NCBI GenBank assembly: GCA_002503705.1
Contig: DASH01000093.1
Coordinates: 1-49,837, forward strand
Source of the DNA: Candidatus Woesearchaeota archaeon UBA153
Lineage (GTDB): Archaea; Nanobdellota; Nanobdellia; Woesearchaeales; UBA525
Direction of reading: 5' to 3'
DNA: 49,837 bases
In this document: positions 1 to 49,837 of the stretch, piece by piece
How positions within the stretch are numbered: the stretch's first letter is position 1
Layout of the letters: each line of letters begins with the position of its first letter
Notes under the pieces: generated by a model
Seen by the model: only the letters and a program-made list of their open reading frames with translations
What the model was told of the DNA's origin: nothing
Databases searched by the model: none
Made by a program: the position numbers and the translations under genes

Positions 1-527
1 AGGAGGACTTGCCGTTGCACCTCTCTCCCCTTCTCCGTGATGTCATTGACGCGGTTCTTCGAGTCGAGAAGGTCGATGGTCTCCTCGAAGATGCTGCGGA
101 TGATATGGCCGATGCGTAGGAGGATGGTGACGAGGTTGATGGTCTCGATGTCCCAGAAGACGTGGATGACAATCTTATTGGAGGTGACCTCCATGATCTC
201 CGCGGCGATGAACTCGTGGATGTGCTCTCGCAGGTAGGCGACCTTGCCGTTGTTCGCCCCTTCTAAGGTGATGACTGTGTACCCGTTGAGGTACGTCGCG
301 AGGAGCCGCTGGACAATCTCATCCGTGGACTTTCCGGCGATGTTCATCGTCAGGCTGCTCGTCCCGGGCGGTTTCGACGATGAGGGGATGAGTTCGAGAG
401 AGTTCCGGAGCGTCTCCTGCACGTTGAGGAGGTCGCCTTTCTTGAGGTTGTGCTTCTGGACCCAGGAGTGCGGCAGCGTCATGCAGAACGCTGTTTTTCC
501 GAAGAGTATAATCTTACGTTGCTCCAT
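1..527 (-). CDS. AbrB/SpoVT-domain plus PhoU-like phosphate-uptake-regulator family protein; C-terminus lies beyond the left window edge
   Basis: Not in the supplied ORF track because it is open to the window edge. Own reverse-strand translation from the ATG at 527: MEQRKIILFGKTAFCMTLPHSWVQKHNLKKGDLLNVQETLRNSLELIP...YTVITLEG...HIHEFIAAEIMEV...LLRIGHIIRSIFEETIDLL. AbrB-type N-domain followed by PhoU-like helices. Confidence 0.7.
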   Translation of the reverse strand, partial: MEQRKIILFGKTAFCMTLPHSWVQKHNLKKGDLLNVQETLRNSLELIPSSSKPPGTSSLTMNIAGKSTDEIVQRLLATYLNGYTVITLEGANNGKVAYLREHIHEFIAAEIMEVTSNKIVIHVFWDIETINLVTILLRIGHIIRSIFEETIDLLDSKNRVNDITEKGREVQRQVL

Positions 528-669
528 GACTATATAGAATGTACTTCAACTATATATATTTCGTGCATATAATATATATAGTCGGCGGTCTCTTCTTAAA
601 GCACCGATTTGAAGGTTAAGTATATAGTGACGGTCCAGAGAACCTCCTGGCGGTCCAGGATCCGCATAT

Positions 670-787
670 GGCGTCACATTTTTCTTCAACGCAATGATGG
701 CACTTCATCGTCTTCACAATATATATACTATTATCTATATGAAAAGGTTTGTTATAATATAGCGTCTTCTCCAAACCTCAGGAGAGG
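670..787 (+). promoter_or_regulatory. Family C copy 1: conserved AT-rich promoter-like block plus downstream hairpin
   Basis: tatctatatgaaaaggtttgttataat (732-758) matches 17084-17110 at 26 of 27 positions. A hairpin follows after an identical 7-nt spacer: CUUCUCC-AAACCUCA-GGAGAGG (766-787). The upstream block ggcgtcacattttt is shared with copy 2. Confidence 0.45.
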
Positions 788-1157
788 TTCATCGGCATGC
801 TCAATGCTGCCGATGTCGGGTGCGGCTGCACCCTCCAGATATCTCAACACAGTAAAGAGACATCTCAACAGAGTGGGGCCGGTGAATAGTGGGGCCGGTG
901 AAGCTGAATTGGGGAACGGCTCCGCCGAATCGCACCGCGCCGCACCGCGCGCGCCGCGCGCGGCGAAGAATGCGAAGAGCGAATACTGTATGAGTATTGC
1001 ATGCGTACTACTGAACGAATATTGATACTAAGTACTGAATGAATACTTGACGCTTACCAATGAACGCATACTGACTGAATACTGAACGCAGACTGCAAGA
1101 GCACGATACTGCGACACTGACGAACACGAGACTGGACGAACACGAGAGGGGAAACTC

Positions 1158-2267
1158 ATGGAACACACGATGCTGAAGGAGCCCACGATGCTGAAGGAAC
1201 ACATGGCACTGAAAAAAACACTCCTGGAGCACGCGATGCAACAGGCCGGATTGGAGACGCGGCAGAGCGAATCAGGCGTCACGTCCTCGACCGCGTGCAT
1301 CGTCATCCCCACCTATAACGAAGCGCAGAACATCACCGCGCTCCTCGACCGGATCTTCGAGAACGAACGACGCCAACCGCGGACGCAGGACGGGTGGCGG
1401 CTGAGCGTCCTCGTCGTCGACGACAGCTCGCCCGACGGCACTGCGAACAAGGTGACCGCGTACGCGAAACGAAACCCGAACGTCCACCTCCTGCTCAGGA
1501 AAGAGAAGCAAGGCCTCGGCGCCGCGTACATCGCCGGGATGCAGCACGCGATGCAGCTCCTCGACCCTGAAGTCGTGATGGAGATGGACGCTGATTTCAG
1601 CCATAACCCGAAAGACATCTTCCCCATCCTCGCGGCGATCTCGAACGGCGCGGACTTCGTCATCGGGTCACGCTACATCAAAGGAGGCAGCATCCCGAAA
1701 GAGTGGGGGCTGCACCGCCGCGTCATCAGCAAGGCGGCCAACCTCTACACGAAGATGGTGCTCCGCATCCCGAAAGTCAAGGACTGCAGCGGCGGCTTCC
1801 GCGCCATCCGGAGCGACACCCTGCGCCGAGTCGATCTCTCCTCTCTCAACGTGAAAGGCTACGCGTTCCAAGTCCTCCTCCTCGAAGCGGCGGTCCGCAC
1901 CGGCGCGATCGTCCGCGAAGTGCCCATCGCGTTCCTGGAACGGAACGCCGGCAAGAGCAAGATCCGCGTCACCGACATGGTGGAAGGCGCCGCCCTCATC
2001 CTGCAGGTCGGCTCGCAACGCCTCTTCAGTCCTGGAACGAGCGAGACGACCGCGCGCAAGACGCCAAGTCCGACAGGACAGATTGGACCGTATGGCGTCA
2101 CGTCGCAGTACAGCGCGTCCATTGCGGTGACAGCGGGCCAGAACGTTGCCGAATCGGCGAGCACCACCACAGTAGATAACACCGGGGGCGTCGGCGGGGT
2201 CGGTGGCGTCGGCGGCGAGTCCGCCGTGAGCGAGCCGCCACAGCACCAGGCGAGCATGAAGACGTAA
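1158..2267 (+). CDS. GT2 polyprenyl-phosphate sugar synthase (Dpm1/GtrB/CsbB-like)
   Basis: CIVIPTYNE...VLVVDDSSPDGT...GLGAAY...MDADFSHNP...VIGSRY...GGFR...ERNAGKSK, typical of dolichyl/polyprenyl-phosphate mannose or glucose synthases. The N-terminus carries a duplicated TMLKE peptide and the C-terminus a GGVGGVGGVGG tail. The true start could be slightly downstream. Confidence 0.85.
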   Translation: MEHTMLKEPTMLKEHMALKKTLLEHAMQQAGLETRQSESGVTSSTACIVIPTYNEAQNITALLDRIFENERRQPRTQDGWRLSVLVVDDSSPDGTANKVTAYAKRNPNVHLLLRKEKQGLGAAYIAGMQHAMQLLDPEVVMEMDADFSHNPKDIFPILAAISNGADFVIGSRYIKGGSIPKEWGLHRRVISKAANLYTKMVLRIPKVKDCSGGFRAIRSDTLRRVDLSSLNVKGYAFQVLLLEAAVRTGAIVREVPIAFLERNAGKSKIRVTDMVEGAALILQVGSQRLFSPGTSETTARKTPSPTGQIGPYGVTSQYSASIAVTAGQNVAESASTTTVDNTGGVGGVGGVGGESAVSEPPQHQASMKT

Positions 2268-2302
2268 CGGAACAACACCATGATATCCGGAGGTCAAACG
2301 GC

Positions 2303-5300
2303 ATGAGCAGCATCGATAAAGACTCCAAGATACGCGGCAATCACAACAAGCGCCCCTCACCCGCGCTCCTGAAGTTCCGAAAGTTCTTCCTCTTCGGCGT
2401 CGTGGGCGGCTTCGGCACGGTGCTGAACACCGTCATCCTCTACGGGCTCACGCATTTCGCCGGCCTCTATTACCTCCTCGCGGCCGCCATCGCGACCGAA
2501 ACGGCGATCGTCTCAAACTTCTTCGGCAACCACTTCTTCACGTTCCGCAACGACCGTGACGCCACGCCGCTCTGGCGCCGCTTCCTCTCCTTCCAAGCGA
2601 TCAGCCTCGTCACCCTCGTCGGGACGCTCGTCATCCTCTACACGCTCACCACGCTCTTCGGAGAGACATACCTCCTGCTCTGGAACCTCATCGCAATCCT
2701 CGTGATGTTCCTCGCGAACTTCGCGCTCAACCGGAAGTTCACTTGGAGAGCCGGCGCGGAGACGCACGAAAAGCGCTCATCGTCAAGGGACTCATCGTCG
2801 AGAGACGCATCGTCGCGGAGTGCGAGCGGCGGCAAGCTCTCGTTCCTCCTCTTCTTCCTCGTCATGGCGTTCTGCATCGCCCTGCCCGTCGCTCACGCCG
2901 CGGACATCGCCGCGACGAGCCAGTTCGGCCACCACCCCTTGAGCGAAAAACAGGTCATCCTCTACACGCTCCAGACTGGCGCCGCGAGCGGCACGTTCAC
3001 CGTCAACGGCGCTCCCGGCTTCACGAACAGACCGCTCACGGTGCCCGTCGACGGCAACAATGTTCCGACGACGTGCCAAGGCGGGCTCTCCTGCCTCGTG
3101 GGAGACTTCACAGACCTCACCACGACGGGAACTTATACGATCACGACGACCGCTGGCGGACAGAGCCACACGACCGCGCAATTCCAGGTCAGCCCGGACC
3201 TCTACGCGGACAATCTCCACACGCTCTTCGACTTCTTCGACGCTGAACGGCAGCAAGGCTCGAACTATCACGCCGACATGAACGGATTCCAGAGCCCGGC
3301 ATTTCCCATGATTGCCGACGGGAGCTTCCTCATCCAGACCGACCAGGCCGCGCTCGCCACCGTACGGCTCGGCAGCGCGTACCGTCGCAATCCAGCCATC
3401 TTCTCCAACGCGATGAGGACGTACATCGTCGACTACACCGACTACCTCCTCGGCCTTCGCGGCGCGCACGCAGTCCCTGGCGCTGGCCCGTACCGCTTCG
3501 GATGGGATATGTCGCCGCAGAACGCCTTCATCCCGAACCAGACGAGCATCACGACCCTGCAGCTCTACGACACGAACGGCGGCCTTTCGCAGACCGTCCC
3601 AGTCACGAGCCTCTGCGGGGCGAGCAGTTCTCCCGGGTGGCAGTCGTGCATCGACCAAGCGATGACGCTCTACCATTGCGACGTCAACGAGCCATGCCTC
3701 AACCTCACGTACACCGGCGCGAAAGGGACGATCGCGATCACGCCGGGCGACCACACCTACCCCGCGGGGTGGATGTATGATTGGAACTGCTTCCTTGACG
3801 CTCGTCTCGACACCGGCATGTTCAACGACGCGCCGAACCCTTGCCTGATGTTCGATGACGAACGAGGCGACGACATGTACACGATCTACTCGTTCGCCGC
3901 GCTCACCCAGGCGATTCCCGCCCTCTACGACCAAGACCCTGCGAAGGCGACCATCGCCTACGATGAAGCGAAAGCCATCGCGGCACAGATAGGAGACTCC
4001 TACACCACCACGACGGTCGACACGCTCGCCGGGCCGAAGACCATGACTGCTGAAGAGAAATACGCGTGGGCCGGGATGGGTCTCTTCCTCCTCTACGATT
4101 ACAGCGGCGACCAGGCGTACCTGCTCCGCGCGTACAACTACCGAACCAACGTCAGGAGCGACGGCTTCGACTCGGGCGCCACCTTCGGCAACGAGTTCTA
4201 CTGGGAGGAGTACATCCGGCACGAGGGCGCGATCATCGCCGCTGGCCGAGAATACACGATCGCGGGGAACGACCCTCGCGAGCTCTTGACGGGCAAGATG
4301 GCCTCCGACTGGGAGAACAACGACCCGATCGATATCTCGCGCTCCGGTGAACGCGTCTTCCAGAAGATGCGCGCGACCGGGTTCTCGATCAGCCGTTCGC
4401 TCCTCATCGAAGCGGTCTACGCGATGAAGACCCTGGAGCTCGCGCCTTCGACCGCGCCGCCGTTCACGCAGATGATCGCGGACAGCCAGCTCGCCTGGCT
4501 CACCGGACAGAACGTCGTGCAGGACGGCGAGACCGGCACCGCGCCCCTGCGCAGTTACAGCTTCATCTTCGGCCTTGGGCAGGACAATCCGGCGCAGTAC
4601 CACAGCCGATACCTCATCGACACAGGACTCTTCACCGCTTCCGGCGGTTCCCTGCTCGGCGCGCGAGGCATCGATTACCAGTTCATGCATAATGGCGCTC
4701 TCTCCTGGATGGATGGGCGGAGCGACATCATGGGCCAGGCCTTCGGCGCCATCGGCAATGACCTCGGCCCGAAGGTCAACCCCTGGCTTCCCAGCAGGAC
4801 GTACGCGAACGGTCAGACTTCCATTCTCGGTTGGATCAACGGCGCGTTCGACACTGACGACGGAGACGTCACCCTCAACTATTTAGACGACCAGGAGGCG
4901 TATCTCTTCACCGAGTCGACGAACGAGAAGGTCGCGGCGGCGGTGGAGCTCTTCGCCTACCTAGACGGAGCGTACAACGACCGGGTTCGGCACGCGCCCG
5001 TCGTGTTGGGGACCGGGAGCAATTCCACCCCTCCTGTGCTGTCGAACGCGACGCTCAAGGTCTACACCACGCCGGTCGGCGCGTCCATCGCGTTGAATGG
5101 CACGCTGCAAGGCGTCACGGCGATCGACGGTCTCACCGTCACCGTCGCTCCGGGCAACTACGCGCTCACCGCGAGCAAGAGCGGCTATACAACGATGTTT
5201 CAAGCCATCGCTCTGGTCGCGAATCAGACACGAATCGTCAACCTCACGCTCACGCCGAGCAGTGACGTCGCGACGCTCAAGGTCTTCACCACCCCGACGG

Positions 5301-7054
5301 GAGCGACCATCGCGTTGGACGGAATACCGAAAGGTGTCACGGCGATCGACGGTCTCACCGTCACCGTCGTTCCGGGCGACTACGCGCTCACCGCGAGCAA
5401 GAGCGGCTATGCGCTCGTCACGCAACCGGTGACGCTCATCACGAACACCACGACGACCGTGAACCTCTTCCTGCACGTGACGAACTCCACAATCATCGCG
5501 AACGGGACGGACGTCTCGCTCGCGACGAACTCCAGCACCGGAGCAACGCATCATCTCTATGAGATCGACACCGGCAGGTTCTGGGTGACGCTGCAGGACG
5601 CCGGCACCGTGACGTGGCTTGTCGACGGTGTCGTGAAGACGTTGACGGGCGGGCAGAACAGCACGTTCAACTGGACGCCCGGGATTCTCGCGGTGCCGGT
5701 GGCGCCGCTCTACACCAACACGCGGCTGTTCACGGTGGTGGCGAAGACGGCGAACGGGAATATCACGTGGACGGTCGACGTTGAGAACGTCCTCAACCCG
5801 TTCTTCCAAGGGACGTTCGGCGCTCCGGACACCCTCATCCACGTCTTCACGAACAACAAGTATGGCGTCAATTTCACCGCGGTGAGTGTCACGCTCGACA
5901 ACAGCGGCGCGCTCGCAGTCTACAGTCTCGTGCCGGTCTCGGGCGGTGCCGAGACTGACTGGCAGAAGCTCGCGACCAACCTTCCGACAGGCAATAGCTG
6001 GCTCAGGAAGGTCGCTACTCTCGACACCAACGGCGTCAGCACGACCTATACGCTCGGCGATGTTCGGGCGCATTACCGCACGCCATCGAGCAATAACGAT
6101 AACGACAATTCGGGCGGCGGAGGCGGTCGAGGGGGCGGAGGAGGTTTCCCTGAAGCTGAGATTCTGCAGCTCGTGTACGTCACGTTCGCTCACGACGTCC
6201 TGGATGAGACCGACTCGCAGACGATCACGTTAGACGCGAGGACGAACAACAGCGAAATACGGCGCGTCGAAGCGCTTTTGGAGACGCCGAGCGGGGCGGG
6301 CCTGCGACTGGAGCTGAACCTCACGGCCGGCGACCGCGGCTACGGGACGTGGTCGGAGGAGTTCTCCGGTTTCATCCCAGGAGAGTATATCCTGAAGGAA
6401 ATCGATCTCTGGGGGTTCGAGAAGAATGCGACGAAGATCCCCGTGAGCGACAGATCGTTCTACGTCGTCGGTCCCGAGACGGGCGCTGGCGCTGGCGCGA
6501 AACCGCTCACGCTCATCTATACGCTCCTGACGCCGAGCGTCATCGGGAACGGCACGAACGCCACGCTCCGGCTCGACGCCGCCGATCAAATCGGCATCAC
6601 CCTCGTCACGGCGAACATAACGACGTCGCGAGGCGAGTCATTCCAAATCCCCCTGCACCGGGTCGCCGGGACGTCGCAGTACGGGACGTGGGAAGGAACG
6701 CTCGACGGGACGACACCCGACACGACGTACGTTGTCACCAGCATCACCTTGAAGAGCGCCGTCGCGAGCAAGATGTTCCTGACCAGCGGCCGGAGCGTCT
6801 ACGTGCAGGCGCTCCCGACCCCTGAAGGCGGATCACTCATCACTGGCGCGGTCGCCGGCGTCTCTGCCTTCTCCAGCGAAGCGTTCGCGGCCATCGTCGC
6901 GAAGCCGATCATCCCGATTGCGGTCGGTTTCGGCATCATGCTCGTCACTCTCGCCGTGCTCTCCCTCAATTATCAGATCAAAAAGAAGCTGCGCGGAAAG
7001 GAGTACGGAAAGGAGCGCGGAAAGGAGTACGGAAAGGACGCGCGGCGACCGTGA
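2303..7054 (+). CDS. Fusion protein: N-terminal GtrA-like 4-TM domain, GH9-like (alpha/alpha)6 glycanase region, two PEGA repeats, Ig-like repeats, C-terminal TM anchor
   Basis: GtrA-like: FLLFGVVGGFGTVLNTVILY...ETAIVSNFFGNHFFTFRN...NFALNRKFTW. GH9-like: DLYADNLHTLFDFFDAERQQG, SYSFIFGLGQDNPAQYHSR (His signature) and YLDDQEAYLFTEST (Glu signature). PEGA x2: LKVYTTPVGASIALNG...YALTASKSGY. SD-like ggaggt lies upstream of the ATG. Confidence 0.8.
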   Translation: MSSIDKDSKIRGNHNKRPSPALLKFRKFFLFGVVGGFGTVLNTVILYGLTHFAGLYYLLAAAIATETAIVSNFFGNHFFTFRNDRDATPLWRRFLSFQAISLVTLVGTLVILYTLTTLFGETYLLLWNLIAILVMFLANFALNRKFTWRAGAETHEKRSSSRDSSSRDASSRSASGGKLSFLLFFLVMAFCIALPVAHAADIAATSQFGHHPLSEKQVILYTLQTGAASGTFTVNGAPGFTNRPLTVPVDGNNVPTTCQGGLSCLVGDFTDLTTTGTYTITTTAGGQSHTTAQFQVSPDLYADNLHTLFDFFDAERQQGSNYHADMNGFQSPAFPMIADGSFLIQTDQAALATVRLGSAYRRNPAIFSNAMRTYIVDYTDYLLGLRGAHAVPGAGPYRFGWDMSPQNAFIPNQTSITTLQLYDTNGGLSQTVPVTSLCGASSSPGWQSCIDQAMTLYHCDVNEPCLNLTYTGAKGTIAITPGDHTYPAGWMYDWNCFLDARLDTGMFNDAPNPCLMFDDERGDDMYTIYSFAALTQAIPALYDQDPAKATIAYDEAKAIAAQIGDSYTTTTVDTLAGPKTMTAEEKYAWAGMGLFLLYDYSGDQAYLLRAYNYRTNVRSDGFDSGATFGNEFYWEEYIRHEGAIIAAGREYTIAGNDPRELLTGKMASDWENNDPIDISRSGERVFQKMRATGFSISRSLLIEAVYAMKTLELAPSTAPPFTQMIADSQLAWLTGQNVVQDGETGTAPLRSYSFIFGLGQDNPAQYHSRYLIDTGLFTASGGSLLGARGIDYQFMHNGALSWMDGRSDIMGQAFGAIGNDLGPKVNPWLPSRTYANGQTSILGWINGAFDTDDGDVTLNYLDDQEAYLFTESTNEKVAAAVELFAYLDGAYNDRVRHAPVVLGTGSNSTPPVLSNATLKVYTTPVGASIALNGTLQGVTAIDGLTVTVAPGNYALTASKSGYTTMFQAIALVANQTRIVNLTLTPSSDVATLKVFTTPTGATIALDGIPKGVTAIDGLTVTVVPGDYALTASKSGYALVTQPVTLITNTTTTVNLFLHVTNSTIIANGTDVSLATNSSTGATHHLYEIDTGRFWVTLQDAGTVTWLVDGVVKTLTGGQNSTFNWTPGILAVPVAPLYTNTRLFTVVAKTANGNITWTVDVENVLNPFFQGTFGAPDTLIHVFTNNKYGVNFTAVSVTLDNSGALAVYSLVPVSGGAETDWQKLATNLPTGNSWLRKVATLDTNGVSTTYTLGDVRAHYRTPSSNNDNDNSGGGGGRGGGGGFPEAEILQLVYVTFAHDVLDETDSQTITLDARTNNSEIRRVEALLETPSGAGLRLELNLTAGDRGYGTWSEEFSGFIPGEYILKEIDLWGFEKNATKIPVSDRSFYVVGPETGAGAGAKPLTLIYTLLTPSVIGNGTNATLRLDAADQIGITLVTANITTSRGESFQIPLHRVAGTSQYGTWEGTLDGTTPDTTYVVTSITLKSAVASKMFLTSGRSVYVQALPTPEGGSLITGAVAGVSAFSSEAFAAIVAKPIIPIAVGFGIMLVTLAVLSLNYQIKKKLRGKEYGKERGKEYGKDARRP
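5048..5491 (+). repeat. Tandem 222-nt (74-aa) PEGA-domain duplication inside the CDS
   Basis: Units start at 5048 and 5270. They share identical runs of 34 nt (gtcacggcgatcgacggtctcaccgtcaccgtcg) and 32 nt (actacgcgctcaccgcgagcaagagcggctat). Confidence 0.85.
6994..7041 (+). repeat. 4 x 12-nt in-frame tandem repeat at the CDS 3' end (GKEY GKER GKEY GKDA)
   Basis: cggaaaggagta cggaaaggagcg cggaaaggagta cggaaaggacgc, immediately before the stop and overlapping start at 7051-7054. Confidence 0.85.
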
Positions 7055-8691
7055 GCGAGGACAGAGGGACTATCATGGGCGTCCTGATACGGCCACTCCG
7101 GAAGATGCAGGTCGCGTTCATCATCCTCTTCGGACTCGCCAGCCTCCTCCTGATGGGCTACTACTTCTCGGATACGCTCCTCCATTACACGACGATGCAG
7201 CAGTTCCCCATCAACTCGTTCCAGCGTTTCGCCCTCACCATCCTCATCTTCCCCGCCGAGCTCTTCTCCTTCGGCTTCGCCCTCTACTTCGTCTACGTGC
7301 TCCTGCTGGGGCAACGTCCGCAAGAGCGGCCGCGACCGCTCGACGGCCAAGAGAAGACGCCTGTCGCAATACTCATCCCGGTGTACAACGAGCCGAAAGA
7401 GGTAGTTGACCGGACGCTGTCCGCCTGCAAGCTCGTCCGCTGGCCGGGTGCGACGCGCATCTACCTCCTCGACGATTCGAACAACGAGGAGGAGAAGGCG
7501 GTCATGGACTCGTTGGCGAAACGCCACGGCTGCACGATCGTGCGTCGGCCTGATCGCGTCGGTTACAAAGCGGGCAACATCAATAACGCGCTCCGGAAGA
7601 CGGTGAAGGAGCCGTTCTTCATGATTCTCGACTCTGACCAGGCGCCGGTGCCGGAATTCCTCGAGCGGACCATGGACCATTTCAGCGACCCGACCGTCGG
7701 CTTCGTCCAGACGCCGCAGCATTTCATCAACGAAGGCACGCCGATCGAACGAGGGGCGAAGATCGGCACGAACATCTTCTACTCCGCGCAGTGCCTCGGC
7801 AAGTCCCATGACAGCGCGTTGCCGTTCTGCGGCACGAACGCGGTGCTCCGCGCCTCGGCGTTCCGCGGCGTCGGCGGATTCCAGTACTTCAGCGCGACGG
7901 AGGACATCGAGCTCGGCCTCCGCATGAACCAGGCCGGCTATCACGGCATGTACGTTCCGGAGATCCTCGCCCACGGCTACGCGCCGCCCGACTTCGCCGC
8001 CTACTCGTCGCAGCAGTACCGCTGGGCGAACGGCAACCTCGCGATCCTCCGCGAATCATGGCGCGGAATCCTCTTCGGCCGCTTCTCCTTGCGGCAGCAG
8101 ATCCACACCCTCTTCACCCTCGGTTGGTGGCTCGTGGGAGTCGCGACGCTCATCTACATCACCGTCCCGATACTCTCGCTCGCGTTCGGCCTCGGCACGC
8201 ACCACACGTGGCTGCCGACGGCGCTGCTCGTCGTCCTCTACTTCAACGTCGTCTTAGGAATCCTCATGATCTACGTCTCGCTCCACGGCAGGGTGAAAGG
8301 CGAGAAAGTGAAGATCTCTGACGCTTTCCTCCAGTACGTGTTAATCACGAACAGCATCTTCATCTTCTCGCGCGCCGCGTTCAACGCGGCCATCGGCAGG
8401 TACGTCGGCTTCGTCCGCACGAACAAGCGCCGAACAGGTGTCGGACTCGGTCTCATCAAGTGGAATCTCCTCCTCGCCGCGCTCTGTCTCGGCTTCAGCT
8501 TCTACGCGCTCGTCATGGCCTCGATCTCGAGCGACCTGCAACAGCTGCGCACCTACTTTCCGGTCTCCCTCTGGCTCCTCTACTACAGCCTCATCCTCGC
8601 CAGCTCAATCATCTTCGTCGGGAAAGAACGGATGCTGACCGGAGTGCCGCAGCCGCAAGGCACGACGAGTCTCCGAGGGCTGAAAAAATGA
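7051..8691 (+). CDS. Processive family-2 beta-glycosyltransferase, cellulose-synthase-like (BcsA/CesA-type core, no PilZ domain seen)
   Basis: Motifs LLDDSNNEEE (D), ILDSDQAP (DxD), SATEDIELGLRM (TED) and QQYRWANG (QxxRW), flanked by N- and C-terminal TM helices. The GTG start overlaps the upstream TGA (GTGA). An alternative ATG lies at 7075. Confidence 0.85.
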   Translation: MSEDRGTIMGVLIRPLRKMQVAFIILFGLASLLLMGYYFSDTLLHYTTMQQFPINSFQRFALTILIFPAELFSFGFALYFVYVLLLGQRPQERPRPLDGQEKTPVAILIPVYNEPKEVVDRTLSACKLVRWPGATRIYLLDDSNNEEEKAVMDSLAKRHGCTIVRRPDRVGYKAGNINNALRKTVKEPFFMILDSDQAPVPEFLERTMDHFSDPTVGFVQTPQHFINEGTPIERGAKIGTNIFYSAQCLGKSHDSALPFCGTNAVLRASAFRGVGGFQYFSATEDIELGLRMNQAGYHGMYVPEILAHGYAPPDFAAYSSQQYRWANGNLAILRESWRGILFGRFSLRQQIHTLFTLGWWLVGVATLIYITVPILSLAFGLGTHHTWLPTALLVVLYFNVVLGILMIYVSLHGRVKGEKVKISDAFLQYVLITNSIFIFSRAAFNAAIGRYVGFVRTNKRRTGVGLGLIKWNLLLAALCLGFSFYALVMASISSDLQQLRTYFPVSLWLLYYSLILASSIIFVGKERMLTGVPQPQGTTSLRGLKK

Positions 8692-11093
8692 CGGTGAACA
8701 TGACGGTGAACGATACGGTGAACGAGCAGCGCCCCGGCCGGAGCTACGGTTACGAGGACGGAACGCTCATCCGGAACAAGCCGTCGACCTCGTGGCGGTG
8801 GTGGCTCGCCCTTTTCATCGCACTCCTGCTCATCCTCGGGTTCTGGTTCGCGCTCGACCAGAAGCTGCTCTTCGGCGAGGCGTGGCTCTCCGAGACGTAC
8901 GATAACGTCGACTGGCGCACGAACGAGGGCAACCTCCACACGTTCGGCGCGTGGGATCTCGAGGCGCACATCTGGAAGACCGAGTATATCATGCAATGGT
9001 TTCCGAACTTCCATTGGAACCCGTACTGGTATCTCGGCATGCCGCTCCTCAAGTATTACCAGTCAGGATTCTACGTGGCCCACTGGCTCACCATCATGGC
9101 GACGGGGCTCTCCGCCCCGCGCGCCGCGCTCATCCTCATCATCTTCAGCCACTTGCTCGCCACGCTTGTCACCTTCCTCCTCTGCTACAAGCTCTCGCGA
9201 CGCGTCTTGGTCTCGGCGCTCGCCGCCACGTTCGTGCTGAGCAACACGTTCATCTCGCTCCGCAGCTACGGCTGGGAGCCGATCACCGTCACGTTCCTCT
9301 TCCTCTTCCCCCTCGGACTCCTCCTCTTCTTCAAGGAGCCGCTCCGTCCGTTGCGGTTCTGGCTCATCCTCCTCCTCGGCATCGCGTACCTCTGCCATCC
9401 GCTCCTCTGGTTCTCGCTCTGCATGACGATGGGACTCTACCTCTTCTCCATCGCGATCAGGAAGACGAAGGAGCCGAATGGCGCGTACCGCCATTACCTC
9501 TGGCAGTACTTCGTGCTCGTCTTCTGCAGCATCATCATCGGCGCAGTCCAGTTCCTCCCTCAGATCAGCTATCAGCAGGCGAGTTCGGGAGCGCACATGG
9601 GCGTGACCTACTTGCCGTTCTACCAAGTGCCGCCGAACATCATCACGTTATGGGATTTCTTTTTCGATGCGGGCAACCTCAAGGGGCCAGGGCCTATCAT
9701 CATGATCGCGTTCTTCCTCCTCCTCTTCTTCGGCGTCGTCGAGTACTTGGCTTGGCGGGCGCGCAGGAAACAGAAAGCGGGAAATCTTCGAGCGGGAAAT
9801 CTTCGAGCGGGAAATCCTCAAGCGAACAATCTTCCTGCGGGAAATCCTCGAACGGGCGATCTCGCAACGCAATCTCACGACGGACACTCAGGAATCTTCT
9901 CGCACGAGCTCGTCGCGGGCCTCGCCTTCGTCCTTGTCGTCATGGTCCTCTTCTACTATCTCGAGCGCTTCAACATCTTCCCGATGAACGTGCTGCGCTC
10001 CATCCAATACCATCGCATCATCCCGGAGTTCATCATCGTCGCGGCCGCGCTCATCGCCGTCATCGCCAACATCGCCAGGACGCAGTGGCAGAAGGCGGTC
10101 TATTACACGGTGCTCATCGCCTTCGTCGCCGCCTCGACAATCGTGATCTACAACGTCCAGACGCATTGGCAGACGACCGACAGCATCAGCGACAAGCCGG
10201 AATTCCTCACCGACACGATTCCGGGACGTATCAGCATGCCGTACACCGACCAGAGCCTCTCCGTGCGGAGCTCGTTCCAAGCCATCCCGCAGACCTACGG
10301 CTACTACGAGCAAGGCATCACGAACGCGTACGACGACGAGATGTTCTCCGTCTCGTCAGGGTACCACAACGCCGACCTCACCACCCTCTACCTGAAAGCG
10401 GCGAACGTCGGACGCCTCTACGTCAATACGGAGGAAGGCGAGCGCGACCGGATCGTGCAGAAGCGGCTGAACAGCACGCTTTCGTACGTCCACGAGCCGA
10501 AGAGCCGTTACGCATACTTCGCCGTGCCCCTCGCGAACCCCGCGTTCGCCCAGGCGGTCGACTCAAGGGCGGCGTCGAACGTGACCGCGCTCGCTCCTGG
10601 TTGTCGCGTCCTCTTCATGGAGACGTATTGCGGCAGCGTGGGAGAAGAGTTCGTCAGCACCGATCCTGTCGAAGTGCGCTACCTCGCGGCGTACGTCGAG
10701 CTCCTCGAGAAGCCGGACGCCGCCACGGTGACGATGACGATGAAAGACCCGGACCATTACTTCATCGCGGTGCACAACGCGAGCGTGCGGACGGCGGTCG
10801 TGGTGAAGATGACGTACGACAAGGACTTCGTCGCCACCGTCAACGGCTACGAGGTGCCGATAACGAAGTTCGGCCCGGACTTCATGCTCATCTCCCCCGC
10901 GAGAGACGGCACGTACGGCATCATACTCGAGTATCGGGTCGACAAGCTCATCATCATCGGCGCGTTCATCAGCGTCCTCAGCATCCTCGGCCTCGCGCTC
11001 GCGTTCCTTTTCCGGCAACCTTTGCTCGCGCGCTTTGAAAAGATCAAGAAGAGGCACTGCCGTCTCCCGGACGGCGAAGGGGTGGGCCGATGA
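8688..11093 (+). CDS. Large polytopic membrane protein with C-terminal extracytoplasmic domain and terminal TM; YfhO-like GT-C glycosyltransferase candidate
   Basis: The start is taken at the ATG overlapping the upstream stop (ATGA). The track ORF from 8460 is an upstream extension in the same frame. There are more than 10 hydrophobic helices. The motif HIWKTEYIMQWFPNFHWNPYWYLGMPLLKYY resembles YfhO-type proteins. A soluble region of about 200 aa precedes the final TM LIIIGAFISVLSILGLALAFLF. Confidence 0.6.
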   Translation: MTVNMTVNDTVNEQRPGRSYGYEDGTLIRNKPSTSWRWWLALFIALLLILGFWFALDQKLLFGEAWLSETYDNVDWRTNEGNLHTFGAWDLEAHIWKTEYIMQWFPNFHWNPYWYLGMPLLKYYQSGFYVAHWLTIMATGLSAPRAALILIIFSHLLATLVTFLLCYKLSRRVLVSALAATFVLSNTFISLRSYGWEPITVTFLFLFPLGLLLFFKEPLRPLRFWLILLLGIAYLCHPLLWFSLCMTMGLYLFSIAIRKTKEPNGAYRHYLWQYFVLVFCSIIIGAVQFLPQISYQQASSGAHMGVTYLPFYQVPPNIITLWDFFFDAGNLKGPGPIIMIAFFLLLFFGVVEYLAWRARRKQKAGNLRAGNLRAGNPQANNLPAGNPRTGDLATQSHDGHSGIFSHELVAGLAFVLVVMVLFYYLERFNIFPMNVLRSIQYHRIIPEFIIVAAALIAVIANIARTQWQKAVYYTVLIAFVAASTIVIYNVQTHWQTTDSISDKPEFLTDTIPGRISMPYTDQSLSVRSSFQAIPQTYGYYEQGITNAYDDEMFSVSSGYHNADLTTLYLKAANVGRLYVNTEEGERDRIVQKRLNSTLSYVHEPKSRYAYFAVPLANPAFAQAVDSRAASNVTALAPGCRVLFMETYCGSVGEEFVSTDPVEVRYLAAYVELLEKPDAATVTMTMKDPDHYFIAVHNASVRTAVVVKMTYDKDFVATVNGYEVPITKFGPDFMLISPARDGTYGIILEYRVDKLIIIGAFISVLSILGLALAFLFRQPLLARFEKIKKRHCRLPDGEGVGR
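8691..8726 (+). repeat. 3 x 12-nt in-frame tandem repeat at the CDS 5' end (TVNM TVND TVNE)
   Basis: acggtgaacatg acggtgaacgat acggtgaacgag, directly after the start codon. Confidence 0.85.
9777..9866 (+). repeat. 6 x 15-nt in-frame tandem repeat encoding pentapeptide AGNLR-type units
   Basis: gcgggaaatcttcga x2, then the variants gcgggaaatcctcaa, gcgaacaatcttcct, gcgggaaatcctcga and acgggcgatctcgca. Protein: AGNLRAGNLRAGNPQANNLPAGNPRTGDL, in a loop between TM segments. Confidence 0.85.
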
Positions 11094-12448
11094 GCGCTGA
11101 GAGGAAGAGGTTCTGGCCGCGGTGGAAACTCGCTCTTCTCGGGAGCATCCTGCTCCTCTACGTCGGCGTCGGCGTCCTCCTCCTGCTCCTCGTGCATGAA
11201 GGGGTCATCGAGCGGCTCCCCCCGACTCCGATAGCCGTCGCCGGCAATGATTCGATCCAAGAGCCCGTCACGCTTGAGGTGAGCGTCAATCTCAGAGCGG
11301 CAGAGGCTTTCTTCCAGACGCAGATGATTCGAGAAGACGGCCACATCTTCCTCTACCGTCTCGTCACGGAGGACGGTACGTCTGCGAATGACAGCAACAC
11401 GAACAGTGAAGCGGCGAGCTACTACCTGCTCTGGACCGCGCAGGCGAAGCAGAAAGGGGCGTTCGATACGGAACTCGCCTTCGTGGAGACCAAGATGCTC
11501 CACCCCGTCGGAGACTACCTCCAGTGGCGGCTCTCCGAGAACGGCATGGTCGAGAGCGATGGCGGGAACATCGCTTCCGACGCCGACCTGCGCGCAATCA
11601 GAGCGCTCCTCATCGCCGAGAAGCAATGGGGCGACGAGCGGTACACGTCGCTGATTGACACGCTCGCGCGCGGTCTCGAACAGACCGCGTTCACCAAAGA
11701 CGGGCTTCTCGCGCCGTATGGCGGGATGTCGGGAACGAAGCCGTGGATTGCGGACGAGTCATGGCTCTCCTACAGCGACTTCACCGTCTTCAAGGCGCTC
11801 TCCGAGCGGCGTGGCGTGGCGTGGTTGAAGATGTACGCGAAGATGAAGTCTGCCGTTCTCGGCGCGCAGATCCAGAACGGGCTCTACAATTCACAGATCA
11901 CCCTGCAACGCCAGTACGGCAACGGCATCGACGGCGGCGGCTACAGCATCAACTCGATGTGGCTCATGGCGAGGAACGCGGAGAGCGGCGATCCTGACCT
12001 CGTCGCCTCGGCGAGCCGATCGCTCGCCTTCTACAAGCAGGCGTTCAGCCGGAACGCGGAGATTGACACGCTGTACGACTCGAATGGCGACGCCCTCTCG
12101 TCCGGCGACGCGCCGTGGGTGTACGCGCTCATCGGACGGGCGGCGGTGGCGCTCGGCGACCGCGAGTTCAGCGACGCCATGCTGGCGAAACTTGTCGAGA
12201 AGCAGGACATGGACTGCTCGTCGCCGCACTACGGTTCGTTCCCCGAGGGCGTGTCGGGCAACGGGCGGCAGGAGCGCGTCGGCCAGTTCACCATGCAGGA
12301 GGCGATCCTGACGATGCAGGCGTACGTGCAGAGTCGAGGGGGGGCTCTCGACGCGCCGATTGGGCAGGCCGGAGATGCGGTCGCGGCGTGCGAGGAGGAG
12401 ACGCACGACGCTTCACCATCAAAGAATCGTGAGAAAAGAGAGTCGTGA
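11090..12448 (+). CDS. Membrane-anchored glycoside hydrolase family 8 endoglucanase-like protein (BcsZ-like role)
   Basis: N-terminal TM LALLGSILLLYVGVGVLLLLLV. Catalytic-Glu motif NSEAASYYLLW (compare SEGQxYGML). GH8 signature-like ASDADLRAIRALLIAEKQW. The ATG overlaps the upstream stop (ATGA). Confidence 0.75.
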   Translation: MSAERKRFWPRWKLALLGSILLLYVGVGVLLLLLVHEGVIERLPPTPIAVAGNDSIQEPVTLEVSVNLRAAEAFFQTQMIREDGHIFLYRLVTEDGTSANDSNTNSEAASYYLLWTAQAKQKGAFDTELAFVETKMLHPVGDYLQWRLSENGMVESDGGNIASDADLRAIRALLIAEKQWGDERYTSLIDTLARGLEQTAFTKDGLLAPYGGMSGTKPWIADESWLSYSDFTVFKALSERRGVAWLKMYAKMKSAVLGAQIQNGLYNSQITLQRQYGNGIDGGGYSINSMWLMARNAESGDPDLVASASRSLAFYKQAFSRNAEIDTLYDSNGDALSSGDAPWVYALIGRAAVALGDREFSDAMLAKLVEKQDMDCSSPHYGSFPEGVSGNGRQERVGQFTMQEAILTMQAYVQSRGGALDAPIGQAGDAVAACEEETHDASPSKNREKRES

Positions 12449-12489
12449 GAAAAGAGAATCGTGAGAAAAGAGAATCGTGAGAAAAATAC
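12421..12489 (+). repeat. About 4 x 16-nt tandem repeat spanning the stop codon of the GH8 gene
   Basis: Repeat tract gaatcgtgagaaaaga gagtcgtgagaaaaga gaatcgtgagaaaaga gaatcgtgagaaaaat. The stop TGA at 12446-12448 is part of a repeat unit. Confidence 0.85.
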
Positions 12490-12520
12490 TTGTGGGGAAA
12501 AACTACGGAGATGATACCCA

Positions 12521-13003
12521 ATGGATGAACTCCAACAAACGCATCGGAGAGGTCATCGGAAGGAGGTCGTCGTCGCGGTGAGCGGCGGGTTCGATCCCGT
12601 GCACATCGGCCACGTCCGCCTCTTCAATGAGGCGAAGCGGCTCGGCGACCACCTCGTGGTGATCGTGAACAACGATAACTGGCTGCGGCGCAAGAAAGGG
12701 TTCGCGTTCATGCCGGAATCGGAGCGGCAGGAGATTATCGAATCCTTCCGTGCCGTCGACGAGGTCATGCTCACCTTCCACAAACCGGAGACGACGGACA
12801 CGTCCGTCTGCGCAGAGCTCGAGGCGCTCAAGCCAGACCTCTTCGCGAACGGCGGGGACCGCAAGGCGGAGAACGTCCCGGAGTATGAGGTGTGCGAGCG
12901 GCTCGGCATCCGCATGGCCTTCGGCGTCGGCGCGGGCGGCAAGGTGCAGAGCTCGAGCGACCTCGTCAAGCGCGCCCGCGAGCTCGCGGCGATGCAAGGC
13001 TGA
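12521..13003 (+). CDS. Cytidylyltransferase-family nucleotidyltransferase (TagD/RfaE-domain-II/RibL-like)
   Basis: VAVSGGFDPVHIGHVRLFNEAKRLGDHLVVIVNNDNWL, that is the (H/T)xGH nucleotidyltransferase motif in a Rossmann-like context. About 160 aa. Confidence 0.8.
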   Translation: MDELQQTHRRGHRKEVVVAVSGGFDPVHIGHVRLFNEAKRLGDHLVVIVNNDNWLRRKKGFAFMPESERQEIIESFRAVDEVMLTFHKPETTDTSVCAELEALKPDLFANGGDRKAENVPEYEVCERLGIRMAFGVGAGGKVQSSSDLVKRARELAAMQG

Positions 13004-13135
13004 CCTCGCGCTCTTCGGCATGTGTCGTCCGTCTCCTCGCGGCAGAAGTCGTATGAAATGAATGCTATTGAAAGAGTACGTACGAGAACGTTCACGAAAA
13101 GTTTGATGACAATATAACGTCCGACGAAGACGACA

Positions 13136-13280
13136 GTGAAGAAATCCCTGACGACGAAACGAACGAGAAGAAAAAACGACGACGAACGAGATGAAGAAAC
13201 TCCTGACGACGAAGCGCGCGATGAAGATGAGTCGTAAGATGAATATACTGAGAACGAGGAAATCCGCGACGAGACGGATG
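13136..13280 (+). repeat. Purine-rich intergenic tract with three dispersed copies of about 25 nt
   Basis: gaagaaatccctgacgacgaaacg, gaagaaactcctgacgacgaagcg and gaggaaatccgcgacgagacgg, spaced about 55-60 nt apart between convergent genes. The plus strand is strongly G+A biased. Confidence 0.6.
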
Positions 13281-13290
13281 ACTGGCGTCT

Positions 13291-15555
13291 TTACGCGGTG
13301 AAGCTCGCGAAGCCGGTCGCCGGCCCGACGCACGCGCTCTTGACGCAGATGGACGCGGGGTTCGCGGCCTGCTGGAGGTACAGCTCGTACGTGTTGCCGC
13401 CCTTGGCGCACGCCTTCGCCTGGATCTCGCCGCTCGTCGTCGTGTAGCGCACAGTCCGGCACGTGCCGTCCGACGTATCGGTGAGCTTGCTGCCGGAAGG
13501 GTTCACCGTGAACGTGAAGCTGTCGACGCCCACCGGCGGCGCGCAGACAGCTCCGTCGTCAACGACGCCATTGCAGTCGTTATCCTTCTGGTCGCACACC
13601 TCGGTGCCGGGTGTTCCCGCAGTCGCGCTGCACGTCGTCCCGCCGCTCGCGGTGCACACTTGCACGCCGGTACGGACGCACTCGCCGACGCCGACGCTGC
13701 ACGAGGAGCCGACGTTGAACCCCTCATCGACTTGACCGTCGCAATCGTTATCCTTGCCGTCGCACGTTTCCGCGCTCGGTGTGCAAGCCGGAGGAGTGGT
13801 CGTCGTCGGAATGAACCGGACGAAGCCTTGGTCCTTCGTCACGCACCCGTTCGCGAGGCACGCGCTGAAACTCATGCCGGAAGGCGCGGCCTGACGGTAA
13901 AGCTCGATGTAGCCGCCGCCCTTCTCGCAACCAAGGACCTGGATGTCGCCCGCGACGGTGCTCCACAGCATCGTCCGGCAGACGCCGCTCGTTACGTCGC
14001 TCTTCGACGTGCAGGCCACGGCCGTGCTGCCCGCGACACACGACTTCGGGAGCGAGCCGATGCCGCTCGTCGGTGGTTGCGGGCAGACGCCATCCTCATC
14101 GACTTGACCGTCGCAATCGTTATCCTTGCCGTCACAGATTTCCATCGTCGGAGCGCAGGTCGGCAGGGGGGTGCTGCTGAGAGCGGGGAAGGCCGGAAGG
14201 TCGAGGCCGATCCCCATGCCGAGCGCGCGGACCGCGAACGCTGCGTGGTAGACGCCGAAGCACGAGGTGTAATCCCACGTGCCGGTCGAGAGCGCGTAAT
14301 GGCCGAGCGCGTTGTCGAGGATCTGGGCGAACGAGGACTTGTGCGTGCACCCTGCCTCGTGGAGCGCTTGCAGGCCTTGGGCGAAGTAGCCGCTCTGCGC
14401 CGTTCCCGCGCTGCCGTCCGGCTTGTACTGGAGGGGGATGCTGTTGGTGTTCTGGCTGTAACGCGCGTGCCACGAGTCACAGTACGCCGTGAGCAGGGGA
14501 AGTTGGTACCCGATGACGCCCGCATAGTAGTTCGCCTGGCACATCCCGAAGGCGCGAGTCGCATCAGCATCGTCCCAGATGACCGGCGAACAGCTGCTCG
14601 TGCATTCCGCAGTGGGAACGTTGTTCGCGCCAGTCACCCACTTGAAACTCCTGCCGGGAGGCACGGTGAAGTCCTTACCGTTGAACTTGCTCGCTTCGAG
14701 GTAGTTGAGTGTGAAGTTGGCTGCCACCGAGCAATACGTCCTGTTGCCGGTCTGGCTGCACGCCTCGAGCATGGCAGTAATCGCATCAGCGTAGTAGCCG
14801 GTGTACGCGTAGTCGTTCGAGGCAAGGCCGCCACGCTTCGCGTCGCTGCCCGCCGCGAGCCAGTAGCAGATCTGCCCCTCGCCGAGGCTGCTCGGCCGAC
14901 AAGTCTTGTCCACTTCATATTTGAGGAACGCGTTGGAAAGGCTCTTCGCGAGCGCTCCATACTGCTCCTTCTTGATCGCGTCGGTGAAGGCGGGGTTCTT
15001 GGCCGCGGTGAAGAGCGCGATGATGATGCGCGCCGTGCCGTCGCTGGCGGTGTCGCAGTTCCCGTTGATGCCTGCTCGGCAGGGTTGGATGCTATTGCCG
15101 TCGCGGTAGATCCGCCACGCGGGGAGGCCGCCGTTCGTGCTCGCGATCGCTTTGACTGTCGTGTAGAACTGGTTCATGCGCGTTTGGTCCTTGCCCATCG
15201 CGACGAGGATGCCGACTTGGCTGAACTCATCCGTGACCATGCAGTTGTGGGTGAAGTCGATGGTCAAGCCGGAGTCGCACGCCGCGCCGGACTGGAGATC
15301 GCTCTGGCCGCAACGGTCGCTGCGCGAGAACCAGGGCACCCAGAGTTTATCGCCCTCGATGACCGTCGCGACCTTGCCGTTCGCGTAGAGCGCGTTCACG
15401 AGCGTGTCGTAGTTCGCGTCGCGCGTCTCGCCGCCGAAGCCTGCGCTGGTCGGGCTCACGAGCGGCTGCGCCGCGAGCGTGAATGGAACCGTGATGAGAA
15501 TGAGTCCCAGGAGGAACAGCGCTGCCGGAAAAAGTTTACGCTGTTGAAAGACCAC
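13291..15555 (-). CDS. Secreted GH8-like (alpha/alpha)6 domain protein with C-terminal Cys-rich CDGxDNDCDGxVDE repeats
   Basis: Signal peptide MVFQQRKLFPAALFLLGLILITVPFTLAAQP. GH8-like VTDEFSQVGILVAM and DTASDGTARIIIALFTAAKN. Three copies of C(D/E)xCDGKDNDCDGQVDE-type motifs separate predicted beta-rich modules. Confidence 0.7.
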   Translation of the reverse strand: MVFQQRKLFPAALFLLGLILITVPFTLAAQPLVSPTSAGFGGETRDANYDTLVNALYANGKVATVIEGDKLWVPWFSRSDRCGQSDLQSGAACDSGLTIDFTHNCMVTDEFSQVGILVAMGKDQTRMNQFYTTVKAIASTNGGLPAWRIYRDGNSIQPCRAGINGNCDTASDGTARIIIALFTAAKNPAFTDAIKKEQYGALAKSLSNAFLKYEVDKTCRPSSLGEGQICYWLAAGSDAKRGGLASNDYAYTGYYADAITAMLEACSQTGNRTYCSVAANFTLNYLEASKFNGKDFTVPPGRSFKWVTGANNVPTAECTSSCSPVIWDDADATRAFGMCQANYYAGVIGYQLPLLTAYCDSWHARYSQNTNSIPLQYKPDGSAGTAQSGYFAQGLQALHEAGCTHKSSFAQILDNALGHYALSTGTWDYTSCFGVYHAAFAVRALGMGIGLDLPAFPALSSTPLPTCAPTMEICDGKDNDCDGQVDEDGVCPQPPTSGIGSLPKSCVAGSTAVACTSKSDVTSGVCRTMLWSTVAGDIQVLGCEKGGGYIELYRQAAPSGMSFSACLANGCVTKDQGFVRFIPTTTTPPACTPSAETCDGKDNDCDGQVDEGFNVGSSCSVGVGECVRTGVQVCTASGGTTCSATAGTPGTEVCDQKDNDCNGVVDDGAVCAPPVGVDSFTFTVNPSGSKLTDTSDGTCRTVRYTTTSGEIQAKACAKGGNTYELYLQQAANPASICVKSACVGPATGFASFTA

Positions 15556-15792
15556 GCGTCGAAGGCTTAAGGTCTTTGTTTAAATGTTTTCTCTTAAATT
15601 TCGTATATGCTCGAGCGTGAAATCGAGGTCATCACACCGTATGTGATGAAAAAGCATATAGAAAAATCGTTGAGTATATGTTGCGTGTATGTGTGGATGC
15701 GGTACGTCTGTGTGAAGGACGAGAAGAGTTTTCTAATGGACAAGTAGGTTTTCCACTGGTCAAGTAGGTGCCGAACAAAGACTTTTACTGAG

Positions 15793-15878
15793 ACGATTGT
15801 TGAGCTGGTCGTTGAGCGCGTCATTGTGAGCGAGTCATTGAGCGAGTCCTTGAGTGGGCTGTTGACTACGTCGTCGAT
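15793..15878 (+). repeat. Degenerate tandem array of about 12 nt (about 6-7 units), consensus gtcRttgagcgN
   Basis: cgattgttgagctg gtcgttgagcgc gtcattgtgagcga gtcattgagcga gtccttgagtgg gctgttgactac gtcgtcgatg, in the intergenic region upstream of the 13291-15555 gene. Confidence 0.6.
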
Positions 15879-15948
15879 GTGTATGATGAAAACTGTTTCT
15901 GGTTTTGTTTCTCGTTTTGAAAAAGGTTTTACGTTGGGGGAAAAATTT

Positions 15949-16848
15949 TTACGTGGGAGTCTGCACCACCTGCAATAAGCCGGTCTCGCTCGTCTCGTTG
16001 TTCATCGCCGTGCAACTCACGTCGAATGTGCCCGAACCGTACGCGTGCCAGACGTTGTCCGAGGACATCCCGAGGAGTTTCGATCCGTCTCCGAAATCCC
16101 AATCGTAACTCGTCGGCGTGAAGCCGGTCGCGGTGCAGACGAAGACGTAGACGCTGCCTTGCGGATAGTACGGCGCCACGCTCAAGACTGCGGCGTTCGA
16201 TTCCGAATCGCTCGTGTTCGTCGGCGTCTCCGGGATGCCGCCCGCGATGATCTTCGAGGCTCCGACGCGGTATGCCGAGTTGGACGCCGCGCAGTTCACC
16301 GTGTACGACCCTGACTGGTCGAAGCGATGGAAGACGTCGTTGACCGGCATGTCATACAGCTTCTGTCCGTCGCCGAAATCCCAATCGTAACTGGTCGGGG
16401 TGAATCCGAAGGCGTTGCAATTGAAGACGTAGTCGCGCCCGTCCGGACCCTGCGGGAAGTACGGCGCTATCTGCAGCTCTGCCGACTGGTCCCCGATCGG
16501 AGGAACGGTCTGGTTCGTGCCGACGCCAACGCGAAGCAGGTAGACCTTGTTGAAGGTCTCGTTCGACGCGGTGCACGCGACTTCATACTCTCCGCTCTGC
16601 GTGTAGGTATGATACACGTTATTTGAGGTCATGTCCATCAGTTTCTGCCCGTCGCCGAAGCTGAAATCGTACGTCGTCGCCGCGAAGCCGGGGTTGCAGA
16701 CGAAGACATAGTTGCTCCCTTGCGGGTACCATTGCATGATGCTGATGTCTCCGCTCGCAGTCGCGCTCGCCGCCGAGATCACGAAGAGCATCGCCAACAC
16801 GCCGATACCGCTCAAGCCCATCATCGAGTTTTTCATTGAGTTTTTCAT
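15949..16848 (-). CDS. Secreted protein with three PKD-like repeats
   Basis: Signal or TM segment GLSGIGVLAMLFVISAASATA. Three repeats of YVF(V/N)C...TPTSYDWDFGDG(Q/S)KL...H.Y...G.Y.V.C.A.N. The N-terminus has a duplicated MKNS from a 12-nt repeat (16826-16848). Confidence 0.85.
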   Translation of the reverse strand: MKNSMKNSMMGLSGIGVLAMLFVISAASATASGDISIMQWYPQGSNYVFVCNPGFAATTYDFSFGDGQKLMDMTSNNVYHTYTQSGEYEVACTASNETFNKVYLLRVGVGTNQTVPPIGDQSAELQIAPYFPQGPDGRDYVFNCNAFGFTPTSYDWDFGDGQKLYDMPVNDVFHRFDQSGSYTVNCAASNSAYRVGASKIIAGGIPETPTNTSDSESNAAVLSVAPYYPQGSVYVFVCTATGFTPTSYDWDFGDGSKLLGMSSDNVWHAYGSGTFDVSCTAMNNETSETGLLQVVQTPT

Positions 16849-17048
16849 ATTACAGCACCTCCTGTGTGAAGAGTACGGGTGGAGAGAAGCGCCGGCACTA
16901 TACTAAACATCGCTATATAGATAATAGAAGGGGCGCGGTAGATGGTGGCGGAGACGCCGAACGGGTAAGAGGACATAAGAGTGTCCATGACTCGTTTCCT
17001 GTCGCGGAATCTCCGTTCTCCTCAAGAAGTCGCCGCGTGGCGTTTTGC

Positions 17049-17136
17049 GGCGTCATACATTTTTTCGACACTATACATAATAGTATCTATATGAAGAGGT
17101 TTGTTATAATCTGGTGTCTTCCCCGACCTCGGGAAG
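17049..17136 (+). promoter_or_regulatory. Family C copy 2: conserved AT-rich promoter-like block plus downstream hairpin
   Basis: tatctatatgaagaggtttgttataat (17084-17110). A hairpin follows after 7 nt: CUUCCC-CGACCUC-GGGAAG (17118-17136). The stem sequence differs from copy 1 but pairing is kept, and both loops contain ACCUC. Confidence 0.45.
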
Positions 17137-17410
17137 CTGACCGGACCGGACAATCAAGACCACATCCGCGTCCGGCGCATCTCACTCTTCAAAGATATCC
17201 CTGAAGATGTCTCGACGAGATTGCCGACGGGGGGACGTCGCCGGCACGTCTTTGAAAAGAGTGCCCTTGGCAAATGCGTCTTTGAGGTGCCATGACGATG
17301 CAAGAACTGCGAAAACGAGAACGACAGCGATCAATTCATTCCACAATGCCTTCCCTGCCGAGGCATTCTCCCTCTCTTCATTCCCCGCCCACTCATCCTC
17401 TGGCTCTTCA

Positions 17411-17470
17411 TTCCCCACTCATTCATTCCCCACTCATTCATTCCCCACTCATTCATTCCCCACTCATTCA
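17411..17470 (+). repeat. 4 x 15-nt perfect tandem repeat (ttccccactcattca) with degenerate flanking units
   Basis: Perfect units at 17411, 17426, 17441 and 17456. Degenerate copies extend to about 17377 and 17483. It lies just upstream of the preferred start at 17504. Confidence 0.9.
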
Positions 17471-17503
17471 TTTTCCATTCATCTCCGCCAGGAGGCGCTC
17501 CCT

Positions 17504-18313
17504 ATGAGCATCCACTACGAAAAGCTGAAGGGAAATCAGTTCGTGAGGCCGCACGTCGAGACGCCGCACGTCGACGGCCCTCCTTCGCTCACGCTCCGCC
17601 CGCGCGCAGGACACGACCCTCATCTCGCGGAGAGCCCGCTCCAGCTGCTGCACGAGGACGAAGCGCTCGCGACCATCGCGGCCTACGTCGAAGGATGCAA
17701 GAACGGCACGAATGTCGTGAGCTTCATCGGCCTGGACGGCTCGGGAAAGACGACGCTCTGCTCCAAGGTCGCGCCGATGCTCGACTCCGGGCACACGTTC
17801 CTCAACCTGGAAGGATACTTGCTGACACGGAAAGAGCGCCGCGCTGCGGGCATCTCGCCTTGGCACCCGGCAGCGTTCGACCACGAGAGCGCGATTCGTG
17901 ATATCACCTCGTTGCTCACGGACGGGCATGCGAACATTCCTCATTATTCGCACCAGAGCGGAGAGATCGAGGGGATCTCTGAGGCGGTGCTCGACCACGG
18001 AGCGATCCTGCTGACCGATGAGCTGACCGCGATCCATCTCGTGGGCGCGTTGCGCGCGAAGCCGCACTACGTGTACGTTTCCACGAACGACGCCATCCGC
18101 TGGCAACGGGTCTGGCAACGGAACCGGGACGAGAATCGCGGCTTCAGCGACGAAGACCTCGTCAACGATTTCAAGCGGAAGTACGATGACTTCGTGACGT
18201 ATATCGCCAACGGCCTTCCACAGCCGGAACTCCTCGTCGACACGACTGGCGGGAACATCTACGGCGTCAAGCACTATGACCTGCCCGGCATGCGCCTCTT
18301 GATGGGGACGTAA
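17504..18313 (+). CDS. P-loop kinase of the uridine kinase/phosphoribulokinase family
   Basis: Walker A FIGLDGSGKTTL, then a uridine-kinase-like stretch LNLEGYLLTRKERRAAGI...HYSHQSGE. The start is chosen at the ATG preceded by ggagg (17491-17495). The longer track ORF from 17207 only adds repeat-encoded HSFPT peptides. Confidence 0.65.
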   Translation: MSIHYEKLKGNQFVRPHVETPHVDGPPSLTLRPRAGHDPHLAESPLQLLHEDEALATIAAYVEGCKNGTNVVSFIGLDGSGKTTLCSKVAPMLDSGHTFLNLEGYLLTRKERRAAGISPWHPAAFDHESAIRDITSLLTDGHANIPHYSHQSGEIEGISEAVLDHGAILLTDELTAIHLVGALRAKPHYVYVSTNDAIRWQRVWQRNRDENRGFSDEDLVNDFKRKYDDFVTYIANGLPQPELLVDTTGGNIYGVKHYDLPGMRLLMGT

Positions 18314-18314
18314 C

Positions 18315-19160
18315 ATGACTCGCTTGCCGAACCTCCAGGACATGCTCCCGAAAGTAGAGTGTGTGATGCGCGCCACCGGCGAGTACCTGCTCGCGGTACA
18401 GCACGACGTCGAGGCGGAAGGGAAGAGCGACGGCACGTTGGTCTCGGCCGCGGACCATGAAGCGGAGCGGCGTCTGCGAGAGCACCTCACCGCACTGTTT
18501 CCTGGTTCGTATTTCCGCGGCGAAGAATCGCTGTGGGGCTCCTGGCCAGACTATGCCTGGTGCTGGGTCGTCGATCCTCTCGACGGGACGAAAGAGTACC
18601 TCGCAGGAAGGCAGGGATGGGGCGTTTCCATCGCGTTGCTCCACGGAGCGACACCGATGCTCGCCGCGATCCATCTCCCCGGGACGAACTCAACGTTCAC
18701 CGCAATCAAGGGTCATGGCGCGCACCACGACGGCAAACGCCTTCGCGTCTCTCCCGTTGCGGGCCTGCTCGTCGCGACGACACGCATGGCGCCCGTCGTC
18801 GAAGCGCTCTTCGAGCGTCCGGTGAAACCGTTCTACGCCGCAGTGCTCCTCTGCACGGAGGTCGCGCGGGGAAACGCCGCCGCCTACGTGAGCATCGGCC
18901 GTTCCCTCGACGCGTGGGATGTCGCCGCCGGCCAGCTCATCATCGAGGAGGCGGGAGGGTGCTGCACCACGTCCGGCGGTGAGGTCTTGACGCTGAACGG
19001 CGCGAAGTCGAAAGTCGGAGATTTCGTCTTCTCGAACGGCGCGATTCACGACGAACTGCTCGACAATCTGCAACAGCATCGAGCGAACGCGCACGCGCAT
19101 GCTGCGAGCGTCGCGCTCTCGACCGGAAAACGCGGCGCGGCCTTCCCTTCACAAGCTTGA
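18315..19160 (+). CDS. Inositol monophosphatase family protein (SuhB/CysQ-like)
   Basis: WVVDPLDGTKEY and WDVAAGQLIIEEAGG motifs. Starts 2 nt after the upstream stop. Confidence 0.85.
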   Translation: MTRLPNLQDMLPKVECVMRATGEYLLAVQHDVEAEGKSDGTLVSAADHEAERRLREHLTALFPGSYFRGEESLWGSWPDYAWCWVVDPLDGTKEYLAGRQGWGVSIALLHGATPMLAAIHLPGTNSTFTAIKGHGAHHDGKRLRVSPVAGLLVATTRMAPVVEALFERPVKPFYAAVLLCTEVARGNAAAYVSIGRSLDAWDVAAGQLIIEEAGGCCTTSGGEVLTLNGAKSKVGDFVFSNGAIHDELLDNLQQHRANAHAHAASVALSTGKRGAAFPSQA

Positions 19161-19234
19161 TATCCTCACAGAGTATAGAGTGCACTATGAGTATATAGAG
19201 AGTTATTATGTGCGTGCGTGCGTTACCCCGTATC

Positions 19235-19254
19235 GAGAGCGCGCTCTCTTTTTT
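19235..19254 (+). terminator. Perfect 14-nt palindrome followed by T6
   Basis: gagagcgcgctctc (19235-19248), then tttttt (19249-19254), 75 nt after the IMPase-family stop codon. Confidence 0.5.
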
Positions 19255-19359
19255 CCGTTGTAGAAATTTTCCATTCATCCATTTTTTCCGTTTTCCATTT
19301 CATGGGTGCGTGAACGGCAGGTGTGGATGAAGCCGCACAGCCGCAAAGGAGGTTACCTG

Positions 19360-20535
19360 ATGAATGCCCGACTGAACGTGAAATCCCGTATGAACATAGC
19401 ACTGCTCGCGCTCGGCATGACGATGGCTTCGTATCTGCCGGCATCCGCACAGTTGTCGCCGCAAGATATCGCGATGGACCCGCCGACGGGCCAGCACCTA
19501 ATCATGACGCGTTCCTCCAACGACTGCGTCCTCGACGACGGCAAGACGCTCGAAGCGTTCGTCAACGGCTCTCCGTTCATCCTCGGCGATGATGGTCTCC
19601 CGAAGAACGAAGGCGGCGTCCGCGTCAGCGTGCACAACTCGCAGGCTGACGGTTACAAGTGGGGCACGACCGTCAAGGTGGAGCAGATCGTTCCGGGCAA
19701 GGAGTACTGGATCGCGGCGATGAGCGAGGAAGAGTTCCCTCACCTGCTTACGACAGTCCTCGAGCTGCGCAATTGCAGTCCGTCAGTCGACGATCTCGGA
19801 CGGGTCGTGAACCCTCAAGCGGTCTGGGAACGCGCCCCGTACACGCACGAGGTCTCCAGCCCGAGCGACCTTGACGCTTTGACGCTGTACTTCAAGGGCG
19901 CGATGAACGCCCCGCCGGAAGGCGTGACCCTCAACAACCTCCAGCGCGACACCATGGAGAACGTTCCCGCGTCGGAAGTCCGGGTACGTCGCGAGGTTCC
20001 GTACCTGAGCGACCTCTTGCTCACGCCGAACTCGTCGTTTACGTTTTCGCACAACGCGCTCGCTTCACCGCAAGCGACGCTCGACGACCTCCAGTGGATA
20101 TTGGGGACGGTCTGGGCGACTGGCCAGCACAAGATCATCACGGTGCGTCAGATCGGCCGCGGCACCGGCAACGACGGCACGTATCAAGGACCGATTTCGA
20201 ACGGCGCCGGCAAGTATCTCATCGAGCTGTACAACATCGAGTCGGCGATGCCGGACGGGGTCGCTCGGAAAGTTCTCGCGGGAGAGCTGGACATGGGCGG
20301 CGTCATCGAGAACAACGTGTTCAACCGCGACTTGTTGCGATTCCAGCGCGTGTTCACCGACCCGAGCACGTACGCTGAGCTCTTCATCGGGAAGAACTTC
20401 CTCAACAGCGATGGTGGCGGCATGCTCGACAAGACGTACAAGATCGCGACCCCGCTCCAGGAGTGGGCCGAGGAGACGATCATCTACCGTCCCGAGATTG
20501 ACGTCCGCATACGGCCGCAACCGAACTTTTGGTAG
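19360..20535 (+). CDS. Secreted hypothetical protein
   Basis: ATG preceded by aaaggagg. Signal-like N-terminus MNARLNVKSRMNIALLALGMTMASYLPASAQ. The codon third-position G/C bias matches neighbouring genes. No family recognised. Confidence 0.6.
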   Translation: MNARLNVKSRMNIALLALGMTMASYLPASAQLSPQDIAMDPPTGQHLIMTRSSNDCVLDDGKTLEAFVNGSPFILGDDGLPKNEGGVRVSVHNSQADGYKWGTTVKVEQIVPGKEYWIAAMSEEEFPHLLTTVLELRNCSPSVDDLGRVVNPQAVWERAPYTHEVSSPSDLDALTLYFKGAMNAPPEGVTLNNLQRDTMENVPASEVRVRREVPYLSDLLLTPNSSFTFSHNALASPQATLDDLQWILGTVWATGQHKIITVRQIGRGTGNDGTYQGPISNGAGKYLIELYNIESAMPDGVARKVLAGELDMGGVIENNVFNRDLLRFQRVFTDPSTYAELFIGKNFLNSDGGGMLDKTYKIATPLQEWAEETIIYRPEIDVRIRPQPNFW

Positions 20536-20549
20536 GTCGGTTTCAGAAA

Positions 20550-20585
20550 ACTTTTTTCGTCTTTGTTACTTTTTTCGTCTTTGTT
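20550..20585 (+). repeat. 2 x 18-nt perfect tandem repeat (acttttttcgtctttgtt)
   Basis: Directly downstream of the stop at 20535. T-rich, so it may double as an archaeal oligo-T terminator. Confidence 0.85.
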
Positions 20586-20753
20586 GATCTTTGCGAGCTC
20601 TCGGCGAGAAAAGGTCGTCCGATACAAAACTCTTTATTTTTTGTGATGGTGCGGGAGGCGTGGAGCGGGGTAGAGAGCGGAGTCGGACTCGCGAAAACGT
20701 CCTGACTCACGAACACGTCATTTCTTCCCGTCTCAAGCCTATCTTTCTACTAT

Positions 20754-20764
20754 GTTTTTATAGG
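20754..20764 (+). promoter_or_regulatory. TATA-like box for the 20785 gene
   Basis: gtttttatagg, centred about 26 nt upstream of the ATG at 20785. This implies a leaderless or near-leaderless mRNA. Confidence 0.45.
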
Positions 20765-20784
20765 GGAGTCCCTTTGAGGATTGT

Positions 20785-21489
20785 ATGAAGAACCTCCCGC
20801 CTCGCGTCTTCGTCGTCGTCGCCGCGTTCAACGAGGAGCCGCGCATTGAGCGCGTCCTCGCCGACCTCAAGCGTCACGGCTACCGCGACGTCATCGTCGT
20901 CGACGACCACAGCGTCGACTTGACGAGCGCGCTCGCGAAGCGGGCGGGCGCGACCGTCATCCGTCACGCTCGCAACCGAGGACAGGGCGCCGCGCTCCGT
21001 ACCGGGATCCACGCAGCGCTTCGCAAGGGCGCGGATATTATCGTCACATTCGACGGCGACGGGCAGCACCGCGCGGCCGAGATTCAACGGTTCGTCGCGC
21101 CCATCGCCGCCGGCACGGCGCAGGTCGCGTTCGGCTCGCGCTTCCTTGGAAACGCGCCCGGCATGCCGAAGCACAAGCTCGTCACCCTGAAAGGCTCAAT
21201 CCTCGTCGAACGCGCCCTCCTCAAGGTGAAGCTGACGGACGTGCACAACGGGTTTCGCGCGCTCTCGCGGGACGCGGCCCGCCGGATCAAGATCACGTGC
21301 GACCGGATGGCGCACGCCTCTGAGATCGTCGCGGAAGTCCATGAGAAGCGCATCCCGTTCGTCGAGGTGCCCGTGACCATCGTCTACGACGAGTACGCGC
21401 GCCGGAAAGGGCAGACGGTCTTCAACGCGTTCCCCATCCTGGGCGAGATACTGAGGATGAAACGGGCGAGGAAGAACGCGAAACGTTAG
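20785..21489 (+). CDS. GT2 glycosyltransferase (short Dpm1/GtrB-like, no TM tail)
   Basis: VVVAAFNEEPRI...VIVVDDHSVDLT...NRGQGAALRTG...VTFDGDGQH. Confidence 0.8.
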   Translation: MKNLPPRVFVVVAAFNEEPRIERVLADLKRHGYRDVIVVDDHSVDLTSALAKRAGATVIRHARNRGQGAALRTGIHAALRKGADIIVTFDGDGQHRAAEIQRFVAPIAAGTAQVAFGSRFLGNAPGMPKHKLVTLKGSILVERALLKVKLTDVHNGFRALSRDAARRIKITCDRMAHASEIVAEVHEKRIPFVEVPVTIVYDEYARRKGQTVFNAFPILGEILRMKRARKNAKR

Positions 21490-21522
21490 GAGTCAATATT
21501 TCTCCTCGTCGCACCCAGTTCT

Positions 21523-22458
21523 TTATCGCGTCGGTCTCTTGAAGGACTCGATCGTCTCGCGCAGCCCTTGCTCGAGCGCGACCGTCGGATGAAATCCTAG
21601 GTCTCGTTTCGCTTTCGTGATGTCCGCTTCGCTGTGGCGCGGGTCGCCTTGGCGCGGCGCGTCGTGCACGATCGCGCTGCGGCTGCCGGCGAGCTTGATG
21701 ACTGCCGCGGCGAGGTCGTTGATCGTGCCGCTCTTCCCGCTCGCGATGTTGTAGATGCCCTCGCCTCTCGTCAGCGCGAGCTCGCACGCTGCCGCGACGT
21801 CCTCGACGAAGATGAAGTCTCGCGTCTGCAAGCCGTCCCCGTGGATCGTGAGCGTTTCGTTCTTCAACGCCTTCGTGATGAACGCGGGGATGGCCGCGGC
21901 GTACTGGCTGCTCGGGTCCTGGCCGGGGCCGTACACGTTGAAGAAGCGCAAGGTGATTGTCGCGATGGACTCTTTCCGCGCCTTCTCCGCCGCGCGCTCC
22001 ATCGCCACTTTCGTCGTCGCGTACGGGCTCAACGGCTGCGTCGGCTCCGACTCCGCAGTCGGGACTTTCGGCGCGAGGCCGTAGACTGCGGCGCTCGACG
22101 CGAGGATGATCTTCTGGAGCTTGAGGCGTTGGGCGACGCGCACGACGTTCTCGCTGCCCGCCGCGTTCACCGCTTCCGTCTCGGCGGGGTGCGCGATCGT
22201 GAACGGCACGCTGATGATGGCCGCCAAGTGGATGACGACGTCTTGGCCTTTCATCGCGCGCTCAAGGTTGGCGGTGTCGCGGATGTCCCCGTCGATGAAC
22301 GTGCACTCTCGGAGCGCGCCGGGGAAGGCGCCGTGCTTGCCCGCGATGCCGCGGCCGCTCAAGTTGTCGTAGACTGCAACGTCATGGCCCGCTTTCGCGA
22401 GTCGTTTCGCGACGTGGCTGCCGATGAAGCCCGCGCCGCCCGTGATGAGGATGTTCAT
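21523..22458 (-). CDS. NAD-dependent sugar-nucleotide epimerase/dehydratase (UDP-hexose 4-epimerase-like)
   Basis: MNILITGGAGFIGSHV (GxxGxxG), catalytic YATTK (YxxxK), SDR-extended length of about 311 aa. Confidence 0.85.
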   Translation of the reverse strand: MNILITGGAGFIGSHVAKRLAKAGHDVAVYDNLSGRGIAGKHGAFPGALRECTFIDGDIRDTANLERAMKGQDVVIHLAAIISVPFTIAHPAETEAVNAAGSENVVRVAQRLKLQKIILASSAAVYGLAPKVPTAESEPTQPLSPYATTKVAMERAAEKARKESIATITLRFFNVYGPGQDPSSQYAAAIPAFITKALKNETLTIHGDGLQTRDFIFVEDVAAACELALTRGEGIYNIASGKSGTINDLAAAVIKLAGSRSAIVHDAPRQGDPRHSEADITKAKRDLGFHPTVALEQGLRETIESFKRPTR

Positions 22459-22665
22459 GTGGTTGTGACGGGGCGCGGTCGCCTTTATTAATATTCGGCA
22501 AGCGAGTTTTTACACGAGAAAAATTAATTTCTCTATGGAAAGTTATTCTTTTCGCGACGCTCTCGTGTCACCATCGCGTCACCATCGCGTCACTCTTGCG
22601 ACACTCTCGCGTCACCATTGCGACACTATTATAATACTACTGTTAAGTGAGGAATTTTTAGAAAA

Positions 22666-22677
22666 GTTTTTAAATAC
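22666..22677 (+). promoter_or_regulatory. TATA-like box for the 22700 gene
   Basis: gtttttaaatac, centred about 28 nt upstream of the ATG at 22700. Confidence 0.45.
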
Positions 22678-22699
22678 TAGTGCGTTCATTTTTCTCGCA

Positions 22700-23830
22700 A
22701 TGAAGCGGCAGGCCACACTCCTCCTCCTCGCAGCCATGCTGCTCTCCCTCTTCGCCACCGCGACACACGGCGCCATCTACCACGACTACTACGGCAGCTA
22801 CGGCGACGACGAATTCCTCACATGGGAAGAGGACTGGCTGGAGAACGGCAAGAGCCACGCGACCCCGCCCTTCGCCCCCCAACCGAGCTTCGGCGGCTGC
22901 TACATCAGCACCGGCAAAGCGCTTTTGGAAGATCTCGACTGCGACAAGGTGCCGGACATCGCGGACAACTGCCTCGGCATCGCGAACCCGGACCAAGGAG
23001 ACCAGAACGCGAATGGTCTCGGCGACGCGTGCGACCTCGTCGTGAACAGCATCATCATCGACCCGCTCGTCGTCATGGAGGGGCGTGCCTTCCTCGTCAT
23101 CGTCACCGTCACGAACTACCGCCCGTACGAGCTGCGCAACGTGGACCTGCGCATCCAAGTGCCGGAGCTCGGCCTTGAACAGGTCGAGTACGTCACGAGC
23201 GTCAAGCAAGGCGAAGAGAAACGCTACGAGTTCTACCTGCGCTCGCCCGACTGCGTCCGACCGAAAGACTACGACGTCGTCCTCTTCGTCGAGATGCCGA
23301 AGAGTCCGGGCGTGAAAGAGTACTTCTACCTGCCCGCGCGCATGGGCGTGGCGAGCGGCGGCACGTGCACGGAAGCGCCGACCGGCGAAGGAAAGTCGAT
23401 CATCAACATCCTCGAAGTGCAGGACATCGACCCGGAGAAAGGCGGCCTGTACCCTTTCACGATTGTGAACCGTGAAGCGACCGGCCAAGCGTACGTCCTC
23501 ACGACCGATGGCCTTGAAGACTGGGGCGGCGCGCAGATCCAGCCGCGCAGCCTCATCGTCGTCCCCGCCGGCGAGAGCCGCGACGGCCTCTTGACGGTCT
23601 TCGCCAATGAAGGCGCAACCGGCGAACGAGCGTTCACGCTCACCTTGCGCTCGCAGAACGACGCCAAGCAAGTCGTGCTCCGCGCGCGCATGAAAGACAC
23701 GCTGCCCGGCGCGAGCGCGCAACGATTCCTGCTCTTCGGCCTCTTCATCATCGGCGCCATCCTCATCCTCGCCGGGTTCTTCTTCCTCGCCCGGCAGACG
23801 GCGGAACGGCGAGAGAAGAAATCAAAGTGA
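22700..23830 (+). CDS. Surface protein: signal peptide, thrombospondin type-3 Ca-binding repeat, CARDB/Ig-like modules, C-terminal TM anchor
   Basis: MKRQATLLLLAAMLLSLFATATHG; DLDCDKVPDIADNCLGIANPDQGDQNANGLGDACD; C-terminal FLLFGLFIIGAILILAGFFFLARQ. Paralog of 26022-27170. The track ORF start at 22535 is rejected. Confidence 0.75.
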   Translation: MKRQATLLLLAAMLLSLFATATHGAIYHDYYGSYGDDEFLTWEEDWLENGKSHATPPFAPQPSFGGCYISTGKALLEDLDCDKVPDIADNCLGIANPDQGDQNANGLGDACDLVVNSIIIDPLVVMEGRAFLVIVTVTNYRPYELRNVDLRIQVPELGLEQVEYVTSVKQGEEKRYEFYLRSPDCVRPKDYDVVLFVEMPKSPGVKEYFYLPARMGVASGGTCTEAPTGEGKSIINILEVQDIDPEKGGLYPFTIVNREATGQAYVLTTDGLEDWGGAQIQPRSLIVVPAGESRDGLLTVFANEGATGERAFTLTLRSQNDAKQVVLRARMKDTLPGASAQRFLLFGLFIIGAILILAGFFFLARQTAERREKKSK

Positions 23831-23926
23831 AGAGTTCTCCACTCCGGAGTGAGGAGTTGACAGAAAAGATTTTATACTCTCCTCACTTTCTTCCTCCGAA
23901 ATCCGCGTTTCGCGGGGGTTGTCCTC

Positions 23927-24733
23927 ATGGTTCGTGCTCAGAAGTCTGAAAGACCGTTACCGTTCGAGAATGCCGGCTGGTTGTTTCGCGACGTCCCGTA
24001 CGACCCTCTAGATTGGAGCAGGAAGACGGACTTGCTCGTTGCGATGTCGTTGTCGCCGAAGGTGACGCACGATGAAGCGATGACTGCGGCGCGCCTTACC
24101 GCTCCTGTCGCTCGGCCGTTGAGCATGGCTGTCCAGCGTGGACTGGTGGAGCGCATCTCTGCCGCACGCGATGATTCACGCGTCGACGAGACCCGCGATG
24201 CGTTTCTCGCGTTCTTGCGTAGCGTCTGGAAGCCGAGCGTTCTCCGTGCCGCGACGCAGACGACCTTCAAGCCCGGCAGTTTCGAAACGTCCTGCTATAC
24301 GCCGAACGGCGTTCGCATCCTTATCGGGGGCGAGTTGCCATATCGGAAGAGGAGCCAAGACTTGTGGCAGTATATGGAGCTCGCGCCGGAACAATCGGAA
24401 AAGCGTCTCGGACATGCCTGGCGGGTGTCTTCGTGGTATCGGAAGTGCATTGAGTCCGCCCTCGGTCCTTTCGAGGGGCTGGCCGCCGCGTACCAGTTCG
24501 CCGCTCCGCGCCGACAGAACGGCAGCCTCAGGCCGGTTTATACCAGGATCGCTTTACTAGATCGAGGCGAGAAAGCGTTGAAGGGCGGCTGGGTGTCCGA
24601 CGTCGACTACGTCAACGACGGCAACGTCGGCAGGTTCGTCCTGGTCCCGAGCGACTACCTCGTCAGCCTCGGGCCTGTTCTCGCGGGTGTGCAAAAAATC
24701 TCCACAGGAAGTGGAGGTTATCGTCGGAGATAG
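23927..24733 (+). CDS. Hypothetical protein (no recognisable family)
   Basis: 268-aa ORF with no internal competitor. The sequence is less GC3-biased than the flanking genes. It is followed by Family A copy A1. Confidence 0.5.
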   Translation: MVRAQKSERPLPFENAGWLFRDVPYDPLDWSRKTDLLVAMSLSPKVTHDEAMTAARLTAPVARPLSMAVQRGLVERISAARDDSRVDETRDAFLAFLRSVWKPSVLRAATQTTFKPGSFETSCYTPNGVRILIGGELPYRKRSQDLWQYMELAPEQSEKRLGHAWRVSSWYRKCIESALGPFEGLAAAYQFAAPRRQNGSLRPVYTRIALLDRGEKALKGGWVSDVDYVNDGNVGRFVLVPSDYLVSLGPVLAGVQKISTGSGGYRRR

Positions 24734-24815
24734 AATTGAGACGTATGGGGGTGTGGGGTGGCACCATCATCCTCGACCTCTTCCCACTTTCGCCACGCGT
24801 TCTCTTTTTCGTTGA

Positions 24816-24946
24816 ACGCCGTTGCCGTCCTGCTTGCTCTTTTGTCGCGTTCCTCGAGATGCGGGTCCTTCCCGGGTGGCACGACCCCTCCCGCATCAGC
24901 TTCTTCTCCTCGATGCAACGCTCGCCCTTAAGGACGGCAACGGTGT
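24816..24946 (+). ncRNA. Family A structured element, copy A1 (131 nt, shortest)
   Basis: Closing helix ACGCCGUUGCCGUCC / GGACGGCAACGGUGU (15 bp, one G-U that pairs only on the plus strand). Inner helix GAUGCGGG / CCCGCAUC. The 3' junction GCAACGCUCGCCCUUAAGGACGGCA is identical over 25 nt to copy A2. Confidence 0.55.
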
Positions 24947-24948
24947 CG

Positions 24949-25230
24949 TCATCGTTCATCCCTTCTTCCTTCCCATCCTAAGAACCGGCAGATCTCCTCT
25001 TTCTTTTCCGGGTTGAGGCTGACGTGCCACTCGCCGGTCTTCTTCATCCGCAGCAGGAACCCGTTACGATAGAGTTCTTCGATGGCCTCGGTCGTCTCTT
25101 TCCGGCCGCGCAGGTGCTTCGGCAGGCATTTCGTCAGGTTGACCGCTTCCGTGTGCGACGCGCCCCACTTCGCTGGATGGAAGTTCATCAGCTTCCAGAT
25201 TATTCGCACCTGGATTTCTCGTTGGTCCAT
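24949..25230 (-). CDS. Small winged-helix DNA-binding protein
   Basis: 93 aa: ...TEAVNLTKCLPKHLRGRKETTEAIEELYRNGFLLRMKKTGEWHVSLNP, that is a recognition helix plus a beta-wing pattern. TATA-like gtgtttatattgc is centred about 24 nt upstream on the minus strand. Confidence 0.6.
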   Translation of the reverse strand: MDQREIQVRIIWKLMNFHPAKWGASHTEAVNLTKCLPKHLRGRKETTEAIEELYRNGFLLRMKKTGEWHVSLNPEKKEEICRFLGWEGRRDER

Positions 25231-25376
25231 ACAGAAGGTGTCGCGTCAGTGTTTATATTGCTCACCAAAAAATTTCCGGAGGATTTCCGTCTTCTCCGTC
25301 GTGGTAAAACTCTAAAAAAGTATATTAATATTCCAAAATAAAAAGTATTAAATACTTGTTCTCCCTCCTTTTTCTC

Positions 25377-25754
25377 ATGAAAGAAGACACCCTCTTCCGG
25401 CACGCTCTCGGTGACAGCCCTACTATCCGCGTCCTTGAGCTCCTCATCGAGGGGCGCGAACTCGACCACTCACTCACCGACATCACGGAAATCGCGGGTG
25501 TCGGCTGGACGACACTGCACCGGCTCTGGCCGAACCTAGTCGGGGCCGGCCTCGTCAAGCAGACGCGGACGATTGGCCGCGCCAAACTCTACCGCCTAAA
25601 TTTAGATTCGAAGACGGCGCGCCAGCTCGTCAAGCTCTTCGAGACGCTTATCATGGAGGCGATGCCGAAGGATGCAGGGGAACTGGCGACTGCGACGGTA
25701 CCGGCTGCTCGGCGTGTCGCTGTCTCGACGGTTGATAACGGTGAAGCCCCGTAG
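25377..25754 (+). CDS. Winged-helix transcription regulator (ArsR/TrmB-like)
   Basis: MKEDTLFRHALGDSPTIRVLELLIEGRELDHSLTDITEIAGVGWTTLHRLWPNLVGAGLVKQTRTIGRAKLYRLN. TATA-like aaaagtattaaatac is centred about 28 nt upstream. The last 20 or so codons overlap the 5' arm of Family A copy A4. Confidence 0.7.
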   Translation: MKEDTLFRHALGDSPTIRVLELLIEGRELDHSLTDITEIAGVGWTTLHRLWPNLVGAGLVKQTRTIGRAKLYRLNLDSKTARQLVKLFETLIMEAMPKDAGELATATVPAARRVAVSTVDNGEAP

Positions 25755-25911
25755 GTCGCGACGCCTCGGAGCGACCCGGGAGACTCGCGTCCGGAACGCG
25801 AGGATCAGGAGCGACGCAGGCGCGACTGAGGGCTCCGCCCGACCATGGGGGCAACCCCCTCACCTCTTAGTTTCTGACGTCGTCACGCCTCGCCTGAGGC
25901 CGGTACCGTCG
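25693..25911 (+). ncRNA. Family A structured element, copy A4 (219 nt, divergent)
   Basis: Closing helix CGACGGUACCGGC / GCCGGUACCGUCG (13 bp). Inner helix GGUGA / UCACC. The 24-nt block ggtcgcgacgcctcggagcgaccc differs at 1 position from copy A2 (rc of 38072-38095). T5 at 25923-25927. Confidence 0.5.
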
Positions 25912-25987
25912 TCTCTGACGCCGTTTTTGTCGTCTTAGGACTGGAAAACACATTCATTACCACTATGTAATGGTTAAAGACCGTAAT

Positions 25988-25997
25988 CTTTATAAAG
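25988..25997 (+). promoter_or_regulatory. TATA-like box for the 26022 gene
   Basis: ctttataaag, centred about 29 nt upstream of the ATG at 26022. Confidence 0.45.
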
Positions 25998-26021
25998 TCA
26001 TTCTTCTTCCCCCCTCGAACC

Positions 26022-27170
26022 ATGGGGGCTCCCTTATCGACACGACTCTACGCGATCCTCGCGTGCATCCTTCTCGTACCGATCGCCGCAACCGCCACGC
26101 TCGCCGCGAGCACGGGGTGCGCGTACCAGACGCCGAACGGCCTCGTCACCGACCGCGACTGCGACGGCATCGACGACTTCCGCGACAACTGCCGCGAAAT
26201 CGCGAACACCGACCAGACGGACGCGAACCGCAACGGCATCGGCGACGCGTGCGACCTCATCATCACGAACCTCCTCCTCGACCCCGGCGTGGAAGTCCCG
26301 CAAGGAGAGTACGTCAACGTGAAAGTCCAACTCCTCAACAACAAAGCGTACGCTGTCAACGACGTGCAAGTCCGCGTGCGCAGCCAAAGCTTCGCGACCG
26401 ACAAGAACGTCCTCCTCACCAGCCTGCAGGCGGGCGAGCAGCGCATCGTCGAATTCGTCCTGAAGACGCCGCCGTGCGCGACCATCGGCAAGCACGAGCT
26501 CACCATCACGACCGACCATAAAGAGAACGGCAAGGTGTACACGCAGACGCGCTACCAACGCCTGAGCGTGACGCCCTCGCCGACGGCCTGCGCCGCCAAC
26601 CCGACCCCGCTCGACAACACGATCCTCGACACGATCGCCCAGCAAGAGACGCAACTCGGCGGGAACGCAGTCTACCCGATCACCATCACCAACCTGAACA
26701 GCGAAGCCAAAACCTACCACCTCTCCCTCGACAGCATCAGCATGATCGGCACGTACCGCATCGAGCCGAACCCGACGTTCACGCTCGACACGGGCAAGAG
26801 CCAGACGGTCTACCTGACCGTCCAGACGGAGACGTTCGCCCCCCTCGGGCGGAACGCGCTCCACCTCTACCTTGAAAGCGAAGACGCCGAAGACGAGACG
26901 GTCCTCACGCTCCGCATCGTCAAGCCGGTCGGCGCGAGCCTCAAAAACCTGCTCGCGACCGGACTCCAGCTCGCGTTCGTCCTCATCGCCTTGGCACTCG
27001 TCATCGGCGCCGCGATCATCGCGTACAAGAAAGTGAACGCGGACCACGAGGACGACGCTCACGACCACGACCAAGGGCCCAGCCGCGGCGACGAGAAGCC
27101 GAAGCGCGGGAAGAACGCCTCGAGCGTCGAGAAAATCGACGAGGACGAGGAGTTCCAAAGCTACTATTGA
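26022..27170 (+). CDS. Surface protein: signal peptide, TSP type-3 repeat, CARDB/Ig-like modules, TM anchor, acidic/basic cytoplasmic tail
   Basis: TDRDCDGIDDFRDNCREIANTDQTDANRNGIGDACD; TM LQLAFVLIALALVIGAAIIAY. Same architecture as 22700-23830. Confidence 0.75.
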   Translation: MGAPLSTRLYAILACILLVPIAATATLAASTGCAYQTPNGLVTDRDCDGIDDFRDNCREIANTDQTDANRNGIGDACDLIITNLLLDPGVEVPQGEYVNVKVQLLNNKAYAVNDVQVRVRSQSFATDKNVLLTSLQAGEQRIVEFVLKTPPCATIGKHELTITTDHKENGKVYTQTRYQRLSVTPSPTACAANPTPLDNTILDTIAQQETQLGGNAVYPITITNLNSEAKTYHLSLDSISMIGTYRIEPNPTFTLDTGKSQTVYLTVQTETFAPLGRNALHLYLESEDAEDETVLTLRIVKPVGASLKNLLATGLQLAFVLIALALVIGAAIIAYKKVNADHEDDAHDHDQGPSRGDEKPKRGKNASSVEKIDEDEEFQSYY

Positions 27171-27191
27171 ACAGCCGAACAGGTGATTCGC

Positions 27192-29996
27192 ATGAAGCCC
27201 CTCCACGCACTCCTCCTCGCCACCCTCCTCACGCTCCTCCTCACGAGCAGCGCGACGGCGGCCCTCATCGTCAACAAGTACTCGAACGACCTGACCGTGA
27301 CGAGCGACACGCCCGACACGAGCCTCGCGTGCGCGTGCGAGCACCGCAGCGAGACCATCACGGTCCAGAACACGGGGAACTTCTACACGACGTACACGAT
27401 TGACGTGGTGAGCGAACACTCCTGGTACGGCGTCAACCTGAAGACGTTCGATCTCGCGCCCGGCGACTCGCGAGACGTCCTCGTCACGATCGACGTGCCG
27501 TGCGGCACGATCGGCTCTTCAGTCTACAGCGTCCGCATCCTCACGAGCTACGGCCGCGAGCGCGTCCTGACGCGCACGCTGGACGCGCGCAAGTGCCAGA
27601 ACGTCTACCTGGACGTGCAAGGCGGCGTCGAATCCTCGAACCTGTGCCAGCCGATCGAGTACCGGCTCACCGTGAAGAACGTCGCCGAGTTCGCCGACAC
27701 CTACCGTCTCGACCTGGGCAGCTTCAACGACTACAGCGTCATCGACGGCGGGAGCCGCAACACCTACCTCGTCCCGAACGAGCAGACGACGCTCGACATC
27801 ACAATCGCCCCGCCGTGCAGCCTGTACGGCGAGATCACCTTCCCGTTCACCGTGACGAGCGAGAAGAACAAGCAGACGGAACGCGTCACGAGACGCGTCT
27901 CCATCGAGAACGAGTTCGACCACGAGATCGTCACGAGCACGCAGATTGAGGTTTGCAGCCGCGTCTCCTCGACGCTCGAGTTCGGCGTCAAGAACTTGAT
28001 CGACGTCCCGAACAACTACACCCTCTCGATCAGCGCGCCCGGCTTCGTCTCGTGGGACGAGCGGACGCTCTCGCTCAAGGGCGGCCAGCAGAAGAACCTC
28101 ACGCTGACGATCGACCCGAAGAAAGGCCAAGAAGGAGTCTATGACATCGCTCTCAAGGTGTCGAGCGACTTGGGCAACATCAAGAAGACGCGCCACGTCG
28201 AACTCGACGTCTTCAACTGCTACGCGTACGCGCTCGGCTTCGTCAACCTGGAACGCGCGGGCGACGGCGCGTTCACGGACTCCGCGTGCTGCGGCGAGAA
28301 ACACTACACGCTGAACGTGCGGAACAACGGCCAGACCGAGGAGACGTACACGATTCGCGTGGACGGCCCGGACTGGTTCTCTCCCGAGGAGAAGACCGTC
28401 CGCTTGAAGCCGAGCGAGAACCGGAACGTGAAGTTCACCGCGGACTTGCCGTGCACGGACGAGACGTTCGAGATTCCCGTGACGGTCAGCCTCGACCGGC
28501 ACGCGTCGATCAGCGAGACGGTCGTCTACCGCGTCAACAGCCAGACGCAACGCACGTGCCACGCGGTCGCGCTCGTGAGCGACGGCATCAAGATTGACGA
28601 GGAGGACTCGATTATCCCCGTCATCATCAAGCATACGGGCCTGGAAGGCGGCGTCTACCGTGTCGAAGCGGAAGGCAGCCTCGTCGGACAACCCCTCGAG
28701 ACGGAGATCACGCTCGCGCCCGGCGAGGAGAAAGTCCTCCACCTCCCCGTCATCGGGAACCTCACGGCCGCGTCCGACGGCAAGTACGTCACGACGCTCA
28801 TCGTCACGCACGACGCGCTCGACCTGACGTACCGCCAACCGTTCTGGACGAGCTTCCGCCACGTGAGCGAGTTCGCCAAGAGCGTGCGCTCGTTCTTCCA
28901 CTACGACTACGGGACGGTTTCCGGGTGCCGGTGGGCGCAAGGAATCCTCACCGTCCTCCTGCTCGTCGCGATCGTCGCGTTCGTCCTGTTCCTCCTCGGC
29001 CGCTGCCGGAAGTTCCGGAACGACTGGAGCGAGACGGGACTGCTCGCGCTGAAGGCGATCCTCATCCTCCTCTTGCTGGTCGTCGTCGTGACCTTGGCGC
29101 TCGCGCCCGTCCCGCCAAAGGCGACCTCGTATGAGGAACCACTCGTCGACTCGAGCGGTCTCGTCTTCCAATGGTACGAGAACGAACGGTACGTCATCGA
29201 CCTGGGACGCTACTTCGAAGACCCGGACGCGGACTGGCTCGAGTTCACCGCCACGCAACCCGCGAACATCGCGGTCGCCATCACAGACGGCGAAGCGGTC
29301 CTGACGCCTGAACGGAACTGGGCTGGCGAGGACAAGATCGTCTTCACGGCGAGCGACCAGAAAGGCGGCGTCGTGGACAGTCCCATCCTCGCGTTGAAGG
29401 TCTTGCAGCGGGAACACTTGACGTTCCGCCAATGGACGTACAAGTACTGCACGCACGTCAACTTGACCGTGCTCGCGCTGCTCTTGCTCGTCCTCCTGCT
29501 GGCGTTGTTCTTGACGTTCACGCCGCGCCGCGACCGGCCGCTCTTCACGAGCCCCGACAAGGTCGTTGTTGGGAAGTACGCGGAGCGAAAGCCGGAACAG
29601 CGCGGACGAGTCGTCAAGACGTTCGTCACGCGCGACGGCAACGTGCACACGCTCGGCGACGAGCAACGAACGCTCGCGGCCCAGAACGCTCGAGTCGTCA
29701 AGCGAGCCTCGAAGAAGGCGTCGAAGCGGCGCGTGCCGAAGAGACTGGCGAAAGCATCCGCTCGTTCACGCTCCGCCGCGATGGACCGCGCGCTCATCGC
29801 GTTCAACCAGAAGCACGAATTGCAAGCGGTCCTGCGCCGGTACGGCAAGCGCGAGACGAAGATCAACCTCGACGTCCTGCAGGCCGCGGGGAAGATGTTC
29901 AAGCAGAACGCGCTCTACGCGCCGCACAACCGCGACAGCTTCGACCGCTACCTCGTCGACAAGAACATCCTGCGACGGCTTGAGGATAAACGGTGA
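27192..29996 (+). CDS. Large surface protein with multiple Ig/CARDB-like modules, three internal TM segments and a basic C-terminal tail
   Basis: ATG preceded by aggtga. Signal MKPLHALLLATLLTLLLTSSATAA. Recurring pattern C..........Y.L.V.N.G... TM segments ILTVLLLVAIVAFVLFLLG, ILILLLLVVVVTLALAP and VLALLLLVLLLALFLTF. Confidence 0.7.
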   Translation: MKPLHALLLATLLTLLLTSSATAALIVNKYSNDLTVTSDTPDTSLACACEHRSETITVQNTGNFYTTYTIDVVSEHSWYGVNLKTFDLAPGDSRDVLVTIDVPCGTIGSSVYSVRILTSYGRERVLTRTLDARKCQNVYLDVQGGVESSNLCQPIEYRLTVKNVAEFADTYRLDLGSFNDYSVIDGGSRNTYLVPNEQTTLDITIAPPCSLYGEITFPFTVTSEKNKQTERVTRRVSIENEFDHEIVTSTQIEVCSRVSSTLEFGVKNLIDVPNNYTLSISAPGFVSWDERTLSLKGGQQKNLTLTIDPKKGQEGVYDIALKVSSDLGNIKKTRHVELDVFNCYAYALGFVNLERAGDGAFTDSACCGEKHYTLNVRNNGQTEETYTIRVDGPDWFSPEEKTVRLKPSENRNVKFTADLPCTDETFEIPVTVSLDRHASISETVVYRVNSQTQRTCHAVALVSDGIKIDEEDSIIPVIIKHTGLEGGVYRVEAEGSLVGQPLETEITLAPGEEKVLHLPVIGNLTAASDGKYVTTLIVTHDALDLTYRQPFWTSFRHVSEFAKSVRSFFHYDYGTVSGCRWAQGILTVLLLVAIVAFVLFLLGRCRKFRNDWSETGLLALKAILILLLLVVVVTLALAPVPPKATSYEEPLVDSSGLVFQWYENERYVIDLGRYFEDPDADWLEFTATQPANIAVAITDGEAVLTPERNWAGEDKIVFTASDQKGGVVDSPILALKVLQREHLTFRQWTYKYCTHVNLTVLALLLLVLLLALFLTFTPRRDRPLFTSPDKVVVGKYAERKPEQRGRVVKTFVTRDGNVHTLGDEQRTLAAQNARVVKRASKKASKRRVPKRLAKASARSRSAAMDRALIAFNQKHELQAVLRRYGKRETKINLDVLQAAGKMFKQNALYAPHNRDSFDRYLVDKNILRRLEDKR

Positions 29997-30058
29997 GCAA
30001 CGGCCGGTCTGCGCAACAGACGTCGTGAGAGCGGCGGTACTCCTCCAGGTGTCATTTG

Positions 30059-30496
30059 ATGAACGAGAGACCCGAACCCCCTCTTGACGAGCGCGTGAAC
30101 GACAGTTACCTCCGGAACGGCCTCCGCCGCACGGGGTACGCGCTGCTCGCGGGCGCGCTCGCGACCATGTCGGCACTCGGCGTGTATCAACATCTGCAGA
30201 AGCGACCGGCGCCGCAAGTTGCCGCGGTCATTATCGAGTTGACGAATGGTGGACGGCTTTGTTTGCGCGACACCGACGGTGACGGAAAGCTTGAGACGAT
30301 GCTCTACGCTCATGATTTCAAGAGGGGGTATTCTCCCGAAGATTGGAGAGCGTTCAAGGGAACGATTTTGGTTTTGTACAACGAGTCCACCGAGTCGTTG
30401 AATGCCGCGTTGAAGAACAGGCGTTTTCGACCGAATGAAGAGGACTCTTTTCCTCTATTTTTAGTTCTTCCGTCGGAAGAGCCATTGCAAGAGTAG
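30059..30496 (+). CDS. Membrane-anchored hypothetical protein
   Basis: Single TM YALLAGALATMSALGVY, then DTDGDGKLE (a Ca-binding-like loop). Less GC3 bias toward the 3' end. Confidence 0.5.
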   Translation: MNERPEPPLDERVNDSYLRNGLRRTGYALLAGALATMSALGVYQHLQKRPAPQVAAVIIELTNGGRLCLRDTDGDGKLETMLYAHDFKRGYSPEDWRAFKGTILVLYNESTESLNAALKNRRFRPNEEDSFPLFLVLPSEEPLQE

Positions 30497-30509
30497 AACT
30501 CTCGCACTC

Positions 30510-30770
30510 TCACCGGAACAACTGGATGAACAACAGCTTCATCAAATCGTCTTTCGTCTTCGCGAAGACCATGTTCTTCGCCAAGAACCTATCTTGCATG
30601 ACGTCGCGCACCCAGACCGCGAAGTCGTTCTTGTCAGCGTTCACGTGGTGCTGGAAGACGTGCGGTTTCATCGACTGCAACTCGGTGAACAAGTCTTCGA
30701 GGCTCGCGAGCTCGCCGCCTTCGTGCAAGAAGAAACGCTTGTCTGGCTGCTCGACGAGGTACGACGGCAT
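30510..30770 (-). CDS. Small conserved hypothetical protein, paralog of 38673-38984
   Basis: Shared pattern F.....G.....L..L...L......VF..HV....NDFA.W(V/I).DV..D. TATA-like actttataaaag (30791-30802) is centred about 26 nt upstream of the ATG at 30770. Confidence 0.65.
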   Translation of the reverse strand: MPSYLVEQPDKRFFLHEGGELASLEDLFTELQSMKPHVFQHHVNADKNDFAVWVRDVMQDRFLAKNMVFAKTKDDLMKLLFIQLFR

Positions 30771-30833
30771 CCTGCTTCTCGCTCGTCGAGACTTTATAAA
30801 AGTTCCCTTGGTTTTCTCCCGCCGACCCAGTTA

Positions 30834-30843
30834 CTTTTATAAA
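30834..30843 (+). promoter_or_regulatory. TATA-like box for tRNA-Trp
   Basis: cttttataaa, about 30 nt upstream of tRNA position 1 (30870). Confidence 0.5.
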
Positions 30844-30869
30844 CCCGTCATGGTTCTGGAATTCTCATC

Positions 30870-30989
30870 GGGGATGTAATACAACCTGGCTAGTATAGCC
30901 GGCTCCAGTTGTCTGGAGCGCCGAGCCGAAAGGCGATGACGATCCTCAGGTGTTACCGGCCGATCTGGGTTCAAATCCCAGCATCCCCA
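30870..30989 (+). tRNA. tRNA-Trp (anticodon CCA) with a 46-nt intron at the canonical 37/38 position
   Basis: Acceptor GGGGAUG/CAUCCCC. D arm AUAC-AACCUGGCUA-GUAU. Anticodon stem GCCGG/CCGGC. Loop CU-CCA-G[intron 30909-30954]A. T arm CUGGG-UUCAAAU-CCCAG. Discriminator A. CCA is not fully encoded. T6 follows at 30992-30997. Confidence 0.85.
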
Positions 30990-30991
30990 CC

Positions 30992-30997
30992 TTTTTT
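30992..30997 (+). terminator. Oligo-T terminator after tRNA-Trp
   Basis: tttttt, 3 nt after the discriminator base. Confidence 0.55.
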
Positions 30998-31064
30998 CTC
31001 TTCTTCACGTCGATACCTTTTTAAATCGGAATTCTGAGGGGAAGAGGTGGTGAGGTGTTAGGCC

Positions 31065-32906
31065 ATGCGGAAGCTCTTCCTCGGTTTGTTCGCGTTGCTC
31101 TTTGTTTGTTCGTTTGTCGGCGCGTACGCGCCGTCGGACGCGAGTGCTGTGCCGGATGGGTATGGCGTGCCGTGGGATGTCTGGACGACGCCGGCGATGC
31201 AGTTCTTCATGACGTCGTACGAGAGCGGTACGGCGACGGTGAACGTCGCGCAGGATGGTCGTTACGTGTACGAGCGGGGTTATTTTAGCATTGATGGTGG
31301 TGCGTGGCAGAGTTTCACTTTTCCCGGCGCGACGAACGGTTGGATTAAGGATTCGGCTTCGAAGACGTTGACGTTGGGCGCGGCTTCGGAGGCGTACGTG
31401 ATCACGTTTTCTTGTAAGAAGGTGAATGACGCGTGGCAGTGTGGTTGTCGTGACCAGAATTCGTGCAACAAGTGGAACATTCAGGATGTTTCGTTCGCGG
31501 CACTGCCTCCGGTGCCGGTTCCTGGTTGCGGCGACGGCGTCAAATCTTCGTCGGAAGCGTGCGATGACGGCGTGAACAACGGTCCTTGCCCGAAAGCGTG
31601 CAGCGCGACGTGCACGGTGAACACGTGCACCGGCACGAATCCGACGAGCCCGCCCGAGACGGGAGAGTGTCGCGTCGAGTTCGTCGGCCGCTTCCACGAG
31701 ATTGGCAGCGCGAAGTGCACCGGTGAACTGGCGAATACCGGAGAGCACGGGTGCAAGGCGTTATGCGTCGAGTGTTGCTCGTACCCCGGTGAAGTGTATC
31801 AAGGTCCTGCCGGTTCTTCGTGCGGTCAGGATGGCGTCGTGGACATGGCGTACTTCAACCAGCTCGCTCACGGCACGATTGTCGGCGAGACCTTGCTGAC
31901 GAAGGCGCAGTTCGGCACGCACGGCGACGCGGGCGTCCAGTACGAGTTCGACATCTCCAATCCTGAGCACCCTGTCTTGAATTACTATACTGTGCCGTTG
32001 CACCTTCCTGATTATTCCGGGCCGTTCAGCAACCTCTTCGAGGGAGACGACCTCGTGCTCTCGACGAACGGCAACACTGCGGGCGTGTGGGTGCACGATA
32101 CATCGCGAAAACCGATGGCGAAGTGCGCCGGCTCTTTCTTCGGTGGCCTTCGCGGTCGGAGCGCTCTCGTCTTGACGAACAACGGCGATCGGTACGCCTT
32201 CTTCGCGCTCGGCACCTCGGTCACGTACAAGCGCGTGAACGACGGCGAGTGGGGTGACGTGAAGGGCATGGTCTTCTTCGACGTGGTGGGTGAGTCGCTT
32301 CCCAGCGGAGAGGCGAAATCCTTCTACTCTTGCATGTCCAAAAATCCGGGGTTCATCACCGGTGGTCCGAGCGGGAACATCGGTTTGAATGGAAAATCTC
32401 TCACCTCCTTCAAGCAGAACGGGAAGGCCTACTTGGTCGTCGGCGCCACCGCGAGCAGTTCTTTCGCTGGAAACCTTGCTGTGCTCGACGTCTCGGCGTT
32501 CCCGACGAAGACGACGCTCTTCGAAAAGGCGTTGAACACGCACGCTGTCGCAGCGCACGGCGGGAACGTCTACGCGGTTGTGAGTGACGCATCCAGGACG
32601 AACTACGCTCTCCAAGCGTACGACTTGCAGGGGAATTTGCTCGTGGAGCACCCTTTCACCCTCGTGGCCGGCCAGCTCGTGGATGGCGGTCTCGTCGTGG
32701 ATGAGCGCTTCGCCTACATCTCCCTCAGTCAAGGCTTCAAGGCGCTCGACCTCACCACCGGCCAGGACATCGTTCCGGCGGCGTTGCGAGAGCAGATGAA
32801 GACCGGTATGTTCATGCAGTCGGAACTCCACCGGACGACGGCGAACGGCGCGACGTACTTGATCAGCATCCCGCGGTTGAACACGTATAAGGTCGTCTGC
32901 TCGTAA
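31065..32906 (+). CDS. Secreted protein with Cys-rich CGDG...CDDG repeat and C-terminal beta-propeller-like repeats
   Basis: Signal MRKLFLGLFALLFVCSFVGAYA. CGDGVKSSSEACDDGVNNGPCPKACSATC (Myxococcus-type Cys-rich repeat). Later, repeated hydrophobic-strand motifs such as YAVVSDASRTNYALQAYDL (LVIVD-like). Confidence 0.65.
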   Translation: MRKLFLGLFALLFVCSFVGAYAPSDASAVPDGYGVPWDVWTTPAMQFFMTSYESGTATVNVAQDGRYVYERGYFSIDGGAWQSFTFPGATNGWIKDSASKTLTLGAASEAYVITFSCKKVNDAWQCGCRDQNSCNKWNIQDVSFAALPPVPVPGCGDGVKSSSEACDDGVNNGPCPKACSATCTVNTCTGTNPTSPPETGECRVEFVGRFHEIGSAKCTGELANTGEHGCKALCVECCSYPGEVYQGPAGSSCGQDGVVDMAYFNQLAHGTIVGETLLTKAQFGTHGDAGVQYEFDISNPEHPVLNYYTVPLHLPDYSGPFSNLFEGDDLVLSTNGNTAGVWVHDTSRKPMAKCAGSFFGGLRGRSALVLTNNGDRYAFFALGTSVTYKRVNDGEWGDVKGMVFFDVVGESLPSGEAKSFYSCMSKNPGFITGGPSGNIGLNGKSLTSFKQNGKAYLVVGATASSSFAGNLAVLDVSAFPTKTTLFEKALNTHAVAAHGGNVYAVVSDASRTNYALQAYDLQGNLLVEHPFTLVAGQLVDGGLVVDERFAYISLSQGFKALDLTTGQDIVPAALREQMKTGMFMQSELHRTTANGATYLISIPRLNTYKVVCS

Positions 32907-32966
32907 CTTTTTTCTTTCGACGTAATTTTCTTTTAACTTTTTCCTCCGAAGAGGGAGTGGTTCGTC

Positions 32967-33794
32967 ATGGGCGTCGTGTCTGGGAATTCGAGGCGGAAGG
33001 AGCGGACGACGATCGTCTCGCGTTCGTCGACGCCGGTCGCGACGGTCGGCGGGCCGAAACGCCGCGCCGCCGGCGATGACGGCCACCACGCGACCCATCG
33101 CGCTTCTTCTCGTCGTCCGAAGAAGCGACTCTCCGCGAAGGAGCGTTGGAAGAAAATTGGCGTGTGGGCGTTCTGGATCGGGATGATCGTCCTTCTTTAC
33201 TTTTCGTACGGGTGGTTGACGACGCAAGCGGTTGCGCTCTTGCAGGTCAACCCGACCGTGTGGAGCTGGTACTTGGCCATCCAGGACGAGATCGCGTCGC
33301 ACACCCTCCGCGGGCTCTTCTACGCCGCGAGCTTCGGCTCGTTCATCCTCTTCGCGCTCCCGATCGAGATCCTCTACCTCTACTACCTCGGCCTCGGCTA
33401 CCAGTTGCCGAGCGTCGTCCTCGTCAGCCTCGCCGGCATCGTCCTCGGCACCGTCCTGAACTACGCGCTCGGCGCGCTCATCGGCTCGAAACCGTTGAAG
33501 TGGTTCATCAAGGACGAGGAGTACGCGTCGTTCCACCGACGGATTGAACGCGCCGGCGGCTTCCTCGTCGCGCTCGGCAACATCATTCCCTTCCCCATCG
33601 ACTTGCTCGGCGTCTTCCTCGGCGCCGTCCGGTTCGGGCTCGTCAAGCTCCTCCTCTACACCCTCCTCGGACGGCTCGTCCAGTTCTTCATCCTCTGGCT
33701 CGGGTACAAGTACTTCATCCTCTACGTCGGCCCGTACTTGAGCACGGTCAGCGTGCCCTGGCTCCTCGACCTCGTCCGGAACAGCTTCGTCTGA
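32967..33794 (+). CDS. DedA/VTT (SNARE-associated) family membrane protein
   Basis: FALPIEILYLYYLGLGY...NYALGALIGSKPL...ERAGGFLVALGNIIPFPIDLLGVFLGAVRF, after a basic N-terminal extension. Confidence 0.7.
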   Translation: MGVVSGNSRRKERTTIVSRSSTPVATVGGPKRRAAGDDGHHATHRASSRRPKKRLSAKERWKKIGVWAFWIGMIVLLYFSYGWLTTQAVALLQVNPTVWSWYLAIQDEIASHTLRGLFYAASFGSFILFALPIEILYLYYLGLGYQLPSVVLVSLAGIVLGTVLNYALGALIGSKPLKWFIKDEEYASFHRRIERAGGFLVALGNIIPFPIDLLGVFLGAVRFGLVKLLLYTLLGRLVQFFILWLGYKYFILYVGPYLSTVSVPWLLDLVRNSFV

Positions 33795-33809
33795 ACCATC
33801 CGCAAGCGA

Positions 33810-33821
33810 ATATTTTTAAAC
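33810..33821 (+). promoter_or_regulatory. TATA-like box for the 33843 gene
   Basis: atatttttaaac, centred about 27 nt upstream of the ATG at 33843. Confidence 0.45.
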
Positions 33822-33842
33822 GGCGTTCTCGTCCAGCGGCGC

Positions 33843-34319
33843 ATGGGCGGTCGACAGGGAGTCAAGAGGGCCGGTCAGAGAACCGGCTCGAGCGTTCGCG
33901 TGAATCCGGAGCGCGCCGCCGCACTCCGTCGTCGTCAGCGTCAGCTCGCGTTGACGTGGTTTTTCATCGGCGCCGCGCTCGTCGTCGCCATCGTCCTCCT
34001 CTCCTCGGTCTTGCCGAAGCCGGACGCGTACGAGCGTTTCGCGAAGTGTCTCGCGCGTGAAGGCGCGGTCGTGTACTGCGACGACGTCACGAGCGACTGC
34101 CAGGCGCAGAAGCGCGTCTTCGGCGCGGCGTTCACGAGCGTCGTGTACGAGAACTGCGACTACACGACCATCTGTCAGGAGTTGAAGATCGCGGTCAAGC
34201 CGTCGTGGATCCTCGCAGACGGCGAGAGAATCGAAGGAGTTCAAGACGTCGCCGCGCTCGCGGCGGCGACGGGTTGCGAGGCGCCGAAGGGCGAACCACG
34301 CATGCCCGCCGACGTGTAA
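33843..34319 (+). CDS. Membrane-anchored thioredoxin-fold protein (VKOR-associated Trx-like type) with altered active site
   Basis: TM LTWFFIGAALVVAIVLLSSVL. FAKCLAREGAVVYCDDVTSDCQAQKRVFGAAF...YENC...C...KPSWIL..G. This resembles the ...Y.A.WCPHCQ.QK..FG... family, but the CxxC position reads TSDC. Confidence 0.55.
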   Translation: MGGRQGVKRAGQRTGSSVRVNPERAAALRRRQRQLALTWFFIGAALVVAIVLLSSVLPKPDAYERFAKCLAREGAVVYCDDVTSDCQAQKRVFGAAFTSVVYENCDYTTICQELKIAVKPSWILADGERIEGVQDVAALAAATGCEAPKGEPRMPADV

Positions 34320-34341
34320 AGCCAGTGTGAGGTTGAGTGTC

Positions 34342-35187
34342 ATGAAATCGAAGAAGCAGAGTCTCTTTCCCGTATCGTGGTTGCAAGCCTTCGCTATCAT
34401 CTTGTTCATCGTGCTCGCGGCGAGCCTTGTCGTAATCGGCGTCCTGTACGCGAAGCAACGCGTTGCTCCCAGCGTTCCGAACCCCGTTCCGAGCGCGCCC
34501 GCAGCCGACCCGGTCGAGATGACGATCATCACGGCGCCGGAGTGCGCGGAGTGCTTCGACGCGAGCCTCTTGCAGCCGCAGCTCGAGCAGCTTAGCGTCG
34601 AGTTCAAGAAGGTCACTTCGCTCGCGAAGGACGACGCGAAGGCGAAGGCGCTCATCGCGAAGTACGCGATCACCAAGCTGCCCGCGTTCCTCCTCAGCGA
34701 TGAGCTCTCGCAGAACGCGCAGCTCGCGGAGGCGTGGTCTCGCGTCGGCACGGTCGCCGATGACGGTTCGTACGTGCTGCAAGGCGCGTTCCCGCCGTAC
34801 TATGACCTCGTCAAGGGCGAGGTGCGCGGTCTCGTCACGCTGACGGAAGTGTCGGACGCGTCTTGCACGGAGTGTTACGACGTCACGATGCACGAGGCGG
34901 TCTTAGGCCAGTTCGGCTTCGCCCTCGCGAGCATCGAGGCTGTCGACGTGGCGACCGCCGAGGGCGAGATGCTCGTGGCGAAGTATGATCTCACGCAAGT
35001 GCCGACGATCATCTTGAGCGCGGACGCTGGCTTGTACGCTGGTTTCGCCGCGGTCTGGGAGAGTGTGGGCACGGTTGAGGAGGACGGCTCGTTCGTCTTC
35101 AGGACGCTCTCCGCGATTGGCGAGCCGTATAAGGACTTGACGACCGGCGTCGTCGTCACGCCCACGGTCGCCGCGACGCCGGAGTAG
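34342..35187 (+). CDS. Membrane-anchored protein with two tandem thioredoxin-like domains (CAEC and CTEC)
   Basis: TM AFAIILFIVLAASLVVIGVLY. Repeated modules ..APECAECFD...AKYAITKLPAFLL and ..DASCTECYD...AKYDLTQVPTIIL. Confidence 0.7.
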   Translation: MKSKKQSLFPVSWLQAFAIILFIVLAASLVVIGVLYAKQRVAPSVPNPVPSAPAADPVEMTIITAPECAECFDASLLQPQLEQLSVEFKKVTSLAKDDAKAKALIAKYAITKLPAFLLSDELSQNAQLAEAWSRVGTVADDGSYVLQGAFPPYYDLVKGEVRGLVTLTEVSDASCTECYDVTMHEAVLGQFGFALASIEAVDVATAEGEMLVAKYDLTQVPTIILSADAGLYAGFAAVWESVGTVEEDGSFVFRTLSAIGEPYKDLTTGVVVTPTVAATPE

Positions 35188-35260
35188 GTTGTTCGAGAGC
35201 TCTTTTTTCTTCTTTTTCTTCTTTCTTCTCCGTTTTTATTCTTCTCATTCTTCTTCTCAT

Positions 35261-35398
35261 TCAGAGCCCTTCCAATGCCCTCCTCAGCAGGTCTTCTTCA
35301 ATCGCGTCCTCGAAGGTGTTCTTGCTCGTCAGGCGGTGCTTGACGAGCGGGTTGTCGCGCTCTTCGCACACGCCGGCATGGCAGGTCACGTTCTCCAT
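35261..35398 (-). CDS. Candidate small ORF (45 aa), function unknown
   Basis: Below the track length cut-off. Own translation: MENVTCHAGVCEERDNPLVKHRLTSKNTFEDAIEEDLLRRALEGL. gaggtga lies 7 nt upstream of the ATG. Strong G/C third-position bias, like real genes here. Confidence 0.35.
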   Translation of the reverse strand: MENVTCHAGVCEERDNPLVKHRLTSKNTFEDAIEEDLLRRALEGL

Positions 35399-35636
35399 CC
35401 TCATTCACCTCGTTCGTTCTGCTCTTCTCGCGGTCTTCGCCGCTCTTTTTTGTATGCTTCAACCCTTCAATCCCGCTTTTGAGAAACGTGAAAAATATTT
35501 CACACTTCCGCAAGTTTTATATACTAGGAACTCTTTTGACGCTCAAACAACTGATTGAACCAAGGGCGAATCGCTCAACGAGGCGCGCTCAACTTGACTC
35601 GTCCAACTTGACTCATCAGACAACGAGGTGGTCTCC

Positions 35637-36275
35637 ATGAAAAAACACGTCATCATCGCCCCACTCGGCGGGCCGAGCGAAACCATCTTCATCGGCATCA
35701 AAGAGTTCCCGACGGAAAGAGTGGTCCTCATCGCGCGCCCCGACGACCTGCGGGAAGCGGAGAACATCAAGAAAGACCTGGCGCGCTTCAAAGTCCCCGC
35801 CGCCATCGAGCGCATCAACGGCCCCTTGTGGGACGAGACGTTCCGCATCGTCAAGGAGATAGCGGCCGCGACGCCGAAAGAGTTGGAAGTCCTCATCAAT
35901 GTCGCTTCCGGCAAAGAGATGATGCGGTGCGCGGCGACGAGCGCGTCCTTCGTGAACGGCCTGAAAGCGTTCGGCGTGGATGAGCAAGGACAGGTCGTCC
36001 TCCTCCCCGTCCTCAAGTTCAGCTACTACACCTTGCTGAGCGACCGGAAGATGAAACTCTTATCCCTGCTCGCGCAAGAGGACTGCTGCGCCAGCCTGGA
36101 AGAGATCAGCCGTCGCACCAAGATGAGCCTCAGCCTCGTCAGCTATCACATCAACGGCAACCTGAAAAGCGAAGGGTTGAAACAGCTCGGCCTCATCGAG
36201 ACTGCGGAGCAAAGCGGCAGGGTTCACGTCAGCCTCACCACGATGGGACGCTTGCTGCTGAAAGGGTACGTGTAG
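35637..36275 (+). CDS. Csa3/HFX_2341-like regulator: CARF-like Rossmann N-domain plus C-terminal winged helix
   Basis: KKHVIIAPLGGPSETIFIGIKEFPTERVVLIA...INVASGKEMM (CARF-like strand-loop motifs). C-terminal LLSLLAQEDCCASLEEISRRTKMSLSLVSYHINGNLKSEGL (wHTH). ATG preceded by gaggtg. Confidence 0.6.
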   Translation: MKKHVIIAPLGGPSETIFIGIKEFPTERVVLIARPDDLREAENIKKDLARFKVPAAIERINGPLWDETFRIVKEIAAATPKELEVLINVASGKEMMRCAATSASFVNGLKAFGVDEQGQVVLLPVLKFSYYTLLSDRKMKLLSLLAQEDCCASLEEISRRTKMSLSLVSYHINGNLKSEGLKQLGLIETAEQSGRVHVSLTTMGRLLLKGYV

Positions 36276-36325
36276 GCATCGTCGACTTCGTGTCTTGTTC
36301 GGCCGCCGCATAGGTGGGTACGTCG

Positions 36326-36454
36326 CTGGCGCGGTAAAATTCATGGTCGTCATCGTGCGTCACCGTACGACATGATGCTGTTGCCGGACGAGAAAATCAC
36401 GACGTACGCTGTCGAGAAAATCCGTGCCGCGCCAGCATTGACGGGCAATGCCCG
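36326..36454. repeat. Family B structured repeat, copy B1
   Basis: CUGGCGCGG (36326-36334) ... CCGCGCCAG (36427-36435), then hairpin CGGGC-AAU-GCCCG (36442-36454). Shares GCUGGCGCGGYAAAAWUCAUGGUCGU and CGAGAAAWUCCGUGCCGCGCCAG with B3, and the 19-nt GGACGAGAAAAUCACGACG with B2. Confidence 0.55.
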
Positions 36455-36500
36455 ACTCGCAATTGCGGAAGCGACGATGTAGCGGTCGCTTTCTCCACAA

Positions 36501-36512
36501 CCCATAAAAACC
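36501..36512 (+). promoter_or_regulatory. TATA-like box for the 36533 gene
   Basis: cccataaaaacc, centred about 27 nt upstream of the ATG at 36533 (leaderless). Confidence 0.45.
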
Positions 36513-36532
36513 CCTCCGCGTATCGTGCGGCC

Positions 36533-37279
36533 ATGCCGCCGCCGAGACTCCCGAAAGGCAACCAGCCGCCCATGCCGCGCATGAAACGCGACGTGGAAGC
36601 AGAAGACGCGCCGCAAGGGTCGGAGTGGAAGGAGAACCTCGTCGCGCTCATCGTCGTCGCGATCGTCGCAGTCTCCGCCTACCTCCTCCTCTCCGGCACG
36701 CTTTTCCCAGAACCCGTCCCTGTCCCGCTCGAGAACCGAACGTTCCTCATCAGCACTGGCGGCGACCCGCGCCTCGGGAGCGACGACGCGCCCGTCACGA
36801 TCATCGCGTTCATCGACTACGACTCCCCCTCGTGCAACGACTTCATGCGCGACACGCTCCCCCGGCTCAAGATGGACTACCTTGACCCTGGCACGGCCAG
36901 TCTCGTCATCCGCAACTTCCCACTCGAAATCCACGCTGACGCCCTGCCCCTCGCGATCGCCGCGACGTGCGCGGACGACCAAGGAAAATTCTGGGAGATG
37001 CACGACGCGATTTTCGCGCACGACGGCGCGTTCACGAGCGCGTGGATGGGCGAGACGGCGCGACACCTCGGCCTCGATGCAGCGTCGTTCGCCGCGTGCA
37101 ACGCCGACCCCGCGACGGCGAGCCGCATCGATGAAGACGTGCGCGAAGCCATCACTGCCGGCGGCGTCTCCTCCGTGCCCACGTTCTTCATCGACGGGCG
37201 ACGGCTCGTCGGCAATCGACCGTACGAAGAGTTCACCGCTCTCATCGACCGGGGAGCGGCGCAAAGCGGGAAAATATAA
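36533..37279 (+). CDS. Membrane-anchored DsbA-family thioredoxin-fold protein with SPSC in place of CxxC
   Basis: TM LVALIVVAIVAVSAYLLL. APVTIIAFIDYDSPSCNDF...FPLEIHADALPLAIAATCADDQGKFWEMHDAIF...GVSSVPTFFIDGRRLVG. Confidence 0.7.
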   Translation: MPPPRLPKGNQPPMPRMKRDVEAEDAPQGSEWKENLVALIVVAIVAVSAYLLLSGTLFPEPVPVPLENRTFLISTGGDPRLGSDDAPVTIIAFIDYDSPSCNDFMRDTLPRLKMDYLDPGTASLVIRNFPLEIHADALPLAIAATCADDQGKFWEMHDAIFAHDGAFTSAWMGETARHLGLDAASFAACNADPATASRIDEDVREAITAGGVSSVPTFFIDGRRLVGNRPYEEFTALIDRGAAQSGKI

Positions 37280-37303
37280 AAGGGGCTCTTCCTGGGAGAC
37301 GCC

Positions 37304-37975
37304 ATGCGCCATCACGGGTCTGAACGGGTCGGCTTCCTCTTCCTCCTCGCCTTCCTCCTCTTCGCGATCATCCTTCTCCTCACGACGTGCACTCCCGCGG
37401 CGGAGACGGAAGATTGCGGCGTCGAAGCGGCGAAACGGGAATCGTTCGTCCAAGACTTGGTCGCCGAGAACACGGCGATGCGGAACAACCTCGACCTGCT
37501 CCACGAGACGCTCTTGCGGTGCGAAGTCCTCGCGCTCGAAGAGAACGAGACGCTCGGCATGTGCATCGACCGGTTGCAACAGCTCAGCGAGGCGCCGTTA
37601 GAGCGCGAACACCCGTACGCGCGCATCCCCGTCGAGAAGATACGGTTCTCTCCGGACGCGGTCACCATCCGGGTGCCGGGCGTCACGCCCGTCACGCTCG
37701 CCGACACGAACAGCATGGACCCGCTCGCCGACGCCGACACGAAAGTCCTCGTCATCAAGCCCGTGACGGCGCGAGACTTGCACGTCGGCGACATCATCGG
37801 CTACCGCTGCTCGACGTGCACCGAGGACGAGATCATCATGCATCGCATCGTCGCGATCGCCGAGGACGCGCAAGGCGTCTTTTACACGCTGAAAGGCGAC
37901 AACAACCCGGAACCGGACCCGGACAGGGTGCGATTCTCGCAAGTCGAAACGGTAGTCGTTGGAATAATATATTGA
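37304..37975 (+). CDS. S26-family signal peptidase I-like protein with long N-terminal TM plus coiled-coil extension
   Basis: TNSMDP (Ser box), GDIIGY, IIMHRIV (His box), LKGDNNPEPDP. N-terminal TM FLFLLAFLLFAIILLL. Confidence 0.7.
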   Translation: MRHHGSERVGFLFLLAFLLFAIILLLTTCTPAAETEDCGVEAAKRESFVQDLVAENTAMRNNLDLLHETLLRCEVLALEENETLGMCIDRLQQLSEAPLEREHPYARIPVEKIRFSPDAVTIRVPGVTPVTLADTNSMDPLADADTKVLVIKPVTARDLHVGDIIGYRCSTCTEDEIIMHRIVAIAEDAQGVFYTLKGDNNPEPDPDRVRFSQVETVVVGIIY

Positions 37976-37982
37976 TCCTTCA

Positions 37983-38155
37983 GCGACGCTGCCGTCCTTA
38001 AGGGCGAGCGTTGCTGCCGGGATAACAACAGATGCGGTGGGGGTCGCCCCGTGTTCGGGCAGAGCCCTCACGGGTCGCTCCGGGGCGTCGCGACCATCCG
38101 GGGGGAATCGCACACGACGTCCTGCATCGAAGAGCGAGCTGGACGGCAGCGTCGC
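37983..38155 (-). ncRNA. Family A structured element, copy A2 (173 nt, minus strand)
   Basis: RNA sense: closing helix GCGACGCUGCCGUCC / GGACGGCAGCGUCGC (15 bp). 5' junction AGCUCGCUC and 3' junction CGCUCGCCCUUAA are identical to A3. Inner helix UGCGAU / ACCGCA with flanking UCCCCCC and CCCCC. Confidence 0.55.
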
Positions 38156-38180
38156 AGCACGCCGAAAAAGCAGGTAACGG

Positions 38181-38357
38181 CTGGCGCGGCAAGAAGTCAG
38201 AGTCCGAATCGAAGTTCGACGACAGACGAAACGACGACGTTCATGGACGAGAAAATCACGACGGACGAGAAGAACGCGACGCACGACGGACAAGAACTGC
38301 GAAACGCGCGAGAACGAGGAACTCCGGGCCGCGCCAGCACGAACCGGGCACCGCCCG
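38181..38357. repeat. Family B structured repeat, copy B2 (longest)
   Basis: CUGGCGCGG (38181-38189) ... CCGCGCCAG (38329-38337), then hairpin CGGGC-ACC-GCCCG (38345-38357). It starts 25 nt from the end of A2. Confidence 0.5.
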
Positions 38358-38372
38358 ACCCCTCATTCGGAA

Positions 38373-38384
38373 AACTATAAAAAC
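38373..38384 (+). promoter_or_regulatory. TATA-like box for the 38406 gene
   Basis: aactataaaaac, centred about 27 nt upstream of the ATG at 38406. Confidence 0.45.
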
Positions 38385-38405
38385 TCGAGAGTGGTGACTG
38401 AACCC

Positions 38406-38663
38406 ATGCCTTCCCAACGCGCGCTCATCTTCCTCAGCATCCTCGTAGCCTTGCTCCTGCTCGGCGCGGTCGCCACGTTCACCGGCCTCGTCACGTACCA
38501 GGACACGGACGCGGGCGTCGTCGTCCGGCCGGACAACGTCGTCACGTTCGAGAACGGCGACCTGCGAACCTGCTGCACGTTCACCCTCGACGGCGAGCAG
38601 AAGACGTGCAGCGTCCTGCAACAGTACGACTGCAGTTATTGCAACGAGTACTGCGCGACGTAA
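38406..38663 (+). CDS. Small membrane-anchored or secreted Cys-rich protein (85 aa)
   Basis: MPSQRALIFLSILVALLLLGAVATFTG..., then 7 Cys in the last 40 residues (CC...C...C..C...C). The ATG is chosen from TATA spacing. The track ORF begins at GTG 38391. Confidence 0.6.
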   Translation: MPSQRALIFLSILVALLLLGAVATFTGLVTYQDTDAGVVVRPDNVVTFENGDLRTCCTFTLDGEQKTCSVLQQYDCSYCNEYCAT

Positions 38664-38672
38664 GAAGAATTC

Positions 38673-38984
38673 TTACCGTTTCCTGAGCGCGACTTCCGCC
38701 GCTTGCTCTTCCAAGTCTTTGATGCGGTGGCGTATCTTCTGGCAGAACCAATACTTGTCCCGCTCGTCCTTGATGAGGTGGAAGAGCACTTCGTCCTCGA
38801 GCACGTCGAGAATCCACGCGGCGAAGTCGTTCCGCGTCCCGATGACGTGCGTGCGGAAGACGTCCTCGCCCGTGTGCTCGATCGTGTCGACGAGACTGTA
38901 GATGTTCATCGCGCGCGTCCCGTTGCAGAACCAGAACCCTTTATCCGGTTGGACGTCTCGTAACGGATCTATCACGCAGCTCAC
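38673..38984 (-). CDS. Small conserved hypothetical protein, paralog of 30510-30770
   Basis: GFWFCNGTRAMNIYSLVDTIEHTGEDVFRTHVIGTRNDFAAWILDVLEDEVL aligns with RFFLHEGGELASLEDLFTELQSMKPHVFQHHVNADKNDFAVWVRDVMQDRFL. Confidence 0.65.
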   Translation of the reverse strand: MSCVIDPLRDVQPDKGFWFCNGTRAMNIYSLVDTIEHTGEDVFRTHVIGTRNDFAAWILDVLEDEVLFHLIKDERDKYWFCQKIRHRIKDLEEQAAEVALRKR

Positions 38985-39096
38985 CTCTCCTTCTCGTTGC
39001 TCTCAGCGTTTCAGTATTAATACTTAATCGTTTTTTGCTGAGCGCGAGCTCAGTACCGTGCAACGATGTTCGGTGGACGCGTAGTCCAGTACGCTG

Positions 39097-39202
39097 CTGG
39101 CGCGGCAAAAATCATGGTCGTGGTTCTGAACGGTACTGCTGTACTCGCGGGAACTTTGACGAGAAATTCCGTGCCGCGCCAGTACTGACCCGCCGCGGCG
39201 GG
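39097..39202. repeat. Family B structured repeat, copy B3 (shortest)
   Basis: CUGGCGCGG (39097-39105) ... CCGCGCCAG (39174-39182), then hairpin CCCGC-CGCG-GCGGG (39189-39202). The flanking CAGUA/UACUG can extend the helix across a 5-nt bulge. Confidence 0.55.
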
Positions 39203-39326
39203 CGTCCATCTTGCCGAGATTGAATATCGTTGAAAACGACCATTTTTCTCGTGTTTCCACTTTCGAGTGGAGAGAACTATTTATAAGGCTTGTCGGCTTA
39301 CGTTGTAAGAAGAAAGGGGGTTTTTG

Positions 39327-40535
39327 ATGCTCACGCTTGACTTGCATACGTTACCGGGAGACTTCTCAATCCTCCACGAGAAACTCGCGCAGATTAAGAA
39401 CTCGCCACGGCCAGCGTTCGCGAACTACGCTCCGGACTACGGGGTCCTGTATAGCCTCGCGGGCAAGTACGCGGGGACGACGCACTTCATCATCATCGGT
39501 CGCGGGGGCAGCGTGACCGGCTTCAAGGCCTTGTATGACGCGCTCGCCGCGATGAAGACGTCGAAGAAGGTCCACCTGCTCGACACGATCGACCCTGACT
39601 ATACGGCGTACTTGCAACGCACCTGCCACCCCGACGACACGCTCGTCATCGCGATCAGCAAGAGCGGCGATACCGTCGACGTCTTGGAGAACCTGCTGTG
39701 CTTCCCACACCATAAGAAGATCGTCGTGACGGAGAACAAAAACGGCGCGTTGGCGAAGTTCGCCGAGGCGAAACAGTTGGAAGTCGTCAAGCACCCGTCC
39801 ATCGGCGGCAGGTTCTCGACGGGCACGGAGTGCGCGTTCCTGCCGGGAGCGCTCATCTACGTTGACGTGCGCAGCGTCGGCGGCGGCTTGAACGCCATCC
39901 ACGCCGCATGCGACCCGTCGCAACCAATCGAGCGGAACCCGGCGTTGCGCCTCGCCGCCGCCCTCTACTTGGCGGAGCAGAAAGGCCTGACGGAAGTCTA
40001 CGCTCCCCTCTACAGCAAGGCGCTCGCGGGGTGCGCGGAACTCTTCACGCAACTCTTGCACGAGAGCGCGTGCAAGCAAGGGCGAGGCCAGACGTTCTTG
40101 TTCATGGAGGCGCCGGAGTGCCAGCACCACAGCAACCAGAAGTTCTTCGACGGTCCGCGCCGCATGGCCGGCGTTTTCACGCGCGTCGAGCGGCCGGAGC
40201 ACGACGTCTCGATTCCGGAAGACCCTGTGGCCTCCTCGGTCGTCGCCCCCGGCATCCCGCTCAAATCGTTGCTGGGCGAGCGTCTCGCGGACGCGATGCG
40301 GTTCGAGTATGAAGGCGTGCGCGGCGCGGCCGATGCCTCGAACATCCCGAATGCGACGGTCACACTCGATGTCTTGAATCCCGGCACGTTGGGCGAGCTG
40401 ATCGGCTTCTGGGAGTACGTCGCCGTCTACTCCTCGTTGCTCCGGAACGTTGACCCGTTCGACCAGCCCGGCGTGGAAGCGTCCAAGCGTTTGAGCCGCG
40501 AAAAGCGTCTGGAAGCCCTGAAACCGCGTTATTAG
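39327..40535 (+). CDS. pgi: Glucose-6-phosphate isomerase (SIS-domain PGI family)
   Basis: IIIGRGGSVTGFKAL, ISKSGDTVDVLENL, GGRFSTGTECAFLPGAL. ATG preceded by aaaggggg. TATA-like ctatttataagg at 39278-39289. Confidence 0.8.
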   Translation: MLTLDLHTLPGDFSILHEKLAQIKNSPRPAFANYAPDYGVLYSLAGKYAGTTHFIIIGRGGSVTGFKALYDALAAMKTSKKVHLLDTIDPDYTAYLQRTCHPDDTLVIAISKSGDTVDVLENLLCFPHHKKIVVTENKNGALAKFAEAKQLEVVKHPSIGGRFSTGTECAFLPGALIYVDVRSVGGGLNAIHAACDPSQPIERNPALRLAAALYLAEQKGLTEVYAPLYSKALAGCAELFTQLLHESACKQGRGQTFLFMEAPECQHHSNQKFFDGPRRMAGVFTRVERPEHDVSIPEDPVASSVVAPGIPLKSLLGERLADAMRFEYEGVRGAADASNIPNATVTLDVLNPGTLGELIGFWEYVAVYSSLLRNVDPFDQPGVEASKRLSREKRLEALKPRY

Positions 40536-40616
40536 GGCGTTTGAGGGTTCTCGTTTCGTCGCGGACTCCTTTTTCCTTTCTCGTCGGAGACCTATCATAA
40601 ACTTTATAAATAAACT

Positions 40617-43451
40617 ATGACTACTGTTCAGGAACTACTAATAAGAGTTTTGTTGGGGGAAGTGCAAACCATGTCGTTCGGCGTGACTTCAATCAGACGT
40701 TGGCTCTCAGACTGGAAACCGGGAGCGACCCTGTACGCCGGCATCGGCGCCACCCTCCTCGCAGGCTTCTTGAACGCGCAAACCATCCAGACGGCAAACC
40801 TGCACACAATCAAGCACGGCGACAACCTCACCAAGATCGTCAAACAATACTATCCGGAACTCCGGACTGACCGGGAAGTCGCGAACAGAGTTCTCGAGAT
40901 CCAAGCGGACCCTGAGAACGCGGAAGCGTTCAACCTTGGCGATAACAGCGGACGAGACTGCATCGGTTTCACCGGAAAGACTGTGGAAGGCAACTTCGTA
41001 CGCGACCCGGTCCAACCTGTGACTGGGTGCTTCCCGGACGGCCAGTACGACAAACTCGTCCCGGGCACGGTGCTCCACTTCCCGGACGCGGTCGAGACCA
41101 CGGTGCAGACACCGGTCGTCGTTGCTGAACCCGGCGCTCCGACTTCAGTCGTCGCAACACCCAGTGCTCCAGCCGCCGTCGTCACGCCCGCACCCGTCAT
41201 TCCGCAATTCGTCGAGCCAGACGTGAACGCGCCCCCTTTCTCGAAGTCGAAACTCGTGAACCCTGAAGCGACCCTCGAAGAGACCGTCGCCGCGACACCA
41301 ATCACCTCGATGCCACCGTCGAGTTCTTCGTATATCGGCTACGCGCCGTTCGAACCAACACCCTCTTCACTCCTGCAAGAACGGCGTGAACCCGCGTTCC
41401 CGGAAAGCCCGACGGCGAACCCGCTCGACGACCGAGGGACGGAAACGTGGTTCCGGAACCGTTACGTTGTCGAGTCGACCCTCGCCGACCGGTTCAAGGG
41501 CTGCCTTCCCTACCTCGGTGCCGCCGCGCTGGCCGTCGGCCTCCTCGCGTACGGCATCGTCCGCCAACGCCGTGAACAACACGCCGCGCCCGTCGACCTT
41601 GACGTGCTCCTCGCCGATGACGTGCCTTCGGTCGAAGTGGAGGCCGCATTGAAGGCTGAAGAGCACCCCGTGACGGTCAAGCTCCTCGAAGTCGCGGAAG
41701 GCTACTTGCCGCCACGGGCCGTCCGAAATTTGTACTCGCTCTTCCACCCGCTCGGCGTCTGCGGGCTCAGACGGGAAGAGAGGCTCGACCCCGGCCTCGA
41801 CTTCTCGAACTCGACCGACGCGCCCACGAATGTGCCGTTCGAACCGGTCAAAGACCCCGGCTACGTCCCGCCCGCGCTCCAAGAACGCTTCGATGAAGGG
41901 GCTGGTTTCGGCACGACGCCACCGTCGGTCTCGGGGACGGTCACGCCCGCGCCCGTCGCGCCCTTGCAACCCTTCACCACGGAGACTGCGGAAGAGGCCA
42001 TCCCGATTCCGCCGTTCCCCCCGCTCTTGCCGGATGATGAGCGAGAACGCTTGCCAGGACGAGAACAACCAGTCTTGGAACCCTCGATTGAAGCGCCGGC
42101 GCCGAAACCGGCCGAGCCCATACCGTTCTCCGAACCCGCGCCGTCGCACGAACAGCTCATCAAGGCGCTCCAGGACAAGAGCTTGCCGGCGTACTATCGC
42201 AGAGTCTACGTTCAAGAGAACTTGCAGAACCTTCCGGAATCGGTGACGCAAGCCCTCAAGATTCAAAGAGAAGAAGGAGAAGGACCGGGAGGTTTTGGTG
42301 TGGACAGGGCGAAATATGTCACGCAAGCGCCGAATGGACGAGTCACCGCGGAACTCCCCGAACCAGTCCCTTCCGTCGTCGCGCCGACAACCGCGACCTC
42401 TCTTCCTCCCGATGCACCGCTCGACTTGACAGCTGTTGGAGCGGAAGTCAGACGGGTCCGGAACTTGAAACGCTTGAATCTCATCGCCGAAGTGACTGGC
42501 GTTCCACCGCCAACACTTTCTTCGGACGAGCCGTCCGTTTACGAGAGAGCACTCGGACTCGAACCGCCCGTCGAAGTCCCGCCCCTGCCTTCGCTGGAAG
42601 AGCCGCGAGCCACCGAGCCCGTGAACACCTCTCGGCTTAACTTCGGCGGTCCGCCAATGGACGATACGATTGATAGCGCCGTCGAGGCACGGCTCAACCC
42701 CGTCGAGTCTCCCCCCGTCGACACGAGCAAGGTCATCATGTCGGTCAGGGCGAAGAAAGATAAAGACCCCGACAAGAACGGCGGCAGCGGAACACCACCG
42801 ACTGACAACGGCCCCTTCAACCTCACACCGCCTCCAACTGGCGGTTCGGCAGCCGCGCCGTTGAGCAATCTTGTCGCGTTCACCGAGCCTTCACCGTTGA
42901 GCAGCAAGAACCTCGCGTCCATCATCGCCGAGACGTACCGGACGGACCGTGCCGCGGCTCGAAGCATCTACCAGAAGCTCGCGCCGGACGAACAGCTCGA
43001 CACCGTCAAAGAACTGTACCGAGCGCCGGTCGTGGCCATCAAGCAGCGCGGCCTCGCCGGCGCGCGCCACTCCGCGAACTACGTCTCAATCGACAACCTC
43101 GTCGACCTCACCGGCGCGGTGAACAAGTACGAACAGCTCCGCACGCTCGACGCTGCTGGAGTCCTCAGCCACGGCCGCGCCGCCGCGCAGAAAGAGTACG
43201 TGGCCGCGCGACGGGACGACGCGGAACTCCTGTACGACAACGGTATCGCCGTCAAAGACATCGCGCAGCAGCTCGGCGTGAGCGCGTCCACCGTCTATCG
43301 TGACTTGAAAGTCCGGCGTGACGTGAAGGGCGCCGCGACGAGCGAGTACAAGGCCTCCGACGCGAAACGAGTCTCCCCGGCCGCGCGAGCGTACGCTGGT
43401 CGCACGACGCCGGCCGCGACCGCACAGCCTGCGGCGCCGACGATGAACTAG
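40617..43451 (+). CDS. LysM-domain, TM-containing, proline-rich protein with C-terminal helix-turn-helix
   Basis: LysM: HTIKHGDNLTKIVKQYYPEL. TM: LPYLGAAALAVGLLAYGIV. A long P/E/A-rich low-complexity region follows. C-terminal HTH: NGIAVKDIAQQLGVSASTVYRDLKVRRD. Alternative start ATG 40671 (MSFGV...). Confidence 0.7.
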   Translation: MTTVQELLIRVLLGEVQTMSFGVTSIRRWLSDWKPGATLYAGIGATLLAGFLNAQTIQTANLHTIKHGDNLTKIVKQYYPELRTDREVANRVLEIQADPENAEAFNLGDNSGRDCIGFTGKTVEGNFVRDPVQPVTGCFPDGQYDKLVPGTVLHFPDAVETTVQTPVVVAEPGAPTSVVATPSAPAAVVTPAPVIPQFVEPDVNAPPFSKSKLVNPEATLEETVAATPITSMPPSSSSYIGYAPFEPTPSSLLQERREPAFPESPTANPLDDRGTETWFRNRYVVESTLADRFKGCLPYLGAAALAVGLLAYGIVRQRREQHAAPVDLDVLLADDVPSVEVEAALKAEEHPVTVKLLEVAEGYLPPRAVRNLYSLFHPLGVCGLRREERLDPGLDFSNSTDAPTNVPFEPVKDPGYVPPALQERFDEGAGFGTTPPSVSGTVTPAPVAPLQPFTTETAEEAIPIPPFPPLLPDDERERLPGREQPVLEPSIEAPAPKPAEPIPFSEPAPSHEQLIKALQDKSLPAYYRRVYVQENLQNLPESVTQALKIQREEGEGPGGFGVDRAKYVTQAPNGRVTAELPEPVPSVVAPTTATSLPPDAPLDLTAVGAEVRRVRNLKRLNLIAEVTGVPPPTLSSDEPSVYERALGLEPPVEVPPLPSLEEPRATEPVNTSRLNFGGPPMDDTIDSAVEARLNPVESPPVDTSKVIMSVRAKKDKDPDKNGGSGTPPTDNGPFNLTPPPTGGSAAAPLSNLVAFTEPSPLSSKNLASIIAETYRTDRAAARSIYQKLAPDEQLDTVKELYRAPVVAIKQRGLAGARHSANYVSIDNLVDLTGAVNKYEQLRTLDAAGVLSHGRAAAQKEYVAARRDDAELLYDNGIAVKDIAQQLGVSASTVYRDLKVRRDVKGAATSEYKASDAKRVSPAARAYAGRTTPAATAQPAAPTMN

Positions 43452-43475
43452 GCATTTCCCGTACCTTTTCTCCTC

Positions 43476-43653
43476 GTGCGAGTGCCGTCCAGCTCGCTCA
43501 TTGTTGAGAATGTCGAGTGCGGTTCCCCCCGTGAGTCACGGCGACGGAACGTCGCCGGGAAGTTGGAAACGTTCCGTTCCCAACTGGACTTCCCCCACCG
43601 CAACCGCTTCTTCCCTCGCTTCCGTCGCTCGCCCTTAAGGACGGCACTCGCAC
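43476..43653 (+). ncRNA. Family A structured element, copy A3 (178 nt)
   Basis: Closing helix GUGCGAGUGCCGUCC / GGACGGCACUCGCAC (15 bp perfect). Inner helix UGCGGU (43518-43523) / ACCGCA (43597-43602). Internal hairpin CGGCGACG-GAA-CGUCGCCG (43539-43557). T5 at 43657-43661. Confidence 0.6.
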
Positions 43654-43741
43654 TCGTTTTTCCTTTCTGTCTCATGTCTCAAAAGCAAACTTTTTAAATG
43701 CCCTTCTCGGTGGGGCGAGGGTAGAGCGTGAGTGTGGGACT

Positions 43742-45571
43742 GTGTTCGGTCTAGAGACGATTTTCCTCAACCAGGCGGGACTGGTCACCGCGCTCGTCCT
43801 CCTCCCGTTCTTCATCATCTACCTCATCCGGCCGAAGCCCCGCCACGAGACCGTGCCGAGCCTCTTGTTCATCATGAAAGACATGGGGAAGAACAACATC
43901 GACAGCTTCTTCCGCACGTTCTTCAAAGACTTCCTCTTCCTCATCCAACTCCTCCTCCTGCTCCTCCTCATCACCGCGGCCGCGAAACCCTTCCTCAACG
44001 TCCCGAAATCCTACCTCGTCGAGCAGACCGTCCTCATCGTCGACGCGAGCGCTTCCATGAACGCGGACAACCGTTTCAAGCAAGCCGTCGAGATCGCGGA
44101 CGAAGCGCTCGGCAAGCAGAACACGATCATCACCGTCACGTCCGCTCCCGAAGTCCTCGTCGAACGCGTCGGCGAAGGCGAGGCGCGCCAAGCCTTGAAA
44201 CGTCTCAAGGCGGCGGACACGACGACCGCGTTGAGCGACGCGCTCCAACTCGCGACGGGGTACGCGACGACCGGCACGAGAGTCGTCGTCGTCAGCGACT
44301 TCCTCCCGAGCGCAGGAGACCTCGACTACGAGACTGCCGCGGACGTCCTGGAAGGCACGGGCGCGCTCATCGAGTACCGACCCGTCACCGGCGGCACGAG
44401 GAACGTCGGCATCATCGACTTGCAACCCGGCCCGGTGACGAGCAGCGTCTGGGTGAAGAACTACGACGCGAGACCCGCCGACGTCACCCTCCGGATCAGC
44501 GACGCGAAACAACAACTCCTCCTCGCGCCGGGCGAGACGAAAGAGGTCACGTTCAAGACGCCCGCCGGCGTCGCCGAGCTGAAGCTCGAACCGGACGACG
44601 ACCTCCTCGTGGACAACGCGGCGTGGGTGAGCGCTCCCGAAAAGACGACGATCAAGATGCTCGTCATCACGAACGAGAAAGCCAGGGTCGAGCGGAGCAA
44701 CTTCCTCCTCGCGCTCAACGTCATCTCGAAGAACTTCCCCACCACGTTCGACATCCGCTACGCGGTACCACCGCAGATTCCCGCGCTCGACCACGACGTC
44801 TATGTCATCGACCAGGCGAGCCTGCAGTTCATCCTTCCCGGGTACATCCGGGACTTGCAGAAGAAAACGGCTGAAGGCGCCGCCGTCATCGTCTTCCAAC
44901 AAGAAGGGCTCTTCGCGATCGACTGGCAAGGACTCCTCCCTGTCAGCCCGGCGAACGACACGAACGGACTGCGAACGCAACTCCTCCCCTCAAGCATGAA
45001 GACGCTCACGAACGACATCGAATTCGGGCAGGTCGGGAGTTACCTCCGCGTCGTCGCGACGCCGGACGCGAGCGTTCTCGCCGCGACCGCGACCGCCGAC
45101 CCGATCATCGTGACGCGCCGCATCGAGAAAGGCCACGTCCTCTACTACGGCCTCGACGACACCAAGGCGAGCTTCAGCAAAGACCCCAGCTACCCCGTCT
45201 TCTGGCGGCGAACGTTCGACCTGCTCACGAACCGGCCGAGCTTGGAAAACTTGAACGTGCGGACTGGCAACGTCCTCACCCTGCCGCGAGCCGTCAAGAT
45301 AAAGACGCCGGACGGGAGCAAGACGGCGAGCATCCTCCCGCTCGACAAGGCCGGACTGTACACCCTCCCGGATAGGACGATCGCGGTCAACCTCCTCTCC
45401 GACCGAGAGTCGAACATCCTCACGACGGAGAACGTGACCGCGTCGCGCGCCGCCACCGGCGAGAAGACGAGCGAGAAAGCGCCGAAAGACTTGACTGACT
45501 GGGCCTTGTGGGCCGCGATCGCAGTCCTCCTCTTCGAGATCCTCTACGTCAAGTACCGGGGTGACTTCTAG
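43742..45571 (+). CDS. BatA-like protein: N-terminal double-TM aerotolerance-regulator domain plus vWA domain
   Basis: GTG start. LVTALVLLPFFIIYLIRPKPRHETVPSLLFI. vWA MIDAS motif VLIVDASASMN. C-terminal TM WALWAAIAVLLFEILYV. Confidence 0.75.
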   Translation: MFGLETIFLNQAGLVTALVLLPFFIIYLIRPKPRHETVPSLLFIMKDMGKNNIDSFFRTFFKDFLFLIQLLLLLLLITAAAKPFLNVPKSYLVEQTVLIVDASASMNADNRFKQAVEIADEALGKQNTIITVTSAPEVLVERVGEGEARQALKRLKAADTTTALSDALQLATGYATTGTRVVVVSDFLPSAGDLDYETAADVLEGTGALIEYRPVTGGTRNVGIIDLQPGPVTSSVWVKNYDARPADVTLRISDAKQQLLLAPGETKEVTFKTPAGVAELKLEPDDDLLVDNAAWVSAPEKTTIKMLVITNEKARVERSNFLLALNVISKNFPTTFDIRYAVPPQIPALDHDVYVIDQASLQFILPGYIRDLQKKTAEGAAVIVFQQEGLFAIDWQGLLPVSPANDTNGLRTQLLPSSMKTLTNDIEFGQVGSYLRVVATPDASVLAATATADPIIVTRRIEKGHVLYYGLDDTKASFSKDPSYPVFWRRTFDLLTNRPSLENLNVRTGNVLTLPRAVKIKTPDGSKTASILPLDKAGLYTLPDRTIAVNLLSDRESNILTTENVTASRAATGEKTSEKAPKDLTDWALWAAIAVLLFEILYVKYRGDF

Positions 45572-45572
45572 A

Positions 45573-48110
45573 ATGCTCCTCCCGCTCATCGGCGACCTCG
45601 TCGGCGACGTCTTCCTCACCAGTCCGAAACTCCTCTGGGCGATTCCCGGCATCGCGGTCTTCCTCCTCGCGCTCCTCCTGTACGACTTCGTCAACCTCCC
45701 CCTCTCGCCGGACGAGCGTCGACGCCAGCGGCGGACGCGCTGTTGGATCTTCCTCTCCCGGCTGCTCATCATCACGATGCTCGTCATCGCGCTCGCGCAC
45801 CCGTACATCGAGCGGACGAAAGCGGTGAAAGGGAACCCGCGCGTCACCCTCCTCGTCGACACGAGCGCGTCCATGGCCGTGCTCGACACGAAGTTCGCGG
45901 ACGGTCTCGCCGACCTCCTCGGACGCCACGTCCCGACGACGGTGCGCCCGGCCGGGACGAACCTGACGAGCGACATCGGCAGCGCGGCGTTGCGCAACCT
46001 CGAGCCTGGCGGCTACCTCCTCCTCCTCACCGACGGGAACGTCAACGAAGGCGCCGCTCTTGAAGACGTCGCGTTCTACGCGTCGACGCTCAACGCGACG
46101 GTCAGCAGCATCGACTTGACCGCGACCGCCAGCGACGCCGGCATCCTCCTCCTCGGGCCGTCGAAAGTCGTCGCGGACAGCGACGCGACGTTCAACGTCA
46201 TCGTCACCGCGACGGCGCCGGACGCGACCGCGAACTTGAAAGTCTTGGTGGACGGCTCGGTCGTCCTCGACAAGCGAGTCTCGCCCGGCACGTATTCGTT
46301 CACGAAACAGTTCTCGACCGGAGACCACCGGATTGAGGCGGCGCTCGACGGCGGCGACGCGGTCTCGGCGAACGACCGGTTCTTCAAGGCCGTGCACGTC
46401 CTCCCCAAGCCGCGCATCCTCCTCGTCTCCGTCAAGAACAGCCCGCTTGAGCTCCTCCTCCGCGACCTGTATGACGTTGACAAGCGGCCGAACCTCCCTG
46501 CTGACTTGAGCCCGTACTACGCGGTCGTCGTGGACGACGCGCCCATCGAGAGCTTGCGCAACACGAAAGTGCTGCACGACTACCTCATCGACGAGACGGA
46601 CGGGTATTACGGCGGCGGCCTCGTCCTGTTCGGCGGCATGGACAGCTTCGACCGCGGCGCCTATTCGGGCAGCGCTCTCGAGCCGCTCCTCCCCGTCAAG
46701 GTCGGCAAGGGCGAGCGGAAGAAAGGGAACGCGAACCTCGTCTTCCTCGTCGACGTGAGCGGCTCGACGGCGAAGACCAAGTACGTCGTCCAGGACGGGC
46801 GGACCGTCCAGGTGAACGAGAGCCTCAGCACGCTCGACGTGATCAAGGCGCAGGTCGTCAACGCGGTCGGCCAGCTCAAGCTGGAGAACAAGGTGTCCGT
46901 CATCGTCTTCGGCGTCCCGCCCGACGTCTCCCTTGAGGGCGTCGAAGACCGGATTGCCGACACGGTCAAGATTATCGAGAAGCTCGACTTCCTCTACAAC
47001 AACCGGCAGGAGATCCTTACCAAGGTGCCGCGGATCGTGGGCGGCGGCCCGACCGCTGCCGACGTCGCCTTCCGAGGAGCGGTCGAGATGCTGAAGAACG
47101 CTGAAGGCGACAAGAACGTCATTCTCATGACGGACGGCCGTTACTCCGCCGGCTTGGGCGCGGAGAGCCCGATGAAGAAGCAGCTCTTGACGCTCGCGTC
47201 GAACGCGCACAAGCTGTATGGGGTCAACTTCATGACGATCGGCACGGGGACGACCAGCACCGACTTCTCAAAGAAGGTGGACGAGACGTTCCTGAAAGAG
47301 TTGGCGAAGGCGGGTGACGGGACGTACGACCGCGCCACCCAGCTCAACTCCCTCCTTGTCAAGTGGGGAGACCCGAAGGCGAAGAACTTCGGCGAGGAGT
47401 TCGTCCTCGTCCCGTTGAGCTTGACGCACTTCATCACGCGAGACCTCGAGCCGACCGCGGTCTTGAACGCGTACAGCGAAGTCGTGCCGAAAGACACCGC
47501 GGAACTCCTCATCGCGGCGGATAGCGGCCAGCCGGCGTTGACGGTCTGGCGGTACGGGAACGGCCGCGTCGCCACGTGGACGGTCTTCGCGGGGAACAAC
47601 CTCGGGCAGCTTTTGAACGGGGAGAACTCTCTCTTGCTGTCGCGCACGGTCAACTGGGCGATCGGCGACCCGCAGCGCAAACAGCCGTACTTCGTCGACA
47701 TCCCGGACACGAGGATGAACGAGCAGGGCTTCGTCACGGTGAAGAGCGACGCTCCGGTCACGAGCGACACCCTCGTCTTCGTCAAGGACGGCAGCGTCTA
47801 TACTGCGCGCTTCGACCCGTCGAGTGAAGGGTTCGCCCAGCTGCTCGGCTTGACGTACGCGATCAACCGTCCGAGCGAGCTCGACCGGACTGGGATGAAC
47901 CCTTTCCTCGCCGAGCTGGTGACCACGACCGGCGGAAAAGTATTTAAACCGTCGGAGAGCGATGCGATGATTGAGCATATCAAGGAGGTGTCGAAGCGCG
48001 TCACGGTGACGAAACAGGACGCCGCGATGCCGTTCTTGATTGCGGCGTTGGCGCTGCTGCTCCTCGAGTTCGCGTTGCGGCGCATCACGGACCGGAGGCG
48101 GAATAACTGA
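45573..48110 (+). CDS. BatB-like membrane protein with two vWA domains
   Basis: N-terminal TM pair. TLLVDTSASM and VFLVDVSGST MIDAS motifs. C-terminal TM MPFLIAALALLLLEFAL. Starts 2 nt after the upstream stop. Confidence 0.75.
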   Translation: MLLPLIGDLVGDVFLTSPKLLWAIPGIAVFLLALLLYDFVNLPLSPDERRRQRRTRCWIFLSRLLIITMLVIALAHPYIERTKAVKGNPRVTLLVDTSASMAVLDTKFADGLADLLGRHVPTTVRPAGTNLTSDIGSAALRNLEPGGYLLLLTDGNVNEGAALEDVAFYASTLNATVSSIDLTATASDAGILLLGPSKVVADSDATFNVIVTATAPDATANLKVLVDGSVVLDKRVSPGTYSFTKQFSTGDHRIEAALDGGDAVSANDRFFKAVHVLPKPRILLVSVKNSPLELLLRDLYDVDKRPNLPADLSPYYAVVVDDAPIESLRNTKVLHDYLIDETDGYYGGGLVLFGGMDSFDRGAYSGSALEPLLPVKVGKGERKKGNANLVFLVDVSGSTAKTKYVVQDGRTVQVNESLSTLDVIKAQVVNAVGQLKLENKVSVIVFGVPPDVSLEGVEDRIADTVKIIEKLDFLYNNRQEILTKVPRIVGGGPTAADVAFRGAVEMLKNAEGDKNVILMTDGRYSAGLGAESPMKKQLLTLASNAHKLYGVNFMTIGTGTTSTDFSKKVDETFLKELAKAGDGTYDRATQLNSLLVKWGDPKAKNFGEEFVLVPLSLTHFITRDLEPTAVLNAYSEVVPKDTAELLIAADSGQPALTVWRYGNGRVATWTVFAGNNLGQLLNGENSLLLSRTVNWAIGDPQRKQPYFVDIPDTRMNEQGFVTVKSDAPVTSDTLVFVKDGSVYTARFDPSSEGFAQLLGLTYAINRPSELDRTGMNPFLAELVTTTGGKVFKPSESDAMIEHIKEVSKRVTVTKQDAAMPFLIAALALLLLEFALRRITDRRRNN

Positions 48111-48589
48111 TGAGCGGCTTTCTTGGACGGAACATCAATTTCGCGCTCTTCCTCTTGGTGCTCGTCGTCGTCTTGATTGGCGCGGGGACGACGGTGTTGT
48201 ACTATAAGGGGTTGAGCGAGCGGACTTCGCAGTACGAGACGACGAGTCTTAACTTGACGCAATGCTTGACGTCGCTTGCCAACTACCGGAACGTCCTTTT
48301 GACGCGCGAGAGCGAGCTGAACGAGACGAGCCAGGACATTCGGAAATACGACCTCCTGTACAGTCAGAAGCAGAGCGAGCTCACCGACGCGCAGAAAGAC
48401 TTGGATGAGACGAAGCGACAATTGACGAGCACGATCCTCCAGAAGGAGCAGTACAAGTCGCAGATGGAGCAGAAGGCGACGGAGGTCGCGCAGAAGACCG
48501 CGCAGATTGTGAAGTTGGAGGCGCAGGTCGACGCGCTCAAGACGAAAGTCGCGGATTTGGAAGACGACCTCAGCGCGTGTAGTGGTTAG
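48110..48589 (+). CDS. TM-anchored coiled-coil protein
   Basis: The ATG overlaps the upstream TGA by 1 nt. TM FALFLLVLVVVLIGAGTTVLY, then heptad-rich Q/E/K/L sequence. Confidence 0.65.
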   Translation: MSGFLGRNINFALFLLVLVVVLIGAGTTVLYYKGLSERTSQYETTSLNLTQCLTSLANYRNVLLTRESELNETSQDIRKYDLLYSQKQSELTDAQKDLDETKRQLTSTILQKEQYKSQMEQKATEVAQKTAQIVKLEAQVDALKTKVADLEDDLSACSG

Positions 48590-48643
48590 GAGTGGTGAGG
48601 ATTTGTTAGGAGTGGTGAGGATTTGTTAGGAGTGGGTGGGATT
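48586..48643 (+). repeat. About 3 x 20-nt tandem repeat spanning a stop codon
   Basis: ttaggagtggtgaggatttg x2, then ttaggagtgggtgggatt. The stop TAG at 48587-48589 is inside unit 1. Confidence 0.85.
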
Positions 48644-48666
48644 CCCCGAAATCCTGGTTGGTTGAG

Positions 48667-49455
48667 ATGGCAGGCATTAGTTCCTTGTTCGACGAGATCC
48701 GCTTCGAGATGCTGAAAGTCATCATCCTGAACGCGTTCCTAGACGCGACGATCGTCTTTCTCGTCCTCTTCCTCGTCTTGAGCGTCTTCAGCATGCACCT
48801 CATCATCCCTGTGCTCGTCTCCCTTCTTTTCTTCATCATCGACGTCTGGTGGTACGGCCGTCGCCTCTCGTTGCGCTATATCGAAGACCGGAACCCGAGC
48901 GTGCGTGAGATGCTTCGCACGGCCGCGGACAACATGAGCTCGACGACGCTCATGGCGCAGGCCCTGTTCAACGACCTCGCCGCGCGGATGCGGCAGATCA
49001 GCAGCGGCACGTTCCTCGATTTCCGCAAGCTCGCGACGAAGGTCGGCGTCATCTTCGTCCTCAGCCTCGTCATCGTCTCCTTGGCCTTCTTCAACGTGAA
49101 CATCCAGAAGTACCAGGACCCCTTGCAAGGCTTCGGGGACCGGCTCGCGAGTCGGTTTAGCGGGTTGTTCGGCGACGAGAGCCTGGCCGGTCCGGGCTTG
49201 AAAGAGGGCGATGAGGGCTTGTACGGCGAGCCGTCCATCGCCAAGCTCGGCGGAGAGCAGTTGGACGTGACGTTGCAGCAGAACCTGAACCAGATCGATT
49301 TCAACAAGGTCGGCGCGGCGGACCCTTCCGGCGACGTTCCCGAGAGTTATCCGGGAGAGGTCGACGCTCGCGCGAGCGAGGCGTACACGGGCGGCCTCGA
49401 CGACATCAACGATCGCAAGACTGCCGCGGAGTACTCGCAGCAGGTCAAGCAGTAA
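48667..49455 (+). CDS. Membrane protein of the Bat/MoxR cluster (function unknown)
   Basis: Two N-terminal TM helices (VIILNAFLDATIVFLVLFLVLSVF, IIPVLVSLLFFIIDVWWY), one later TM, and an acidic C-terminal region. Confidence 0.6.
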   Translation: MAGISSLFDEIRFEMLKVIILNAFLDATIVFLVLFLVLSVFSMHLIIPVLVSLLFFIIDVWWYGRRLSLRYIEDRNPSVREMLRTAADNMSSTTLMAQALFNDLAARMRQISSGTFLDFRKLATKVGVIFVLSLVIVSLAFFNVNIQKYQDPLQGFGDRLASRFSGLFGDESLAGPGLKEGDEGLYGEPSIAKLGGEQLDVTLQQNLNQIDFNKVGAADPSGDVPESYPGEVDARASEAYTGGLDDINDRKTAAEYSQQVKQ

Positions 49456-49504
49456 CTTTTTTTGTGAAAAAAATGGTGAACGAACGTTCATTGAGGTGGT
49501 TTCC

Positions 49505-49837
49505 ATGGCTGATCCGGTGAAGAATATCGAGAAGCTCAAGTCGACGTTCACGAACGTGACGAGCGAGATCGCGAAGAAGATCGTCGGCCAGAACGAGGTC
49601 GTCGAGCAGATGGTCGTCGCGATATTGTGCGACGGCAACGCGCTCCTCGAGAGCTACCCTGGCTTGGGGAAGACGAGCATGGTGAAGGCGACCGCGGAAG
49701 TCCTCGGGTTGAAGTTCGCGCGCATCCAGGGGACGCCGGACTTGATGCCGAGCGACATCATCGGCACGTACGTCATTGAGGAGAAGGACGGGAAGAAGAT
49801 CTTCAAGTTCCAGAAAGGCCCGATCTTCGCGAACATC
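49505..49837 (+). CDS. MoxR-family AAA+ ATPase, N-terminal part (continues beyond the window)
   Basis: Not in the ORF track as a plus-strand ORF because it is open at the edge. Own translation: MADPVKNIEKLKSTFTNVTSEIAKKIVGQNEVVEQMVVAILCDGNALLESYPGLGKTSMVKA...GTPDLMPSDIIG. This gives Walker A GLGKT and the MoxR-typical DLMPSDI motif. gaggtgg lies upstream. Confidence 0.8.
   Translation, partial: MADPVKNIEKLKSTFTNVTSEIAKKIVGQNEVVEQMVVAILCDGNALLESYPGLGKTSMVKATAEVLGLKFARIQGTPDLMPSDIIGTYVIEEKDGKKIFKFQKGPIFANI

Follow-up and report, generated by a model that had tools for sequence, protein, structure and literature searches.

Which product would an archaeal operon make that sets a cellulose synthase-like enzyme beside glycanase folds and the parts of a lipid-sugar glycosylation system? 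In this study, we addressed this question for a gene cluster of Candidatus Woesearchaeota archaeon UBA153, found in a stretch of 49,837 nucleotides (positions 1 to 49,837 of contig DASH01000093.1; hereafter the window). A first-pass annotation had read the cluster as two joined modules, one with a BcsA-type synthase and GH8 and GH9 glycanases, the other with a lipid-sugar synthase, a GtrA domain, and a GT-C transferase; profile searches, structure prediction, and synteny agree with this architecture. With moderate confidence, we favor a model where the operon builds and remodels a cell-surface β-linked glycan, most likely a β-1,4-glucan (cellulose-like), together with extracytoplasmic glycosylation from dolichol-phosphate-hexose. 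We found no published description of such an operon in the literature.

Table 1. Genes and protein regions of the cluster and its neighbors in the window, with supporting evidence
Feature	Position	Strand	Evidence
Whole five-gene operon, g1-g5	1158-12448	+	ORF list
g1, soluble GT2, Dol-P-mannose/hexose synthase-like catalytic subunit, 369 aa	1158..2267	+	PF00535 1.3e-28
g2, multidomain membrane/surface protein, 1583 aa	2303..7054	+	
g2 aa 28-149, GtrA/DPMS four-helix TM domain	2384..2749	+	PF04138 8.4e-23, 81 bits vs. cut-off 26
g2 aa 173-205, fifth hydrophobic helix	2819..2917	+	Hydropathy scan
g2 aa ~206-895, CelD_N Ig-like domain, then divergent GH9-fold (α/α)6 domain	2918..4987	+	
g2 aa 917-1060, two PEGA/CarboxypepD_reg-like β-sandwich domains	5051..5482	+	PF08308 5.6e-18 (2 stretches), PF13620
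g2 aa 1060-1526, conserved C-terminal extracellular Ig-like region	5480..6880	+	tblastn across loci, alignment
g2 aa 1527-1559, C-terminal TM anchor, then basic tail	6881..6979	+	Hydropathy scan, sequence
g3, BcsA-like processive GT2 synthase-translocase, 546 aa	7051..8691	+	BcsA 4p00, PF13632, PF13641, PF03552
g4, GT-C-fold integral membrane glycosyltransferase candidate, 801 aa	8688..11093	+	AF2 + Foldseek
g5, N-terminally membrane-anchored GH8 glycanase (BcsZ/CelA family)	11090..12448	+	PF01270 2.6e-11, 43.6 bits, cut-off 24
g6, small cytidylyl/adenylyltransferase-family nucleotidyltransferase	12521..13003	+	PF01467 2.8e-14
g7, secreted protein, conserved 460-aa N-terminal domain + Cys-rich C-terminal half	13291..15555	-	PF11617 x3

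Gene Order and Conservation

The open reading frames bear out the proposed run of five consecutive plus-strand genes, the last four translationally coupled through stop/start overlaps that join g2-g3-g4-g5 (GTGA at 7051, ATGA at 8688, and ATGA at 11090). All 25 related genome loci, and 3 metagenome loci, show the order g1-g2-g3-g4-g5 as far as the contigs extend. Most of the 25 are labeled Woesearchaeota/Nanoarchaeia, in keeping with the archaeal-type cluster initially described; these labels are the MAG depositors' own, with a few inconsistent ones among them (Acidobacteriota, Alphaproteobacteria, Methanosarcinales). Members of this host group (DPANN archaea) are tiny and probably symbiotic. 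The genomes that carry the cluster span 31-63% GC, and amino acid identity among the related loci is 56-65% for g3 and 49-76% for g4. In the 25 genomes g4 is always together with g3 and g5. Two of the 13 informative loci (L005 and L012) lack g1 and the GtrA domain in the cluster, their DPMS-like genes being uncoupled from it, and the GtrA domain is absent from the cluster in L015 as well. Thus, the supply of lipid-linked sugar is not obligatorily encoded in the cluster, and its invariant core is the g2 C-terminal stalk with g3, g4, and g5.

The genes g6 and g7 are variable neighbors outside this conserved cluster. g6 adjoins it in a single related locus (L028); its cytidylyltransferase family membership is as first assigned, and it also gives an RfaE domain II-like match (2e-22, below cut-off). 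g7, convergent, adjoins the cluster in one related locus (L021), while in at least three MAGs a protein of its type is encoded elsewhere in the genome. Its C-terminal half bears three MopE-type motifs, and its N-terminal domain defines a family of 86 members, from the same archaeal group, for which no Pfam match was found. The protein had been called GH8-like, but the link of this domain to GH8 is weak: hhalign against the g5 family returned a probability of 22%, and a profile search of the PDB returned nothing. Of the three (α/α)6 glycanases initially counted, two are verified (g5 and the GH9-fold domain of g2), g7 being unproven.

The Synthase and Its Glycanases

The g3 protein, with two N-terminal and four to five C-terminal TM helices, matches BcsA over residues 8-383 (PDB 4p00/5ej1, ~1e-40; 4p00 1.3e-40). 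All the motifs of a processive GT2 that had been read from it (D, DxD, TED, and QxxRW) are present, as D141-D142, D194xD196, T283-E-D285, and Q321QYRW325, and are conserved in 22-23 of 23 orthologues. FxCGT (FCGT259-262) and KAGN motifs occur too and are equally conserved, and the FxCG(S/T) and QxxRW contexts are as in BcsA, with DSDQ where BcsA has DADH. The best NCBIfam family is TIGR03030 (CelA), at 195 bits, against 68 for MdoH, 63 for PgaC, and 50 for NodC; this score lies far under the curated CelA cut-off of 699 bits, so that the substrate and linkage are putative. As first noted, PilZ and BcsB are missing, the former finding no match in a Pfam scan of g3 and the latter in any product.

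The assignment of g5 to membrane-anchored GH8 enzymes is upheld by a Pfam match above cut-off and a predicted TM helix (aa 12-43, hydropathy scan), with PDB matches to 3ren (5e-10) and CelA 1cem (3.7e-5). The catalytic E107 aligns to the Glu of the CelA SEG motif and ASDAD to its TDAD; E107 is conserved in 24/24 sequences and D164 in 23/23, D166 being conserved as well. Characterized GH8 and GH9 enzymes act overwhelmingly on β-1,4 linkages.

In g2, a fifth hydrophobic helix would place the remaining protein outside the cell. CelD_N gives a weak match in the window protein (0.004) and is found in 15 of 17 homologues (best E 3e-14), while PF00759 is recorded for three homologues by precomputed annotation and for 1/17 by our own scan. 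The 190-910 region folds as Ig+GH9 (AF2: pLDDT 74.6, pTM 0.81), and the top 16 PDB matches of this model in Foldseek are all GH9 (E 1.7e-12 to 2e-5), VC0615 being among the fold matches. Along with the PF04138 domain, this confirms the fusion of GtrA to a GH9-like region suggested at the outset. We thus find neither a nonprocessive GT2 nor nonglycanase folds: g3 is BcsA-like, and the GH8 and GH9 folds are both real. A GH9-fold domain at the membrane beside a cellulose-synthase-family enzyme recalls KORRIGAN, the plant membrane-bound GH9 that works with CesA. Unlike KORRIGAN, however, the g2 domain carries large β-rich insertions and reads ADGS at the position of the catalytic DAGD motif (H767, R769, and E871 are conserved), which makes its activity uncertain; moreover, some orthologous clusters encode it as a separate gene, and the g2 proteins of L008, L012, L013, and L019 lack it, making it dispensable or noncatalytic. 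The Ig-like region at aa 1060-1526 is internally duplicated (the motif LDA.D...YGTW occurs twice) and is kept in every orthologue, also in those without GH9 or GtrA parts; against the PDB it gave only weak filamin/titin Ig matches and none to BcsB.

The Lipid-Sugar Module and the GT-C Protein

Residues 41-273 of g1 match the catalytic domain (residues 20-235) of Pyrococcus furiosus Dol-P-mannose synthase (DPMS, 5mlz, 3.5e-30), and aa 28-149 of g2 match the TM domain (residues 256-373) of the same enzyme (1.6e-5). In g1 the motifs DDS, DAD, and GSRY are conserved in 11/11 sequences, a hydropathy scan revealed no hydrophobic (TM) segment, and the best NCBIfam matches, all under their cut-offs, are AglJ, PgfS, PpgS, and Dol-P-hexose transferase. 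The call of a Dpm1/GtrB-like polyprenyl-phosphate sugar synthase is thus supported by PF00535 and 5mlz alike. These matches suggest a Pyrococcus-type synthase split between g1 and the g2 N-terminal domain, so that the flippase function first ascribed to the latter is only one possible role, its GtrA family membership being sound. Split DPMS enzymes occur as eukaryotic DPM1/DPM3 and mycobacterial Ppm1/Ppm2. The archaeal pair differs from the P. furiosus enzyme in that the two halves are separate polypeptides, and from both arrangements in that the TM half forms one protein with a surface glycanase and stalk.

The g4 protein found no sequence match in Pfam, NCBIfam, or the PDB, the window protein being blank in Pfam even at E=10. 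It is predicted to have ~13 TM helices, a long first external loop, a C-terminal TM helix, and an extracellular α/β + β-sandwich domain at aa ~495-750. The AF2 model (pLDDT 86.4, pTM 0.88) retrieved GT-C proteins as its top 29 PDB matches in Foldseek, including AglB, AftD, STT3, AftA, PglB, DPY19, and ArnT, with modest TM-scores of 0.34-0.42. Of the YfhO-like GT-C enzyme originally proposed, the GT-C fold stands but the YfhO affiliation does not: a scan of 44 family members at E<=1, in which weak matches above ~0.1 were mostly filtered out, returned no YfhO match. Distant relatives recovered by profile search, the only ones classifiable by Pfam, belong to PF10131/PF20176 (PTPS_related/DUF6541), GT-C proteins of unknown function, and neighbor sugar-nucleotide and glycosyltransferase genes. 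In external loop 1, D72 is found in 43/44 members and D90, E92, H94, and K97 in 44/44. g4 founds its own GT-C family, limited to Woesearchaeota/Nanoarchaeia.

Function of the Operon

In the model that we favor, g3, a BcsA-type enzyme without PilZ, would polymerize the chain from a nucleotide sugar and thread it through its own membrane channel, independently of c-di-GMP gating. Tethered at the outer face of the membrane, g5 may trim or release the chain, paralleling bacterial BcsZ and plant KORRIGAN, and so may the GH9-fold domain in clusters whose g2 has one. In parallel to polymer synthesis, g1 would dock on the g2 N-terminal domain as a split dolichol-phosphate-hexose synthase; once at the outer face, the lipid-linked sugar would be added by g4 to an extracellular acceptor, the most economical being the nascent glucan, with a decorated or branched polymer as the putative product. 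Through its Ig-like stalk and C-terminal anchor, g2 could hold this machine together, possibly as a physical complex, or guide the polymer.

A possible though doubtful alternative is that two separate pathways share the operon: g3, g5, and the GH9-fold domain would make and trim a plain β-glucan, while g1, the GtrA domain, and g4 would glycosylate proteins or lipids and leave the glucan untouched, for instance through O-hexosylation of an S-layer or of the large g2 ectodomain in the manner of PMT or DPY19-type GT-C enzymes. The structural neighbors of g4 are indeed mostly protein-modifying (AglB, STT3, PglB, DPY19), g2 and neighboring genes encode very large surface proteins, and the DPMS-like genes can be uncoupled (L005, L012). 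Yet, the polysaccharide or lipid modifiers AftD, AftA, and ArnT score equally well, and the partner kept with the synthase is g4, not g1, never found apart from g3 and g5 in the 25 genomes and translationally coupled to both.

It is unlikely that the polymer is something other than cellulose-like (a mixed-linkage or β-1,3 glucan, or a chitin/chitosan-like or other hexosamine polymer), with the GH8 and GH9 folds adapted to it. Chitosanases, licheninases, and xylanases are known in GH8 and exo-glucosaminidases in GH9; such a polymer would accord with this breadth, with VC0615 among the GH9 fold matches, and with the low CelA score and DSDQ motif of g3. Nonetheless, cellulose-synthase models are by far the best for g3, its FxCG(S/T) and QxxRW contexts match BcsA, and its closest GH8 and GH9 counterparts of solved structure are, for the most part, those of the two glycanase folds and belong to endoglucanases.

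We consider it improbable that g4 is a nonenzymatic, GT-C-derived scaffold in the role of BcsB, with its extracellular domain binding carbohydrate and guiding the glucan from g3. The missing BcsB homologue, a BcsB-like combination of β-sandwich domain and C-terminal TM helix, and the g4-g3 linkage kept in clusters without g1 and the GtrA domain would suit such a role, but it is in the first external loop, the site of catalytic residues in GT-C enzymes, that g4 has its invariant acidic, His, and Lys residues, and most genomes encode a dedicated Dol-P-sugar synthase beside g4. Finally, although GH8 and GH9 are classical cellulase families that metagenome surveys usually score as degradative, a catabolic cluster, by which a scavenging symbiont would digest cellulose of its host or surroundings and to which the glycosyltransferases would be unrelated, is highly improbable, given the membrane tethers of the hydrolases and their translational coupling to a processive synthase, the absence of any sugar transporter or downstream catabolic gene from the conserved cluster, and the fact that bcs operons as a rule pair a synthase with a glycanase.

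The favored model, a remodeled and glycosylated β-glucan, finds parallels in known systems. Bacterial bcs operons (BcsA-BcsB-BcsZ(-BcsC)) have PilZ-less variants in Gram-positive bacteria and actinobacteria, including Clostridial CcsA/CcsB/CcsZ (PMC7710045) and Streptomyces CslA-GlxA-CslZ (PMC11022532). Like them, the archaeal cluster unites a processive membrane GT2 (D, DxD, TED, QxxRW, and flanking TM helices) with a BcsZ-family GH8; in contrast to bcs operons, it has an archaeal host, a synthase below the CelA equivalog cut-off, no BcsB, BcsC, or PilZ/c-di-GMP module, a membrane-anchored GH8, and an additional GH9-fold domain, GT-C enzyme, and Dol-P-sugar synthase. Three-component systems, namely GtrB/GtrA/GtrC for O-antigen, CsbB/GtcA/YfhO for lipoteichoic acid, and PpgS/Rv3632/Rv3779 for mycobacterial arabinogalactan (reviewed in PMC8035078 and PMC11127046), likewise encode together a polyprenyl-phosphate-sugar GT2, a GtrA-family four-helix module, and a GT-C-fold transferase, and share the logic of modifying a finished polymer outside the membrane. 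Here, however, g4 is not YfhO/GtrC by HMM, its nearest Pfam families being PF10131/PF20176, the GtrA module carries a fused ectodomain of 1400 residues, and the lipid would be dolichol. Phosphoethanolamine-cellulose (BcsG) and acetylated cellulose (Wss) offer a conceptual parallel, a BcsA product modified outside the membrane from a lipid-borne donor, yet share no homology, and the chemistry here would be glycosyl transfer by a GT-C enzyme. As far as could be found, this is the first case with a synthase-dependent, BcsA-type polymer as the putative target of three-component glycosylation. The polymer may serve in the envelope, in a matrix, or in attachment to a host; if our reading is true, DPANN archaea make a so far undescribed surface β-glucan.

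Layout and Conservation of the Operon

The region is close to certain to be a surface-glycan biosynthesis operon. The stop/start overlaps reported in the first-pass annotation were found (GTGA at 7051, ATGA at 8688 and at 11090), and the gene linkage on which that annotation depended is present in related genomes. A scan of one genome per GTDB species gave 25 loci, mostly Woesearchaeota/Nanoarchaeia MAGs; by tblastn with the seven window proteins, the order in every locus is g1-g2-g3-g4-g5, as far as the contig extends. The best conserved members are g3 (56-65% identity) and g4. The GC content of the genomes with the operon ranges from 31 to 63%; the window (about 61%) and locus L004 (63%) are unusually GC-rich for the group, other carriers reaching down to 31%. 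Scans of the window for tRNA genes and Rfam families gave no match.

Positions and strands of the operon genes, their downstream neighbors, and selected domains
Feature	Positions	Strand	Remarks
g1, Dol-P-mannose-synthase-like GT2	1158-2267	+	ORF call; 369 aa
g2, GtrA, Ig/GH9-fold, PEGA and stalk protein	2303-7054	+	ORF call; 1583 aa
GtrA/DPMS four-helix membrane domain of g2	2384-2749	+	PF04138, 81 bits versus cut-off 26
Conserved g2 C-terminal region (aa 1060-1526)	5480-6880	+	about 470 residues; weak Ig-type matches
g3, BcsA-like GT2	7051-8691	+	ORF call; 546 aa
g4, GT-C-fold candidate	8688-11093	+	ORF call; 801 aa
g5, membrane-anchored GH8	11090-12448	+	ORF call; 452 aa
g6, cytidylyltransferase-like	12521-13003	+	downstream of g5
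g7, secreted, Cys-rich	13291-15555	-	downstream, convergent
g7 N-terminal domain	14176-15555	-	460 residues; no Pfam match

Single elements vary from locus to locus. The GH9-fold segment is absent from g2 in L008, L012, L013, and L019, and in L013, L017, and L018 it is encoded downstream as a gene of its own (tblastn). A three-component set, consisting of a polyprenyl-phosphate-sugar synthase, a GtrA-type module, and a GT-C protein, occurs in the window as well as in most loci, the exceptions being L005 and L012, where g1 and the GtrA domain are both absent, and L015, where the GtrA domain is absent. Thus, the invariant core comprises the C-terminal stalk of g2 with its anchor, g3, g4, and g5. 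Synteny excludes the two downstream neighbors as operon members, given that g6, a small cytidylyltransferase-family protein, adjoins the cluster in L028 only and g7 in L021 only (tblastn, compared loci).

A few taxon labels among the 25 loci look like binning or placeholder errors. Several of L004, L010, L012, L013, L015, L019, L021, and L022 (by title) and L006, L007, and L025 were deposited under other names, among them uncultured Methanosarcinales, Acidobacteriota, Alphaproteobacteria, and Delongbacteria; on loci whose operon is clearly of the Woesearchaeota type, such names probably reflect placeholder taxonomy or wrongly binned contigs. Directly downstream of the operon in L002/L014, a Nanoarchaeota MAG, positions 13563-22190 hold an apparent integrated mobile element or provirus, with genes for an integrase, Prim-Pol, a D5-type primase-helicase, a resolvase, and a GIY-YIG protein.

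A BcsA-Like Synthase

The product of g3 had been read as a processive GT2 with the full D, DxD, TED, and QxxRW set, and alignment bears this out. The protein matches Rhodobacter BcsA (4p00/5ej1) at about 1e-40 over BcsA residues 39-428, transmembrane regions included, and its DDS, KAGN, DSD, QTPxxF, FCGT, TED, and QQYRW motifs fall at the BcsA positions, with conservation in 22-23 of 23 orthologues. Hydrophobic segments at residues 16-41, 60-87, 353-413, and 462-525 place transmembrane helices before and after the GT domain, and from the sequence these are predicted to form a translocation channel. By far the best NCBIfam match is TIGR03030 (CelA), at 195 bits versus a cut-off of 699; NF008558 scores 145 bits against a cut-off of 992, and the MdoH, PgaC, and NodC models 68 bits or less. 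The reported lack of PilZ and BcsB also stands: PF07238 and PF03170 are unmatched in all products, and g3 stops at residue 546.

A Putative Split Dol-P-Sugar Synthase and a GT-C Candidate

The protein encoded by g1 belongs to GT2 (PF00535 at 1.3e-28). Over residues 41-273 it aligns with the catalytic domain of the Pyrococcus furiosus dolichol-phosphate-mannose synthase (DPMS), 5mlz, at 3.5e-30, and its DAD motif at 144-146 is kept in 11 of 11 orthologues. The top NCBIfam models, namely AglJ, PgfS, PpgS, and the haloarchaeal Dol-P-hexose transferase, all score below their cut-offs. A hydropathy scan found no hydrophobic segment in g1; the N-terminal GtrA domain of g2, on the other hand, resembles the transmembrane half of 5mlz (residues 256-373, 1.6e-5). 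With the catalytic half matched by g1 and the membrane half by the g2 N-terminus, the two look like an archaeal DPMS divided between two polypeptides, and their sequences suggest a split enzyme whose membrane portion is the N-terminal part of a giant surface protein. The GtrA assignment of the first-pass annotation was upheld, and its "flippase" label is refined to the transmembrane half of a putative split DPMS. A fifth hydrophobic helix follows the GtrA domain at residues 173-205 of g2.

The sequence of g4 gave no match in Pfam, NCBIfam, or the PDB, the window protein finding nothing in Pfam even at E=10. The proposal that it is YfhO-like failed: PF09586 matched neither the window protein at E up to 10 nor any of 44 family members at E≤1, the latter in a scan where matches above about 0.1 were mostly filtered out. 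Distant relatives obtained by profile search match PF10131 and PF20176 instead. An exhaustive profile search returned 602 relatives; when ten of these were scanned against Pfam, six matched PF10131 (PTPS_related), three of them also PF20176 (DUF6541), one gave a sub-threshold PF10131 match, three had no match, and YfhO appeared in none of the ten. PF10131, an uncharacterized family, is placed in clan CL0111, that of the GT-C proteins (PMC7801869). Two of the distant relatives sit amid sugar-nucleotide and glycosyltransferase genes. Close homologues (n=101, 49-76% identity) carry no protein names, and the taxon label, where there is one, is in nearly every case Candidatus Woesearchaeota, Nanoarchaeia, or Nanoarchaeota.

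A confident AlphaFold model built from a 44-sequence alignment (pLDDT 86.4, pTM 0.88) has the features of a GT-C protein: the membrane core is multi-helix, the first external loop is long, and the C-terminal domain lies outside the membrane. The best 29 PDB matches of this model are all GT-C structures, at modest TM-scores of 0.34-0.42 (Foldseek), and they include AglB, AftD, STT3, AftA, PglB, DPY19, ArnT, EmbB, and ALG12. The catalytic residues of GT-C enzymes are located in the first external loop; in that of g4 (residues 62-126) D72 is kept in 43 of 44 sequences and D90, E92, H94, and K97 in all 44. On this modeling, g4 is a GT-C-fold glycosyltransferase candidate whose catalytic activity is predicted.

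A Membrane-Tethered GH8 Glycanase and a GH9-Fold Domain

The GH8 assignment of g5 is secure (PF01270, 43.6 bits vs. a gathering score of 24). A hydropathy scan places a transmembrane helix at its N-terminus, and alignment to Clostridium CelA brings E107 onto the catalytic Glu of the SEG motif and ASDAD onto TDAD, residues conserved in 23-24 of 24 orthologues.

The GH9-like domain claimed for g2 was sustained in fold, with an Ig-like N-terminal domain followed by an (alpha/alpha)6 domain, but not as a sequence-level member of PF00759. In the window protein that family finds no match even at E=10, the GH9-fold domain of about 600 residues being without any Pfam match; among g2 homologues it is matched in 1 of 17 by Pfam scan and in three by precomputed annotation. 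The CelD_N Ig-like domain, weak in the window g2, is matched in 15 of 17 homologues (best 3e-14), and the sequence profile of the glycanase region aligned just its Ig domain to GH9 chains in the PDB. An AlphaFold model of this region from a 17-sequence alignment (pLDDT 74.6, pTM 0.81) retrieved with Foldseek, as its best 16 PDB matches, exclusively GH9 enzymes of the Ig+GH9 type (E 1.7e-12 to 2e-5), among them a metagenomic GH9 (3x17), AaCel9A, CbhA, CelD, and VC0615. Given the agreement of all 16 top structural matches and the precomputed PF00759 annotation in three homologues, the GH9-fold assignment of residues ~300-895 is sound. Residue D339 is kept in 16 of 16 sequences, and the motifs H767-x-R769 and Y-x-D-x4-Y-x3-E871 are conserved. 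From a mapping by eye against PROSITE patterns, we take ADGS to occupy the site of the canonical GH9 DAGD, and H767, R769, and E871 to resemble the GH9 H-x-R and acid-Glu signatures; the domain is thus a putative glycanase.

C-terminal to the GH9-fold domain, g2 carries two PEGA domains and then residues 1060-1526, the sole part of the protein kept in every orthologue. This region is internally duplicated, with the motif LDA.D...G...YGTW occurring twice, and is followed by a C-terminal transmembrane anchor. A BcsB-like role for it found no support: its profile gave weak filamin and titin Ig matches in the PDB and no BcsB.

Three (alpha/alpha)6 glycanases had been counted in the first-pass annotation. 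Those of g5 (GH8) and g2 (GH9 fold) hold; the third, g7, has sub-threshold matches only. All that is recognizable in g7 is three MopE-type Cys motifs. At least 86 secreted proteins from Woesearchaeota/Nanoarchaeia make up the family defined by its N-terminal domain; they co-occur with the operon in the same MAGs and are usually unlinked to it. The domain has invariant Cys, Asp, and Trp residues and an ASD...R.I.AL motif that recall GH8; in hhalign this motif aligned with the g5 family at a sub-threshold 22% probability (P=9e-4). The domain profile found no match in the PDB, and among 34 family members Pfam gave GH8 once, at 0.047, and C5-epim_C three times, at 0.005 or weaker.

Wider Neighborhood

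The window is rich in envelope proteins downstream of the cluster, with a run of predicted surface proteins (15949-16848 on the minus strand, 22535-23830, 26022-27170, and 27183-29996) bearing PKD, FixG_C-type Ig, cadherin-like, TSP3, and CarboxypepD_reg domains. A second small GT2 of 234 aa (20785-21489, plus strand) and an NAD-dependent sugar epimerase/dehydratase (21523-22458, minus strand) might supply the cluster with lipid-linked or nucleotide sugars. PRK/uridine-kinase-family and inositol monophosphatase-family proteins lie back to back (18313/18315) within 17207-19160. At 40617-43451 is a 944-aa protein whose sole recognizable feature is a resolvase-type HTH near its C-terminus. Two BatA/VWA-domain membrane proteins at 43742-48110 carry DUF7406, DUF7407, and DUF7408, the last of which is also present in P0239, a distant GT-C relative of g4.

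A Model of the Pathway

The shared presence of a processive synthase-translocase, two membrane-tethered glycanases of the beta-1,4-specific families GH8 and GH9, and a GT-C protein that usually comes with a Dol-P-sugar synthase of its own, together with their translational coupling and synteny across deep divergence, argues for a single envelope-glycan pathway. From what we observe, namely the folds, the catalytic residues, the translational coupling, and the conserved gene order, we infer its sugar, linkage, acceptor, and role as follows. The synthase g3 would polymerize and export a beta-glucan without c-di-GMP gating. The glucan would be trimmed or released by g5, and perhaps also by the GH9-fold domain of g2, in the manner of BcsZ and KORRIGAN. 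Docked on the N-terminal domain of g2, g1 would make Dol-P-hexose, which g4 would use outside the membrane, the most economical acceptor being the glucan itself. We give this full chain, from synthesis through trimming and Dol-P-hexose formation to transfer, an even chance of being correct. Alternatively, g4 may act on proteins or lipids rather than on the glucan, a reading favored by the oligosaccharyltransferases among its nearest structures. The polymer, too, may be another beta-linked polysaccharide. For g4, a non-catalytic part as a stand-in for BcsB may also be envisaged. A catabolic cluster is unlikely, because the glycanases are coupled to a synthase and the conserved cluster holds no transport or catabolic genes.

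Within the biosynthetic reading, we can tentatively picture, although we rather doubt it, g3 and g4 as one coupled machine in which the nascent glucan is glycosylated, or moved to a lipid or protein anchor, by way of dolichol-phosphate-hexose. If true, it would define a new class among synthase-dependent pathways, leading to a branched or anchored beta-glucan that would serve as wall, sheath, or host-attachment matrix of Woesearchaeota, and DPANN archaea would thereby gain their first defined envelope polysaccharide system.

By analogy, the cluster would work like a combination of a bcs operon (BcsA plus BcsZ) and a three-component glycosylation system (GtrB/GtrA/GT-C). It differs from the former in having neither BcsB nor PilZ and in the score of g3 below the CelA cut-off, and from the latter in a GT-C protein that is neither YfhO nor GtrC. 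Thus, it is a member of neither system as now defined. Its acquisition may have been horizontal, with bacteria as the source. In our literature searches the one related item was a review figure that models one Woesearchaeota GT2 as cellulose-synthase-like (PMC10086821); neither the operon nor the g4 family was found described, nor was any BcsA-type system paired with a GT-C protein. The cluster would add archaea to the organisms with synthase-dependent, cellulose-type polysaccharide secretion, in a defined gene setting that has neither c-di-GMP control nor BcsB, and would be the first link of such secretion to a lipid-sugar/GT-C decoration system. It would also offer a first functional context for a new GT-C family and, through that family, for the uncharacterized PF10131 and PF20176 proteins. 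In addition, a Woesearchaeota MAG with GH8 and GH9 genes should not for that reason be taken to degrade cellulose.

The genomes of DPANN archaea are very small and encode few biosynthetic pathways, and to our knowledge almost nothing has been characterized of the cell envelopes and host-attachment structures of these archaea. That an operon of 11 kb stays intact in genomes ranging from 31 to 63% GC makes it likely to be central to DPANN surface biology. The evidence is purely computational; the operon is strongly conserved, and it offers an envelope-polysaccharide pathway open to testing in an unexplored archaeal group.

Follow-up and report, generated by a model that had tools for sequence, protein, structure and literature searches.

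Among described repeats, the nearest to the one reported here (family B) is SMR-A of Haloquadratum, and the bacterial hairpin MITEs of the Correia and ERIC types are also close. SMR-A of Haloquadratum walsbyi (HqIRS42/43/55) is a non-coding element of about 110 bp with inverted repeats and no target duplication; these inverted repeats are unrelated to any known transposon, and the mechanism of mobilisation is not known (PMC3119063). The SMR-A copies are more than 95% alike, possess terminal inverted repeats and insert into palindromes of IS605-type elements (PMC3119063). Family B is equally archaeal and non-coding, has cores of 86-157 bp, lies beside palindromes and carries prominent inverted repeats without kin among known transposons, again with no target duplication. 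Unlike SMR-A, its copies are heterogeneous (57-67% mean column identity), no IS605-type element is found nearby, conservation continues past the inverted repeat into two flanking hairpins, and the interior contains an iterated motif. There is no sequence similarity between SMR-A and family B.

Correia/NEMIS elements of Neisseria and ERIC/IRU elements of enterobacteria are intergenic sequences of 100-160 bp that form one long hairpin, fall into size classes defined by internal segments, and often lie beside promoters or are co-transcribed with neighbouring genes; in Correia elements the terminal inverted repeats are 26 bp long and the target duplication is TA. The intergenic position, the single long-hairpin fold, the size classes by internal segments and the nearness to promoters are shared with family B, which differs from Correia elements by an 11-bp internal inverted repeat, the lack of a visible duplication, the archaeal host and the absence of sequence similarity. 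Compared with SMR-A, Correia and ERIC together, family B stands apart in four respects: the internal repeat, the flanking hairpins, the iterated motif and the heterogeneity of its copies.

Three further systems share some of these properties. REP/REPIN sequences are short GC-rich extragenic palindromes with a 5' GTAG outside the stem, usually found in tens to hundreds of copies together with a single RAYT gene. They are similar to family B in vertical persistence, conserved sequence, lack of target duplication and compensatory hairpin changes. In family B, however, GTAG is seen only as part of a GCGTAG made up of the 5' hairpin loop and the first base of its stem, in just three of seven copies, and no RAYT gene was seen in the window (the whole stretch of 49,837 bases analysed); with the placement of GTAG and the RAYT gene both failing to correspond, an assignment to REP/REPIN was set aside. 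Integron attC sites, those of archaeal integrons included, are imperfect inverted repeats of 57-141 bp located after genes, with RYYYAAC/GTTRRRY boxes, an integrase and mobile cassettes. Like family B they follow one another in the same orientation, lie after genes and have a structure that is partly more conserved than the sequence. The boxes are missing from family B, in which the linkers are of GTACGTCG type (5') and CAYNGAC type (3'), no integrase was found, and relatives without the elements keep the same gene order, so the genes between copies are not cassettes; attC sites were rejected on these grounds. Intergenic invertons also have short inverted repeats around an asymmetric segment directly upstream of a gene, and one copy of family B is flipped. 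Family B differs in having no evident promoter inside the segment, no invertase nearby and only one orientation seen per locus. In archaea, 12 putative invertons were described in 42 genomes (bioRxiv 10.1101/2023.03.11.532203).

Architecture and distribution of family B

Family B is an unannotated non-coding repeat of about 130-200 bases, one copy of which is present in each of three spacers between genes of a small DPANN archaeon with high GC (61%). The 9-mer CTGGCGCGG or its complement occurs seven times in the window, against a mean of 1.35 expected from shuffles, and seven occurrences were reached in none of 100 shuffled windows. Six of the seven form three inverted pairs on the plus strand, in agreement with the original prediction of three same-strand pairs of a 9-bp inverted repeat enclosing 68-139 nt. 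The copies (B1, B2 and B3) occupy three consecutive spacers within 3 kb and consist of the following parts:

36294-36324, plus strand: B1 5' module, CTTGTTCGG, with hairpin CCGCC-GCATA-GGTGG at 36303-36317 (one G.T pair) and linker GTACGTC
36325-36436, plus strand: B1 core, arms GCTGGCGCGGT (36325-36335) and GCCGCGCCAGC (36426-36436), two GACGAGAAAATC-type units inside
36326-36334 and 36427-36435, plus strand: B1 9-bp inverted pair, enclosing 92 nt
36437-36454, plus strand: B1 3' linker and hairpin CGGGC-AAT-GCCCG
38180-38338, plus strand: B2 core, 11-bp arms and a purine-rich, T-poor interior of 137 nt with about four GACGAGRAAATC-like units
38181-38189 and 38329-38337, plus strand: B2 9-bp inverted pair, enclosing 139 nt
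38339-38357, plus strand: B2 3' linker and hairpin CGGGC-ACC-GCCCG, 17 nt before the promoter box CTATAAAAAC (38375-38384)
39065-39095, plus strand: B3 5' module, GATGTTCGG, with hairpin TGGAC-GCGTA-GTCCA at 39074-39088 and linker
39096-39183, plus strand: B3 core, arms around 66 nt in which a short hairpin and one GACGAGAAATTC unit are found
39097-39105 and 39174-39182, plus strand: B3 9-bp inverted pair, enclosing 68 nt
39184-39202, plus strand: B3 3' linker and hairpin CCCGC-CGCG-GCGGG

Further elements of the original prediction were recovered at the same time, namely the blocks common to B1 and B3 just inside both arms, the 19-nt block common to B1 and B2 (GGACGAGAAAATCACGACG), the conserved 3' linker (CATTGAC in B1, CACGAAC in B2, TACTGAC in B3) and the 5-bp GC hairpins ending at 36454, 38357 and 39202. 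The inverted repeat itself is 11 bp long, not 9 (GCTGGCGCGGC / GCCGCGCCAGC, with wobble at the end in B1 and B3), and the unit is larger than first described: a 5' GC hairpin (loop GCRTA) is followed by the 11-bp arm, the interior, the inverted arm, a CAYNGAC-like linker and the 3' GC hairpin. The inverted repeat appears to lie inside the conserved unit rather than at its ends, and the element is pseudo-symmetric, with hairpin, linker and arm on both sides. Homology among the copies extends about 30 nt upstream and about 20-35 nt downstream of the inverted repeat. Between B1 and B3 it starts about 30 nt upstream of the 5' arm, with (C/G)(T/A)TGTTCGG and a 5-bp hairpin of loop GCATA/GCGTA that had been overlooked. 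This 5' hairpin is present in B1, B3 and two of the copies from other metagenomes (L098 and L114, see below), while no GCRTA hairpin is found upstream of B2. An HMM of the flanks alone matched the B1 5' module at 36295-36323 and found no hairpin modules without a core, i.e. no 'empty' outer element.

Across seven copies the 11-bp helix shows zero substitutions apart from wobble at its ends, so that the earlier statement that the closing helix does not covary holds for all of them. Both flanking hairpins do vary, with double compensatory changes in three of five pairs of the 5' hairpin and likewise in three of five pairs of the 3' hairpin; one uncompensated mismatch is present in the 3' hairpin of copy L044. 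The blocks adjacent to the arms differ between the 5' side (CAAAAGTCATGGTC) and the 3' side (ACGAGGAAATCCGKG), and the interior (66-137 bp between the 11-bp arms) is asymmetric too; it contains one to four direct GACGAGRAAATCMCG units. The direct repeat units are spaced about 18-24 bp apart. Zero to three extra copies of a unit resembling the 3' block (GGACGAGRAAATCACGACG) lie in the interior and make the plus strand purine-rich and T-poor. Interiors differ from each other by gain or loss of whole repeat units.

No fourth copy was detected by profile-HMM and covariance-model search in the other 47 kb of the window. Sequence collections were scanned with GRAANTCCGNGCCGCGCCAG, a permissive pattern for the 3' block, and the matches listed, mostly chance matches in bacteria, were then filtered for the 5' arm; four true members were found among the matches listed. 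The family thus comprises at least seven copies at six loci, B1-B3 and at least four in other metagenomes. One of the four, L044 (Ga0316624), is the ortholog of B2, situated between the signal peptidase gene (80% nucleotide identity) and the same promoter. The other three are contigs of a single metagenome, Ga0172379, with unrelated gene contexts:

L077: divergent spacer before the gene of a small acidic protein
L098: convergent spacer after a THUMP methyltransferase gene
L114: upstream of a PIN-domain gene

Family B is regarded as a repeat family not described before and confined to one clade. In kind it probably belongs to something known, but its architecture is unusual.

Family B also attracts spurious gene calls, for example a 36-aa ORF inside B1. 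This public gene call (36372-36482 of the window; 5714-5824 of Logan copy L001) lies wholly within B1 and its 3' flank and is most likely spurious.

Gene context and empty sites in relatives

The local order is a Csa3-like HTH gene, B1, a DsbA-like gene, signal peptidase, a copy of another repeat (Family A), B2, the gene of an 85-aa Cys-rich protein, a 103-aa gene on the minus strand, B3 and phosphoglucose isomerase (PGI). The 223-aa protein encoded between B1 and B2 is signal peptidase I, with homologs named Nanoarchaeota or Woesearchaeota, and the PGI homologs carry names of the same type. The short distance between copy and A/T box noted in the original prediction was reproduced, the three copies ending 48, 17 and 74 nt before boxes at 36503, 38375 and 39277. 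A position upstream of the promoter of a downstream gene applies to six of the seven copies. The prediction of leaderless mRNAs failed for PGI: its gene is preceded by a short leader, about 19 nt in length, that includes a purine-rich stretch. B1, B2 and L044 are downstream of co-oriented genes, and B3 and L077 are in divergent spacers with no co-oriented gene upstream. The genes downstream of the copies (DsbA-like, Cys-rich small protein, PGI, PIN protein, small acidic protein) are functionally unrelated.

The window locus has the same sequence in three assemblies. The 49.8 kb of the window code for neither a transposase nor a recombinase, and no IS605-type gene or Y1 transposase is among the genes. 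Between PGI and the BatA/VWA cluster lies a gene for a 944-aa proline-rich protein (40617-43451), whose sole domain match is a C-terminal resolvase-type HTH and which is missing from the corresponding position in L235 and in the contig carrying P0124. It was rejected as a candidate recombinase, being proline-rich with only the C-terminal HTH.

Around B3, a T6 run followed by the hairpin CTGAGC-GCGA-GCTCAG (39028-39057) is found between the promoter of the minus-strand 103-aa gene and the element, and a T5 run (39243-39247) after it; together these could bound a transcript of about 190 nt containing B3. A palindrome, CCACT-TTCG-AGTGG (39257-39270), lies 6 nt upstream of the PGI promoter box, and a related TCCACTC..G.G motif occurs at the equivalent place in relatives (L235, 11270-11300; L238, 4815-4850; L239, 1510-1545; L442, 1145-1165). 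It looks like a conserved operator for a putative regulator of sugar metabolism.

Other repeats were observed in the window as well. A second structured repeat, probably the Family A of the original prediction, occurs at 24800-24950 (minus strand), 37985-38153 (plus) and 43500-43655 (minus), as well as at 1240-1399 of L437, where its 5' block follows the signal peptidase gene. Its common sequence is GCCGTCCTTAAGGGCGAGCG ... GAGCGAGC(T/A)GGACGGC, and its outer helix differs from copy to copy yet stays complementary (GACGCTG/CAGCGTC, CCGTTG/CAACGG, GTGCGAGTG/CACTCGCAC). One copy lies immediately beside B2, a TTTAAAAA box precedes the copy near 43.6 kb by about 45 nt on that copy's strand, and no Rfam match was obtained for this repeat. 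A tandem-repeat scan listed many short arrays with units of 10-30 nt (12423-12501, 17351-17472, 22552-22628, 48581-48635, 15796-15854 and 6991-7045). The first of these, four copies of a 16-nt unit (AGAATCGTGAGAAAAG), covers the last part of a GH8 gene as well as the spacer that precedes a cytidylyltransferase gene; its different unit led to its rejection as a form of the family B interior motif. A 15-nt tandem repeat (AGCGGGAAATCTTCG, 5.4 copies, 9776-9865) inside a 695-aa ORF encodes REIFE-like pentapeptide repeats and was likewise rejected as coding and unrelated, despite a similar GGAAATC core.

For comparison, GCA_028279755.1, GCA_964500685.1, GCA_964604855.1 and several metagenome contigs were used as relatives. 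They are fairly distant (signal peptidase 41-56% and PGI 64-67% identical to the window proteins) and keep the gene order HTH, DsbA, signal peptidase, small protein, PGI. Family B sequence was undetected at all of their syntenic loci by HMM and covariance model. At the B1 and B2 sites their spacers measure 34-70 nt and contain only the conserved promoter with the same box; in L235 the signal peptidase stop codon is directly followed by AAAACTATAAAAGCT, which in the window is the box downstream of B2. The spacers before PGI (128-181 nt) hold no family B copy either. Insertion in the lineage of the window and L044 would be the simplest reading of these empty sites, which are too diverged to fix the exact borders of the element. 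In relative L238, the 420-nt spacer preceding the DsbA gene contains a 51-nt direct repeat in two copies (2270-2390), and other members of the clade therefore carry different intergenic repeats at the site of B1.

The orthologous pair B2/L044 allows conservation to be followed at one locus. Arms and 3' block are 93-100% identical and the core promoter 24/24, against 45-59% for the adjacent spacer and 75% for third codon positions. It follows from this contrast in identities that the arms have stayed constant at one locus since the divergence of the two organisms; arms and 3' block appear to be under purifying selection, conserved as strongly as the promoter.

L077 is the flipped copy mentioned above. 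Scored with HMMs built from the other six copies, its core matches the minus strand (624-663) and its arm-linker-3'-hairpin module the plus strand (686-715, 17 bits, E about 1e-5), so the core is inverted relative to the side of hairpin and promoter. Since the element is pseudo-symmetric, this single case is suggestive of a real inversion rather than proof of it.

Explanations for family B

As family B copies are absent from the same gaps in relatives, the most likely explanation is a small mobile or duplicating DNA element. More precisely, family B is tentatively interpreted as a lineage-restricted, non-autonomous DNA repeat of the MITE or small-mobile-repeat type, in which the inverted repeat and the iterated motif are putative protein recognition sites; a probability of about 45% is given to this reading. 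The family would have spread into intergenic spacers of one high-GC DPANN clade of Woesearchaeota type. Invariant arms and iterated motif could be bound by a trans-acting protein, possibly a transposase or recombinase encoded elsewhere in the genome, which would copy and perhaps also invert the element. The flanking hairpins might act as single-stranded signals, either in DNA during mobilisation or in read-through RNA, and copies may be retained in the interval from a stop codon to the following promoter, where they cause little damage.

This reading as a DNA element explains the dispersal, the empty sites, the invariant inverted repeat, the differences in length that amount to whole units, the lack of structure in the interiors, the inverted core of L077 and the clustering in the window; the presence of copies in three consecutive spacers fits local spread. 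A MITE-like element had been named in the original prediction as a live alternative to an RNA, and the empty syntenic sites, the invariant arms, the unstructured long interiors and the flipped core speak for it. Family B resembles MITEs in being short and non-coding, dispersed among several loci, and missing from the syntenic sites of relatives. On the other side, the inverted repeat appears to be internal, no transposase with matching ends was found, and, as noted originally, no target-site duplication is visible, with no direct repeat beside the arms or the outer hairpins in any of the seven copies. A transposase-bearing element with the same termini, which would have identified the copies as MITEs, was found neither in the 49.8-kb window nor in plasmids, phages and viral contigs. 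No similar DNA was found in the latter three, and two scans of viral contigs with both arms and a gap returned about 200 unrelated loci. Translated minus-strand frames of the element gave no match in a protein-database search at E up to 10.

Two observations are left unexplained by a DNA element, unless it has a host role or there is selection for mobility: the hairpin covariation and the conservation at the level of the locus. Recently active mobile families are usually more than 90% alike, unlike the heterogeneous copies of family B. The conservation of the arms in the orthologous pair looks like selection at the locus, beyond competence for transposition, and the compensatory changes in both flanking hairpins fit an RNA equally.

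A structured RNA family is the rival to be taken most seriously and has real support, though it is considered less likely than a DNA element. The repeat would then be a 3'-UTR or read-through element, or a small RNA, in which the 11-bp helix clamps a loop that displays one to four single-stranded, purine-rich GACGAGRAAAUC motifs to an RNA-binding protein (as sponge or platform), with the hairpins protecting the ends. The original prediction of an RNA closed by a 9-bp helix gains from the compensatory double changes in both flanking hairpins and loses from the main helix, which never varies in seven copies. Three wobble pairs, possible on the plus strand only, are present in B1 and B3. Whole elements fold better than shuffles (z -1.6 to -5.0), but the folding energy favours the plus strand in four copies and the minus strand in three, with no consistent bias. 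The interiors alone gave z values of +0.17, +1.9 (B2), -1.96 (B3), -0.11, -1.21, -1.9 and +0.27; the long ones (+0.17, +1.9, -0.11 and +0.27) are no more structured than shuffles, and only the interiors of short copies fold better than shuffles by themselves. No structure is conserved in the interior, and an unstructured interior bearing motifs would suit a protein sponge. The apparent purifying selection on arms and 3' block also agrees with an RNA, and B1, B2 and L044, which follow co-oriented genes, could be transcribed by read-through. No such gene precedes B3 and L077 in their divergent spacers, and neither a promoter nor a T-run terminator is conserved across the copies. The uncompensated mismatch in the 3' hairpin of L044 is a further argument against an RNA, as is the core of L077, which, inverted with respect to the hairpin module, would give a different RNA. 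Rfam yielded no match at the gathering score for the window and, with the threshold relaxed to E 10, nothing relevant for 35500-40000. Hammerhead, H/ACA, box C/D, K-turn and bulge-helix-bulge structures were rejected by eye, the required boxes being absent or unconserved across copies. No tRNAs were found.

An invertible DNA switch is improbable. Here the interior of 66-137 bp would be turned round between the 11-bp repeats by a site-specific recombinase, which would change the side that faces the downstream promoter. The perfect, invariant inverted repeats around a short asymmetric segment, the position immediately upstream of the promoter of a co-oriented gene in six of seven copies and the paralogous copy L077, with its interior opposite to the hairpin-promoter side, are all in line with this, and archaeal chromosomal invertons have barely been explored (bioRxiv 10.1101/2023.03.11.532203). 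At no locus, however, were both orientations observed; the three assemblies that cover the window locus agree completely. The window contains no recombinase gene, no promoter-like A/T box is conserved in the segment, the spacing between copy and promoter ranges between 17 and 74 nt, and in a pseudo-symmetric element L077 may simply carry an unusual 5' hairpin. That family B constitutes a set of DPANN inversion switches, with a trans-acting recombinase acting at the 11-bp repeats to give phase-variable control of several unrelated genes in a very small genome, is likewise a long shot.

A regulatory module acting as double-stranded DNA is given just as little credence. The inverted 11-bp sites and the direct GACGAGRAAATC array would be putative regulator sites that activate, repress or insulate the adjacent promoter. 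A sequence that is invariant rather than covarying would be expected from such sites, and the direct repeats about 18-24 bp apart, the position upstream of promoters, the conservation equal to that of the promoter in the orthologous pair and the Csa3-like HTH gene directly upstream of B1 all point the same way. Relatives, however, have the same cluster, HTH gene and promoters with no element; the copies lie at varying distances from the promoter, the genes downstream of them have unrelated functions, L098 is directed at the 3' end of a convergent gene, and the hairpin covariation is left unexplained.

A replication origin was rejected, with no AT-rich unwinding region, no orc1/cdc6 gene and no skew switch. 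Explanations beyond those listed are given very little weight. Least credible of all is a functionless local triplication or chance similarity, the outcome foreseen originally if no further copies were found: all window copies do lie within 3 kb, but copies at unrelated, non-homologous loci in other metagenomes refute a triplication alone, and the seven occurrences against 1.35 expected and the apparent purifying selection on the arms argue against it too.

Implications for compact archaeal genomes

DPANN archaea have very compact genomes, and in relatives the promoter of a gene follows directly on the stop codon of the gene before it. Having widened such spacers four- to ten-fold, a repeat family of this sort would be a new example of how small repeats persist in reduced genomes. 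If the flip in L077 is a real inversion, family B would represent a set of DNA switches in archaea, which have received very little study. The family retains an unchanged 11-bp inverted repeat across species, and would point to a protein partner, be it a transposase, a recombinase or an RNA-binding protein.

Follow-up and report, generated by a model that had tools for sequence, protein, structure and literature searches.

The element at positions 43,476 to 43,653 of a Candidatus Woesearchaeota archaeon UBA153 contig raises the question of whether a folded sequence that recurs between genes is an RNA gene, a site acted on as DNA, or a repeat that spreads for its own sake. The stretch analyzed here (DASH01000093.1, 49,837 nucleotides; the window) is ordinary chromosome without an encoded transposase, and the initial annotation described four copies of the element in it, family A, each closed by a helix that differs in sequence between copies. 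The four copies are as follows.

24816-24946, plus strand: copy A1, 131 nt, the minimal form; 112 bits with the covariance model.
25693-25911, plus strand: copy A4, 219 nt, a diverged relative with a weak covariance-model score.
37983-38155, minus strand: copy A2, 173 nt.
43476-43653, plus strand: copy A3, the type copy, a whole hairpin-closed element of 178 nt; 75.6 bits, E = 1e-13.

All of these coordinates and strands hold on the sequence, and so do the helix arms as originally written, which pair perfectly or nearly so over 13 to 16 bp: 16 bp including one G·U in A1, a perfect 15 bp in A2 and A3, and a perfect 13 bp in A4 (P1 arms CGACGGUACCGGC/GCCGGUACCGUCG). The 25-nt identity block of A1 and A2 is present, the block common to A2 and A4 measures 25 nt with one mismatch, and the conserved junctions (5′ WGCUYGC and 3′ CGCUCGCCCUUAA) and C-rich unpaired segments were likewise found; the 3′ junction of A4 reads CGCCUCGCCUGAG, and CTTAAGGACGGC has three exact occurrences in all, one each in A1, A2, and A3. 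The covarying internal helix is also real, with the reservation that A2 has an imperfect version of it (GUGCG/CGCAU and a mismatch). Long, near-perfect intergenic inverted repeats with a spacing of 90 to 300 nt are restricted in the window to A1-A4 and a hairpin at 38180-38338. All four copies fold more stably than dinucleotide shuffles (z = -5.3, -4.5, -4.5, and -3.7; none of 200 shuffles equal), and a whole-window covariance-model scan with filters off returned A1-A3 as the only significant matches. The parts of the type copy are given below.

43476-43490, plus strand: 5′ arm of closing helix P1, GUGCGAGUGCCGUCC, 15 bp, 100% complementary to 43639-43653.
43491-43497, plus strand: 5′ junction, A followed by GCUCGC (5′ strand of helix P1b), kept in nearly all copies.
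43498-43516, plus strand: 5′ linker, G-poor, variable in sequence and constant in length.
43517-43523, plus strand: 5′ strand of helix P2, GUGCGGU, with its partner ACCGCA(A)C at 43597-43604.
43524-43596, plus strand: core, comprising UCCCCCC, variable hairpins including a GGAAAC/GUUCC-type stem, and CCCCC.
43597-43604, plus strand: 3′ strand of P2, ACCGCA-A-C.
43605-43625, plus strand: 3′ linker, pyrimidine-rich.
43626-43638, plus strand: 3′ junction, CGCUCGCCCUUAA, the 3′ strand of P1b and a 5-nt bulge.
43639-43653, plus strand: 3′ arm of P1, GGACGGCACUCGCAC, complementary to 43476-43490.

Beyond the window we found about 30 copies spread over about 20 contigs from Woesearchaeota/Nanoarchaeota MAGs and metagenomes, a covariance-model census in which diverged relatives resembling A4 are probably under-counted. 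The density is four copies in 50 kb in the window and four within a 4-kb ribosomal-protein region (L15e) in L007. Units are 115 to 290 nt long and closed by an inverted repeat, P1, of 9 to 17 bp that is almost without mismatches; its outer sequence is different in each copy, and its inner 6 to 8 bp are common to the main subfamily only (altered in L007, A4, L025b, L050b, and L064). Inside P1, next to a CCUUA(A) bulge, is the short helix P1b (GCUCGC/GCUCGC), with four Watson-Crick pairs and tandem Y·Y mismatches; the L007 variants GCGAGC and GCGAAC/GUUCGC restore full pairing. The 18-mer GCTCGCCCTTAAGGACGG of the 3′ junction is identical in >20 copies from different organisms; a local hairpin on the 3′ side (CGCCC-UUAA-GGACG) may be an alternative fold. 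The two linkers, with saturated sequences, keep a length of ∼22 nt (5′, 21 to 24 nt; 3′, 19 to 24 nt; 29 copies), and no consistent pairing between them was found across copies. The core of short copies is a CCCC-loop-GGGG hairpin followed by RACCCCC, and long copies have additional hairpins of the GGAAAC/GUUUCC type. Many P3 loops are C-GNA-G or C-GNNA-G. Hairpins of the forms GGAAAC..GUUUCC and AGAAAC..GUUUCU were confined to element copies among 67 loci, so that an independent mini-element was rejected.

The compensatory change claimed for this family is borne out in two and more helices. Of the modelled pairs 91% form, with both-sided changes at 23 of 28 (about 30 copies), including all six modelled pairs of P2, and the observed covariation score was reached by none of 500 shuffles on either 12 sequences or 29 distinct sequences. 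L007 provides a clean compensatory series within one genome (GUCGACA/UGUCGAC, GGCGACA/UGUCGCC, and GCAGACA/UGUCUGC). Copies within a genome are 53 to 66% identical over model columns, in contrast to the near-identical populations of REPINs; within-genome homogenization was checked and not seen, and mosaic blocks are common to copies at different loci. We conclude that A1-A4 are genuine members of a previously undescribed folded non-coding repeat family.

Searches of the window and the copy regions agree with the initial annotation in recognizing no RNA family: Rfam 15 gave no match at gathering score in the whole window, and none on the copies at E < 10 (24600-26100), E < 5 (37800-43900), or E < 1 (L007 and L064). 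A known RNA or tRNA was thus rejected (no Rfam match, no tRNA), as was phage or plasmid sequence (no match). C/D boxes (RUGAUGA/CUGA) and an ACA box with a K-turn are absent from the alignment, no Rfam snoRNA matched the copies, and no K-turn, 11-nt tetraloop receptor, or BHB motif fitted the junction when checked by eye. Open reading frames cross all copies on both strands, and the minus strands of A1 and A3 share 'AVLKGER'; a small protein gene was rejected because the likeness is restricted to the conserved nucleotides and the differences in core length are not multiples of three.

Related genomes differ through gain and loss of copies. There is no copy in L061, L063, L065, L066, or L067 (about 85 kb in all), the first three of which are syntenic with the window and the last two of which share the BatA gene cluster. 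The signal-peptidase site carries a minus-strand copy in the window (A2) and in L016 and a plus-strand copy, hence one in the opposite orientation, in L064, and is empty in L061, L063, and L065; in L061, the TATA box of the next gene comes immediately after the stop codon. Lineages in which the site is occupied can be as far apart as 45% amino-acid identity. A3 ends a larger difference, which has these components.

40562-40581, plus strand: left copy of a direct repeat, CGGACTCCTTTTTCCTTTCT, starting 26 nt after the PGI stop codon.
40617-43451, plus strand: 944-aa ORFan gene, enclosed by the direct repeats and followed at its 3′ end by A3.
43649-43668, plus strand: right copy of the direct repeat, CGCACTCGTTTTTCCTTTCT, which overlaps A3 by 5 nt at its start and contains the T5 run.

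By synteny, this 3.09-kb insertion of the ORFan with A3 at its end is absent from L061, L063, L064, and L065. The two 20-nt repeats are identical at 18 of 20 nt, and the 12-mer TTTTTCCTTTCT occurs at just two places in the window, both within the repeats (0.11 expected). The ORFan has a resolvase-type HTH at its C-terminus and a GC3 of 0.73, against 0.85 to 0.91 in neighboring genes; no homologue was found among 5.8e9 proteins, and PHROGs and NCBIfam gave HTH-level matches only. The position of A3 at the end of a direct-repeat-flanked insertion fits mobile or duplicated DNA, and the possibility, raised initially as one that would speak against a functional RNA, that the copies are fragments of transposon or protein-coding sequence thus applies in part. 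Flanking direct repeats of 16 nt (L064 copy) and 9 nt (L008 copy) both exceed all 898 control pairs. Target-site duplication as a general feature was rejected, since these two alone stand out and flank-to-flank direct matches are no better overall than in the 898 mismatched controls (p = 0.42). The 5′ flanks are pyrimidine-rich (70%, p = 2e-6), and an outer helix formed from the flanks beyond P1 was no better than in controls (p = 0.31).

As to gene context, A1 follows a co-oriented gene at a distance of 83 nt, T5 (24803-24807) intervening, and the stop codon of a convergent gene is 2 nt away; the convergent signal peptidase I gene stops 7 nt short of A2, which has T5 just upstream; A3 is 25 nt downstream of the stop codon of a co-oriented gene; and A4 overlaps the final 62 nt of a small low-GC3 wHTH ORF, with T5 10 nt downstream. 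The description of three of the four copies as lying at the 3′ end of a co-oriented gene therefore stands for A3 and A4, whereas A1 and A2 are in convergent settings. Across the family, copies are intergenic in either orientation (those of A4 and L008 run into ORF 3′ ends), and in about 20 of 31 a stop codon is no more than 45 nt away; seven are between convergent genes and four between divergent genes. Orientation relative to the two flanking genes is random (31 copies; opposite/opposite 8, same/opposite 7, same/same 6, and opposite/same 4), and for the opposite/opposite copies, 8 of 27 that are informative, antisense read-through is the sole option for transcription from a neighbor. Gene promoters in the genome of the window are obvious TATA boxes, and most copies, including A1-A3, the L007 copies, and the L050 pair, have none at the correct distance; the spacer of the head-to-head L050 pair is just 64 nt and GC-rich.

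Base pairing does not point to RNA either. P1 contains 416 Watson-Crick, 6 G·U, and 4 A·C pairs, and all helices together have 27 G·U versus 21 A·C, falling short of the excess of G·U expected of an RNA. With the two counts this close there is no RNA-type strand signal, and the single G·U pair in A1, which had been taken to indicate the strand, loses its force in the larger sample. Folding energy was uninformative for strand assignment; in 27 of 31 copies the more stable fold is that of the minus strand, simply an effect of its G-rich loops. As a general reading, the 3′-UTR-derived sRNA proposed at the outset is not sustained, given random orientation, mostly missing promoters, near-equal G·U and A·C counts, and absence from syntenic relatives.

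We tentatively favor the explanation that family A is a REP/ERIC/MITE-like structured repeat that is read as a folded single strand. It could quite possibly be a lineage-specific, multi-copy, non-coding repeat of Woesearchaeota/Nanoarchaeota chromosomes, the archaeal counterpart of REP/BIME, ERIC, and MITE-like elements. This is supported by its patchy presence, the site filled in opposite orientations, the insertions, random orientation, lack of promoters, similar G·U and A·C counts, and mosaicism. The element would be propagated and maintained at the DNA level, with a putative trans-acting protein recognizing the conserved fold and unpaired motifs on one folded strand, which may be a transcript or ssDNA of the kind read by IS200/IS605-RAYT and integron integrases; recognition of one strand is suggested by the G-poor linkers, the pyrimidine-rich 5′ flank, and the asymmetric bulges. 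Insertion would favor pyrimidine-rich tracts adjoining gene ends, and an mRNA that reads through from a neighbor would end in a very stable structure, with possible secondary effects on transcript ends.

The likeness to known repeats extends to several features. ERIC/IRU, REP/BIME, Correia/NEMIS, RUP, and RPE elements, palindromic repeats of bacteria that are mostly MITE-like, are also multi-copy, non-coding, 100 to 300 nt long, and folded into long imperfect hairpins; they too are intergenic near gene ends in either orientation, patchy among related genomes, variable in size through internal insertions, and accidentally co-transcribed with neighbors. Family A differs in that its terminal repeat is conserved in structure only, there is no regular target-site duplication, copies highly diverged within each genome keep helices, linker lengths, and unpaired motifs, and the host is a DPANN archaeon with no RAYT or transposase partner in the genome fragments inspected. 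Like classical MITEs, family A is patchily distributed and varies in presence at orthologous sites, but the lack of conserved terminal sequences and of a general, fixed-length target-site duplication argues against a classical cut-and-paste MITE. IS200/IS605 PATEs and REP-RAYT systems offer a parallel in non-autonomous hairpin elements that insert without target duplication, strand-asymmetric recognition of a folded single strand (Y1 HUH), and a short pyrimidine-rich flank on one side; however, those elements have conserved subterminal hairpins whose sequence is kept within each genome, whereas family A has one all-closing helix. A REP/REPIN-RAYT system would also have a single-copy RAYT (Y1 transposase) gene with repeats on both sides; no TnpA, TnpB, RAYT, Y1_Tnp, or integrase was seen among the window proteins scanned.

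Several observations count against a repeat. The genome fragments inspected yielded no transposase or recombinase partner, and conserved loops with covarying stems look like the classical signature of a functional RNA. Old, diverged copies all keep their helices, motifs, and linker lengths, which resembles purifying selection on each copy and hence a host-level function. Four or five copies (L015, L034, L053, and L058a) have a canonical TATA box 23 to 26 nt before P1, and T5-T7 runs directly follow A3, A4, and the L008 copy.

A rather unlikely alternative is a new class of fold-recognized single-strand module in DPANN, either a multi-copy RNP RNA (a fixed-length 22 × 22-nt internal bubble with C-rich loops as guide or decoy) or an attC-like site. 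A genuine ncRNA family made from the given strand, stand-alone or processed from neighboring transcripts, is by itself unlikely to a slightly greater degree. In such an RNA, P1 would define or protect the ends, the bulge and junction would be a putative protein-binding module, and the C-rich strands (UCCCC and ACCCCC(U)CC) and two ∼22-nt strands would be offered to G-rich targets or a protein, with an anti-SD, sponge, 6S/Y-like bubble, or guide RNA as possible roles. The strong covariation in P1, P1b, and P2 alongside conserved unpaired motifs, the L007 series, linkers fixed in length despite saturated sequence, the retained fold, loops that are G-poor on the given strand, and persistence at the signal-peptidase site down to 45% amino-acid identity all fit. 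6S RNA, Y RNA, RsaE, and LhrC likewise combine a long closing stem with a large unpairable internal loop, conserve structure over sequence, and have C-rich unpaired motifs. However, those RNAs are promoter-driven and present in one or few copies, whereas family A is numerous, mostly promoterless, randomly oriented, missing from close relatives, and without an Rfam match. The TATA boxes of L015, L034, L053, and L058a are in positions that would also suit divergent genes, those of L015 and L058a being ∼24 nt from divergent ATG codons, T5 runs stand directly upstream of A1 and A2 as well, and the pair counts lack an RNA-type bias. The linkers were rejected as guides to nearby targets; complementarity of at least 12 nt in the window is found only to other copies.

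That family A is an attC-like, structure-specific recombination site, acting as one folded DNA strand and marking the 3′ ends of mobile gene cassettes, appears improbable. Typical attC sites are 57 to 141 nt long, and integron recombination produces no flanking direct repeats. As in attC, recognition would be of the fold rather than the sequence, with stems that covary, unpaired bases that are conserved, a terminal structure that varies in length, and termini that are not conserved. A copy may also form the 3′ end of a gene that was inserted: A3 does so for the ORFan, A4 overlaps the end of the wHTH gene, and two small low-GC3 genes are enclosed by A1 and A4, which have the same orientation. 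The C-GNA-G and C-GNNA-G loops of many P3 hairpins, very stable in DNA too, are likewise in favor. If attC-like, the element would insert, invert, and carry genes, and the ORFan cassette ending in A3 may be an example. By contrast, the R″ (RYYYAAC) and R′ (GTTRRRY) boxes are missing from P1, the 115- to 290-nt units are scattered one by one in both orientations and do not form co-oriented arrays, most are between housekeeping genes without a cassette-like ORF, some insertions have flanking direct repeats, and no IntI or other integrase gene was seen in the window. Integrons with canonical attC sites exist in Nanoarchaeota (PMC9668308); the criteria applied here, from that paper, are co-oriented arrays with short cassettes and at least two sites <4 kb apart, with or without IntI.

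Least probable of all is a host cis-element for transcript ends, in which the GC-rich hairpin blocks read-through or 3′ exonucleases on either strand: proximity to stop codons, the copies between convergent genes, a symmetric P1 that forms in transcripts of both strands, and T-runs beside several copies are in keeping with it, but it leaves the asymmetric conserved interior, fixed linkers, and covarying P2 unexplained, archaeal termination requires U-tracts and not hairpins, the same gene junctions lack the element in syntenic relatives, and the four copies between divergent genes are where transcripts do not end.

Although the genomes of DPANN archaea are tiny (about 1 Mb), in some lineages a folded element of this size occupies a large share of intergenic regions. 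If it is selfish DNA, as in the repeat explanation we favor, it would be the first well-defined REP/ERIC-like repeat family of DPANN and would show that covarying structure can persist without conserved ends, implying a new enzyme that reads the fold; should it instead be an RNA or recombination site, it would constitute a new functional class, and a true attC-like site would be a gene-capture system new to genome-reduced archaea. The family can mislead sRNA and riboswitch discovery, and also gene calling, which is confounded by ORFs that run into copies. It also marks recently inserted genes and provides a marker for strain-level rearrangements in Woesearchaeota MAGs.

The window is unremarkable chromosomal DNA from a GC-rich (~61%) DPANN archaeon, and its genes include those for glycosyltransferases, an epimerase, inositol monophosphatase, PGI, a DsbA-like thioredoxin, signal peptidase I, BatA/VWA/MoxR-type proteins and large surface proteins; for homologues of the signal peptidase and of the BatA protein, the sources give Nanoarchaeota or Candidatus Woesearchaeota as the name. 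The window encodes no transposase or integrase, and no tRNAs were found in it. Four copies of family A, a hairpin-closed intergenic repeat, were confirmed at the positions proposed in the initial annotation:

24816-24946, plus strand: A1, closing helix (P1) of 16 bp including one G·U pair
25693-25911, plus strand: A4, perfect P1 of 13 bp
37983-38155, minus strand: A2, perfect P1 of 15 bp
43476-43653, plus strand: A3, perfect P1 of 15 bp

In an unbiased search with arms 90-320 nt apart, no long perfect or near-perfect intergenic inverted-repeat pairs came up in the window other than these and a neighbouring hairpin at 38180-38338. Compared with dinucleotide shuffles, all four copies fold far more favourably (z = -5.3, -4.5, -4.5, and -3.7). 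The conserved junction strands and the 25-nt block identical in A1 and A2 were verified, and the block common to A2 and A4 is present with its one mismatch, although it spans 25 nt and not the 24 nt first given. A covariance-model search of the window returns only A1-A3. A4, a diverged relative, keeps the same architecture and has blocks in common with A2, but its P1 is different and its 3' junction deviates.

We note several other features of the window. The 38180-38338 segment adjoins A2 and is closed by arms GCTGGCGCGGC/GCCGCGCCAGC with 123 nt between them. Its minus strand is rich in pyrimidines, it lacks family A motifs and is missing in syntenic relatives, and an ORF of 46 codons within it begins with MDEKITT, which resembles sequence at 36372. 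It could be another repeat family or a local duplication. Two intergenic tandem repeats may be iteron-like arrays or arrays bound by a regulator: one, of five 16-nt units (AGAATCGTGAGAAAAG), follows gene 11090-12448 at 12423-12501, and the other, of seven 11-nt units (TCGCGTCACCA), lies at 22552-22628, upstream of gene 22700-23830; a 15-nt repeat (x 6, AGCGGGAAATCTTCG) lies at 9776-9865 within the large ORF 8688-11093. The 15-mer AAGGACGGCAGCGTC of the A2 3' arm recurs at 47784-47798 in the VWA gene 45573-48110, probably by chance, as GACGGC is a common codon motif. Genes around A1 and A4 (23927-25911; 268 aa, 93 aa on the minus strand, and a 132-aa wHTH) have GC3 of 0.72-0.74 versus 0.80-0.91 in flanking genes, and Pfam, PHROG and NCBIfam give them no assignment other than HTH; the two co-oriented copies may here bracket a small island of acquired genes. 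Where the window has A4 and small wHTH genes, the syntenic contig L063 has a tRNA-Leu(CAA) gene, and a palindrome (CATTACCACTATGTAATGG) and TATA box are conserved between the two (window 25945-25990; L063 2600-2650), upstream of a TSP_3/FixG_C surface-protein operon.

The 19-mer GCTCGCCCTTAAGGACGGC has ten matches in a scan of one genome per species, of which only two have family A architecture: L007, from a Nanoarchaeota MAG, and L008, from a Woesearchaeota MAG, and both these lineages are DPANN. L007, a 4-kb contig with ribosomal protein L15e, carries four copies, one per intergenic space. A metagenome scan gave 50 loci, of which ~20 are genuine family A; a covariance model made from 12 short copies retrieved 30 matches, including diverged ones, and the syntenic contig L064 holds one more copy beyond that set. 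The Rfam check that had been suggested returned no family, at gathering score or permissive E-values, phage and plasmid collections gave no match, and the DPANN and archaeal integron literature searched contains no description, so that family A appears to be undescribed under every explanation.

Elements of family A, 5' to 3' on the given strand
P1: 9-17 bp, at times lengthened to ~30 bp (L008, L016, L059), almost without mismatch
P1b, short helix: one U-A pair, then GCUCGC/GCUCGC, with four Watson-Crick pairs around tandem Y·Y mismatches
Two linkers: 21-24 nt and 19-24 nt, mutually unpairable; lengths fixed, sequences saturated
P2, internal helix: 5-9 bp, with both-side changes in 6/6 modelled pairs
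Core: Y-CCCC-loop-GGGG-NN-ACCCCC, loops mostly GUAA, GUGA, GUA or GAA

The 5' flank is pyrimidine-rich (C+T 70% over the last 10 nt; p = 2e-6) and the 3' flank is unbiased. The outer P1 sequence is different in each copy, and P1b, opposite a conserved 5-nt bulge (CCUUA), pairs completely in L007 (GCGAGC/GCUCGC and GCGAAC/GUUCGC). Long copies have an enlarged core containing between one and five additional hairpins, with GGAAAC/GUUUCC-type stems, which among the 67 loci compared occur only inside family A copies. Across 29 distinct aligned sequences, pairing holds in 91% of cells, falling to 34-49% when the partner is shifted by 1-3 columns, 23 of 28 pairs show both-side changes, and none of 500 shuffles reached the observed covariation score; an independent 12-sequence MAFFT alignment agrees. 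The compensatory change first reported in the helices is thus borne out, and the fold is under constraint or actively maintained; nothing else speaks as strongly for the initial annotation. An alternative local hairpin, CGCCC (3' junction end) with GGACG (P1 3' arm) around a UUAA loop, can form in all copies (e.g., window 43631-43644), with both sides changed together in variants (A4, GCC-UGA-GGC; L050b, UCAC-AAAG-GUGA; L007-2802, CGC-CCGUAA-GCG).

Comparison of related loci reveals gain, loss, and rearrangement. L016 (genes ~72% identical in nucleotides) carries an element at A2's site and in A2's orientation, just past the signal peptidase gene; L064 (45% protein identity) has one reversed in the same intergenic space, between 16-nt direct repeats that duplicate the peptidase gene end; and in L061 the site is empty, with the next gene's TATA box directly after the peptidase stop. 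No copy or comparable hairpin is present in the syntenic or related contigs L061, L063, L065, L066, and L067 (~85 kb total). A 9-nt direct repeat lies on both sides of the L008 copy, which, like A4, overruns the 3' end of an ORF. A3 forms the right terminus of a 3.09-kb insertion, because the 944-aa gene upstream of it (40617-43451, plus strand) is missing in all syntenic relatives and gene and A3 together lie between 20-nt direct repeats (CG[G/C]ACTC[C/G]TTTTTCCTTTCT) at 40562 and 43649, the 12-nt core of which has no other occurrence in the window (0.11 expected). This cargo gene is an ORFan, with no homologue among 5.8 billion proteins, and its GC3 (0.73) is below that of neighbouring genes; the product is rich in Pro, with a single transmembrane helix predicted and an HTH of resolvase/transposase type at the C-terminus. 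Long identical blocks in otherwise divergent copies at different loci (L015/L016, A1/A2, A2/A4) indicate recombination among copies. L015 (1494-1570) and L016 (~3870-3960) share ~75 nt of identical 3' sequence, comprising the P1 3' arm and a downstream hairpin (GTGCCG...CGGCAC), a 3' extension module of this lineage; their 5' arms and interiors are unlike, and the copies are mosaic. Flanking duplications are not general across copies, and family A is not a classical MITE.

Our leading, albeit tentative, reading is that family A is a structured repeat of REP/ERIC/MITE-like type that propagates as DNA and is recognised in the form of a folded single strand; behind it we rank an ncRNA, an attC-like site, and a transcript-end element, in that order. 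A genuine sense-strand ncRNA family is a serious rival, favoured by the covariation, the fixed linker lengths, and copies that are old yet intact, although we consider it the unlikelier explanation. Family A does not behave like the 3'-UTR-derived sRNA originally envisaged, given its random orientation, few promoters, upstream T5 runs, and the absent strand signal. With genes called by a codon model in all loci, upstream/downstream neighbours are opposite/opposite to the element in 8 cases, same/opposite in 7, same/same in 6, and opposite/same in 4, and its orientation is random; of the window copies, three of which were said to end a co-oriented gene, only A3 and A4 lie close behind one. About 20 of the 31 copies have a stop codon within 45 nt, but the gene it ends is as often convergent as co-oriented. 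TATA boxes are evident before genes in these genomes, and are absent at -25 for most copies (e.g., A1-A3, the L007 copies, and the L050 head-to-head pair with its 64-nt GC-rich spacer). A TATAAAAAG box 23-26 nt 5' of four or five copies is ambiguous; in L015 and L058a it is also ~24 nt from a divergent ATG. T5 runs lie 7-10 nt 5' of P1 in A1 and A2. Nor does G·U pairing mark a strand, as had been argued: P1 has 416 Watson-Crick, 6 G·U, and 4 A·C pairs, and all helices together 27 G·U and 21 A·C mismatches. In appearance the arms are DNA palindromes rather than helices of RNA, and C-GNA-G and C-GNNA-G, the form of many core loops, also confer stability in DNA. An attC-like cassette recombination site is improbable; such a site would also be read as a folded strand. 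A transcript-end element is the least probable.

Copies within a genome are 53-66% identical over model columns, no closer than to those of other genomes; for A2, the copy at the equivalent position in L016 (0.62 identity) is not nearer than the A2 paralogues are. Within-genome copies are old, and every one retains perfect stems, junction motifs, and linker lengths despite this divergence, which a decaying selfish repeat should not do. It is possible that the copies are intact because each is functional, because they repair one another continuously, or because they are renewed by an enzyme that reads the fold.
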